Assembly: GCA_905178155.1 (NCBI GenBank)
Contig: CAJINV010000013.1
Coordinates: 2,600,158-2,664,157 of the forward strand
DNA: 64,000 bases
From: Amoebophrya sp. A120
Taxonomy: Eukaryota > Protista > Dinoflagellata
Direction: 5' to 3'
Part shown: positions 1-64,000 of the stretch, in pieces
Layout of the letters: every line of letters begins with the position of its first letter
Numbering within the stretch: the first letter of the stretch is position 1
The notes under the pieces: model-generated
The model's input: the letters and a program-made list of their open reading frames with translations, nothing else
What the model was told of the DNA's origin: nothing
Database searches by the model: none
Program-made: the position numbers and the translations under genes

Positions 1-885
1 TGTCGCGGTCGCTTTGTTTCGGCCTTGGCTTTCTCGCATTTGGGCCCCAGCTTTCTCAAATGGCCTCCCTTCGCGCCTGGCCGCTGGCGCTTCCTTCCTT
101 CGCCCCCGGGGCCTCGGCCTGCTTGGCCTCACTCGCCCACCTAGGGGCCCCGGCCTACGGCCCCATAGCCTATCGCGTCGGGGCCCAGAGAGGTGGCCGG
201 GGCTTCCTAGGTTGCAAGCCTCTCCCTTTTTCTCGGTTTCCCGATTCTCGTTGATCGAGGCTCTGTGGCGACAAAAACTGCCGACTTGTAATGATGCATC
301 TGTTGCTGTGTAAAACTAATTTCGTCTAACTCTAAATGCTGTGCTTCCTTTTAAGAATAAAAACTCAAACTTACATATTGTTCTCTATCTCTTTTGCCTC
401 TGCTTCTCTGCCCGCGTGTGTCACTACTCCTACCTCAGCCTTTAAGTGGTGAATCTAAATATGTACTACCTGAATCTGATACATACGAACAAAAATTTCC
501 TTCCATCGCCCTGTTTCCTGTTTGGTTTCATTGAAGATTTTTTTTTTTTGAGATGAAGGAGCTCGCGACATCATTTCCGGATCTTTCTGTTATTGCTGGC
601 GTGCGAAATATTATATCGGGGATCATCTGCCATAGAGGGGAGCTCTGGGTAGATCAGAAGAGTGCGCATATTCTATATCTACCGAGCGCATAGTTACAAT
701 TTTAATCTATCGAGCGCTTGTCACTCAACCGATCTACTCAAATCGTCTCTATACGTGCAGTAGGGAGTTACAAAGTAGGGTGTCTACCACACGCCAACGA
801 AATCTTCTTTACTGTGTGCACGTCAACGGCTCCTTCAGCTGTCATCTTTCTTGTCCGATCTAGGCAGATCTGGAACCTGTAGTTT

Positions 886-3800
886 TTAGTTTTTATTTTT
901 CGCTTTGTAATGCTGAGAACTCAGAAATGTTGGGATTTGGATGAGAAATCCTACGAAAGACAAAGTCTCCCGCTTAGTAACCCAAGGCAAGGTTGTCGCT
1001 AAATTTCTTACTTTTACGAAGAAAGACCTGTCATGCAGGTTTTCCATGACCCATGAGGTCTGGTATGTAGGACATAGCATGACAGATTCTGTGAGAGTTC
1101 TATCACTATCATGCCTATCCTGCATGAGAAACTGCCTCCCAACTTGGTCTGAAGTGGACTGCTTTTGGCACTCATGCAACACAGATTTTTGCATTCTTCG
1201 GAATTAGCATGACAAGTTGCAATCTTCCAGACCCAGACATTTTTGCAATCCATATCGCACACAGGTGCTCCTTGGAAAAGTTGTTCTGCAACAGGATGTA
1301 TCAAATGCAAAAGCATCGCACTCGTACTAATCGCAGATATGCATGACAAATCTGGTTCCCAAGGTAAATCAGCATGACAAATTCCATTTTCCATTCTGAG
1401 GGAATTTGTCATGCGATTTATACTAGTACGATACTTTTGCAATGCATAGGATGTACACCAAGTACGCCGCGTAGAACCGGTAAATCTGTGGCTGTTTCGG
1501 CAGCATCCCGTTGTTCAGCTCGGCTTTCTATCAAATGTAAAAATGTCTGGGTCTGGAAGAATTCATGTTTGTCATGCTTGTCTGGCATGACTCTTAAATC
1601 TGTCATGCACGTCACCCAAGAGCTCCGCTTTTCTGTGATGCGGAAGCGCAGTTTGTCATGCAGAATAGGTAACACCTAGGAGCTCAGAAACTTGTCATGC
1701 TGAGCCAGCATTTTTAGCCTCATCATGAGACGCCACCCAGCATCACAAGTTTCCAGACCCAGACATTTTTACATTTGATACTTTCTCGATCAGGTCCAGA
1801 TTCACGTTGCAGGCCTCCGCCACCTTGAGTTCCGGAACCGAGGACTGGAGCAAAATTTTCTGGTACGTGTCCCAATCAATTTTGTCAGCCGTGATGGTCT
1901 GGCTCGCTTCCAGTCGTTTCTTTTCCTCCCGCATCTGCGCATGCTGGAGAGTGATCAAGGCTGGAGCTGTATTATCTGCTCCCGCTGTTGGAGCTGAGCC
2001 GTCACCGCCTCGCTTATAATTTTGGCTATCGGATCCACCTGCTGCAGCTCCGACTACAGTGACTTGATGCTGTACTGCGTGCTTATTTGATTTTCCTTTT
2101 GCAAGATTTACCCCGGCAGCTCCGGGTGCCCCAGCACCTCCTCCCCCCTTGCTGTTCTTGCTCGTCGTGTTTGTGTGCAGTATCGTCCCCTTGTTTTCCA
2201 CCAGACCGCCGACGTGGCCCGCTTTGTTCTTATCACTCGCATGGTACGTGCTCGCGAACGGAGTGCACATGTAGCACACGTGCAGATCCGTCTCTGTCAA
2301 AAGCTTCTTCCGCATCGCCATCAGCATGTCGTAGGTTTGGTACCCCGTCTCAATATCCATGCCGGAACGCACAATCGCCGTGCCCAGCTTTGTCGCCTGG
2401 TACGCATCTCGGGTTTTGTCGTACGCCACCAAGGGCATGCGCGCTACCTGCACCGGCGCGGGGGCTGCGGTAGATGAACTACAGGGCTGCTTGTTGTTGT
2501 GTCTATTGTTGCTTGCTGATGAAGCTCCTCCACCACCCTTGCTATTGTTCTGCTTCTGCGCTGTAGCAACAGTGACCGCACCGGACTGTTGCTGGGATTT
2601 TTGTGATGGGATAGCGACGTCCTGTGCCATCAAATACAACATGGCGTTGTACAAGTCCGGATGTTCCTTTCGGACGTCCTGTCGCGCTTTCGCTATGTCT
2701 TGCTTCGCGCCTGCTACAGGAGGTGCGCCTGTGGTTGCCACTTCCTGGTGCTTTCTACCTTGTTGTCCACCATCCAACACCTCTGCAAGAGAAGTGGACG
2801 AGTCCTTCTTTCTCTTGTTATGCACGAGAAAAGTGCAGTTGGAGAGCTCTATCAGACCATAATTGCTATTAACCGGGCCCCCGGTAGTTGTTGTAGCTGC
2901 ACCACCGCCGTCTATCTGATTTCGCTTTTTGCTCTTTTTCGTGGCCCCACCTCCGCCACTCGTTCTCTTCACCGCCAACATTTCCAGCACGAGGCGTTTC
3001 AGACCCACTTCGTCCAGGCATGATTTCAAAGGCGTCATCTTCTCGTTCATCAATCGCATGCCCTTCCGGTAGTCGTTGCACAAAATGATCGACTCCCCCT
3101 GCACGCCCTGGCCCTTCCTGCCAGCGCGGCCACACATCTGCTTGTACTGGGCAACGGTGAGTTCCCCCTGGCCGATATCCTCAAGAAAAACGTCCCCACC
3201 CCAGAGTTGTCATGCAGATTTGCATTGACAAGAACATTTGTGATGCGCATACCCATGGTAGGCATTTCCAATCGTGTTTTGGAATTTGTGATGCTCTGAA
3301 CAGGATAAGCAGACGGATCTGTGATGCGGCTGCACTTGCTAACCTGCACTACACTACGGAGTGCAAGTTGTCATGCGTGACTCCCAAAGCTCTTAGGTTT
3401 GTGTTGCAAAATCCCCATCTTGACTCTGGTGTGGGGACGTTTTTACTCAGGATAGCCGATCTTGATCCCGCGGAAAATCACCCGCCGCGCGGGCAAATTC
3501 ACCCCGGCGGCCAACGTGCTGGTATCAAATGCAAAAATGTCTGGGTCTGGAAACTTGTGATGCTGGGTGGCGTCTCATGATGAGGCTACAAATGCTGGCT
3601 CAGCATGACAAGTTTCTGAGCTTCTCGGTGTTGCCTATTCTGCATGACAAACTGCGCTTCTGCATCACAGAAAAACGGAGCTCTTGGGTAACGTGCATGA
3701 CAGATTTAAGTTAACTCTAGACCGCTCGGAATGTAATCGTGATTCAAACGGAATTCAAACTGAATTCAAAAAGTTGGCATTTTCAAAAAAACGCCCCTCC

Positions 3801-6800
3801 GAGGGGGCGAATCGGGCGAAACAAATGCGGCGCGCGACAGCTATAGAAAACGGCCTGTAGCCGCTTTCACACGAACGCTGCGCCCTGTGCTTGGTCCAGC
3901 GGACCAGGCGCGAAACGGCAACTGGATCCAACCATGCGAAGGAACTTCCGGGAAATGGGGCGAGCGCGCTTTGGTTCGACCGGCGGCCGAAGTTTGTTAT
4001 CATGCCTTAACTTGCGATCCTTGAAACCCGGCTCGGCGCCAGGGGGGTGCTGCCGGTGTAATAAGAGAAGACCCTGCCCAGCCACGGAAAAATGCCGGGA
4101 ACCGTCGGGGGCCGGCGCATGCGGTTAGGAGCATGGCTGGCCTCGGTGTCGGGGTCGCGGCTTGGCCCGGCGAGCGCCCAAGCAAGTCAGCCTGTGCATA
4201 TTGCATGTGACGCTACTGGACAAAATGCCGCCAGGGGCGAGGCCATCCCCGGCCGCGATTCCCAATGCGGTCAGCCACCCAAGATCGCCCAGGCTGGTCT
4301 CGGTAGGTGAAGTCGACTGGAGGCACAACTCTGGTGGCCCGGACCACAAAATCCCATCCCCCACCAATTCAAAATCCATCCGAATTCTGTCAGAATCCGT
4401 CCGAATCAAGAAGCCAAGTAGGGGACAAAATTCGGACGGAATTCCGACAGAATTCGGATGAGTTTTGAATTTGCCCCGATGGCCCCGATGGAGTTTGAAT
4501 TGGGGCCGATCGTCCGGATGGGTTTTGAATTGGGGCCGGTCGTCCGGATGGAGTTTGAATTGGGGCCGGTCGTTCGGATGGAGTTTGAAATTGAGATCCA
4601 CTCCCCGATGAGCTTTAGAATTGTTGCGCCGATCCCAAATTAGCGCCGCAAAAAAGCGCAGCCCCCTTCTGCGCTCGTGCGGGCCACTTGTAGCGTTCCT
4701 GCCTGAAGTGCCAAAGCCAATAATAGCGCCGGCCGCGGAAATGACTAGACCGCCACCCGTGTCAGACAGGCGCTACACAATAGTGGCGCGAAATTTTAAG
4801 CCACGACAGAGCGCCGTCGCCCTTCGCAGGCGATGCGGGTGTATGCCGGAAAGTGAATCAGAGCGCATCGCTCTGGCCCTCGGTCATCATTCAGCAACAC
4901 TGCTAGTACGGCGCGGAGCAGCTCTTCGGGTTGAGCCCGTCCCCCGAGCCAATGAGCCAGCAGGCAGCGGCGCTACCAGGTCGCCAAAAGCTGCCGGGGC
5001 AGCAACCGCTGAGAGTCCGGGGCATCGCGGATTGTGGCTCATTTCAAAAGTGCTCACTTTTTGAATTCATTTTGAATTCGTTTTGAATTCAATTTGACAC
5101 CGCCTGGTCCAGCGTTAAGATTTAAGAGTCATGCCAGACAAGCATGACAAACATGAATTGTTCTTGAAGACCCAGACATTTTTACAGTTGATAGCTGGTG
5201 CAGCACAGCACTTTGATCAGCGAGTTTTTGTACAGCCGGATCAACTATCCTGTGCAAAAGTATCGCACTCGTATAAATGCAAGTCTTGCATTACAAATCT
5301 TGTTCCCAAGGCAAATCTGTATTACAAATTTCATTTCTCATGCTGAGGAAATTTGTAATGCATTTATACGAGTACGATACTTTTGCAATTCATATCAACA
5401 AATCTTTGTCGGTTTTCGGCAAGTCCGCATGGTGGTACGCGATGCCCCGCGGGACGGAAAACTCGAGAATCTCGTTTTTGTTATTCCCGACATACCGGAT
5501 CGGCCGTTGCCCGGTTTTGTCATTCGGATCGGTACGAACCGGGAGCCGCTCGGCCAACTGACGGCACGTGGTTTCGCACATTTTTTTCGACGCGCAGAAG
5601 ACCAGGACGGAGTGGTTCTCGGCGAGTGTGTCCTGCACGCAAGCGTGCAGAAACTCCGGATCGTTCTCCAGCTTTGCCGGCAGTTGGTGGCTCCGCACCA
5701 CTTCCCCGTGGCAGTTCAGCAATGTGCCGCGGATATCTGCGGGGAGGAGTTCTTGCTGGTCTTGATGTTGATTTTCGCCATTTTTCGTACTTGTCTTCCT
5801 TCCGATGTCCATTTCCTGGAGCAGTTTCTGGTCGAATTTTCCCTTCGTTTTCTCGTTGAAGCAGATCCACTCCGACAGCGTGACCGGGCGGTAATCCGTG
5901 ATGAACAGCTCCGCGTCGAGCCAGTTCGCGATTATGGGGTTCTCAATTCTCAAACGTCACATTCTCAACTGTTACATGAATCTGTAATGCAAGAATGGCA
6001 AAAGTGAAACGGGGGACCTTGCGCGTCTTGCATGACAGATTTGGCACAGAGTATCAGCCTGCTTAGGCCTCTGAGAATTTGTCATGCTGAGCAGCTTGAT
6101 CGCATCGATTCTGATTGTGACTTTGCATGACAAATCATGTAACAGTTGACAATGTAACATTTGAGAACGCCGTAGCGATTTCATGCACATTGGGCATGGT
6201 CGCGGACATCCCCACCAGCTGGATCTCCGGGGCCAAATACCGCAGCTTCGCCAGCGTCACCTCCAAAATGTACCCGCGGCTGGGCTCCTGCAGCAAGTGG
6301 ATTTCGTCGATGACGATTATGGAAAACTTTTTCAGCTCCTCGTCCCCGGTCGACGCGAACAGGTTGACCACGTAGTTCGCCTTCTCGATGGTGCAAATCC
6401 CGATGTCGAAGTAGTCCGTGATTTTTTCCTGCGAGGAACCGTGGAAGGCACGGACGATGAGGCCGGTCTTCTCGCACAACTTCTTCAGATCGTACTCCTT
6501 TTCATTCACAATCGAAACGTAGGGAAGGATGAGCAACGCCGGGCCGACCTGCTGGTGGTGGGGAATTTTTTGTTTCTTTCTCTTCTTTTTCTTCTTGGTA
6601 GTGCCCTGGTGTGCCTGTGCAGCTTGTTCCTCGCCGCCGTCGGCTTGCTGGTCATGATCTTTTGCGGCGAAAACTGTGGATTTGCGCTTTGGAGAACTAC
6701 CAACTGCGTCGGCATCATGATCCGCCCCCGGAGCGTCATCTTCGTCAATATCCAAAACTTTTCCCCTGCAGCCGGTCACTGCTCGCAGCATCAACAATTC

Positions 6801-9236
6801 GGCGACGAAGGTTTTGCCGCCGGAAGTGGGAGCACAGTAAATCAAGTTTTTTTTCCCTTGCAGCACTTCCTGGTCTTTCCCAGCGAACAAACAATCGCGC
6901 TGCCACTCGTAGAGCTGGCCCTTGTTGTCGTCCTGGTAAGCTTTGACGATTTGGAACGGAAGACCGTAATTTTGAACGGAAAGCGTTTCCGGGGGGAGCG
7001 GAGGTTTGGCTTGGGGTGGAGGTGGAGGAGGATCGGGTTGCGGTGCTCGTGGTGCTCGTTGTTCTATTGCAACTTCCGGCTGCGCTAGGGTGAATGCCGG
7101 TACTTTCTGGTCCGAAACATACGATCTTTTCGTCATTGTTTTTTGGTCTTGGTCGTGTTGCGGGGGAGGCTCCTTGTTTGGTCGTGGATCCGCCGCACCA
7201 GCAATTACAGGATTGTGAATATTATTTTTATTGGTTTGCACCATATTATGAGACGAAACTTGCACTTGGTGCTCCCGCTCCTCCGCACTGGGCCGAAAAA
7301 GTGCGCTGCCTGCGGGTGCTGCAGATGCGGTATTGATAACATGGCGGCTCTCGTCACCAAGTAGTTGCTGCGCTTGCGCCGCTCCTGGCTGCTGAAGGAG
7401 TGGCGCTGGAGGCACAGAAACAGGTACAACAGCTGGACCTTTACCTTTCACACTGATGTTGTTGTTCACGGTACTGCTACTTAATGGTTTGTGGTTTTGA
7501 AATGCGCCGGAATTGTGTGAAGCGGCTGCAAACCCGGAAGCGAAGCCTTGCGCCGGACGATTTTTGAACCCGCCTTGAAATGCCACGTTTGAAGAAGCGT
7601 CCCCAGCGCCTTTTCCAGCGGTAGCACTATCGATCGGGCCGCCTCCGATGACACTCGTAGTTTTGTGCCCTTCTCCAGCGGCAAAAATGTGCGGCTGCGC
7701 AGTTTTTCCGATCATCTCACCGCGTTCGCGATTTCCATTTCCACCCGCATTAGCTACTTTGGGCGCAGCGCCCGGAGCATTGTGCTGATTCAAGTTAAAG
7801 AAGCCGCCCCCGCCAGTGGAGCAAGAGGAGCCGAAACCAGCAGCGGCTGCTGTTCCGAAAGCGTTCTTTGGTGCACTCTCCACGTGGGCAGCCGCCTGAA
7901 AAGGAAGCGCAGCTGCAGCAGGAGGTGGAGCGCTACTAACTACCGGCGCTCTTGCTGACGAGACAGAAACAACAGCCGGGTCGTCCTTGGAGGCATCTTG
8001 GTTCTTGTTCGCTTGGTCAGTGTGTTGCGCCCCCGACGTCCCTACCGCCGCCACCGCGGGTGGTTTCGCACCAAATCCGAAACTTCCTTTTGAAAATGAC
8101 GAAGATGGCTGAGCATTTGTTCCGAAGTGGCCAAGCCCCCCGAACCCTCTGGATGAAAAAGGCTGGCTTTGGCCTTGCTGCGGCTGAAATCCGAAGCCGG
8201 GCGTCGGCTTAGAACTGGACGAAACAGGGCCGGCAGCAGTGGCCATCTTCGCCGCGCTCGACGTCGCGCGAGCGTCTGCTGTGGTGCCAAACCCAGTCGC
8301 ACTTCCATTAAAGCCAGTCAGTACTGTCGTGAATCCAGCTATGACTCCTTTTGACGAGCTTTGGTGCCTTTGCGCCGCGTCAGGTGCAGGAGTTCCAACG
8401 TTTTCCTGCCTCTCAAATGAAGCTGGCGCTTGAACGTGAGACTGCGCTCGTGGTGTACCTTCATGATTGGCAGTACTTTCCGTCGCAAAAACCTGCTGTG
8501 GTGGCGGAGGTTGCCGCCCCACCGACGAAAAACTCTGTGCTGCTGCAACGCCTTTTTGAGCCGACAAAGTGGAGGCCTGAGCAGCCTGTGCTTGATTGCG
8601 ATTCACCTCCAAAGCTTCATGTTTCGGCGTTTTTTCTGTGACATCGATGTCTCGTTGGTGAACGAAGGACTGCTGGGCAGCACCGAAGCCGCTGGCCCTG
8701 TGGTTCACGTCGTGACCACCGCCTGCAAAAGCCGGAGATATCGGATTGTTGCAATTTCCCGTACTACCGACCGATACGGCAGATGTTGCGTTCTTGGGCC
8801 CAGGTACTACTTGCGGGGGCTGGTAGAACAGCATCGGGGATTTGACTTGTGCTTGTGCAACACCAGATGCAGCAACAAGTGAGTTTGCATGGACGTCGTT
8901 ACTTGTAGGTCCTCCACCTGTTCTTACACTTCCTACGGGTGGCTGCTGCTTCGGCACAGCAGCAGCACCTCCAAACCCTGCGAATGAGCCTAGGCCAAAT
9001 GATCCGAAGCTTGACGCCGGTACGTGCTGCTGCTGTGCCGTATTGAAGCTAGTGTTGCCTCCTCCGCCTCCAAACGCAACTGGTTTTCCCGCGCTCCCAA
9101 AGCCTTGGTGCTGCTCCTGCCCTTTTCCAGGCGCTTTCGCGTTCTTGCTTGGAGGAAAAGCCTGGTTGGGCGGATTTTTGTTCCCTTTGTTCTCCCCACC
9201 GCCGGCCGGGAAAGAGAAGAAGGATGAACTATTCAT
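886..9236 (-). CDS. HELQ: HELQ / Pol-theta-type Ski2-like SF2 DNA helicase, multi-exon, interrupted by 6-7 introners; 3' end uncertain
   Basis: Motifs APTSGGKT (I), IDEIH (II), GMSAT (III), GIAYHHADL, and after removing introners VHEIA|NWLDAELF, DLL|IRLYKNSLIKVLCCTS|TLAAGVNLPARRVIFRGIKIG|QGELTVAQYKQMCGRAGRKG and LIEK|AELNN..IYRFYAAYLVYI|LLQNN. No polymerase domain seen. About 750-aa low-complexity N-terminus. Confidence 0.85.
1000..1254. mobile_element. Decayed family-A introner (one TIR intact, other end eroded)
   Basis: Internal sequence aligns by eye to the element at 40821-41085. Right TIR ttccagacccagacatttttgcaatccata is present, left TIR is not recognisable. Possible DR tcgc. Confidence 0.6.
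1299..1448. mobile_element. Introner, family C (150 bp)
   Basis: Ends tatcaaatgcaaaagcatcgcactcgta ... tagtacgatacttttgcaatgcata. DR ggatg on both sides. Excision restores VYI|LLQ in the helicase. Confidence 0.9.
1529..1780. mobile_element. Introner, family A1 (252 bp)
   Basis: Perfect 30-bp TIR tatcaaatgtaaaaatgtctgggtctggaa. DR ctttc at 1524-1528 and 1781-1785. Excision restores LIEK|AELNN. Confidence 0.95.
3176..3454. mobile_element. Introner, family B (279 bp)
   Basis: TIR tatcct..aaaaacgtccccac.ccagagt. DR gccga. Excision joins helicase motifs V and VI (IKIG|QGELT). Close homolog at 42461-42739. Confidence 0.95.
3711..5118. mobile_element. Non-autonomous DNA transposon (1408 bp) with 8-bp TSD and imperfect ~75-bp TIRs, nested inside an introner
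   Basis: TSD gatttaag at 3703-3710 and 5119-5126, present once in sister copies. Ends ttaactctagacc... and ...ggtccagcgttaa with repeated gaattcaaa. GC-rich interior with no credible transposase ORF. Confidence 0.9.
4455..4623. repeat. 30-bp tandem repeat (about 5.5 units) with adjoining ~40-bp inverted repeat (4366-4406 / 4430-4471)
   Basis: Unit approx cggatggagtttgaattggggccggtcgtc starting at 4455, 4485, 4515, 4545, 4575 and 4605. Confidence 0.9.
5246..5394. mobile_element. Introner, family C (149 bp)
   Basis: TIR tgcaaaagtatcg(c/t)actcgtataaatgca. DR tcaac. Excision restores DKDLL|IRLYK. Confidence 0.93.
5933..6174. mobile_element. Introner, family E (242 bp)
   Basis: Ends tatggggttctcaa..acattctcaactgttacatga and tcatgtaacagttgacaatgt..ttgagaacgccgta. 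DR gcgat. Excision restores VHEIA|NWLDAE. Confidence 0.9.
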
Positions 9237-10208
9237 TATTTCCAAATAGATCTGCTAGTGCAACGTGGAAGCACGCACAAATCCAATCAATGTCAAGACG
9301 CGGGCAAAAAATAAGGACAGATCTGCTTAGTGCTTGGTGTTAGTCTTAGATCTGGAAAGAATAGGGACACGTCATTAAGCTGGAATAGGGATATTACCGA
9401 TACACATACATCACCTTCTACAGACTTCATCTACAACTACAGTGTGCTTCTTGCTATGTTTTGAGCGCCGGCGACCTCATCGGTATGGTCCGTCCTTACA
9501 TACCGGAATAAATTAAGTATGCGTCTTCTCCTGCTACAACAACTCTAACTACTACCTCGGGTTCAACATCCGTAAAAAAATCAGTCATTGTCATGTTGTA
9601 GATGTGGATCTTGCGAGGAAAGCAACAGGTGTCGACGTAAGGCGAACGCTCGAGATCAGACACGACGAGGACCGGGGTGGCCCACCTTGCTTTATCTTTC
9701 TTTTTCCGGAAAGTGGTCCCAGGAGCAACTGCGCCGTCAACCACCAAGTCGCGAAACACGAATACACCGCCACGATGAAAAATCTGAAGTCAGATCGTAA
9801 CCTTTACGTGTGGCTAAACCGTAGCAAGCAAGCTTCCTGAGGGGCAAGAAGAAAGCGGTAGAAGTACAGAACACCGAGAGGCTGCTCGACGCGAGCGACA
9901 CCTGCGATGCGCTGCAGAGGTTGGAGTGCAGATGTCATCTGCTGGTGCATACTCCTCCCGCAAATTCTTGAGAGAATGTGATTTTACTTGGATACTTCTA
10001 ATGCGCACTGTAGAGTAGGTTGAATATTCTGAAACGCAATGCGAAACGAGGCTTCCGACAGGGAGCTTATTAACGACATACAACATTGACAAAAGGTGTA
10101 CATTTTTGGTCCTCACGAGATTTGATTGTTAACTGACTGCACTTTTTGTACTTGACTAGCTGTTCACTTAAGTTCTCGTCCGAAAAGAATTTGAGTTTCT
10201 TATTCTTG

Positions 10209-10919
10209 TCACGGCTTCAATCGATTCTGCAAGAGAAAAAAGCTGAGTGGCGCCAACCCCAGCATCATTGCAAACGCGAAGAGCATAACGAGAAACCGCC
10301 GCTGCTTCTCTAGTCTACGTATTTTCGCGTTGCTGTTGAAATACGACTCCCTGCCTTCCTGGTCGCTCGGGTCGAAAAACCCGGACGGAAATCCCGATGA
10401 ACCGTCTAAGTCTAACTCCGACCTCATCTTTGTCGCAAAGGATACCGAAGACATGGTGGACTTCGTTTTCCCGATCATCATCCCCGCACCAGCTGCACCA
10501 CCTTCCCCGTCGGCGTCACTTCCTAAGCTTTCCTTCTGCCCGAGATTCTTGATCAAATTTTTCCTTTCCAGATCCAATTTCTCGGCTTTTTCCTCGGACT
10601 GCTTCAGCCGCTTCTTCATTTCCGCGTATTTGCGCTTCATTTCCTCGAGGCTCGGCGCATTCAGAAACGAAAGGCTGGAATTGACGGTGCGCTTGGATTC
10701 GCGGCTCGTCAGGGAGGGATTCGAATCCAGGTCCAGATCCTTTTGGAGCGGCTGCTGTGGTTGATGGTGGTCTGGATCAGGAGGTTTCGACGCTTTATGA
10801 TTCGCACCGTAGTTGTTCGAGCTACTGGTCTTTGGTGCAGCGGGGGTTATATCTGCATTTTTTGTAAGTGCGCTATCCTCCGCACTCGTCGCTGCCGCAT
10901 CCCTGTAGTCACCGGACAT
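10209..10919 (-). CDS. Hypothetical coiled-coil protein with C-terminal transmembrane helix (tail-anchored-like)
   Basis: 236-aa ATG-started ORF with heptad-like segment LEEMKRKYAEMKKRLKQSEEKAEKLDLERKNL and hydrophobic tail FLVMLFAFAMMLGLAPLSFFLL. Confidence 0.7.
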   Translation of the reverse strand: MSGDYRDAAATSAEDSALTKNADITPAAPKTSSSNNYGANHKASKPPDPDHHQPQQPLQKDLDLDSNPSLTSRESKRTVNSSLSFLNAPSLEEMKRKYAEMKKRLKQSEEKAEKLDLERKNLIKNLGQKESLGSDADGEGGAAGAGMMIGKTKSTMSSVSFATKMRSELDLDGSSGFPSGFFDPSDQEGRESYFNSNAKIRRLEKQRRFLVMLFAFAMMLGLAPLSFFLLQNRLKP

Positions 10920-11481
10920 GTTGGTGCTGCCCTTCTTCTTTTATTTCCTTCGTAGCGCTATAGCCATGATTCGAGCTGCAGGTACATCATCTACACGTAA
11001 CCGCGCCTAGCCACGATGAAGTGCTATCGGAATACATTCATGAAAGAAAGAACTACAACTCAAACTCTCGTCACTTTACGACAACTAACGACCATAATTC
11101 ACAGGAGTAATTGGTTGAAGTTACTCCTACTCTCTGTATTCGTCTCAGGCTATTGAGTACGCGTCTGCATAAAGAAAATTTTCATGCTGCACCTGCTGCA
11201 CGAGATAGAGACTCTCCAGAACTCCGAAATGCTGCGAGGACACTGCCGCGCATGTGTTTCGTGAGTAAAGCTGCAGACTGACCGCAGCAGTTAAGCATAG
11301 CACTTGCAACAACATCGCCCCAGAGAAGAGATATCCGCACTGACGCTCCTCGCTGAAATATGAACACACGTAATCAATTTCTCAGGACGAAAAGTTGATA
11401 ATTTATTTTACGCTGTCGCTGTTTGCTCCTGCGTACAGGAAGCAGTCAAGTAGTACTCTCGTCGTGCTGCTGCAGATTTTT

Positions 11482-25700: not shown

Positions 25701-26739
25701 CAGAACACGTAGATCCATTTCGTCGAATTCATCAGCACAATGGACGAAAAGAAACTTCCGAGGATCACAAACGACTTGTCCAGATGGCTTATGCATTGCA
25801 AATGTATCTATCATCGCACTAACGGAAATCATCGCATTTAACATTAATTATCAGGTTTTTCAGTCGTGCACGTTGTCATACAAGAACAGGCAAAGAAAGT
25901 TGAGATGTGTCTGTCACGTCGTATTTCTAAATGCAATTTTCAATGGCACCACGATAGTGCTTTGACTAAGTACTTCTGCACAGGATATTGGTCCACCAGG
26001 AGCAACAGTCGAGGACCTCGCAGAAAGTCTGGAACCAATTGTTCTTTCCAGACGTTGTTGTATTGGCTCCTCCAGCGAATGAGGAGTGACCTCTAGTACG
26101 CTCATCTTCTACCTCGTGCAGCTTGTTTTTCTTTATTTTGCTTCTCCGTAGTTCTTCAACCCCACAGATAGAATCTGTGATCATTCCACAGCTGCGGCTC
26201 ATTCTGCTGTGTCCGCAGGACCGAGGGGGGCGCTTGAATCCGTTTTCATCTTCGTCGTGGAATGCTAAAAACATGTCATCGGATGGGACAAAGGGATCGT
26301 GAGGTTTAGTCATTGTCATTGAAGAGGAGGAGGAAGTAGAAGAGAGAGCAGAAGATGCAGAGGCTCCACCTCCGCTCGATGACGCTCCACCTGCTCTTGT
26401 CGTTGATGATGCAGATCCACCTGAAGATGCAGCTTCTCCTGAGTTGCAATAGGTTTTGTCACCTTGAGCAGGAGTACTCGACGAGTTCGGTTCACGCTGT
26501 AGTTGTACGCCCTGTGAAGGAGCACTAGATCCCGTTTCAGTCTCGTTCGTCCCCTTGTTGGTTGCGCGGTGCCGCCCTCGTCCATGCTGTCGTGTCGGCT
26601 CCAAGAATTCCTCCTCGTCCTCCTCCGCTACCGCACAAGATTTTCCTCCGCCTGACGCAAACCTTGGCGAGCTGCGCGGCTTGACGGCGTTGCGAACCGC
26701 CAAGCGCACGGCGCGGACCAGAACGGAGCCGGTCGGCAT
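22786..26739 (-). CDS. Triose-phosphate/nucleotide-sugar transporter family (TPT/SLC35E-like), multi-exon; inclusion of ORF 25966-26781 as first exon is inferred
   Basis: NSTKWIYVFCEFRYPFFVTALH, ICCANVAL..FHTMLQNTTPFW, GEVNFHLFG|ILLSIGCAVFRA and FFNLFAFLLVSRLGPLTSVVVGNFQN. Multiple TM segments. Exon 25493-25801 lacks an ATG start. Confidence 0.75.
22978..23283. mobile_element. Introner, family-B-like (306 bp)
   Basis: Ends tattccagtgaaaagtgccccccaccccc and gggggtgggagcatttttcattgtgata. DR ccttc. Excision restores EDAEG|SRTSE. Confidence 0.9.
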
Positions 26740-27843
26740 TATTCTCTTAATACAGGACGATTGGTCGTTGCCGTTGAGCAAGTTGTATCGGTATGCTTTT
26801 CAAATTCAATAAACAAGGCCAGGTAGAACTTTTGAAATCTTGCTACATCATCGTGAAACGAATTCGTTCCATTTATCATAACCTCAGCCTCTCTGCATGT
26901 TTGAATTTCCCTTGCGTCCTGTCAGATCCTCCACTCACTCAGCATGATGTTGATCTCTCCCACAGACTTTACGCTCCTGTTTAATACGGGACAACTTGTT
27001 GCTTCTCAAACTCCACTGCATCATGATACCGTCTGCGTCTGGCCTCTCCCAAGGAGGCCGTGGCCCTGTGCACCGGTACGTTTCTTGCAACATGCGCAAG
27101 ACCTACAGCTCTCCCAAAGCTTCAACACTTTCTCCTCCTATTGCTATTGTGTGGCAATAGGAGTGTTGAGACCGGCTTCATAGCAGCCTGCTCTTCGCTT
27201 CCTTCCTTTCTTTGACATCGATTTTTGTTGTAAATGCTTGGTAGAAAAGCGACGAAACTTGTGCCAACGTGGTTCGTAACAATCCTTTGCATAACAAAAG
27301 TCGTGAAACCGCGTGAAAGGGTTGTAAAGACATGAGATCGCTGATCGACACCATGAAAACTTGAACTAACATACAAAACAGAAATTTTGAAATGATGACA
27401 TACGTTGAAAAAATGTGGATACGAATTCAATTTATGAGAAGTGTACATTCCAAGAAAATTTGTATATTTTTCAGAAGATACTCCTGCTGGTGGGGCACAA
27501 TGGTGAATGCGCCACCGCTTTTGCTCTTGCGTATAGAAGTGTTATCGTTAAATAATATGTTACTCACTGCATGAGTGAAATAAAAGTAAAAATGCAAACT
27601 ATATACACCTGCTGGCGTGCTGGTAGAAAGGTCTCGGCCTTCTCGTTCAACATCGGTCATTTAGACCACCTGGTTCTTAGTACAATTTTTGCGAAAGAAG
27701 AAAAGCTACCAGCACCCCACCGCTCGACAAGCACCCCAATAAAATGAAAACATTTCTTTCGGAGTCGTCCTTGGCCGCCGAAGCCGAACGAAGTCGACGA
27801 CAGACCATAACCGAAAACGTCTAGAACTTCCTTACTTTTATTC

Positions 27844-29730
27844 TTAATCTCCTTCGTCAACGTCCATATTGTCGTCGTCTGAGTCCGATTCCTCGTCATC
27901 ACTGTTTTTTGGCGTCCGCTTCCTCCAGAGTTTCGCTGCTTTCTTAATCGCGACCCGTCTTTGCGCGATGCCCGCCTCAGTCAAATGGTACTTCTTCCGC
28001 TCTTTCGGCTTCCGCGAGGCCGCGACGCCGTCCGGCTGGTTCTTAATCTTGTACGTCAGCCCCTTGGGCCGTTGCTTCCGTGGCTTCGGCGCTGCACTGC
28101 CGTCCGGAGCTCCTAAGCCGGCCTTCTTCGGGTCGTTTTTCTTCACCGCGACCAGAGTGGTGACCCCACCCGGATTGCCGGCAACCGCTGCGCGGAAGGA
28201 AGAAAAAGCATGATTTGAGGATGACGCGATCACATTCAAGTCGTCTTCCTTGTTCTTCTTGTTGTATTTCAGCCCGAAAGGCCGCTTCCGTTTCCGCGTG
28301 TCTGTTTCCTTCTCCGGGTAAAACACCGGCTGGCTGGTGGTCTTGCACGCGCGCAGACTGAACGCAACGGTAGCTTTCGGCTTTTTTGCAGCGCCTGCTA
28401 TTTGCCCTTCTGCTTCTTCTTCTTCATCGCTCAACATATTACCGTAGCTGCCGTTCGTCGCACCGCTAAACGGACCTCCGCCTGTGGTTTTATTATTCAA
28501 CCGTTTCTCCGCGTACTCGTTCATTCGTTGCAAAGTAAGCGCGCTCATGTTGCCCATATTGTTGGTCGGAGGAGGCGGTGGTGGTGGGGCGAAACCGAAG
28601 CCGAAGCCGGAAGCGGAACCGAAGCCTGCGCCGTAAATCGAAGATGAAGAAGCGCCATACATCAATCCCGAGTTGTTGCTGTACGAGAAGGGATTGTAAT
28701 TTGTTGCAGCACCCGCGTTGAACGTAGGGTGAAACTGGTGAAAATTTCCGTGCGGGGGTCCGCTAGTTGGACCAAATAATCCTTGCTGCACCAGCGCGCT
28801 GCCGTTTTCAACATTCTCCTCGTCCGTATTGGTGACTTCAGAGATCTCGTAGTACTCCTCGACCAGTCGGACACCTGAAGAAGTATGATCTTGCTCTTGT
28901 ACTTCTGACATTGTGGACTTCTCGTCCTCGTTCTTTGAGGTCGAGCTCAGTCTCGCTCCTTCCGCATCATCATCGTCTTCTAGTACAAGAACCTGCTCGC
29001 CATGTAAAACATCTATCTCGCTTTCCGACAAGTTGTCAAAGTCATCTGCGCTCGCGTAGAACATCGGCACGTAGGACGTGCCCGGAATGGCGTCGATGAT
29101 TTTCACGTGTTTATCGTTCTCATCAGATTTGGTTTTCTTCCTCATTTTTTCGCCAGTGGCAGTTGTGCCGGTTGTTCCGCTTGCGCTGCTCGAAGACGAG
29201 GACATACGCGCAGAGGAGGATGACGAGGACGCAGACGCACTGCCACTGCTGCTCCCCTCGTCCGTGCTGCTCGATGTTGAAGCAGAGAGAAGCTGCAGCT
29301 GGCTTGAAGATGTTGTTGTCTTCTGATCTTTCATCGTGGTTGCTTTATTTTTCGCTTTACTTGTTTTCGGAAAGACGATCCCCTTGTACATGTAGCGCAC
29401 ACCATATGTGGTCTTCTTCTGCTGTAGTTCTTCTATCTTGAGAGCGCCCGTCAAAAGCTGTTCCTTTTGCTCATTCGTTGTTCCTTCATCGTTCTGCTCT
29501 CCGGTCGCGTTACCTCCGGGGGTATCCTCAACAGAAGGCGGCGTTAGCAGCTTAGCACTGCTAGTAGTAGTCGTGGCATAACTCCCGGGCTGCACGGTAA
29601 CTTTGTCTGCTGTTGATCCTCGTTCGCTCGTAGCTCCCTCCGGATCGAATGTGAGCACTCGACGTGGTCGCTTCGGTTGCCGTTGCAAGGCATAGATCGA
29701 CGACATTTTTGTGTAGTGGTGGCGACTCAC
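27844..29730 (-). CDS. Hypothetical low-complexity protein (Ser/acidic middle, Lys/Arg-rich C-terminus; possibly nuclear)
   Basis: 628-codon open frame on the same strand as all neighbours. True start may be the internal ATG (MSSIYAL). Confidence 0.65.
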   Translation of the reverse strand: MSRHHYTKMSSIYALQRQPKRPRRVLTFDPEGATSERGSTADKVTVQPGSYATTTTSSAKLLTPPSVEDTPGGNATGEQNDEGTTNEQKEQLLTGALKIEELQQKKTTYGVRYMYKGIVFPKTSKAKNKATTMKDQKTTTSSSQLQLLSASTSSSTDEGSSSGSASASSSSSSARMSSSSSSASGTTGTTATGEKMRKKTKSDENDKHVKIIDAIPGTSYVPMFYASADDFDNLSESEIDVLHGEQVLVLEDDDDAEGARLSSTSKNEDEKSTMSEVQEQDHTSSGVRLVEEYYEISEVTNTDEENVENGSALVQQGLFGPTSGPPHGNFHQFHPTFNAGAATNYNPFSYSNNSGLMYGASSSSIYGAGFGSASGFGFGFAPPPPPPPTNNMGNMSALTLQRMNEYAEKRLNNKTTGGGPFSGATNGSYGNMLSDEEEEAEGQIAGAAKKPKATVAFSLRACKTTSQPVFYPEKETDTRKRKRPFGLKYNKKNKEDDLNVIASSSNHAFSSFRAAVAGNPGGVTTLVAVKKNDPKKAGLGAPDGSAAPKPRKQRPKGLTYKIKNQPDGVAASRKPKERKKYHLTEAGIAQRRVAIKKAAKLWRKRTPKNSDDEESDSDDDNMDVDEGD

Positions 29731-30692
29731 TTTCTTTGTATTTAAGGAGGTGGAAGGTCCTTTTCTCTATCTTGGATTCGTAAGTAACTATGGATCCGGT
29801 TTTTGTTTTCCTAGGTGGTCTGATTATACACAAAACCGCTATTGTCTGACTCAAGAAGGCGAGCACAGCAGGCAGCAATCCAGAGAGATGAAAAAAGCAC
29901 GACGAATCAGAAGTACCTAATTTTCTACGATGTAGGAAGTACAACATAATTCCAACGACTTTTCCAAAGAGCCTGTACCAGCTATGTACAAAAACTTATC
30001 CGTACGACCAACACAATAGAAACGACGTACGGGACTTGGAGGTCAAAAACCGAAAAGAGTTGCACCGACGGGGAAAAAAAAACGAGTCGCGCAGCTTCTT
30101 CTACAACTACTCGGACCGATTCCATCTGCGTCTGCTTCTTTCTCCCAGGACGAGCGATTGAGATCAAACGAAAAAGTAAAGGCGCATGGCTGCATTGCTA
30201 TTCTTTTTCTTGCTACTTAAGTACTTGCTATAGACGATTCATCAAATTAGCGAGTGATTTGCGTCTAAGACGAAGCAGTAAGTGACGACGCAGCACGTCC
30301 CAAACATTTTTTTTCCTAGAGAGACGAGAAAAACGATTACGACCCAGCTCAACTACTTGTTCGACCACGACAGACTATGAGCGATGGAATTGAAGTCACG
30401 TTCCAGTACTGTGCTTCTTGAACAAAGTAGACACAAGATTTCTACATCCTGGGTTTTCGTTCTTATTCTTTCCACAATTTTCATTTGCTAATACCCAGAC
30501 TAGAAATCGAGACATTTCCATTTGAAACTTTTATCGTACACGAAGATCCTCGTCGGCTGTAGTTCGGAACAGCTGCGATGTTGTGCATTCGGTTTTAAGG
30601 TCAGAAGAAGCTCAATCAAGAGATCAAAAAGAGAAACAAGGTATAGGGTTTGGATAATTTCTTGGTGTTCGTTTGTACAAGACAGGGCTCTC

Positions 30693-33600
30693 CTACCAGG
30701 GTCCCCCTCCGGGCGGTGCGTTTGGATCCACGCCGCCACCCATATCCCCTTCGTAGTCGATGTACTGCTGATTTTCCGGCCCACCAGCGGTCGCGCCGTA
30801 GGCCAGCGGACTGGTGTCTTCGTACTGGGCCGCCCACGCCGCATCGTCCACGTAGTCCATCACGTCGTGCTCCGCGTTGTCGCCCCGCGGGTCTGCCATC
30901 ATGGTCTCGTAATACGCATACGTGCAAAAGATGCCCACGCCCAAGCCACCGGCGGTGAGCGCCATCACGAGCAAAGTTGTCGCCGTCATCCACGACGGGA
31001 GCTCCCTATCGCGAGAAAAAAGCGCAGCTACAGTTACACATGGTGTTGCGGGGCAAGCAAGATGAAAGATAACCTCCGTCATGCCGAACAAAGTGCTCGC
31101 GAGCTACATCGTTTCACGTTAGTGTGCGTTTTTCCGTTACTAGCGCCCATCACAAGTTTTCCACTTGCACTTTGTGATGCAGAAATACAAATCTGTGCCG
31201 CTCAAGTTGCACTTGCATCACTACTACATGTCTGACTGTGGCACTTTTCTCCTTGGATACTCTCCGACGTACTCACAGTACCCCGCCGCTTCGTTACTCC
31301 GCACTATTTGGTAATCTGATTTGTTTAATAAGTAGTATTTTGTTTCTATGGCAAAATATTGCATGGAAACTAAAAGAGGAAGTTGCCACGTGAGTAAATT
31401 GATATCAGTACCTTTTTTCAGATGGCAGGTTTCGCAGTCTGGTTTTGCAGCGTTATCAGAAATACAGTCGAAAATTCCGTAGCCCTCTTCGCAGTCACAG
31501 AATATCGTCTGCTCGTCATACGCACCGCGGAGCTCCATTCGCGGGAGCTCGTAGTCGTTGTCCGGGTCCAACCGCTCCTCGGGATGAGTGATGGTTTGCG
31601 CCGGAAACTCGCCTTCGCACCAGAGATGCCGGATGTCCGGATCATTCCACATTTTCACGGTAGAGGACGCTTCCATCATGTAGTCGAGGCAAAACCGGAT
31701 GTCCTTCAGCATGATGTGCTGCATGCAGGCAATTCCCGGGGTCATGGCCCGAAATTCGAAGTAGCAGGGCTCCGTCTGGCACCGGCGGAAGGCCTCGACG
31801 CTGGAAGTCCACACCAAGTCCTGTTGCCAGTACTTCTCTTTGGTAATCCGCTCGTCCGGGGCGACACCCCCGCAAGTTTTCTGAAGGGACGACTTTTCGC
31901 CGTACTTCGCAACATAATCCCGGTACATGGAATCATCCGGATTCTCCTCCTCGCGGTGCTCCGGGAGCACTTCGGTGTAATTGAACGTGAGCATATCGTC
32001 CAAATCGCCAGTGCTGGTCAGGCTCTCCAGGACCGTGTCGTCGGAATACAGTTTCAAAAATAAACCGCCACCGTTTATAACCCGCTCAGGTGTTACAATC
32101 TCAAACGTTGCAATAGAATTTGGAATTTGTGTTGCAAAATCCGCAACATCTGGCCTACTCCCAAAGGAGCGCGCATGACAAGTTTCGGAGCCCCAAACCA
32201 CATGAGATTCTGACGAAATTTGTATTGCGAAAAGCCCAAGTCTCTGTATGGTACTCATGCTGTTCATGCAAGACAAATTCCAGATTCTGTTGTAACGTTT
32301 GAGATTGTAACATCTGAGCAAGCCATACCGTTCTCGAACGATTTCTTTGCTCGCGCTTCGTCTCGGTTTGTTACTTTAGGCTCGTGATCGACGCGCATGT
32401 GCACTTTGTACTTGGAAAAGTGGAAGGTGCCGTTTCGGCCCTCATCCCCCAACCAGTCCGGAATTGTGTGCTGGATTGGGAACTTGAAGGGCGCGGACCT
32501 GGCCCATTGGCCCTCGTCGGGAAAGTCCCACTCTTCGCCTTCGCGAAAGACGTTCCCCGGCAGAGCCGCATTCAGCCCGGAGTTGTTGACCCCGTCAAAG
32601 TCGAACTGCTCCTGGTCGATCATTTCCCGGAACAGGCTCGGATGCAACGCTCCGAAGAGTCCGGTTTCCGTGTTTTTCACGCGCCCGATGAGTCCGCTGC
32701 AGCCCCAGTTCCGTAAGCAGTGGTACCAGAGCGGAATCTGCCCTGGTTGAAACCCGAGGACGATTCCCGTCCCCATGTTCGTCGCGTTCCCTTCCCCGGC
32801 TGTCAGGTCCAGGTCGAGGAGGTCCTGTGCGAAAGTGCTTATTTTTGCATTTGCAGCCTGCTCGTCGCTTATTTCATATGCGTGTCTGTTCGAAGTCGAG
32901 GTGAACGACGCTTTATTTTGTGTTTTCCTCTTGTTCGTCTGTTGTACTACTTGGCTCCTTTCGGTCTGGAGGAGGCTTGTTTGGTTCAGCTTCAGAAGAG
33001 GTCGACCTGCTGCACCGCGGTCGTAGATCCGTGCTTTCTGGTTCCAGCTTGTTGTAGTAGTTCCTCCTGAGGCAACATCCAGGGCTGCAGTACGAGAACC
33101 TCGCGCGCCCTTTCTTATTTCATTCCAGTTCGCTCTTGTTGATGTCCTCGACGGCGCAGGCCTACTACTATACTCGATTTTTCTCCCTGTTTCCCGTTTC
33201 CGTACGGTCTCCAACACGTTCTGCTGAAACCAGATTTGCTCGGGACTCTTTGCTTCATTTTTCACTACACGGGCCGCGGTTTTTAGTACAGCTCTGTCGC
33301 GCTGGTGTTGCTCCTCCTGTCGTTCTTGGAACTCTGTATTACTAGTGCCCGTGTCCTGTCCGCCGTCCGACGTGGTTGTTGTTTCTTCTAGCTGCGACCC
33401 TGGCGCGGTCAGCACAGCATGATGGCGTTCGTATTCCTCTCTGTTCGAAGATGTAGATGTTGCGCTATTTTCATGAACCCTCGATCCTGCAATCGCGAGC
33501 TCATCTGTTGCGGTCGTGGTATCCACTGAAGCAGCTGCAGCGGTAGAAGAGATTTCCAGCGTCTGGGCTGTCGTGTGTTGCAGATTCATGTGTTCCAGGT

Positions 33601-33847
33601 TCGCTATTTGCACTCGTGCACCACCATCCAGCAGGACATGATCGTGTCGTGATTCTACTACAGCGCTTGTTAGCCCTGCGAGGAAGACCAACTTGGACTG
33701 CAAAATCACTGCAGACGGTCGGTTTCTTGTTCCGCCTGCGATGACAATGCCACTGAGGAGACAACAACCCGGATGTTGAAACCAAGATGGTGTTGCTCTC
33801 CGCGGCCGTGGCGACCTGCCACGCTGGTTCTTGTTCTGGCGCAGCAT
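30693..33847 (-). CDS. Hypothetical type-I membrane-like protein with Cys-containing ectodomain; three exons separated by two introners
   Basis: ORFs 32264-33859, 31224-32321 and 30693-31091 join in frame (SFENG|GGLFLK, EYVGE|LPSWMT) after removing elements. C-terminal TM TTLLVMALTAGGLGVGIFCTYAYY. Confidence 0.75.
31007..31259. mobile_element. Introner, family-D-like, diverged (253 bp)
   Basis: Ends tatcgcgagaaaaaagcg..acagttacacatg and catgtctgactgtggcacttttctccttggata. Imperfect DR ctccc/ctctc. Confidence 0.82.
32076..32327. mobile_element. Introner, family E (252 bp)
   Basis: About 55-bp imperfect TIR gctcag.tgttacaatctcaaacgtt.caa.agaat.tggaatttgt. TA termini. DR ccgtt. Confidence 0.92.
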
Positions 33848-34989
33848 GATTTTCCCCAATGGAACTTTCTTGAAAACTTGATCTTGAACGCAGAATAGTG
33901 GTGAAGTTCTTCGAATTTTTAATTTGGAGCTGTATTATTCGTCTACAACTTGTTGGGACATTCATTACTAGTATCGGCTGGTCGCTGTAATGTTAATTTC
34001 CCCTTGCTACAACAGGTACAGGGGACTCAACGACCACACGGTCGACGGACAGACAGTGTCCTGTTGTTCGCTCACAACTCGTCGATAGAGTACAAAAGCT
34101 GTAGTGCGGGTGTTTCAAACGACACAACATGTAAGACCTTTTGAAGATGCTGAAAGAAGACGAGTAGCCGAGGACCGCTCCGTTGTGCTGTCACTCAAGG
34201 TCTCACAACTCTTGATGTCCGGTTTCCGATAGAAACGAAAACTGTTCTTGCGACGACGAGAAGATAAAAAGCGCAAAAACGAAGCGGAAAAGTCCGCACC
34301 TAGCTTTTGTTTTCCTTTCCTCGATCCATGAAGTCAACGTCAACTTCTCAAGCCTGCAACTGATGCGACAGGCACAGGTCGCGCAACAAAACCTGCATGA
34401 AAACAAAACCTTTTCTTTCACAAAATTTCCGCACCACAGCTAAGATACCGTGTGGCCGTGATTTTTTATTTCAAAAGTTGCTTTAGAATTTCTGTGCTTG
34501 TTGCTTGCCATAAACTTCGGACTAGCGGTCGGGAGTTCATCGCCAGATCACTATGGTCGCGGGGGTTCATCAAAGTCGCTCGTTTCAGGGATAGTTTCAC
34601 CTCAAGACAATAAAATGCTGAGAGTCAGTATCATCGGTGATGACGAGTACAGGTTCTTTTTTGAGTCGTGTTGGTATATTCGGGGCCGCCTGAGAAAGCT
34701 CGATTAAAAACGTACAGAGTAAACCACGCCAACCACTGGTAATTTCGCGACGGCAAAGCGTCTGTCTTCATTGGAGATACCGGATCATCTTTCAGAAATT
34801 TGTCCCGTCAGACAATAAAGCTACACTCCCTCTACATTTCCAAAAGAAAGAAGATAAAGAAGGCGCACGCGCACTACATTAAAGTCGTCGAAAATACAAA
34901 ACCAGTAAACCTCTAACTCTTGTTCGGAAACCGTTATAATACGAATCCCGCGTTGTACCTATCCCACGACCAGCGGCGAGCTTCTACAT

Positions 34990-35951
34990 TTAGGAAAGCA
35001 AACTCTGTACCGCCTCTTCTAATTTCATCCCGTTGTTCGCTAGGGCCGTTTTTGCCTGCTCTTCGGAAAATCCCATCTCCTATCCTGTGCAAAAGTATCG
35101 CACTAGCTCGTACTCAAACTAATTGCTATTGCAGACATGCACGATATTATACAGGCCTAGCGCCTATCATTGCATTTTTGGGCCTGAGGAACTTTTTTAC
35201 ATACGTAGTCGTACGATACTTTTGCTCACTCCGTATCTCCATGATCTGGTCGATTTTTGGTTGGTGCGGATTTGCGTAGCTGGATTCCTTCGCGTTCGCG
35301 TTCTCCTGCGCATACGTTTCGCACCAGTATTTTGCCGTTTCGTTGAACTGTGTCCGGTTGCTCTTGTACATTTTCGCCACCTCGGCGTCCTGGGGGTCGT
35401 CCGGTTCTGCGGCGGACAAGAGTGCCTGGATGGACAGCAACGCGGTCCGTATTGACAAAGCCGGACTCCACTCTTTGCCCAAAACGTCCAGGCAGATTGC
35501 ACCGGTTTGGGAGCTGGAATATGAAAGTATTTTTAGTTTTGTATCTTCTGGTGTTGAACTTCTTGTCGTGTGCGACAATCTTCACTAGTATCAAGAACAA
35601 GAAAATGAAAAACACCCACTTATTTGCAATTTCATTTTGAACCACATCGTGCCGGAATATGAACAAAAACGGCTTTATTTTTCCGTACCTGATATTCGGG
35701 TGCCATATTTTGGTGACGAACTTCATTTTTGGTGGATTGTAGGGGTAGTCGTCGGGAATCTCGATCTGGATTTTGTATACCCCGCCGAAGTAGGGCGTGT
35801 CCTCCGGTCCCTGAATCACCCCTTCCCAAATTTGGATGTTCTCACCAATCGCGTCCGCGACCACGCCTCCGCCCGCCTTGTTTTTTTCCCGCATATCCGC
35901 CAGCTCCTTCTCGAGCCGCTTCCGCTCGCGGCGCCCACCGGCGGGTTGCAT
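34990..35951 (-). CDS. UBE2K: Ubiquitin-conjugating enzyme E2-K (UBC1/E2-25K) with C-terminal UBA domain; one GT-AG intron (35514-35688) and one introner
   Basis: GPEDTPYFGG, PDDYPYNPPK, IWHPNI|SSQTGAICLDVLGKEWSPAL, EPDDPQDA. The UBA motif IME|MGFSEEQAKTALANNGMKLEEAVQSLLS is restored after introner removal. Confidence 0.93.
35081..35235. mobile_element. Introner, family C (155 bp) in the UBA domain
   Basis: tatcctgtgcaaaagtatcg ... cgatacttttgctcactccgta. DR tctcc. Confidence 0.9.
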
Positions 35952-36546
35952 GATGCTGCTACTACTTCCGTAGTTACAACTAGTACTCTTTCTTGTCGTG
36001 GTACTAGCTCCTGCTCTACTTCGATTGGTAGTAGAGCTAGAATTATTGTCCTGATCGTTTTCTTTCCGAACGGGTAAGTGCTTTTTCATTTCAGGGTAAG
36101 TGTACTTGTTAGCGGAAGTAGAGTGCGTGTACTGTAGGTCGACTAGCACCAAAGGCAGTAAAAAGAAATGAAATTTCAATTTGCTTTTTTTCCACTTATT
36201 TTATTTCTAGTGCTTTTTCTTCCAAGTATTCGTCCTCTTTCTTTGTCTTTGTTGAGGTCATCACACGAAGTGACTCTTTTCTTTACGAAGGATTTGTACT
36301 ATGTGCGCGGTCAGGTTTGTAAACTGCTCAAAAGGTTGTACTTGTAGCGGGGAGGAGAGTTGCTGTGTTTGCACTATCAATAATTCTCTAACACTTTAAC
36401 TTTTGTTGAATATCAACATCAGCTATGTCGTTGAGCAGGCCGCGTATTCGATAACCAAACTCTGGTACGAAACTAAGGCCGTGCGCGTGAAGTCCAAATG
36501 GAAAGGTGAACTCCTGCTAGTGTGATCATGCTGCTAGTTAGTACCA

Positions 36547-37270
36547 ATAATAGCCGCCTCAGCGGGGGTAGTGAGGTCATCGCGGTTTTTTTGTCCTCAC
36601 GCCGAAAAAAGACGCGAATTCTCTGCCCATTATGCCGTCGCGAGTAATGTTATGCACGACGGCACGGCGGTCGCTAGAAATCTCGATCCAGAGCTGGCCT
36701 CCATTTGGTTTCGAATCGGAAAACCTTCCCTGCATGCTATGGCCACGCCAGGGCCGGCCCCTTGGGAGCCCCAAATCGGGCCCATAGCATGCGGGTTGGC
36801 TTTTTGCTTTTGGCGGACTTTGTTTTTTTTTGTTTTTTTGTCAAAATGCCGCGTCTTCTGGCCTTCAGTCCGCCTCTGAAATGGCGGACTTTGGTGGCGT
36901 TTTTTGCGGGCCCCGAGTGTGGGTATAAATGAGGCCCATACCATGCGGATTCGCTGTTTTTTTGGGACTGCTGCTTTTTGGGCGCCCCTTTTTGGGCGGC
37001 CCAAACCGCCAGAAACTAAGGCGGTGGGCGCCTCAGAAGGGCGCCCCTTTTGGCGGCTCCCTTGCGTCGTTTTATCAAGCGGCAATCGATAGAATCCGCT
37101 CGCGCTTGTTTGACAGCAAGGCCCCGGCCGCTTGATAATTGAAAATTTTTTATGCCCAAAAACACTCTCGCCCGCTTGATAACTGCCGGCCATTTTGCGT
37201 GCTGCATGTCAAAAAAACCGCTAGGATAGAACGTTCGTGACCTCACTACATACAACTAGTCAAAACGACC
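36547..37270. mobile_element. Putative non-autonomous DNA element with 9-bp flanking direct repeat
   Basis: ttagtacca at 36538-36546 and 37271-37279. 12-bp inverted repeat gtagtgaggtca (36568) / tgacctcactac (ending 37249), each exactly 21 nt inside the direct repeats. Interior composition differs from the flanks. Confidence 0.55.
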
Positions 37271-38319
37271 TTAGTACCATATACAAGCGTGAAGCTGTTT
37301 TGTTGCGCCGGTCGTCTTGTCTTCACTGCTACTGCAGCTGCAAATCAAACGAACATCTGCACCTGGGACAGCACTACACCCACCAGACGCCATCGTGACT
37401 GGCCGGCGGTGGATTTTGTTCGATCACAAGTATTTTTACTCGTGATCCTATGATATTTTTCGGTTTTTTTTCTTCATCATTTTCGGTTGGGGTTCTCGTT
37501 CATCTTTGCGCGCGCGTAGTAAAAATGAAAGGTCAGTTGCTATGTCGGCAAACGACACTTTTCTGGTTGCTGCGACCGTGCATAGTACTGCATCTGAAAA
37601 AGCAACGAAGCGGAGGTAAACTAAACGTAAAAGGTCGTGGTCGAGGTAAATATTTCTTGGTAAAAATGCATACTTACGGATTATGGGCTGCTGGTTCTCG
37701 TTCTCCGCAGATCTGTCGAAGACAGAGTTCCAAGAAAGCATACTCCTGGCTAGGGCTTGTGCGAAGCCAGGGCAGCTGAGCGCCGCGTCCGCGAAAGATA
37801 TGAGTTGTTGCTTGCGGCACGGTTTATCTGAAAGGAACGGCGGGGTGCTCGGAAATATTGAGTACGTAGCGGCGAGAGGACTTGATTTTTTTGCGGCAGA
37901 ACTTACGTAGAAAATCGGTGTGTTCGGTCGTTCAAAGTTACAACCAATTTCGGCATCGGGAATTTATCCTTGTTCATTACTTTTTGCTGCGTGATTTCGT
38001 TGATTTTTAACATCTATGCGATAGCGATATATTGAATCTCAGTGTGTGAATTAACAGATCTGGTATGGTAATATTTATATTACCGTTACTACAAGTGTAT
38101 AAAGTTTCTCATGCGCAATAAATGGGGGCGTAGCTCCTCAACATAGTTGGTTCTGGTGTTGTCCAGCGGCGCGAGGTGGATAAGGCGGGGAGAGCTACAT
38201 GCTGTCCACATCAGCTTTATCAGGTGGGGATTTTCTTACATAGACATCGCGAGAAGTGCTGCGTCACATGATACTGCTCGGCTGCTCTCTGGGGTTCCCA
38301 GAGGACGTGTTGACAATTA

Positions 38320-41300
38320 TCATGTCCACACGCCAGCAACACACGATGAGAAGCAGAAGTCCGCGAGTGGCTCTTTAGTACATCGGCTTCCGACTGCGGG
38401 TGGAGAAAACCGTGCTGTTGGTCTTCGCCGGGGAGCCGAGCTGCGTGGCGACTTGGCTCAGATGATCGACCGCCATGCCGTAATACGCGTTGTTTTCCTT
38501 GTCTTTGCGCGATTTCATGCCCGGTGGCACGATCAGCTGCGACTTGAAGCCAACCTGATAAGAAGTATTTCCAATTCCATTCTTTTAGCATGATACGATA
38601 GATAATGCGTATTTTCTGTGCCGCTTTACATATTAGCGATAGCACCCCCATGCTTAGCATTAACTGCTTGATGTGCACCGTCGAATGACAAGGATCATGA
38701 ACACATTCCTATCGTAAGAAAAAACTGTTTCACTGTAAGGATTTTGCAAGATTTGCATCACAAGTTTGTTCTACATGACAGAGAAAATTTGCCATGCAAG
38801 CTTCCTAAGGGGAAACACAGCTAAAAATCTATTTTCTTGCATGTGTAGCAAGACAAATGCTTCTGCGTTCCATTTTATGCATCACAAGTTCGCAGTGAAA
38901 CAGTTTTTTCTTGCGATAATTCCTACCTGTGCATCCACCCACTCCTTCATGGTCTCCTTGTCCCCGAAGTCCTTACTTGTCATCCCGTGCGTCTTCAACA
39001 GAGCGTCGAGCAACCCCTTGATTTCGAACTCCGCGCACGAAAGCTTCTGTTCCACGGTGGTGGGTTTCGCCTGCGCTTCCTGCCGTACTTTCGTCTCTAG
39101 TGCCGTGAAGGTGTCTCGCCACTTCGCCAGCGAATTTCTCCAGGATTCCTTGACGCACGCGTCTTTCCACGCGGTGAAGTAGGACTTGGCGATGTAGTTA
39201 TTCTCCCAGAACACGGTGACCTGAAGATGGGGCAGAGCGATTTATTCAAATTAGTGAATGCTCTGGCTCTCCTCACCGTTGCTGCTAACGTAAATCCAAA
39301 TGGAGAGAAAGCTTTTGGATGACAGCTCAAAGTTTAGTTCCGTGCAGCTTTTGAATCACAAAGAACTCGAAACCAGAATGGTTCTCCTGTATAATTTTGT
39401 TCTGTTGTACCTCACACGCCCGGCAACCGTTCAGCACCGCTTTTTCCTTGATATCATCGTAGGCCGAGCGTATTTTGTCGATTTTTGACAACTGCCGTGA
39501 TACCCATCGGTCTTTCCAAGCGGAGAAAACGGTTTGCTGCAAGACGTGCTCGCTGGACTTCAAAAAGTTCATCATGGTCGCCTTCAACCGTTCCGAGGCT
39601 TGTATTCTCAGCTTCTGCTTCGACTCCTCCTGTTTCTTCTTGTTCCGGTATTCCACTGCGCATTCTTGCCAGGAGCTGAATACCTGCCGGACTAGGAGCT
39701 CCAGCTTGCCGTCAAACATCATCAGCATGGACTTCTTTATCTGGAAAATTGTGTGGTGTACAGTAGTGGTTCTTTTGCTGCATGAGAGATTTTGTTCGTG
39801 CGCACATGAGCATGACAACTACATCAACATCACAAGATCAAGAATGCGAGAACTGCATGACAGGGATACCCGTTGCTGGACAATCAGAATCACAATACTA
39901 GCAGCATGGCAATAAAATACCGCTGTCAGGCTTTTCTGCTTGAGCCTACTGGTGTCTTCGTGGTATTTTCTCTGCCACTATCAAATGTAAAAGTGTCTGG
40001 GTCTGAAAACTTGTGATGCTGGGTGGCGTCTCATGATGAAGCCACAAGTGCTGGCTCAGCATGGCAAGTTTCTGAGCTTCTAGGTGTTGCCTATTCTGCA
40101 TGACAAACTGCGTTTCTGCATCACAGAAAAACGGGGCTCTTGGGTAACGTGCATGACAGATTTAAGAGTCATGCCAGACAAGCATGACAAACATGCATTC
40201 TTCCAGACCCAGACACTTTTACATCTGATAGCCACTTCGTTGCTTGCTGAGTCAAGGCGTACCGGTTCCAATTTTTGAAGACATGCTGTATCATCAGGCC
40301 CGTCCTGTCGCCGATCATGCGCGAGACGACCTGTGTATTTTTCACTAACCGGCTTCATTTCTAGTGCCGGTTGTTCATCACACGATCCGAAAACACAAGG
40401 CAGAGAAGATAACGACACATGAATCATGACACGGCCTCAGTACCAACATCAACATCAACATGATAAATAAACAGTAACAAAACCGATTTTCATTTTTAGC
40501 ATATTTCTAGTACCTCGTTCATCCGATCCATGTTGGCCATTTTGTATTCCCGTTTTGACTGCTCGTAGACTGCTTGTTCCTTTTTTCGCATCATCCGGTC
40601 CATACCGAGTTCCTTCCAGTTCGCGAAGATTTGCTGGAAGTACAGGTGCTGTTGCGAGTCAAACATCGAGATTAGTGCGTGCTGGAACCGCTTTGACTCC
40701 TTCATCTTCTGCTCCAGCATCCGCTCCCGCATGCGAATGCAGTGGTTCTCGTTGGTCATCCTCCTCCAGGTCTCGAAGATGTGCTTCCCGATCAGGCTGT
40801 CGTGGTTTTTCAACAGCCCGTATCAAATGTAAAAGTGTCTGGGTCTGGAAGAGTGCGCGATTTGTCATGCTGCTTTTCCATGACCCATGAGGTCTGGAAT
40901 GCAGGACCTAGCATGACAGATTCTGCGAGACCTTTCTAATGCCTATCCTGCATGAGAAACTCCCTCCCAACTTGGTCAAAACTGGGCGACTTTTGGTAAT
41001 CATGCAACACAGATTTTTGCATGCTGCAGATTTAGCACGACAAGTTGCAATCTTCCAGACCCAGACATTTTTACTACATTTGATAAACCGGACATGGACT
41101 GCTTCCACTTCTTTTCCGAGTCCTGGAACTTTTTCGCTAGATCGGCTTGCTTCTGGTATGCAATGTAAATTTCCCGTACATGTACAAAATGCATGACAAA
41201 TTTCGCTAACTTGCAGTGTCCAACTTGTCATGCTAGACTAGGACTCAAGGCAAGTTTTGTCATGCAGAGACTGCATTTGTACGTGTACGGGACATTTACT

Positions 41301-43226
41301 GTGGATATCTGGAACTTCTGGTCCACGTAAACTTTCTGCCACCCGTTGAAGGACGACTGTCTTATCAGTTCCGTCTGCGACCCCAGCATCGCCACCAAAG
41401 ATTTTTTCACTGCGGAATTCGCTTTCAATTTCTGCTCGGCGAGTCTGGGTTGTAGTTTTGTTTCAAATTGAATTTGAATCTGTAAATTTGAAATGATGCA
41501 TGAACAAGAATGCGGCGCACAGACGACGCAAGTTTCTCATGTCGGTCCGGTATTACCAGTACGCCGCAAGAAAAGGACCAAAGCGGCTACACCAAATTGT
41601 AAAATGTAAGTACTTGGTCCCGAGGTCGTCCGTATCGAATCTTGCGGTTTTTAAAGCCTCTTCCATCCGGTGTATTCTTGTTCGCAGGGCGTAGTCCTTC
41701 CAGAGGGTATACACGTGCTTCATCAGCAGACTGTGTTGCGTGTAGCACTGCATGTAGATCCTCTGTTTTATCTGGTCGCGGAAGCGTTCCTTCAGCTCCG
41801 AGTTGTTCTGGAGCCAGGTGGTTTTGTGCTTTGTCAACTTCTCCTCTACGTAGTGATCTTTCCAGGCCTGGAAGTAGCCCCGCTGGAGCGAGTCGTCCTG
41901 CAGTTCAAACATGGCGATGGTGCGCTGGAGCAGGGCGTGTCGCGAATGCTGCTTCATTTCGTTCACGGCAGACCTAGAGAATGTTGTGATGGAAAAATGT
42001 GTATTTGTCATGTGCTTCTGGAGTGAATGTGTGCACTACCAGTGGACGAAGTCATGCAACACAATAAACAAAGTAAGCGGTGCTACTATGTGTAGTAAGT
42101 ACCTCCAGCTGTTTTCTCTCCTTTTTGTCAGCTGCTCCTGCACAAATTCTTTCCAGCCGATAAAGATCGTCCGGGCAAAAACTAGATCGTTGTTTCCGCA
42201 CATGTGCGTCAGTATCCTTTTCATTTGCGCGGCGCCCTGGTAAAAACGTTGAATGCATTTGCGTTGTTTCATGTCCATGTGTACACGAAAAATCACATAC
42301 TGCAACTGCATATTGATAAATATTGGGAAAACACATGACAAACACAAACAACAGCCGATGAAAAACAAGAATTTCTCCTACCTTATGCTTCACTTCGTAG
42401 AGCAGCATGCGGTATCTCTCCTGAAAAGATTTTGCCCTTTCCTCTTTCCAAGCTTCAAACTATCCTGAGTAAAAACGTACCCACCCCAGAGTTGTCATGC
42501 AGATTTGCCATGACAGGAACATTTGTGATGCGCAACCCCATGACAGGCATTTTCAATCGTTTTTGGGAACTTGTAATGCTGTAAACAGGATCAGAAGGTC
42601 GATTTGTGATGCGGCTTTCCTTGCTAACTTGCACTACCTTACGGACTGAAACTTGTCATGCGTGACTCACAAAACTCCTAGGTTTGTGTTGCAAAATCCC
42701 CATCCTGACTCTGGTGTGGGTACGTTTTTACTCAGGATACAAACGCAAACTTCAACACCGCACTACTTGTCTTGTCTGATATTGCACCCAGAGCTCGCTG
42801 GAGCCCGAGACTTGTCTTCGTTTTGAGGCTGGCGACCTGGAATTTGTTGCATTGTTCGGTAGATTTGTCCTGCCTGTATGTACAACATGAAAGAGATTTA
42901 TTTCTGTCATGCTGCACCTACAACAGATTATTTTCGCATCTTAGCCGCAAAATAAGTAATTCCATCTTTACCTGCAGTTTCCAGTAGTGATCCCTTTCCG
43001 ACAACTTTCCCCTCATGCACTGGCGGTACCACCCGGAAAATATCCCGTGCAGCTTCGCGGACTTCTGGGCCCGCATGGTGATGGCCATCGCCTTTTGCGC
43101 GGACTCCTCCGTGTTTTCGTACGCTTCCCGCTTGTTCGCGCGGAGCACTTGCATCAGGGTGGTTTCCGTCTGCCGGATGAGGAAGTCGAAGTCCTCCAGC
43201 GAGGAGCTGTTGCGACCCGCCAACAT
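38320..43226 (-). CDS. Sfi1-like repeat (putative centrin-binding) coiled-coil protein, many exons; ends approximate
   Basis: At least 11 repeats of an F..W motif across exons: GIFSGWY, FAFEAWK, TIFIGWK, GYFQAWK, SSFNGWQ, HIFETWR, QIFANWK, HVFKNWN, QVFSSWQ, TVFSAWK, SYFTAWK. Confidence 0.7.
38710..38918. mobile_element. Introner, family D (209 bp), located inside a GT-AG intron
   Basis: 26-bp near-perfect TIR tatcg(t/c)aagaaaaaactgtttcactg. DR attcc. Confidence 0.92.
39979..40230. mobile_element. Introner, family A1 (252 bp)
   Basis: Family-A TIRs. DR gccac. Excision restores ATKW|QRKYH. Confidence 0.95.
40821..41085. mobile_element. Introner, family A2 (265 bp)
   Basis: Family-A TIRs. Imperfect DR gcccg/aaccg. 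Excision restores SMSG|LLKNHD. Confidence 0.92.
41157..41307. mobile_element. Introner, family-C-like (151 bp)
   Basis: TIR gtaaat.tcccgtaca.gtacaaa. TA termini. DR tctgg. Excision restores QKFQ|KQADL. Confidence 0.9.
42461..42739. mobile_element. Introner, family B (279 bp)
   Basis: Near-perfect TIR tatcctgagtaaaaacgtacccac.ccagagt. DR caaac. Excision restores FAF|EAWKEE. Confidence 0.95.
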
Positions 43227-45938
43227 CTTTGCGTTTGGTGGCTGTTTGTGCCGTGAGAGAAATGAGCTGTTCTTACCGCAGACTTCGGATGGTAGTTGTA
43301 AACTGGTTTTACGAGGACTCGCCGAAGTTCTTGTGCGCGCACGCAGGAACTACGCGTGTTTTTCGACTCAGTCGATCTACAGCCCTGGGGAAGTAGTCGT
43401 CGTTGTCTACGCCAACAGGGAAGTGCTTTTATCTAATTCCGACTTTTGGCGTCCTTTGTGGAAGTGGACGAAAGCGACTTGCTTTTTGTTTCGGTGAAGG
43501 TCGAGCTAGCTTCGTGCAGCCTCTTTCTCTTCTTCTTGCAGAATCAGCAGGGGCGCCCTGCAGGTGGGAAAGAGCCAGTAGCTGTCGCCCGGCGGGTAGC
43601 TAGCCGCAGAAGGAGTTTGCTGCTAGCGCACGAACTGGTGACGCCAGCAGTTGCTCTCCGATTGTCGTGATACCGGTAGTTCCGCACTAGGCGCTACTTT
43701 GCCGCCACTGCAAGCTCGTGTCCAAATTATCTACCGCTTCAGAGCGTTGCTGCCCCACTGCAGTGAAACTCTAGAGGGACGCACTGTGACTGTGAACGGA
43801 TCCCCAGACTGGAAGGACGTCGGAAGATTGCACTGGCGCGTGCTTGCGGCAGCAGTACAGCTTTCTGCAAACTCTCGCGCTGCGCAGGAAGCCCGCAAGG
43901 GCGTGCTTGACGCAACACGCCGCGCAGGGAGAGATAGGTGGTGACTCTGCTGCTGTGGGTCCTTCCTTCCACAAGTCGAAAGCCGTCTCCGACTTCGGGT
44001 AAGTCCGGTGATGATTCCTCGCCTCAAGGAGCTGGCACTTGTAGTGGATTCGCAACTTGAAAAAGGCGGAACCGATTTTCAACACATACGAAACGGACGC
44101 TGATTCAAAGCTAACCTATGTTCTTATGGTCTAGAGTAGAAGCTGAAATTGTATCCACGAAAGTTCTTCTCGTGGAGTCAGATCAAAAATATGCATCGCT
44201 TCGAGCGGAGGTTGGTTCCCTCGGTAGAAACGGCGCCGAACAAATTTGTCTCTCCTCATAGCTCTAACCACGGCGGAAGAAGAATCCCTGACTGTGCCTG
44301 GAACTGGATGCTGTTGCTGCCAAGAATTGCATATTAATTTCGTAGGCTGCGGTCCCGCCTAGGGCGTTTCCACGCAATCTTGTCATTGAAAATGCGAGAT
44401 ACAGCCTCGGTTTGGTTTTCTCTCATTCACGTGACGAGCGAAGATGCGAGTGGGTGGACCACCAAAGAAATCCTCCTGCTAAAACTAGGCACTGTAGTAA
44501 CAACAACACAACAAGGAACAACACAACGCGCACCATGTCAACCCGAAAGCAGAGCTATGGGTGAGTCGAGTCGTTAACACCTAGTACCAACGGAGGCTTA
44601 CTAGTCCGCCACAAGCCGAAATCTACGCGCCGGCTGCTGATGGCCCGCGGCGCCCGCCAAAGCAAGGGATGAAGCGGCCGGCCCCAGCCAAGTAGTGGAT
44701 TGCTGGCGCGCGAGCTACCGATCGCGAGACAAACAAAAATTTGCAGCCGCGAAACAACAAAGGGCATATACGATGGCAGGGCTTCACGGGCAGCCAGCCT
44801 TGCGCCGCGCCGGCAGAGTCGAAACAAAACCCCGGAAAGCCGCGGCAGCGTGTCGCCGCGGGCGCCTTTGCGCGCCCCTCGAGGGGCGCCCGCAGATAGT
44901 TAGATCAGAAGCGGCCGGCGGGGGCGGGCGCGCAGTGGCTGGGCCAACACATTATAGCGGCGCGCTCCTTTGTTGCGCGCGCCGATCAAGTAGCCGGCCG
45001 CCTTACGGTATAGCATCTTTTGCCTTTTGATGTAATTGAAATAATTGTGAAGCGACGTAGGCGCCGGGGGGCGCTGCTCATCACCCATCACGGCGCCCCG
45101 ACGCCCGCGGGCGCCTTCGTCTTCCGCCTCTGTTCCTGCATCTCGCACAACGGCCGTAGGAAAACAGGGCGCCCGAGACCATTGCTGCACCAGCTCGCCG
45201 CTCCGGCCGCGCCGCCCCGGCGACGTCTTCGCCGAGAAACATTGTGCCCGATGGCAGTCACTTACAGCGCACACGTGACGCCCCCGCTCTCGCCCGCGTA
45301 GCATCAAGCTCCGTCTCCGCGTCCGTCGCGCGAGCGTCACTGCAGGCACGTACGGCCCCCGGCGTTGGCCACGGGAGCCCCACCATGCAGCAAAGCCACA
45401 ACTGTGCCACATCGCACGCACTGAAGAAACTACCCGAGCACGAAAATTGACAAGCCTACCTCTTCTACCAGCTCTCATCATCCACCTCTCTGAGCGTTGC
45501 TTTCCTCATCCACTTTTTCTCCCGCTCTCAGTCAGTGGTGGACTAGTCACGCTCAAGCTCAACATGCTCGGCTCTATGACATCTACACAAACAAAAGACT
45601 CTTCTCATTCGGTTTCTCAGCTGCTGCAACAAGATCGCTAAACATATTCGCGCGACCGATTCAAAAGAACAACCATAACGAAATAAAGCTAACCAGGTTA
45701 GCTTTTCGTGCATCAGGTTGCCTGCTGCATTATGTACTTTGACAGCAACAGGCGTTGAAGATTTTTTACAGGACCACTGTTTCCCTCCGCATTCACGTGC
45801 AAGCTGTGTATGGCGTGCCAAGAGGCAGTGTGCAGGAGAGGTCAACGTGCGTAAAACAGATCATGGACAATTGCCATCAAGCTGCCAATTAATGTAGAGG
45901 TAGACAGAAATCCTACGCGTACCAAAGGCTTTCTCATT

Positions 45939-48900
45939 TCACCTTGCCTCTTTCATCGCGTTCTTCGCGTCCGCCTTCAAATCCTTCTTTGTCACCTTTT
46001 TCTCAATCACCTTTGGGCAGCAGCTCCTTCCAAAGGCTTTGATCGGCCGGGGGATGTACAAAGCCTCTTTGAACGCGACTTGTATTTTCTCCTTGTCTTC
46101 TTCCGGCGTTATGGCCGTTAACACGAATTTCTGCAGCGGCCCCGGCTTCCCCACGAAGTTCGGAATCACTGGCCAGGGGTTCTCGATGCACTGCAATCGC
46201 GTTTTCTGGTCCAAGTCGATTGCCGCGGGTTTGACCGCCGCCAGTTCCTGATCGGTCATAGTGTAAGACTGCAGCTTCCCGGCGAGGTTCAGATACCGGC
46301 TCCAGGGCCGGCTGTTCCACTCGTCCACCTTCTGCGACAATTCCGGCCCTAACAGTAAACAGGATTTCTGTCGGTAGCAGAAGTCCGCGGACAGTAACGC
46401 CTGCGACAAATCCTGGTCCATGTTGTACTGCAAAATGCAGAAACTCGCGTCCATACCGGTGTGGAAGCCCCGGTTGATCCCTGTTCCCTGGGGCCAGAAG
46501 GGCTCCATCAAGGCGTCGCCAACGGGGAAGATGGGTAAAAGTTTTTTCGGATTTGGCTTTTCCCGTTTCACCATGGCGAGATCAGTGTTGAAACTGTTCA
46601 GTTGCTCTTTCAACTCCATCCTTTCCGCCTCGAATTTCTCGATCGTCGTCGTCTCTCTGGCTTTCTGCGTGTCCGATACAAACCGCAGCCCGTGCCTCCT
46701 TTCGAGGACTGTCCTGTCCAGCCAAGCGATAGTTTTTTCCAAGAAATTCGTCTCCACAAAAGCAAGTCGCGGCTCGGCAGAGTAGTCCATGGATAATATT
46801 TTCCCCGGTGTTGCGGTGGACTCACCAAGGAGTCGAAACGGTAATGGTAAGGAACTTCTAGACCCGAAGTCAAACAACTTCGCCCCGTGGAAATCACAGA
46901 AGGGCACGGTCGTCGGGAGTCCAATCGCTGTGACAATTTCCCTGCCGAGTTTGAACAGGTTCTCCTCGCTGACGTTATTCCTCCCAATGAAATCCTTCCC
47001 GCCAATATCCTCCTTACAGACCTTCTTGCTGAGCAGCGTCTTCTTCATCACACAAATCGCGACGTAGTGCGTTGTCCCCCGTAAGTATTCCATGAACTCA
47101 AAGTCAATCCCCGCCGCTTTCAACGCCGTTGCAGCGGGGCTATTGAACGCACCTTGAACAGTAAAGTCTTGCACCTTATTCTCCGCCTTGTTTTTCGCAT
47201 CCCGCCACAGGTTCAGCACGATCGCTATCGCGCGGGAAAATTTCTGAATCTTCTTCGTGAACCCGAGCTTTTTACTGTTCGCACTGGTTTCGCCCTCGGC
47301 CAGGACGAGCACGTCCGCACCGATGGTCAAGTCAGGGTTGGAAGCAGCAAGCTTTCCGTTTGACACGGCAAACGTAGGGTCGAACGTGTTTACTTCAATC
47401 ATTCCACACGCTCCGTCCGCCGCCCGCGCCTTCGCATCCTCGAATTTCCCGGCTTTCAAATCCAACACCCCAGTTGGCTCTACCCTGCCTTGGGGCTTCT
47501 TCAAGCCGACAGTCCACGTTCCTCCGTTTGTGGTCCCAGAAACCGGCGGCGCTTCCAGCCCGATCGTCTCCCAATTGTACAGGTATTTCACGCCCACGAG
47601 CAAACCACACTTCAATAATGTCAATTGCAGTTCCCTCGTCCCCAAATGCGGCAGTTTGTCTCTATGCGAGAACAACGGGAAGAATTCCCGGCAGTTATAC
47701 ACCACCTGCACATGCTCCGCAGTGCACGGCCACATAGTCAAGATGTTGTGCCTGGAAAAGCTGTTCCTCTTCTCCACCACCGTGACGTTCGCAAACCCGA
47801 GCATGTAGATGTCCAAAGCCGTGTGCAGCCCCACGGGCCCAGCACCGGAAACCACGATCTTCATATTTGGGTCCTTCAGCCCCTTCGACGCTTTGCGCTT
47901 CTTCATTACCGGCACCAGGTCGTTAATCACCTTCTTCATGCGGAACGAGAGCCCGGACAAGTCCGCTGCGGCGGCTAGCATGGCGACAGACGTGTCAAAA
48001 GACCTAGGGTCGACGTTTTTTTGCTTCAACCTCTGCTCACAGTGGTACTTGAAATTCGCAAACGATTCCAACACCTTCATTACCTCGTCGGATTCGAAAA
48101 AAGCCATGAAATGGTCCCGTAGAGGATCACCAGTTCCTCCACCGTCGACAACTGCGGCTGCTGTAGTAATAGGAGCAGGTGGCTGTGATGCAGCAGCTGC
48201 AGCAGCAGGTGGCGCCGTCGTGTTCGGTGGCGGTGCGGTCGGGGGTGCAGTTCTTGGAGCAGGAGTTGCGTAATTATTCAATCCCATCTGCGTCTGTTCC
48301 GCCGGTGGCCTCGTATTGATGTTCGGCGAGTGCGGTCGTTGCTGAGCTCCCGTGGTCGTTATTGGCGTCGCGGCAGCAGGAGGTCGTGGAGGAACCGCTG
48401 GGGACGGCGCCAGTAGTGGGGACTTGTTAAAACAGTTTTCTCCCTCGAAGGATAGCGTTTTCCGGAACAACTTGTTTGTTGCAACCTGGGTCTGGATCTC
48501 CGCCGGCGGCGGGGCCGGGTGCAAAACCTTGCTTGCTGTTGCCCTCGGAAAAGCTGTTTCACGCTCGGAAAAAACCAGAGCCTTTCTGGACGTACTACTG
48601 CTGCCATCTTCTGCCAATGCAAGGTCAATGAAGTTGTCATTTGCGCTGTTGCTACTGTTCAGCATCTTCTCAACAGCCGGGTGCTGTGTAAGTGTATCTG
48701 CAAGTGCTGCAGCAGAAACTTTATGATCCGCACCCACCAGCGCCGCAGCAGGAACACTCGATCGAAAATCACCAACGTTTGTCTTCGTTGGCCTTGCTGC
48801 TTGCTCCTGTTCGGTGGGCAACGTTTTTGTCGTTCTCGTTTCCCGTCTAGTACTCTGTCTTTTTCCAAACTCCGGGTCGTAGTTGTAGGTCCGCGACACT

Positions 48901-49475
48901 GTATACACGAAAAAAACTGCGTTCTTCGTGTAACTTTCTTTGGCTGGCAGCATCACAAATTTGCTCTACATGACAGAGAAAACCTGTCATGCGTGGTTTG
49001 TAAGCCAGGGAAAACACACTCACATGAAAAGAGGACGGCATGGCTGTCTGGCATGACAGGTGTAACTCTGTTGCATGTTCTGCATCACAGATTTACACTG
49101 ACACAGTTTTTCTCTTGCATACACTGCGGTTTTCCTTCTCAGGGATTCCTTCCTTACGTGCTCGTAGAACCCGTCTTCGTACAGCTGATCGTGGTCTATT
49201 TCTTTCTCCTGCGACCCCGGCATCTCGTAGCCGTCCAGCATCCGCAGCTCGTTATCCAGAGCCCGAATGTGATTCACCAGCTCCCGGGTGTTCACCGTAT
49301 CGGTGATGCGACTCGTCTGCGCCGGGCGCAGCTTCGCGGACCAGTCCTCCGGGCCCTCCTGCACCATCCACGGGTTACGCATCCGGACGTTGTACTGGAG
49401 ACCGGCACGCACCCCCTCGAGGTCCACCCGGTGAGGGTTCTTTTTTGTCACCCCTTTTGAGGATTTTAGGAACAT
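45939..49475 (-). CDS. MICAL-like FAD-dependent monooxygenase, paralog 1 (one introner)
   Basis: VSGAGPVGLHTAL (GxGxxG), VEKRNSFSRHNILTMWP, RELQLTLLKCGLLVGV and VGDALMEPFWPQGTGINRGF resemble MICAL monooxygenase motifs. The 5' exon joins via RKTAV|SRTYN. Confidence 0.85.
48902..49121. mobile_element. Introner, family D (220 bp)
   Basis: Ends tatacacgaaaaaaactgcgt and acacagtttttctcttgcata. DR cactg. Confidence 0.88.
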
Positions 49476-52035
49476 CTTGAATTTGAAATAGTGATGAGGG
49501 ATGCAGTCGAGAAGTGCGGTAGAAAAGATAAAGATGATGTTGCTTTTACATACTTTTGATCTCTTGTGGCGCAATGACTCATCGAACAACAAAAAAGTTC
49601 AAGAGCAGGTCCCACCAGCGTAGTGTAGGCATACAAAAATGATCCTGCAGGGCGTTTTGCGAGAAGAATGTTAAGGCAGATCAAGTACGTGATCACCTTC
49701 GTAATCGTAGTTGCAAAAAAAAATACAGCAACAGGCAAGATCGCGACATGTCGCTTTTCACAGACCACGATGACGTAGCTGGACACTTTTCGAGCACACC
49801 GACGAGAGATGGTCACAAGAGCGCTCTATGAGTACGCCGACTACGATAAGCAAGATCGCCATTCACCGACAGCTCTTGCTGTTGCTCACAACAATCATCA
49901 CTGTATCTAGGTAGTATTGAAGAACCGTACTTCTTTGTCGCCTGGCGCTACAACTGCTAGTGGAGCCCTACACGTTTTTAAACCATCCACCGAGCATCCC
50001 TGTTAATATCACTACCGACGGGAAAACAACCGAGCTCCTGTTTATTTTTGTTTTTCATCAGAGACAGCTTGTCCTTGACTACACATCTTGATGACATTGC
50101 CTCGCATGCGTCTCATGATCATTTGTTTCAGGCACAGCGGCAAGCGAACAAAGGAAGCGACCAGAGCCGCATGAGCAGTGTAAGAAAGTAGTCGCAAACG
50201 AAGCAATACGCTCCTTCGAAAATCACTCTCCAACAACACCAACGCGCGCCGATGGACATGGATTGGCGCAAGAAGAAATAGCCGCTCCGGTCTCTCGCGC
50301 GAAGACGAAGCGCAAATGGCACGCATTCTCTCGCGGCCATCGGCACCGCCAGCCAATAGCGCAAGACGAGAGCGCGCACGCACGCGCCACCAGCGGAGGT
50401 GATAACGGAGATAGAACTTATACAGACGGCGCGGCCACGAGGATGCACCCCCAACGCCTCGCGGCACGGACCCAGCCCAGGCACCACCAGCGTGGCCGCT
50501 GTGGACTTTCTGGCACACCTAGGACGCCCCCACCGGGGGCGGGGAGCCAACCGCCGAACCAAAACGCGGGCGCGAGCGCTTCCCTGGCTGCCGCGAGTGC
50601 TGCGCGATGCATGTGGGACGCTCGGAGTGCTCCAAATCTGTGTCGTACTGGCAAGGCTCGGCAGACTTAGTAACTTTTTGGCTGCATTTTCTTCGGAATT
50701 GGAATACTTTTTGCAGTTTGAGTTTTCTTTTTCAAGTGGTGCGCAGTCGTAGTCGGTGCCGGGAGGAGTTGGGCAGTGGTCTCGTTCGCGTGACTTCGCA
50801 GCGGGTAGCGGTATGATCCAACGAACGACCGCGCCCCCTTGCTTGGGCTCCGCGCCGGCGTTCGGGGCCGTGGCTTCGCGGCGCGGCCGCCCTATCTTCT
50901 CGAGATGCCACCAGCGCCCGGATTGATCACCAGACCGGCAAACGTTAGCCCCTGAGGCTTTTTCGCGGGAAGAAACGAGGCGGCCCCGGCAGGCAGCCTC
51001 TAAACATCAACTGCCGGAAACAACCGGGCGCAGCACCAGGACAGGTAGGTCCGGTGCGCAAGCTAGATCAAAAACGGTTAAGGACACATGGAAGCGCAGG
51101 CATCGGCCGCCGTCTGCACTCTATCTCTCCCACCGTCGCAGTGTCGCTCTACTCTCTTTCCATGCACTACTAGAGGGCGACAACTCTTCTTGATGCATGA
51201 TCTCTGACTCTGCCTTGTCGCTCAAAAGTGTTCAATTTGACGCTTGGCAGCAAGCTTCATCATGCTCCCTTTCCTTTTTCTCTGCTCATCCGCACGGCCT
51301 GCTGGAAGGTCGTTACAGCCTCAGCCGCATTCGAACACCAACACCCCATCTGTAGTTATACCTGGAACTACTGAAGAAGGCAAAATGTGCGCAAACGCCT
51401 TTCTGCGCGCCATTGTGTTCTGTAGGTGCACTTAACCACACTTGAGATTGTTCAGCAGATCTGCCAGGCCGCTTGTACACTTGATTGGCGTGTAGTGCTG
51501 TTGATATAGCTCCCTTACTCTGCAGCGGCGCGGTTGAACATTGACTATTTAGGGACGATACTGCTGCGCTCTATGTGGCCAAGTATTACCTGGCAGGTAA
51601 GCCCCTGCAAAAAAGAAATTTAAATTTGACCTAATGTATGGAAGTATAATAGACGTGGTCCGTAGAAAGCAGAGAGCCAGAATCTCTGAGAAAGCGTGTA
51701 GAGAAAAAGTTACACGAGCTATCTCTCTACTCCCTTGCACCAGGCAGGAAGGAGGAGCTAGCGCGGTAAGTCAAAAATCCGAAATGTAGACTTCAGTACT
51801 GCCAAAGACAGTCTGACATAGACAGTGCTGTAAAGGAGGTGGGTTTCCAGTCATAAGAGCCAGCAATCCAATTTTCACCAGCTGTTGTGTGTCACTATGG
51901 TACAAAAAATGTAGAAGCAGCCGATGAGAATAATGGTAAGGCGTATGAGGCTGTAGTTCAGAAGACGAAAGACCGAAAGGGGGGTGAGAGAAAAAAAAAC
52001 CTGTAGCTGCGAGAAAGCAAAACACCTAGCTGTCG

Positions 52036-55000
52036 CTACCTGTACCCCATCCCCTGCCCCTTCATGGCCGCTTTGTCTTCCTTCATGGCGTTCTTCGCGT
52101 CCGCCTTCAGCTCCTTTTTCGTCACCTTTTTCTCGATCGCTCGTGGACAACAGCTGCGGCCGAACGCTTTTATCGGCCGCGGAATGTATAATGCGTCCTT
52201 AAAGGCAATCTGTATCTTTTCCCGGTCCTCCTCCGGCGTTATCGCGGTGAGCACGAATTTCTGCAGCGGCCCAGGCTTTCCGACGTAATTGGGGATCACC
52301 GGCCAGGGGTTTTCGATGCACTGCAGCCGGGTTTTCTGGTCCAGGTCGATGGCCGCAGTTTTCACCGTGGCAAGCTCCTGGTCGGTCATGGTGTAGGACT
52401 GGAGATTCCCGGCGAGGTTCAAGTACCGACTCCAAGGCCGGCTGTTCCAATCCTCCACTTTCTGGTTTAACTCCGGCCCTAACAGTAAACAGGATTTCTG
52501 TCGGTAGCAAAAGTCGGCGGAGAGCAACGCCTGGGATAAGTCCTGATCCATGTTGTACTGTAGTATGCAGAAACTCGCGTCGGTTCCCGTGTGGAACCCG
52601 CGGTTTATGCCCGTGCCCTGGGGCCAGAAGGGCTCCATCAAGGCGTCACCCACGGGGAAAATTGGGAGCAGTTTTTTCGGGTTCGGGTTCTATCAAATGT
52701 AAAAATGTCTGGGTCTGGAAGGGCGCAAGGTGTGTCATGCATAGTTTGCATGACTCCGGATGTCGGTGATGCATGCTCTAGCATCGCAGATTTTTTGAGG
52801 ACATCCTGATGCCTATACCGCATGAGAAATGCCCTCTCGCCGTGGCAAAAACCAGACCTCTTTTGCTGTTCATGCAATACAGATTTTTGGATAATGCAGA
52901 CGCAGCATCACAAGTTGCATTCTTCCAGACCCAGACATTTTTACATTTGATAGGTTCTCCTTCTTCACCATCGCTAAGTCGGCGTTGAAACCGTTCAATT
53001 GCTCCTTTAGCTCTTGTTTCTCCGCCTCAAACTTCTCGATTGTTGTTGTCTCCCTGGCTTTTTGCGTGTCCGAGACGAATTGCAAGCCGTGCCGCCTTTC
53101 TAAACACGTCCGGTCCAACCAGGCGATGGTCTTTTCGAGGAAGTTTGTCTCGACAAAGGCGAGTCGCGGTTCCGCGGAGTAGTCCATGGATAATATTTTC
53201 CCCGGTGTTGCGGTGGACTCCCCAAGAATTCGAAACGGCAAAGGTAGAGAGCTTCTCGAGCCGAAGTCAAACATCTTCGCCCCGTGGAAATCACAGAAAG
53301 GCACTGTCGTTGGAAGTCCAATCGCCGTGACAATTTCCCTACCGAGTTTGAACAGGTTCTCTTCGGAGATGTTGTCCCGTCCGATGAAATCCTTCCCGCC
53401 GATATCTTCCTTGCAGACCTTCTTGCTGAGCAGTGTCTTTTTCATAACGCAAATCGCGACGTAGTGCGTTGTCCCCCGTAGGTATTCCATAAATTCGAAA
53501 TCAATCCCAGCTGCTTTCAGCGCCGTTGCCGCGGGGCTGTTGAACGCCCCCTGCACAGTGAAATCTTGCACCTTATTCTCGGCCTTGTTTTTCGCATCTC
53601 GCCAGAGGTTGAGAACGATCGCGATAGCGCGAGAAAACTTCTGGATTTTCTTCGTGAACCCGAGTTTCTTACTGTTCGCGCTAGTCTCCCCCTCCGCGAG
53701 AACTAGCACGTCCGCTGATATGGTCATGTCAGGTTTGGAGGCGGCGAGCTTGCCATTCGACACCGCAAAGGTCGGGTCGAACGTGTTTACCTGTGAGTAG
53801 AGGGAACAAGGTTCTTGGCACGTCGTAGTTCATTGGTTTATTTGAATGATGCTAGGGTCAAGTAAGTATTCAAGTACATACGCTACGTAGGTCTCATCAT
53901 CAACACTATCTAGTTGTCTTCCTTTAATATTACAAAAGCTAATAGAAGTGAAGCCGAATCGTGCCAGGCAGCGAACAATAATGCCATGCGGTCGTGAAGC
54001 ATCCTGCTCTGTAAAAATACCTCAATCATCCCACACGCCCCGTCTGCTGCCCTCGCCTTGGCATCTTCGAACTTTCCGGCCTTCAAATCTAACACCCCGG
54101 TGGGCTCTACCCTTCCCGCGGGTTTTTTCAGCCCGACCGTCCACGTTCCAGAACTCCCGGAAACCGGCGGTGCTTCCAGCCCGATCGTCTCCCAATTGTA
54201 CAGGTATTTCACTCCGACGAGCAAACCGCACTTCAATAACGTTAATTGCAGTTCTCTTGTCCCCAAATGTGGTAGTTTGTCTCTATGCGAGAACAACGGG
54301 AAAAATTCCCGGCAGTTATACACCACCTGCACGTGCTCCGCGGTGCAGGCCCACATCGTGAGAATGTTGTGTCTGGAGAAGGTGTTCCGCTTCTCGACCA
54401 CCGTGACGTTCGCAAACCCGAGCATGTAGATGTCCAAAGCAGTGTGCAGGCCCACGGGCCCCGCGCCGGACACAATGACCTGCATGTTCGGGTCCTTGAG
54501 CGGCTTCGACGCTTTGCGCTTCTTCATCATCGGGACTAAATCATTAATCACTTTTTTCATGCGAAAGCTCAGCCCCGACAGTTCCGCGGCGGCGGCGAGC
54601 ATCGCCACCTTCGTTTCGAAGGACTTCGGATCGACGTTCTTCTCCCGGAGCCGCTGCTCACAGTGTTGCTGGAAGTTGTCAAACGACTCTAGCACCTTCA
54701 TGACCTCGTTCGACTCGAAAAAAGCCATGAAGTGATCCCGTAGCGGGTCCGACCCGTCGCCGGGATTTGCGGTTGGCGCGGGCGCCATGTAGGGTGGCGG
54801 GGTTTTCGTTACCGGGGGCGCTGGGGGCTCCGCGGCCTTCGGCGGTGGTGCTTGCTGCTGCTGCACCACTTCTTTCGCCGGTTGCGGTTCTGCCACCGCT
54901 TCTGCTGGTGGCTTAGTTTTGTTCCCGCCATGATTTCCGGTGGATTCCAATTTATTGGCGGCTATTTGTGATTGGATCTCGTTCGGGGGCTGTGCGGGGC

Positions 55001-58000
55001 TCAAAACCTGGCTGGGATCCACCAGGCTCGCTTTGGAGCCGCTCTTTCGGGGCGGCGAGTCGGATTTCTGGAAGATCGGGCTCGCAGACTGCGGCGCAGG
55101 CCGCGCTTTGTTGTTCGCAAAACTCTCGTTGATTCCCTCCAGCGGCGCATCCGCCTGCAAATTGCCGAATTTCAAGGGCGCGCGCTTCTCCTCCGCAATA
55201 CTGCCGGTGATTTTCGCCTGTTCTGTAGCAGCAGTAGCAGCTGCCTGGTCCTTGTTCAAACTCGCCGTTTGGGACAGCAATCCCGCCGTCCCCGCCGAGG
55301 ACGTCGGCGTTGGCAACAGGACGCCCGACTTCGTCGGCGGCAGCTGCTGTTCTTGCTGATTGTTGTTCAGGGAGGCATTTATCGCTGCTGCTCCGCCCAT
55401 GGACGAATTTGTGCTGACAATCACCTCAACGTTGTCGTCTTCAAACCCCTTACTAGGGATCACAATGTTTCCTCCTCCCGCCCCACGCGCCAGCTGCTTT
55501 TGGAAGGGACTAAAGTTGTTCGTCTTCTCCGGCGAGCCGGTTTTGGGCGGGGCGATCGGCATCGAATTCAACTTCGGCTCCTCTTTGACGTTGTGGTCCT
55601 CCGGCTTCTTTTCCACGGTCCGCAGCTGAAACTTCGCGAAAGCCGGGGCTTGCGAAGTTTCTTCCTTTTTCCCGAATCCGTCGAGGTCGTAGTTTTTCGC
55701 GACGACTTTTAACTTTTTCTTCGCGAAGACCGGATTGTCTTGCGGTGGCGGCTCGTGGAACTTGTTGACCCGCTGCTCGTCCTGCAGCCCCGCCTCGTCC
55801 GCGTGCACACTGCACTGCCGGTCCTTCGGCTTCTCGTTCGGCTGCGAGGGCTTCAATTTCGCCGACCAGTCCTCCGGGCCCTCCTGCTTCACCGCCGGAT
55901 TTTTCATGCCGGCCCGGATCGCCTCGATGTCGAGTCTCTGGGGCTTGTTGCCGGCGCCGTCGCCGTTCGTTATCCCCTTCAGGGGCTTGTTGAACCCCAG
56001 AGGCGTGAAGGTTTTGTTCGTCGGCAACCCCATGGGCATGCGGTTGTTCCCGACGGCGTTGCTACTCGGTGGCTTCGGCTGAGGCCAGGCCTTGACTTTC
56101 GCCTGCTTGTTCTTCGCGATTTGGTCCTTCAAGGACATACCACTATTCGAATCTGTCCGGTTGAAGTGCTGCGGCTCCGCCCTGCTTTTCGTCGCAGATG
56201 TTGTGGTTACCTGCGGACTTTTGTGGCGGTGTTCCTTTTTCTCTTTTTTGTGCTTGTGTTCCTTTTTCTCTTTCTTCTTCTTGATTCGCCTCCCTGCTGC
56301 ATCTGTAGTTGTAGTATCCTCTTCGCCGCTATCCGCAGATGAGTCCATACTCTGATCAGAGGCTCCTGCTGCGCCGGGCTGATTACTAGTATACCCAGGT
56401 GTCGTCGTGCTCGGCCCACTTAATATTTTCTCCGCGGCCGAAGCGCGAACAACTCCCCCCGGAGATGAATTATCTGCGGCAAAGTTGCTGACAATCTGTT
56501 GTTGCTGCCCACCAGTTGTACCGCTGCTCGGTGCAGCAATCGTCGCTGCGTTGACATGCTTGCCCAAATAGCCCATGTCGGCAGGTTTCGTTGCGTACGC
56601 CGTCCCTCCGGTACCCAGAGGGACGACCGCGCCCGCCGATGTGCCCCCGTCTTTGTTCTTCATAGTACTCAAGTACCCGGTGTCCGCCGCTTTCGTCGGG
56701 TAATATCCCGTCGTTCCCAGCGGGGTCACGGCGGCTGCGGAGTTTCCCCCCGCGGCGGCTTTGTTCATCCCCAAATAGTTCGTGTCCGCCGCTTTCGTCG
56801 GATAATATCCCGTTGTTCCCAGCGGCGTCACCGCGCCCGCGGAGGTGCCGGTATTTTTGTTCATGCTCAAATAATTGGTATCCGCCGCTTTGGTCGGGTA
56901 AGCGGTGTTCGTCCCCATCGGGGTCACGGCTACCGGGGAAATGCTCGCCTTCTTCTGGTTCAGGTAGTCCGTATTGGCTGCCTTGGTCGGATACGCATTC
57001 AGGGGACCCCCGGGGCCCAGCGCGATTTTGCCGTCCGGGTTGTTCACGTTGCGGTTTATGGGGTTTTTCAAGTAGTCCGTTTTCGCGGGCGCCGAGTCGT
57101 AGGCTGACAGCCCCGTCGGCGCCGGCTTGTCCGGGGGTTGATACGACACCTCCGGCGCGGGGAGCTCGTCCTGCATTGTCGTGGGTGGGCGATATGGTAT
57201 GGTAGATATCATGTGGAAAAGCGTACTAGTAACCGCGGCCCCATATTCATTGTCATGCACAGCTGAATGCTCAGAATGCGTCTCATGCGGCTCCGCAGGC
57301 GAGCCATAATTTTCTACTTATCCACGGTTGCGAAAGAAGTTCGTCACGTGCTAATAATCAAGGTAAAACAGTGGCTCCGTGAAGCAAATAATCTAGCTAG
57401 GCACGACTAAGCATATGACTGCATAGCGGCCATCATCAAACTTGTTGTCATGTGTGAGTCCTCTCAAGAACAAACCTCTTGGATTTGTCTTGCAGACTTC
57501 CCAGCCTGACAATGTATCTGAGCTGGGTCGTAGTACGTTTTTCCACAGGATAGCAGGCTCTTCTTCACCCTTCCCCGAGGGTGGCGGCGCGTCGCTTTGA
57601 ATGGGGTCGTTGCCTAACGGCGCGGCCGGCGCGTCGATGGCCTGGTCGCGGTTTGTCTCCTGCAATTTCTCGTTTAGCCTGTTAAGCGACTCCTGGATTT
57701 TGGCGGGGTCCCGGGTCTTCAACTTTTGCGCCACTTCGTCCAGCATATCCTTCCCTGCGCCGGGCAGGGCCCACTGGTGCGACCTGTTGGCGTCCTCGCG
57801 GTACTTTGAGAGGGACGTCTGCGTGTAGGACACGTTCTGTTTGGATTTCGGGTTTGACGCAGTGACAACCTCGGTGATCTGACTCTTCGTTAAACTCTTG
57901 CTTATATCTGGTGCACCGCTGGGGTGGCTTCCCTGCCCCGCCCCGGCGGCGGGTTTCATACCCTGATAATCCTCCTCCTGGGTGTCCGTCCGCTTCATGG

Positions 58001-59044
58001 AATGTTATCCAACGAGGCAAAACGAGTATCGAAAGTCTGTTCATCTTGGGTTTAACATAACTTTAAATCTGGTGGCTGGGTGCAACCAAACAAACACAAA
58101 GCCACGACATCAAAATTTCATATATATGAAAATGCTTGCACTGCTACTGATTCATAGATGACACGACTCGATCTTGTCAACAACATGTTGTAACACCAGT
58201 AAGTAGCATCAACCGGGCCCGCACTAAGTACGTTCGTTGCACATTTTCTCCAGCACGGCGCAACTACCTCGTACAACTTCTACGATAGACTTATGCAGTC
58301 GTTGGATAACTTTCTGTCCACGTTGATTTTGATGGCTTCCTCGGTGTTTCCGGTTGCGACCGCCTCAAACGTGTCTTCCCCCGGCCCGTTGGAGCCCCGG
58401 ATGCTCGCGTTCACGTGCTTCAAATTGTTGATCTGCTTCATCGCTTGCGAGACGTATTCGGGCGTGGTGTTGGGGCCCTTTTCCGGAGGGAGTCGCTTCC
58501 CGTCCGGAGCCGTGTTTTCCAACAGTTCCTCCGGGACCTGGACCTTGTTTGGGGCAGCAGCAGCAGCTTCCGGTGTTGTAGTTGTGCCAGGATCTTGATG
58601 CTGTTCATCTGCGGGTGCAGCTCCGTCTCCCGCTGGTTCAGCAGTCGCAGCCGAGGGGCGATTTGCTACTATCTTCTCCCCCTTGCTCTCTAACTGGGGC
58701 CCCTCGTCTGCCACGACCACGGCCGCATCCTCAGCTGGTGCAGTTGTACCTTCACCGCCAGCAACAGGCGGTTGCTCAGCCATGGCCGCGCTCGCACGCG
58801 GGCCGGCGGGGGTTGTAGCTGCAGCGGCAGCGGCAGCGTCTTTCTCCTCCTTCTTCTTCTTTTTCTTGGAAGTCACGTCGCTTTCCGCAATATCTCCGTC
58901 GGACGCCACACTGGAGGCCGAGCTATTCTTCGGGGAAATTCGGGCGCCGCCCGAGGGGGTAGCCTCCAGCTTGTCCGCCACGGGTTTCAGGGTGTCCTTC
59001 TCGTTGCCCTGGATCTGACGCTGGAGCGCACTCCCTAGCTTCAT
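52036..59044 (-). CDS. MICAL-like FAD-dependent monooxygenase, paralog 2, with long repetitive N-terminus; upstream exons 57393-57998 and 58280-59044 tentatively included
   Basis: Catalytic region nearly identical in protein sequence to paralog 1. Split by introner 52691-52952 and GT-AG intron 53791-54020. Shares the QEGPEDWSAKL motif with paralog 1. Confidence 0.82.
52691..52952. mobile_element. Introner, family A3 (262 bp)
   Basis: Perfect 31-bp TIR. DR ggttc. Excision restores KKEN|PNPKKLLPIFPVGD, matching the uninterrupted paralog. Confidence 0.96.
56560..57090 (-). repeat. Coding tandem repeat, about 5-6 units of ~30 aa (VTPLGT..YPTKAADT.YL)
   Basis: Repeated YPTKAANTDYL, YPTKAADTNYL, YPTKAADTGYL and YATKPADMGYL in ORF 53910-57260. 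Confidence 0.88.
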
Positions 59045-60956
59045 AGCTCCTTCTTCGGCGGTTTTATTTTGAGGTCGAACTTTGGGTAGTTCTTAGAAAT
59101 AAATCAGCATGATGAATGTCAAAATGCAAAAAAAAAGTTTGAGACATAATCAATCACGTGCCTCTGGATCTCATTCTCGGTGCCGCAATGTGGTGATCAA
59201 GCATAGTAGGTACTGCAGCTTGGGGTGGAGATAGAAAAAGCTTGTCTTCGTAGTGCAACATAATGAGAAGTGAAGATTTAGGGCGCAAAGAAAGAAAGAC
59301 CAAGGCGAGCGAAGAAAATTTTATTCTAGTGTGGAATGCTCATTTTGTGCATCATTTATCGCAAAAATAGAGGTGGTTTGTTGTAGGTCATCCTGATCCT
59401 GTGTATGCATGAAGATGACAACGTGCATGGATGAAGATGACCACGTATCACGTTAACTACTGAAGATGAAAGCAATGCCGACCGATGTAAAAGCTATGCC
59501 GACCGGTGAGATCTCTCCACAGGGCTGCAAGCCACGACAGCCACACAGGTTCTTCGACCTGGCTGCAGATCGCTACCGAATCAACCGAGCAAAGAGTTCC
59601 GAAACCGAGAGAAATCTTTTACTATTTCAGTAAAACCGAAGAGCTTTCCATATCAGATGAAGTACCTCGTAGATGAGGGTGCTGCAGCATTTTCCAACTA
59701 AGTATCAGTTAACCGAGCCTTCCCACTAGTTGCAGCTGCAACTGTACAAAAATTTGGCTCCGCTTCCGGACTGAGCGGGACAATAGCAACAGTTTTCTTG
59801 CTCGGTGTCGGTGTGCCGTCAGCAATATGCCGTTGCTGTTGCTGAGGGGAACCACTACAAATTCGACGCTATTCACAAGCGCTTTGTTTTTTCTTTGAAA
59901 GACTCCATCGCGAAATTATCCAGCAAAAATTTGTCCTTGTCCCGCGGGATCACCGTGCATAAAAATCTCTGTCCACAGCGCGGGCTGGGTAAGCCCCCTG
60001 CGCATCAGAAGATCCATTCTTTCACCTTCTGCTGGTACTATTACGCTTGGGTTTATTTGAGAGAGAGGCTACGCTTTTACTTTTACATACTGCTTGATGT
60101 GACACTTTGGTGGCAGTAGCAGGAGCAGCACTACAGCAGCGCATGACTAGTTCACTGGTTCCATGACTTACAGAGCAGTGCAATTTTTGCTCTTGAGGCT
60201 CTTAGTCTAATGCGGTACTGCAGATTTTTCTGCCTTACAAAATTTTAAAACAGATGAAAAGATAGCTGTCTTTTTCGCTAATTTAAGCGTAGTCGTATAC
60301 GTGCCTCCAGAAATTCGGTACAGCTCAATTAAATATATTACTTCGACAGGACTCCCAGAAAAAGCTCGTATCATGTTATGCAAAGTAAATAAACAACTTG
60401 TGACACTAATTACTGCATTGAAATCGAACAGACATTTTGATCATGGCAGCGCGAATGCCACAGGTTCCGGTGCAACGTCTGAACTTAAAGAAACTACTAG
60501 AATCTTATAATTAAGCAGCTAAATCTTGATCCCTAAACCCAATAATTCCTTTCCGCCCCATAAAGATTTCCAACAACTAACACATGCTTGTTCCTCCTTA
60601 CCCAAACATCTGTTGAAAGCCACATCTGCAAGCGCAGACAAACTTGTTAGTGCTCATAAACATCTGTACCGCCTCGAAATTTGCATACTACCATCGAGCA
60701 GGCTGGGATGACGCGCACGACCGTACCAGCAAGCTCAAGCTGCTTCGATAGATTTGATATTTTACACATACCAGACCTGATGCTCCTCGTCCTTTCGCAA
60801 GCAGCGAGAAAAACGAAGAAGCAAGAGAAGCCGGTACAACAATCTTATTCGACTTTTTAAGTTATTTGTTATTGTCAAGTGATCGGTGCCACCATGTAGG
60901 TGTTTCTACGTATTGGTATTTTCGCAGAAAACAACAGGCACTGAAGCTGTGCATTT

Positions 60957-63640
60957 TTACCCGATGAACTTCCCTCCGTCAGCGACGCGCAGGATGGCCG
61001 TAGCGTAATCGTTGAGCACCTCCGTGATCTTGTCGGCGGTGATGTCGCCCACCGCGGCCGGCTCCTCGGCGCAGGTCTGGCACAGCTTCGCGATGATGCG
61101 GGCCGGCATGATCAGGGAGCAGGGCTTCAGGTTGTAGTCGTACTTGGTGGCGAACCGCAGGCGGTACAGCTTCTTGGCGCCCGAGGCGTCGGACAGGACC
61201 AGCTGCCGGTTGTGGGTGGCCTGGAACTTGACCGGATTGATGAAGCGGTCCTGGATCATCTTCATGTGGTTGCCGGTTTTTCCCGTGCCCGGGTTGGCCA
61301 CCATGTACTCCGTGGTCATGATCCCCCCGTCGGAGATCTCCTGGCCGAGCGCGTTGTGCGTGCACATCAGGTGCATGCCCGAGAAGGGGACCATGGCGGC
61401 GCGCACCGCGTCGACCACGGCCTCGTTGGAGGGGGCGAGGAACATGTTGGTCAGGCGGTCCAGCATGGGGGACAACGCCAACACGCACAGGTGCGCCATC
61501 AGCAAGCCCCCGCAGATCGCCTGCCCGGTCAGCTTGTTGTTGGTGAAGGCCTCGTAGGAGGACCCGTGGATCAGGACGGTGACGCCGGTGACCTCTGGCA
61601 TGCCATCATCAGCGTCACTCTCCTCGCAAGCCTTCAGCATGGCCATCAACCGCGTCATGCGAGCCTCGTCCAAATCGTCCACGCCCACCAGAAAGATCGG
61701 CTTGCGCTTGTGGTGACCCTCCTATCAAATGTAAAAATGTCTGGGTCTGGAAGAATCCAACTTGTCATGCTGATTTTGGATTCTAAAAAAATCTGTATTC
61801 CATGAGCAGCAAAGAGAGTCCAAATTTTGCAGCACGGAAAGAGCATTTGTCATGCGGAATAGGCATCAGGAAGCCCTCTAAAAATCTGTGACGCTAGGGC
61901 ATGCATCACAGACTTGCGGAGTCATGCAAAATGTGCATGACAAACCCGGCAATCTTCCAGACCCAGACATTTTTACATTTGATACCTCCTGGTTGTTGAT
62001 GATCTTCTCCTTGACAATCGTCCGGGCGGCGTCCACGGTATAAAATGCAAAAGTGTCTGGGTCTGGAAGAATGCATGTTTGTCATGCTTGTCCGGTATGA
62101 CTCTTAAATCTGTCATGCACTGTACCCAAGAGCTCCATTGTTCTGTGATGCAGAAACGCAGTTTGTCATGCAGATTAGGCAACACCTAGAAGCTCAGAAA
62201 CTTGTCATGCTAAGCCAGCAGTTGTAGCCTCATCATGACCATGAGACGCCACCCAGCATCACAAGTTTCCAGACCCAGACACTTTTGCAATGCATACACG
62301 GTGGGATCGGGCAGTTCGGCTTCCAGGTCGAACACCGGGCGGTCGAAGAACTGGGAGGAGAACTTGGCCTTGTGGTTCTCGAAGCTGCTGGTGGACATGG
62401 TGAACATGACCGGGCGGCGGTTGGACGGCCAGGTCACGTTCTTGATCACGTTCTCCAGGTTTTCCGCCGGCAGCTCCGTCTTGGCGTCGCGGGTGGTCGA
62501 CTTCTTGGTGGCCACGTTGGCGTCCGAGGGGATGCACTTGGAGATGAAGTTGGTCAAGTCGCCCATCGCGCCCATGCACTCCTTCTCGTCCAGGCCCGCA
62601 TCGCCCGCCAGGTGCCCGAACGCCTGCTGCGGCGCGCAGTCCTTCTCGTACTTGTCCTTCAACATGGCCACTATGCATTGCAAAAGGATGTTGGGATCTT
62701 CGCACGCGTGGTACTATAAATTGTCGTATCACAAATTTTTTTTTTATTTCAGAAGGAGATGAAATAATTCCTCCTGGGATTGTTTGATGTTATGCAGATT
62801 TTTGGTCACAAGTACCGCGACGTGATTCTGTCAATATCTGCACAGGAGCATGCTTTCAATTAGTACCTACCACTACTAGTGCGACATCACAACTTCTGCC
62901 GGGAGGATAAACATGGCGTCGATCTCCGCCTTGCCGGCGGAGGCGAAGGCCTTCCAGGCGGAAGACTTGCCACCGTTGCCCGCAGCGTCGTACTGGCCGT
63001 ACAGCTTGTACAGAACACCGTCCGGATCCGGGTAGAAGTCGTCGGCGGCGACGATCTTCAGCATGGTCGGGGCGCCCTTCCACCCGGAACCCACCAGGGT
63101 GTTCAGAAAGCCCATACCTGTTTTTTATTTTTGTCAGCATGATGGGTAGAAGAACTCAAAGGAACGAGTTGCGGACGGCAAGCGTCGACGTAACAAATTG
63201 TAGGCTCTCCCTGGTTGTGCTGTATTCGCATGAAATACGTTGTAGAAGAAGAAGTTCTCGGGTGACGAGATAGAGATATAGAAAAAAAGCGTTGTCGCCG
63301 TCGCACGAAGAAACTTTATTATACCCAAGATCCCCGCCTCGATGGCGGTGCAGAACTCCGGCTTCGAGTTCAGCGTGGCCGTGATCATCAGGGTACGGAT
63401 CTTCAAATCCGCCGAGTAGCCCGCAGCCGTGTCGACTGCGTTCCAGTCCTCGGCGCCGTGGGTGCGCTCCTTGTGCTTGAACAGCGTTTCACGCACTTTC
63501 GTCACGAAGGACTTGTTGAAGCCCAGGTGGCGGGGGTCGAACAGGATCACCACCTTCTTCAGGTTCGCCTTGGAGCACTTCACATCACCCGAGATGGCGA
63601 TGGGATCGCGGTGGGAGGCGGACGGCGACCAGAATTGGAT
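60957..63640 (-). CDS. Hypothetical globular protein, at least 5 exons; 5' end unresolved
   Basis: High-GC3 segments at 63320-63640, 62890-63115, 62297-62671, 61985-62038 and 60957-61722. Joins LPDPTV|DAARTIVKEKIINNQE|GHHKRKPIFLVGVDD are in frame after introner removal. Confidence 0.7.
61723..61984. mobile_element. Introner, family A3 (262 bp), opposite orientation to 52691-52952
   Basis: Perfect 32-bp TIR. DR cctcc. Confidence 0.96.
62039..62296. mobile_element. Introner, family A1 (258 bp), same orientation as 1529-1780
   Basis: TIR tgcaaaagtgtctgggtctggaa. TA termini. DR cacgg. Confidence 0.95.
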
Positions 63641-63818
63641 TCCTGTTTTTCGTTGTTCACGTCGAGAATGTTGAAAGTGGAATTCATTGCTACTTCATTT
63701 TACGACATATCTTTATACAACTTTCAAGTAGATCTTGCTGCGTTGGCACATTCCCTATCTGCATGCGCGTTGACTACACATAAACACATTCTGTTTACAG
63801 AAACGAATAAGATTGGCA

Positions 63819-63845
63819 AAAACCCTAAATCCTAAAACCCTAAAA
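63819..63845. repeat. Short degenerate telomere-like (TTTAGGG-type) tract
   Basis: aaaaccctaaatcctaaaaccctaaaa, about 3 imperfect CCCTAAA units. Confidence 0.45.
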
Positions 63846-64000
63846 CAGAAACATTGACATTCCAGAAATACCGGTTCCATTGGTCCACGGGGCCGGGGTC
63901 TTCGCCGCACCAGCCGGGGGCGCTCCCGCAGCGGGGGCAGCAGCGGCCTTCGGGGCCGGAGCCGCGGCGGAAGGAGAGGCCGGAGCCGCTCCGTTGGCAG

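Follow-up and report, generated by a model that had tools for sequence, protein, structure and literature searches.

We found that the 64,000-nt stretch of Amoebophrya sp. A120 DNA analysed here (CAJINV010000013.1:2600158-2664157, hereafter the window) contains 22 elements that are bounded by TAT...ATA inverted repeats and flanked by 5-bp direct repeats, located by a pattern scan, self-BLAST and reading (Table 1). They are almost certainly the published introner elements of this organism and are very likely cut out of RNA together with one repeat copy. In a pooled set of exonic copies the constraint on the two element ends was asymmetric by transcript direction, which points to RNA-level recognition of base identity, and the best explanation is probably removal by the ordinary spliceosome, with spliceosomal catalysis, under relaxed rules. 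In A120, 60% of introns lack GT-AG and are apparently removed without U1, and the mode of removal is treated as an open question in both the genome paper and a 2024 review.

Table 1. Elements, host genes and related features of the window (coordinates counted from its first letter).
Feature	Coordinates	Strand	Length (bp)	Direct repeat	Remarks
Introner element	1299..1448	-	150	CATCC (sense)	POLQ-like helicase gene
Introner element	1529..1780	-	252	GAAAG	HMM test uninformative
Introner element	3176..3454	-	279	TCGGC	in helicase core
Introner element	3523..5193	-	1671	CCAGC	composite; splits C-TSTLAAGVNLPA motif
Nested second transposon	3711..5118	.	1408		unrelated, non-coding; within 3523 element
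Introner element	5246..5394	-	149	GTTGA	
Introner element	5933..6174	-	242	ATCGC	5' end TAC
Introner element	12259..12565	-	307	CGCCT/CGGCT	imperfect repeat; 3' end ACG; frame continuity only
Introner element	15291..15648	-	358	CGCAG	
Introner element	20079..20339	-	261	GCCGA	
Introner element	22978..23283	-	306	GAAGG	GT-AG by sliding
Introner element	31007..31259	-	253	GAGAG/GGGAG	imperfect repeat
Introner element	32076..32327	-	252	AACGG	
Introner element	35081..35235	-	155	GGAGA	5' end TAC; C-terminal UBA-like region, UBE2K-like gene
Introner element	38710..38918	-	209	GGAAT	inside canonical intron 38555-38926
Introner element	39979..40230	-	252	GTGGC	
Introner element	40821..41085	-	265	CGGTT/CGGGC	imperfect repeat
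Introner element	41157..41307	-	151	CCAGA	
Introner element	42461..42739	-	279	GTTTG	
Introner element	48902..49121	-	220	CAGTG	MICAL-like paralog 1
Introner element	52691..52952	-	262	GAACC	MICAL-like paralog 2
Introner element	61723..61984	-	262	GGAGG	perfect 32-nt TIR; GT-AG by sliding
Introner element	62039..62296	-	258	CCGTG	
One-ended relic, main family	1023..1254	-			~38 nt of sense-3' end missing
Host gene, POLQ/HelQ-like helicase	1263..9254	-			1769 stop-free codons once six elements removed
Host gene, UBE2K-like ubiquitin-conjugating enzyme	34990..35951	-			one canonical intron and one element
Host gene, family unknown	38375..43226	-			804 aa after removal of 4 elements and 8 canonical introns

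The scan (TAY...RTA, a 5-bp repeat and a TIR of at least 10/16, up to 600 bp) gave 17 hits in the window versus 0-2 per block shuffle (20 shuffles), and the remaining elements were added through self-BLAST and reading. The direct repeats were perfect in 19 of the 22 elements and imperfect in three (12259, 31007 and 40821), and the 44 ends read TAT (41), TAC (2) or CGT (1). The first-pass annotation had rightly described TIR elements with distinct 5-bp repeats, but had counted 21 of them, 18 perfect and three imperfect; its size range of 150-310 bp fits most elements but not 15291 or 3523-5193. Lengths were 149-358 bp for 21 of the 22, and 3523-5193 is longer because a second transposon is nested inside it, with a ~75-bp imperfect TIR (TTAAC...GTTAA), an 8-bp duplication (GATTTAAG) and no Pfam match in any of the four frames tested. 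All host genes of the window lie on the minus strand, and 21 elements interrupt their reading frames, one more than the 20 previously placed in coding exons; removal restores the frame, as had been claimed, and 38710 lies instead within a canonical GT-AG intron. Sliding the cut through the repeat made GT-AG possible in 2/22 (22978 and 61723), the same two as first reported.

Among TIR-only candidates a perfect direct repeat was found at 5 bp in 281/643, and at 3, 4 and 6 bp in 7, 4 and 1. In the end logo (812 ends) TAT came first and A occupied positions 11-13 in 88-93%, this A-tract being conserved on both arms, and the two ends read TAT(C/G) and (G/C)ATA. The 406 elements fell into 61 clusters, with relatives up to 95.7% identical; 15291 had no relative in the fetched loci, and 31007 and 35081 had partial relatives only. 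The elements are short and non-coding, with TIRs, a fixed target duplication and an empty site in a paralog, as in MITEs and other non-autonomous TIR DNA transposons, and they would have spread as such. When an autonomous counterpart was sought in 553 kb of loci, the seven longer pairs examined were nests or cross-pairings; the TIR pattern had no match in viral contigs, and an Rfam search gave none.

The element class itself is already published for A120. In Farhat et al. 2021 (PMC7789003), introners of ~240 nt start with TAT, 7 variable bases and AAA, belong to many families and form a hairpin; they number 29,850 copies with RNA-seq-supported junctions, and their repeats are given as 3-5 nt, with the Fig. 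S19 legend stating 5 bp. Organism, ends, repeats and families agree with ours, and we see no difference in kind; the splice position is left open there, whereas with TAT...ATA as the bounds our elements show a sharply defined 5-bp duplication. TIR-DNA introner families are also described by Gozashti et al. 2025 (PMC12130899). The first-pass annotation had suggested a link to Amoebophrya introners, and a named A120 protein bore this out, since an 87-aa exon is 100% identical to P0121 (Amoebophrya sp. A120) and the whole 255 aa map to the window. This public gene model reads into the 35081 element and thereby loses its C-terminal domain, an annotation error.

Precise removal of the element plus one repeat, as claimed at the outset, was tested by homology at 3176, 3523, 5246, 5933 and 35081 (HMM) and at 52691 (paralog); four elements rest on the 804-aa frame with hand-picked canonical introns and nine on frame continuity only. 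In the HMM test, precise removal ranked 1-3 among 89-254 in-frame variants at 5/7 junctions, with GT/GC-AG options either missing or 7-10 bits worse; 1299 and 1529 were uninformative (removal of 1299 is gap-free against P0001). Precise removal ranked first at 3523 (of 221; the top GT-AG alternative trails by 9.8 bits), 5246 (of 89; no stop-free GT/GC-AG option) and 35081 (of 156), second at 5933 (of 254; GT-AG at best 7.4 bits lower) and third at 3176 (of 212; 0.1 bit below the best, with no GT/GC-AG option). With 35081 removed, the match to A25 protein P0122 is gap-free, with 22 of 28 residues matching past the junction. Likewise, 52691 aligns gap-free to MICAL-like paralog 1, where the site is empty (~46560), only when the element and one repeat are removed, and downstream 188/202 residues are identical between the paralogs, with 82 silent versus 14 changed codons. 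Compared with the cryptic GT-AG sites tested, excision of the element together with one repeat copy is better supported by homology at these six junctions, and independent frame calls needed an offset of 2 mod 3 in 101/113 copies. Removal of the element with 2 further nt, one from each flank, was rejected as a general rule, being 5-7 bits worse at 5/5 informative junctions.

RNA reads across the junctions, a check proposed in the first-pass annotation, gave a partial answer: one contig of run X5 (guessed to be RNA) aligns from exactly 1781, its other 144 letters coming from elsewhere, and is consistent with removal of 1529, but runs X10 and X11 (2026 RNA) mapped only 9 and 7 reads, and no reads crossed the other 21 junctions. 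This read evidence spans 600-20599 only, with the imperfect repeats of 31007 and 40821 outside it, and within that span no read placed the cut at the imperfect repeat of 12259. Mismatches between repeat copies occurred in 49/250 exonic copies; examined for coding constraint acting on both copies, they were silent in 31/56 versus 41-48% expected (kappa 4-8, P 0.02-0.18), more weakly in a strict set (23/44), and in 4/4 within the window, where frames were read by hand. When amino-acid-changing mismatches were used for cut placement, Pfam matched 5/54 exon pieces, and the sole in-domain junction fell in a variable linker.

All eight canonical introns in the 38375..43226 gene begin GTA, and the hand-checked canonical introns, picked by eye, had a GTA start and a free fourth base in 10/10; an automatic GT-only search, which is noisy, gave GTA starts in 18/26 under a strict filter and 36/89 overall. 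In the same gene, a second frame-keeping solution exists for 39979.

Repeat content and end constraint were analysed in 296 exonic copies from the window and related contigs, which may not all be the same strain. GT-AG was reachable by sliding in 12/296 and GT/GC-AG in 16/296, and none of GT/GC/GA-AG or AT-AC was reachable in 259/296. In these copies we found no enrichment of AG or AGG in the repeats (AGG at positions 3-5, 7 seen versus 6.4 expected), no single position of the repeat that carried a splice signal, and no dominant pairing rule of first and last base (e.g. G-G, A-C) at the proposed cut; G...G repeats were enriched (36 versus 21.5-24.8 expected) and C...C repeats were not. Orientation bias was absent in 14/14 of the largest families (e.g. 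41:33, 15:13, 21:11, 10:8). The codon-phase bias (138:79:79) was not used as evidence because a symmetric GC-rich target preference predicts most of it (40%, in-sample).

The two ends deviated differently. At positions 1-3 the 296 copies showed 1, 0 and 13 deviations on the 5' arm versus 5, 4 and 2 on the 3' arm (p 0.0002, Fisher test), and three other strand or set choices gave p 0.0001-0.002. The 5' arm keeps T1-A2 and the 3' arm keeps the A at the third base from its end, and the mirror positions vary more (22/25 variant copies; p ~ 6e-4 after correction), a pattern that was found in the data itself and rests on 25 variant copies and predicted strands. The nearest relatives of the variant copies carry TAT/ATA in 22/22 variants having one; at TIR positions 4-30, no comparable strand bias was seen in the substitution rates. 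The kept 3' A is a candidate branch adenosine, whose likeness to a branch site is one base only because the U two bases before it is not conserved (3' arm position 5 deviates in 16/142).

Under the mechanism that we propose, the long terminal stem would bring both ends together, and the 5' cut would fall one base before TAT, giving an intron that starts N-U-A, the local canonical G-U-A minus its G. The kept 3' A would act as a branch-point-like base, and a distance of 7 nt from it would set the 3' cut, which would then follow base 4 of the downstream repeat with no AG required. This exact cut position is put forward tentatively, and somewhat more tentatively still the full model, in which, at tens of thousands of introns, the A120 spliceosome may have dropped both G+1 and the AG of the 3' end and may read only U+2/A+3 together with a transposon-borne branch A and a 3' cut 7 nt downstream, so that a TAT...ATA insertion would form a clean intron at once, whichever way it faces and whatever the exonic 5-mer. 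The kept 5' bases (T and A, followed by a free position) correspond to the local canonical GTA-N minus G; together with the asymmetry by transcript direction, this fits a retuned spliceosome at least as well as a dedicated system. Of the removal system first proposed, recognition of the element ends and disuse of GT-AG in most copies held up, and its dedicated nature is conjectural. A120 retains most spliceosome proteins and U2, U4, U5 and U6, with U1 not found. NT- starts in 9/9 of the top A120 classes (Table S4 of PMC7789003) fit the model but may reflect aligner choice, and were given no weight.

A separate non-spliceosomal RNA machinery (an endonuclease and ligase, or a Euglena-type route) that recognises the terminal hairpin and excises the element along with one repeat, the RNA-level form of the dedicated system first proposed, appears rather unlikely, although it suits the strong hairpins (z <= -4 in 18/21 folded elements), the use of both orientations, the lack of either an AG or a GT rule, the A-tract conserved on both arms and the missing U1; Euglena nonconventional introns, too, have paired motifs at fixed spacing, and leave as circles. 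Against such hairpin reading, no terminal base varies more than T3, the pairing partner of the kept 3' A, the terminal three base pairs form in 13/21 folds only, the 5' pattern resembles the local canonical GTA-N, and the A120 literature, as far as available, names no candidate enzyme. DNA-level excision, IES-like or through a transposase followed by precise repair, with transcripts made from cleaned templates, we consider very improbable: it would agree with the transposon anatomy and with the exact restoration of the pre-insertion sequence, and the X5 contig lacking element 1529 could be DNA, but transcript-oriented end constraints are not explained by a DNA enzyme that acts symmetrically, and repeats are mismatched in about a fifth of the exonic copies. 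In one DNA run the elements were present at full depth, although rare or stage-limited excision may still occur: X1 DNA contigs run 22-59 nt into element ends (joints listed; contigs drop rare variants) and one spans 15291-15648 whole at the depth of its single-copy flank; the available A120 sources report no transposase.

A hairpin with a direct repeat is a setting for template switching, and the published junctions could thus be reverse-transcriptase jumps over hairpin and repeat; alternatively the elements may be retained in dead genes, as the reading of P0121 into 35081 would suggest, or be removed through cryptic GT-AG sites nearby. We consider these accounts very improbable, since retention shifts the frame or adds stops in 21/21, yet the sequence after the junctions is conserved, to A25 and between paralogs as given above, and helicase motifs are intact. 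Cryptic GT-AG sites, which the first-pass annotation had named as evidence against its claim, were absent or worse at 5/5 informative junctions. The enrichment of G...G repeats suggests that G↓TAT...ATA↓G splicing, which would add one codon, may occur in a minority of copies, but at 1529, a G...G site, the X5 contig begins at 1781, the coordinate expected from full removal, and not at 1782 (coordinates as read).

Two known systems offer precedents for the model. Class 12 introners of Polarella glacialis have a 5-nt NNAGG duplication and are cut one base before the element (bioRxiv 10.1101/2020.10.14.339549), so that the 5' site joins the last duplication base and the first element base, as we infer for A120, but they need AG and G from the target, whereas A120 repeats show no such need. 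Fritillaria borealis has transposon-derived non-GT-AG introns beside canonical ones and a retuned U2 spliceosome (PMC13326754); its introns keep preferred terminal dinucleotides (AG-AC, AG-AT), whereas A120 termini would be target-site bases. Euglenid (PMC12501133) and diplonemid (PMC12621601) introns share with A120 paired ends, non-canonical borders, a likely MITE origin and coexistence with GT-AG introns; their signal, however, is a base-paired motif inside the intron, in contrast to the asymmetric terminal base identity of A120, and the euglenid signature N3CDG/CHG-N5-6↓R is absent from A120 element ends. In the literature searched, some of it available in part, we found neither the asymmetric end constraint nor the independence of orientation nor the random content of the repeats.

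The end asymmetry narrows the removal question to the branch base, the cut after repeat base 4, and the 5' UA versus the 3' A. If removal by a relaxed spliceosome is true, spliceosome chemistry would be separable from terminal dinucleotides to a great extent, and this would explain the spread of transposons through exons at little cost.

The elements in the window are real and well-supported members of a class already known, as they match the descriptions in PMC7789003 and PMC12130899. A scan for TAY...RTA pairs that have terminal inverted repeats and are flanked by 5-bp direct repeats (length ≤600 bp) yielded 17 elements versus 0-2 per shuffle (20 shuffles); 3523-5193, 35081-35235 and three imperfect-repeat copies came from self-BLAST and from reading the sequence. 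The elements of the first-pass annotation (21, with 18 perfect repeats) were upheld, with the tally raised to 22, of which 19 have perfect repeats; all host genes lie on the minus strand. Deleting an element plus one repeat, as had been claimed, leaves the frame open through 21 of the 22, leaving it in gives a frameshift or stops (21/21), and sliding the junction to GT-AG is possible only for 22978 and 61723, the same two cases as before. Element 38710 begins 8 nt into canonical intron 38555-38926, past its GT, a twintron-like arrangement.

One UBE2K exon is identical to P0121, a UBE2K-like protein model named Amoebophrya sp. A120. For A120, passages of Farhat et al. 2021 (PMC7789003) describe elements with TAT, seven variable bases and AAA, direct repeats of 3-5 nt and 29,850 copies, with non-canonical introns forming 65% of those supported by RNA-seq; U1 was not found, and the removal mechanism was left open. 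Of 21 among the 58 A120 rows in one dataset of Gozashti et al. 2025 (PMC12130899), most are classed there as TIR DNA elements of unknown superfamily, and the portions seen of PMC12005148, PMC9860276 and PMC11453091 hold nothing further on mechanism.

Reads were aligned once, to 600-20599. DNA contigs include the element ends and cover 15291-15648 as deeply as its flanks; a short repeat at 13780-13859 shows high depth in the aligned contigs. One contig of run X5 (presumed RNA) begins to align exactly at 1781 and has another 144 letters that come from elsewhere, as removal of 1529-1780 plus one repeat predicts. The 2026 RNA runs X10 and X11 gave 9 and 7 aligned reads, and none of the alignments at 600-20599 holds a read placing a cut.

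Homology agrees with removal of exactly one element plus one repeat. Six removals give a POLQ-like frame of 1769 codons, gap-free against four homologs at the four core junctions, and every in-frame cut within 18 nt was scored with profiles built from 60 helicases and from the E2 homologs (table). The cryptic GT-AG use that the first-pass annotation had named as a refuting outcome finds little room at these five junctions, where GT/GC-AG alternatives are absent or 7-10 bits worse; one GT-AG option is 5.5 bits higher at 1529, where precise removal ranks 50 of 131, but this junction and 1299 (15 of 150) lie in a weakly conserved region and are of low information. P0121 runs into 35081-35235 and so lacks the UBA-like region at its C terminus, probably through faulty annotation, and removal brings back 22/28 residues in common with the A25 protein. 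Of the tandem MICAL-like paralogs (45939-49598 and 52036-57317; 453/482 aligned residues identical), one lacks the 52691 element, and the pair aligns without gaps only once that element plus 5 nt is removed, with 82 silent versus 14 changed codons downstream of the junction. Paralog 2 holds both introner 52691 and canonical intron 53791-54020, which paralog 1 lacks.

Rank of precise removal among in-frame cuts, and the nested transposon
Feature	Position	Strand	Observation
Introner element	3176		rank 3 of 212
Introner element	3523		rank 1 of 221
Introner element	5246		rank 1 of 89
Introner element	5933		rank 2 of 254
Introner element	35081		rank 1 of 156
Second transposon type	3711-5118		~75-bp imperfect TIR, 8-bp duplication GATTTAAG

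The 1671-bp copy at 3523-5193 is a normal family member with this 1408-bp transposon, which has no Pfam match, inside it, within the helicase core. The host requires the whole 1.67 kb gone, so end recognition is likely effective across that distance. Close to the helicase 3' end lies a one-ended relic of the main family (1023-1254), where GT at ~1262 and AG at ~1030 would preserve a frame with weak POLQ likeness, possibly a conversion into a canonical intron. Elsewhere, the intergenic repeat 36721-37258 (76% identity to loci L064/L065 in related metagenome contigs) is a further unclassified mobile element, and a 3176-family element at 3862-4141 of locus L058 has an 8-bp duplication, not 5 bp.

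A terminal-repeat pattern search of metagenome contigs gave at least 151 stretches (148 loci, 553 kb) with relatives of up to 95.7% identity, which may not be of the same strain as the window. Inverted repeat alone picked 643 candidates versus 139-155 in shuffles, with perfect duplications of 5 bp in 281 and of 3, 4 and 6 bp in 7, 4 and 1; repeats were perfect in 307/405 when a non-self relative set the ends, and an offset of 2 mod 3 was required in 101/113 copies (frames called separately per flank). From 411 elements (406 scored), we retained 296 with two agreeing strand calls and a repeat match of at least 4 of 5, leaving out 110.

Oriented by transcript, these 296 copies deviate 1, 0 and 13 times at terminal positions 1, 2 and 3 of the 5' arm, and 5, 4 and 2 times at those of the 3' arm (p 0.0002 by Fisher's test; 0.0001-0.002 under other strand calls or minus window copies). 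The pattern is followed by 22/25 variant copies (p 1.6e-4; 6e-4 corrected for four possible patterns), window variants 5933, 35081 and 12259 agree by gene strand, the nearest relatives have intact ends (22/22 variants having one), and positions 4-30 deviate at 4.5-6.0% per base without such arm bias. As the arms are equivalent to a transposase, we infer selection after insertion, at the RNA level, on terminal base identity: the kept 3' A freely loses its pairing partner. Hairpins are strong (z at or below -4 in 18/21 folds), with the terminal three pairs present in 13/21.

Other signals appear not to be read. Repeat composition equals phase-matched exon at tested single positions and AG/GG motifs, and GT, GC or GA-AG or AT-AC is unreachable in 259/296 exonic copies; the exception is G at both repeat ends (36 observed versus 21.5-24.8 expected, sense strand), so that G|TAT...ATA|G may serve in a minority of copies. 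None of the 14 largest families shows orientation bias, thus strand-specific internal signals are not needed, and mismatched repeats in 49/250 exonic copies, with 25/56 mismatches altering an amino acid, indicate that perfect repeats are not required. The repeat start favours the third codon position (138:79:79 in 296 exonic elements), largely predicted by GC-rich target preference. The motif GCAT(G/C/T)ACA, possibly a transposase or splicing-factor site, is carried by 395/406 elements (11.9 per kb versus 0.03 in exon flanks).

The first-pass annotation had proposed a dedicated system recognising the element ends; the end bases are indeed constrained, and we lean slightly towards catalysis by the spliceosome. 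A 5' cut one base ahead of TAT would leave T, A and a free base, the canonical GTA motif minus G, and canonical introns start with GTA and a free fourth base in 10/10 checked by hand (GTA in 18/26 by automatic calling under a strict filter, 36/89 overall). Given the removal length, the 3' cut would then lie between bases 4 and 5 of the downstream repeat, 7 nt beyond the kept A. Polarella class 12 uses the geometry proposed here, with an NNAGG duplication, in the part seen of bioRxiv 10.1101/2020.10.14.339549; passages of PMC2483917 and PMC13326754 report fixed branch-to-3' distances evolved in other systems and non-canonical introns of Fritillaria handled by a retuned spliceosome. Counting against this model, neither a cut nor an excised product was observed, the resemblance to a branch site is a single base, and the proposed cut shows no rule pairing the terminal bases. 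Excision by an Euglena-like RNA machinery distinct from the spliceosome, for which the nonconventional route in sections of PMC12501133, PMC12621601 and PMC11282704 is the comparison, is a tentative and clearly less probable reading.

In the literature covered, with most subscription journals outside it, we found no paper that treats the branch points, the lariats or the asymmetric ends of these elements, although the logos and other figures of PMC7789003 (Fig. 3, S19-S25) may bear on the novelty of the asymmetry. The end asymmetry offers a new and testable way into the mechanism by which A120 elements are removed.

Follow-up and report, generated by a model that had tools for sequence, protein, structure and literature searches.

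Introners of the dinoflagellate Amoebophrya sp. A120 lie in exons in both orientations, their removal is exact in RNA contigs, and neither GT/AG ends nor a particular target base is required. At the introner at 40821, the excised piece starts 1 nt ahead of the terminal stem and ends 4 nt beyond it, so that the cut follows the fourth base of the target duplication. The introners themselves were known already; we add counts of the orientations and this one exact cut position. We analysed 64,000 nt of contig CAJINV010000013.1 (the window), for which an interpretation from the letters alone was at hand (the sequence-only reading), and 233 predicted coding copies of the element.

Identity and anatomy of the elements

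The elements in the window are the introners that Farhat et al. (2021; PMC7789003) published from Amoebophrya sp. A120. The text of that paper describes inverted repeats that consist of TAT, seven variable bases, and then As; a hairpin; a length of about 240 nt; direct repeats of 3-5 nt; and non-canonical ends with RNA support. The elements in the window share the organism, the TAT-N7-A inverted repeats, the direct repeats, the hairpin, the approximate length, and the RNA-supported non-canonical ends. (A 1008-amino-acid open reading frame from the window is 100% identical, over 98%, to a protein named Amoebophrya sp. A120.) Each element has TAT...ATA inverted ends and a 5-nt target-site duplication (TSD), and the terminal inverted repeat (TIR) starts with TAT-N7-AAA: among the 233 copies, TAT occupies positions 1-3 of 225 5' ends, and A occupies positions 11-13 in 220-231 copies. 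The TSD is perfect in 195 of the 233, as found by a detector that demanded a match at 3 or more of the 5 positions; when given 390 kb of shuffled sequence, the same detector reported none. The copies form repeated families, and a pattern scan found the same families in another assembly (at least 146 loci, 538 kb). All positions below are those of the window.

1529..1780, minus strand: introner A1, orientation 1, TSD CTTTC, in an exon of a POLQ/HELQ-like helicase gene
3523..5193, minus strand: introner A1, orientation 2, helicase gene, with a nested 1.4-kb insertion (~3711-5117)
39979..40230, minus strand: introner A1, orientation 2; element + 5 nt removed, joint 39973>40231 in 4/4 runs
62039..62296, minus strand: introner A1, orientation 1; removing element + TSD restores the frame
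40821..41085, minus strand: introner A3, mismatched TSD (transcript sense CGGTT / CGGGC); unambiguous joint 40816>41087 in 4/4 runs
52691..52952, minus strand: introner A3, oriented as 40821; joint 52685>52953 in 1/4 runs
61723..61984, minus strand: introner A3, opposite to 52691, TSD GGAGG; chance GT..AG in the N4 register
20079..20339, minus strand: A3-related introner, opposite to 52691 and 40821; spliced, as judged from a contig end
3176..3454, minus strand: introner B, in the helicase gene
42461..42739, minus strand: introner B; element + 5 nt removed, joint 42455>42740 in 4/4 runs
12259..12565, minus strand: B-related introner, opposite orientation, TSD CGCCT / CGGCT; spliced, as judged from a contig end
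15291..15648, minus strand: singleton introner in a kinase-like gene; element + 5 nt removed in RNA, joint 15285>15649 in X1 record 3
41157..41307, minus strand: short introner; element + 5 nt removed, joint 41151>41308 in 4/4 runs
1299..1448, minus strand: short introner, same family as 5246-5394
5246..5394, minus strand: short introner, helicase gene
5933..6174, minus strand: introner, helicase gene
22978..23283, minus strand: introner, TSD GAAGG
31007..31259, minus strand: introner, one TSD mismatch
32076..32327, minus strand: introner
38710..38918, minus strand: introner copy within a canonical GT-AG intron
48902..49121, minus strand: introner in a MICAL-like gene; removal agrees with the public A120 protein model
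39741..42971, minus strand: six canonical GTA...AG introns in one transcript with four introners (39741-39920, 40331-40513, 41445-41613, 41974-42102, 42237-42381, 42837-42971)

In line with the sequence-only reading, both orientations carry the terminal stem and both ends are equally conserved. The stem folds in either orientation, with z from -1.3 to -11.4 and terminal-stem probabilities of 0.48-1.00 in the 12/12 window copies that were folded. We considered whether one TIR is better conserved or decays faster than the other and rejected this: the 5' and 3' TIRs decay similarly (228 vs 228 mismatches, p = 0.73). The terminal T is broken in 1/262 at the transcript-5' end versus 6 at the mirror position, which is not significant (p = 0.125).

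Both orientations occur in minus-strand exons

The host genes do lie on the minus strand, as had been noticed. This strand accounts for 109/110 of the 150-nt windows with strong codon scores (from a model trained on minus-strand open reading frames of the same window), for all 8 Pfam-positive frames among the 47 scanned, and for 6/6 canonical GT-AG joints. An atlas search returned only helicase-domain neighbours.

We scored orientation on internal sequence with the TIRs removed, and the same-orientation control, at 52-61%, gives the level of noise. Related copies were correctly placed in both orientations by the sequence-only reading, and its coordinates were right. Once reverse-complemented, the A1 copies at 1529 and 62039 match 39979 (93% and 90%) and 3523 (96% and 91% over 156-162 nt). 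The A3 copy at 52691 is inserted the other way round from 61723 (81%) and 20079 (65%). The B-related copy at 12259 is likewise opposite to 3176 and 42461, but a single "family B" does not hold: the global identity to both is just 65% (71% locally to 3176), so the family is here a loose superfamily. The copy at 38710, which the sequence-only reading had not named, was rejected as an exonic case because it sits within a canonical intron.

The proposal to count orientations family by family gave a clear answer. Among the 233 predicted coding copies, both orientations were seen in 14/14 clusters with at least 4 members, and RNA contigs also support intron formation in either orientation. Both orientations are probably tolerated because the ends are symmetric.

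Removal from RNA and the cut position

The RNA evidence consists of assembled contigs from four runs (X1-X4) of one sample; such contigs drop rare variants. No record labels these runs as RNA, and we treat them as mRNA because the six GT-AG introns are absent from them. In these contigs, the element and one TSD were removed exactly from 6/6 directly joined copies, with ends other than GT-AG. Ten joints (four introners and the six canonical introns) are crossed by one unbroken contig in each run, and the contig from which they are removed has a stop-free frame of 687 codons. For 12259 and 20079, which are in the opposite orientation, contig ends point to removal: X1 record 2 ends at 12253 and continues for 67 letters, and X1 record 6 ends at 20073 and continues for 1110 letters. 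The tandem paralogue of the 52691 copy has an empty site and aligns without a gap. The helicase gene (1529, 3176, 3523) has almost no RNA-contig cover, and 48902 has no joint among the RNA-contig joints listed.

The mismatched TSD at 40821 resolves the cut: the intron is 40817-41086, with ends TT..GG. This joint, the sole informative one, is polar, and the symmetric cut that was implied by a symmetric recognition site does not fit it. With 1 nt taken ahead of the stem and 4 nt beyond it, removal has a direction relative to transcription, and the donor reads N-TAT. In having T at +2 and A at +3, the joint agrees with 6/6 canonical donors (GTA); it is 1 of 6 possible registers. The copy at 12259, whose transcript-3' end has decayed to ACG for ATA, is compatible with this register; it allows 3/6 registers, with the cut after N3, N4 or N5. 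Tests of codon likelihood and AT bias on the 38 copies with mismatched TSDs favoured no register. All 9 predominant non-canonical motifs of A120 in Table S4 of PMC7789003, which depend on the aligner, have T at +2.

Conventional splice signals are absent

That neither strand has a usable GT/AG pair was borne out: GT/GC-AG occurs, in any register, in 17/233 coding copies, and none of the 8 RNA-touched copies has canonical GT (GC)/AG ends, whichever equivalent register of the coding strand is read. Coding copies show no preference for G at +1 (78/233) or for AG at the intron end (23/233). Nor was a usable branch motif found. YTRAY lies at -15..-50 in 27/232 copies versus 90 in shuffles, which is below chance; the host's own branch consensus is not derivable from 6 introns. 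After correction for codon position, no target position had a base bias (all p > 0.06; 233 copies). An enrichment of the TSD for G at N4/N5, as a residual GT/AG preference, was an idea from the window that failed on the 233 copies. As neither orientation nor target sequence matters, it is the symmetric ends that carry the signal.

How the introners might be removed

We give an even chance to removal by a relaxed spliceosome that is guided by the hairpin and to which the ends look alike whichever way the element lies. The sequence-only reading took the two orientations as an argument against the spliceosome. However, symmetric ends read identically either way, and in Polarella glacialis, introner-like elements of classes 2, 3, 6, 7, 8, and 10 form ordinary spliceosomal introns whichever way they are inserted (10.1101/2020.10.14.339549); bidirectional tolerance by itself does not exclude the spliceosome. 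A120 keeps 83/89 spliceosomal proteins and U2/U4/U5/U6, while U1 was undetected (PMC7789003). Under this model, introners would insert by DNA transposition in random orientation, and the paired TIRs would bring the ends together, replacing recognition by U1 and of AG. The terminal TAT would supply donor positions +2..+4 (N-TAT, like the canonical GTA), and the acceptor would lie at a fixed distance of 4 nt beyond the stem. The candidate branch points are the sole invariant adenosines, at -5 and -7 in the terminal ATA; in Stentor, the branch A is just 5 nt from the intron end (PMC9505925). A protein on the repeated TGTSATGC motif would perhaps help the TIRs pair.

Several observations weigh against this model. 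Spliceosomal catalysis normally favours G at +1 and a terminal AG. The 233 copies prefer neither, nor any target base; there is no branch motif at -15..-50; the two TIRs are alike, with no specialisation as donor and acceptor; the register comes from one copy and one compatible copy in one sample; mismatches in TSDs are synonymous in excess; and the similarly built introns of euglenids are released as full-length circles rather than lariats (PMC11282704).

A non-spliceosomal, structure-guided nuclease that cuts 1 nt ahead of the TIR stem and 4 nt beyond it, together with an RNA ligase that seals the exons, is a possibility that we take seriously without favouring. It is the closest to the original idea of structure-guided excision, and such enzymes have been proposed for the nonconventional introns of euglenids (PMC11282704; PMC12621601). 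The indifference to flanking bases, the strong terminal stem in both orientations, the symmetric conservation of the TIRs, and the missing branch motif all suit it. But the needs of the transposase and a young age explain symmetric TIRs equally well, no enzyme is known for the postulated cut, the cut uses the only one of the six registers in which the donor resembles the canonical GTA, and 20079 and 12259, with a weak or damaged stem end, appear to be spliced still. Alternatively, the cut might slide within the TSD between molecules or copies, so that any machine that aligns direct repeats would suffice. Mismatches in TSDs are synonymous in 26/43 cases, where a fixed cut should give 32-43% (p 0.0004-0.018); this excess is a hint of wobble, and the legend of Fig. 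3 in PMC7789003 terms the splice sites variable. At 40821, however, a single form was found in 4/4 runs (of contigs that drop rare variants), and the codon likelihoods of the 38 mismatched copies favour no register and so speak neither for nor against sliding. We consider a sliding cut unlikely.

The TIRs and TSDs are the anatomy of a DNA transposon, and transposase-like excision had been suggested from the sequence. If the elements were excised from DNA, whether by a transposase-like, programmed or polymorphic process, then the transcripts would derive from element-free templates. The DNA-like evidence is one run (X5), whose contigs also drop rare forms. It covers all 30 bins and runs through or into elements that the RNA contigs skip: record 13 spans 13824-16370 without a gap across the 15291 introner, and the ends of 1529, 3176, 12259, and 20079 are entered from their flanks. 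The RNA contigs without elements are also without the GT-AG introns. This reading is largely refuted already, and we judge it very improbable. A hairpin with a short direct repeat, which introners offer, is also the usual setting of template-switch artefacts, and the joints could in principle be switches by reverse transcriptase across the hairpin. We find this hardly credible: in each run a single contig passes through all 10 joints without a break, retention would shift the frame in 145/233 coding copies, and any one of 6 copies, if kept, truncates the helicase frame of 1769 codons. Similarly hard to credit is the use, on each strand, of a separate conventional GT/AG pair and branch point; the sequence-only reading had named this as fatal to its account, and it is refuted for the copies examined. 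Chance fits exist (GT..AG in the N4 register in 8/233 copies, and G-TAT..ATA-G with a gain of 3 nt in 31/233), but none of the 6 direct and 2 inferred joints is GT-AG in any equivalent register, and all are net-zero. The +3 route was unused at 42461, which had that option; its joint is net-zero.

Comparison with other introns and implications

The text of PMC7789003 left the intron border open, whereas we fix one border and count both orientations; that text does not treat the orientation of elements. Figures S19-S23 may contain more than is written in the legends, and they could be relevant to the register. The elements of Polarella, and the Aureococcus pattern cited with them, are alike in having TIRs and TSDs and in forming introns in either orientation (10.1101/2020.10.14.339549). 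In contrast, Polarella elements obtain their GH and AG sites from the TSD or from the end of the element, while A120 introners need no dinucleotide; recruitment from TSD or element was not found here, as there is no target-base bias. Introns of Fritillaria borealis are MITE-derived, with TIRs, TSDs, and non-GT/AG ends, and an adapted U2 spliceosome removes them (PMC11282704; PMC13326754). There, AG-AC/AG-AT ends are preferred and U1 is kept, whereas A120 has NT..NN ends and U1 was undetected by Farhat et al. The nonconventional introns of euglenids and diplonemids, a lineage unrelated to Amoebophrya, share with A120 introners an end-pairing stem, TSD-like repeats, and non-canonical ends without GT/AG (PMC11282704; PMC12621601). 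Their pyrimidine-purine junctions and CAG/CTG at +4..6 / -8..-6 are absent from A120 introners, whose +4..+6 are T, C, A/C.

How A120 splices its majority class of non-canonical introns was posed as an open question in PMC7789003. Mismatched TSDs let existing RNA-seq reveal the cut position. A fixed N-TAT...ATA-NNNN register, if true, would predict the location of the branch point, would mend gene models (GT..AG can be read from the wrong strand of some copies), and would explain the free invasion of exons. More tentatively, and with some doubt on our part, tens of thousands of A120 introns may be measured out as if by a ruler, with cuts 1 nt ahead of the base of a symmetric stem and 4 nt beyond it and with no need for splice-site dinucleotides. 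The agent would be either a spliceosome-independent nuclease and ligase or a U1-less spliceosome that branches inside the terminal ATA. If so, any transposon with such TIRs would already work as an intron wherever in an exon, and whichever way round, it inserted.

Introners of both orientations in host genes

The repeats in the window fit the description of A120 introners by Farhat et al. 2021 in their ends and direct repeats (section 11 of PMC7789003 gives TAT-starting ends, 7 variable bases, then As, and short direct repeats). We found 21 two-ended elements, named here by start position, of 149-358 nt, save one of 1671 nt. Each is flanked by a 5-nt target duplication (TSD), which is imperfect in three (12259, 31007 and 40821). 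Other features are:

45942-48965, minus strand: ORF of 1008 aa; a protein recorded under Amoebophrya sp. A120 matches it at 100% identity, and strain A25 has a 64% relative
about 1001-1254: decayed A3-like copy, transcript-3' TIR decayed, close to the helicase gene end
3711-5117: nested insertion of 1.4 kb inside A1 copy 3523; direct repeats of 8-9 nt flank it, its inverted ends are short and imperfect, and within it lie inverted repeats and a 30-nt tandem array
38710-38918: introner inside a canonical intron, a few bases 3' of its GT donor, which could act as a nested intron
45939-57317: tandem MICAL-like paralogues (about 82-83% identity) that differ in introner content
56680-56945: 96-102-nt exonic repeats in the second MICAL-like paralogue

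The 3711-5117 insertion had no match among the scanned loci described below (at least 146); contigs with other letters at 2-4x flank depth in X5, a DNA-like run, suggest a few further copies. Since the host frame is unbroken at 3523, splicing probably still removes the enlarged intron.

The sequence-only reading held that the same introner is tolerated in both orientations, and this was borne out. With the TIRs (the TAT...ATA ends) stripped, 1529 and 62039 are reverse complements of 39979 and 3523 (90-96% identity); 52691 is opposite to 61723 (81%) and 20079 (65%); and 12259 is opposite to 3176 and 42461 (65%). The host genes are indeed on the minus strand (109 of 110 strong coding windows, and all 8 Pfam-positive ORFs among 47 scanned). 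In the window sequence, removing the element and one TSD at six elements, which include A1 in both orientations, opens a 1769-codon helicase frame; keeping any one of the six truncates it. Furthermore, the tandem paralogue of the gene that hosts 52691 has an empty site at that position, in a gap-free alignment.

A TIR pattern scan of another assembly gave at least 146 loci, with best copies 82-96% identical to the window's. The listed loci and the window, which supplies 21, together hold 339 distinct elements. A codon model could assign a host strand to 277 of them; the other 62 were left out for lack of strand or flank. The model's predictions were 233 coding, 29 ambiguous and 15 non-coding; junction and context strands agreed in 202 of 210. 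Among sampled loci, all 14 clusters with at least four members had coding copies in both orientations. The splits were 35/22 for A3, 14/21 for A1, 52/64 for superfamily A (p = 0.31) and 11/12 for superfamily B. Two groups of sampled coding copies were skewed (17/4, p = 0.007, and 4/14, p = 0.03, both uncorrected; noted for the cluster of window elements 48902 and 38710), which could reflect unequal splicing efficiency.

Removal at the RNA level

Four runs of one sample (X1-X4) were treated as mRNA because their contigs lack six GT-AG introns; their RNA nature is our guess ("RNA?"). One contig per run has ten joints within 39740-42970. Six of these read GT-AG on the minus strand, and the other four take out 39979, 40821, 41157 and 42461. 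Joints also cross 52691 (X1 only) and 15291 (X1 record 3). All six directly joined copies lost exactly the element plus 5 nt. Four of them are from superfamilies A and B, all in one orientation class, so for that class splicing is directly seen. For the opposite class, X1 contigs end at 20073 and 12253 and run on for 1110 and 67 letters; each stop falls exactly where a joint whose far side starts with the TSD would be placed. From these contig ends we infer that 20079 and 12259 are also spliced.

X5 crosses 15291 gap-free and runs from the flanks into four more elements. Because X5 keeps elements that the RNA contigs drop, removal in these data is at the RNA level, and transposase-like excision at the DNA level is not supported.

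The joint at 52691-52952 reads GT..AG on the non-coding strand, and unstranded aligners would report it as a plus-strand canonical intron. Wrong-strand readings of this kind may explain the CT-AC class that Farhat lists in Table S4.

Position of the cut and sequence signals

A perfect TSD conceals the cut position. At 40821, the TSD copies are not alike: read in transcript sense, the upstream one is CGGTT and the downstream one CGGGC. The joint there is unambiguous in all four runs: the mRNA has CGGT from the first copy and C from the second. With N1-N5 denoting the TSD bases, the intron is N5 + TAT...ATA + N1-N4 and ends TT..GG. A symmetric cut is thus not supported: although the two ends of the element mirror each other, this copy is cut in a polar way along the transcript, 1 nt upstream of the stem and 4 nt downstream. 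Element 12259 permits a cut after N3, N4 or N5. Across the window and listed loci, 26 of 43 TSD mismatches are synonymous, more than the 32-43% that would follow if one copy were unconstrained as part of the intron, and their spectrum has no AT bias that could explain the excess. This hints that both TSD copies sometimes reach the mRNA, counter to a strictly fixed cut.

In the eight copies touched by RNA, no equivalent register offers GT-AG, which argues against use of a conventional pair at these copies. Of the 233 sampled coding copies, 78 start with GT in the N4 register, 23 end with AG and 8 do both; GT/GC-AG is possible in any register in 17. In the 40821 register, all copies begin N-T-A-T (T 100% at +2, A 99% at +3, as set by the element end), and all six canonical donors of the gene holding 40821 start with GTA. 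YTRAY, which may not be the host's branch consensus, was rarer at -15..-50 than in shuffles (27/232 versus 90). No adenosines are invariant other than those at -5 and -7. The two TIRs of sampled copies showed no difference in conservation, and the terminal stem is predicted to fold in both orientations in 12 window copies.

Allowing for codon position, we found no base preference at the target (222 sampled copies, all p > 0.06); a residual G preference suggested by 20 window copies was gone in the 233. The codon phase of insertions (105/62/55, window and listed loci) favours placement of a whole codon at the centre of the TSD. The top class was 47%, versus 38% under a strand-symmetric target model (p = 0.02), from which we draw no conclusion.

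TGTSATGC, a candidate protein-binding site common to families, has 686 matches (either strand) in 52 kb of element interior versus 1 in 15.6 kb of exon; in transcript sense, 303 are forward and 283 reverse. There are also 3 matches in 946 nt of canonical introns (39741-42971), and canonical introns may carry element remnants.

Mechanism of removal

Any mechanism has to accommodate what we observed: both orientations, exact removal, no dinucleotide rule and one polar cut. Insertion would be by DNA transposition in random orientation, with recognition via the paired ends. Because the same TIR is on both ends, the donor and acceptor contexts are alike in either orientation, and orientation tolerance needs no special explanation. 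The earlier argument from two orientations against the spliceosome therefore falls, and in Polarella, classes of bidirectional introns use ordinary splice sites (10.1101/2020.10.14.339549), whereas A120 copies follow no dinucleotide rule. What calls for explanation is the loss of GT/AG.

We favour a relaxed spliceosome, with our confidence evenly balanced, because the cut mimics a GTA donor and because A120 keeps nearly all spliceosomal proteins, with U1 undetected (PMC7789003). There are also precedents: in Fritillaria the spliceosome has adapted to non-canonical introns (PMC11282704, PMC13326754), as we propose for A120, and in Stentor a branch A can work although it lies just 5 nt before the intron end (PMC9505925), comparable to the invariant As at -5 and -7. 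A close rival is removal by a nuclease and ligase, as proposed for euglenids (PMC11282704, PMC12621601). It better matches the complete base indifference, and we regard it as possible if somewhat doubtful.

A120 introners and bidirectional introners have both been published. Gozashti 2022 cites the A120 work, and Gozashti 2025, in the passages covered, treats A120 introners solely by transposon class. Neither element orientation nor a fixed cut turned up for A120 in term searches of Farhat's text and supplement text or in the open literature searched. The finding is real and of a known class, with modest new, testable detail.
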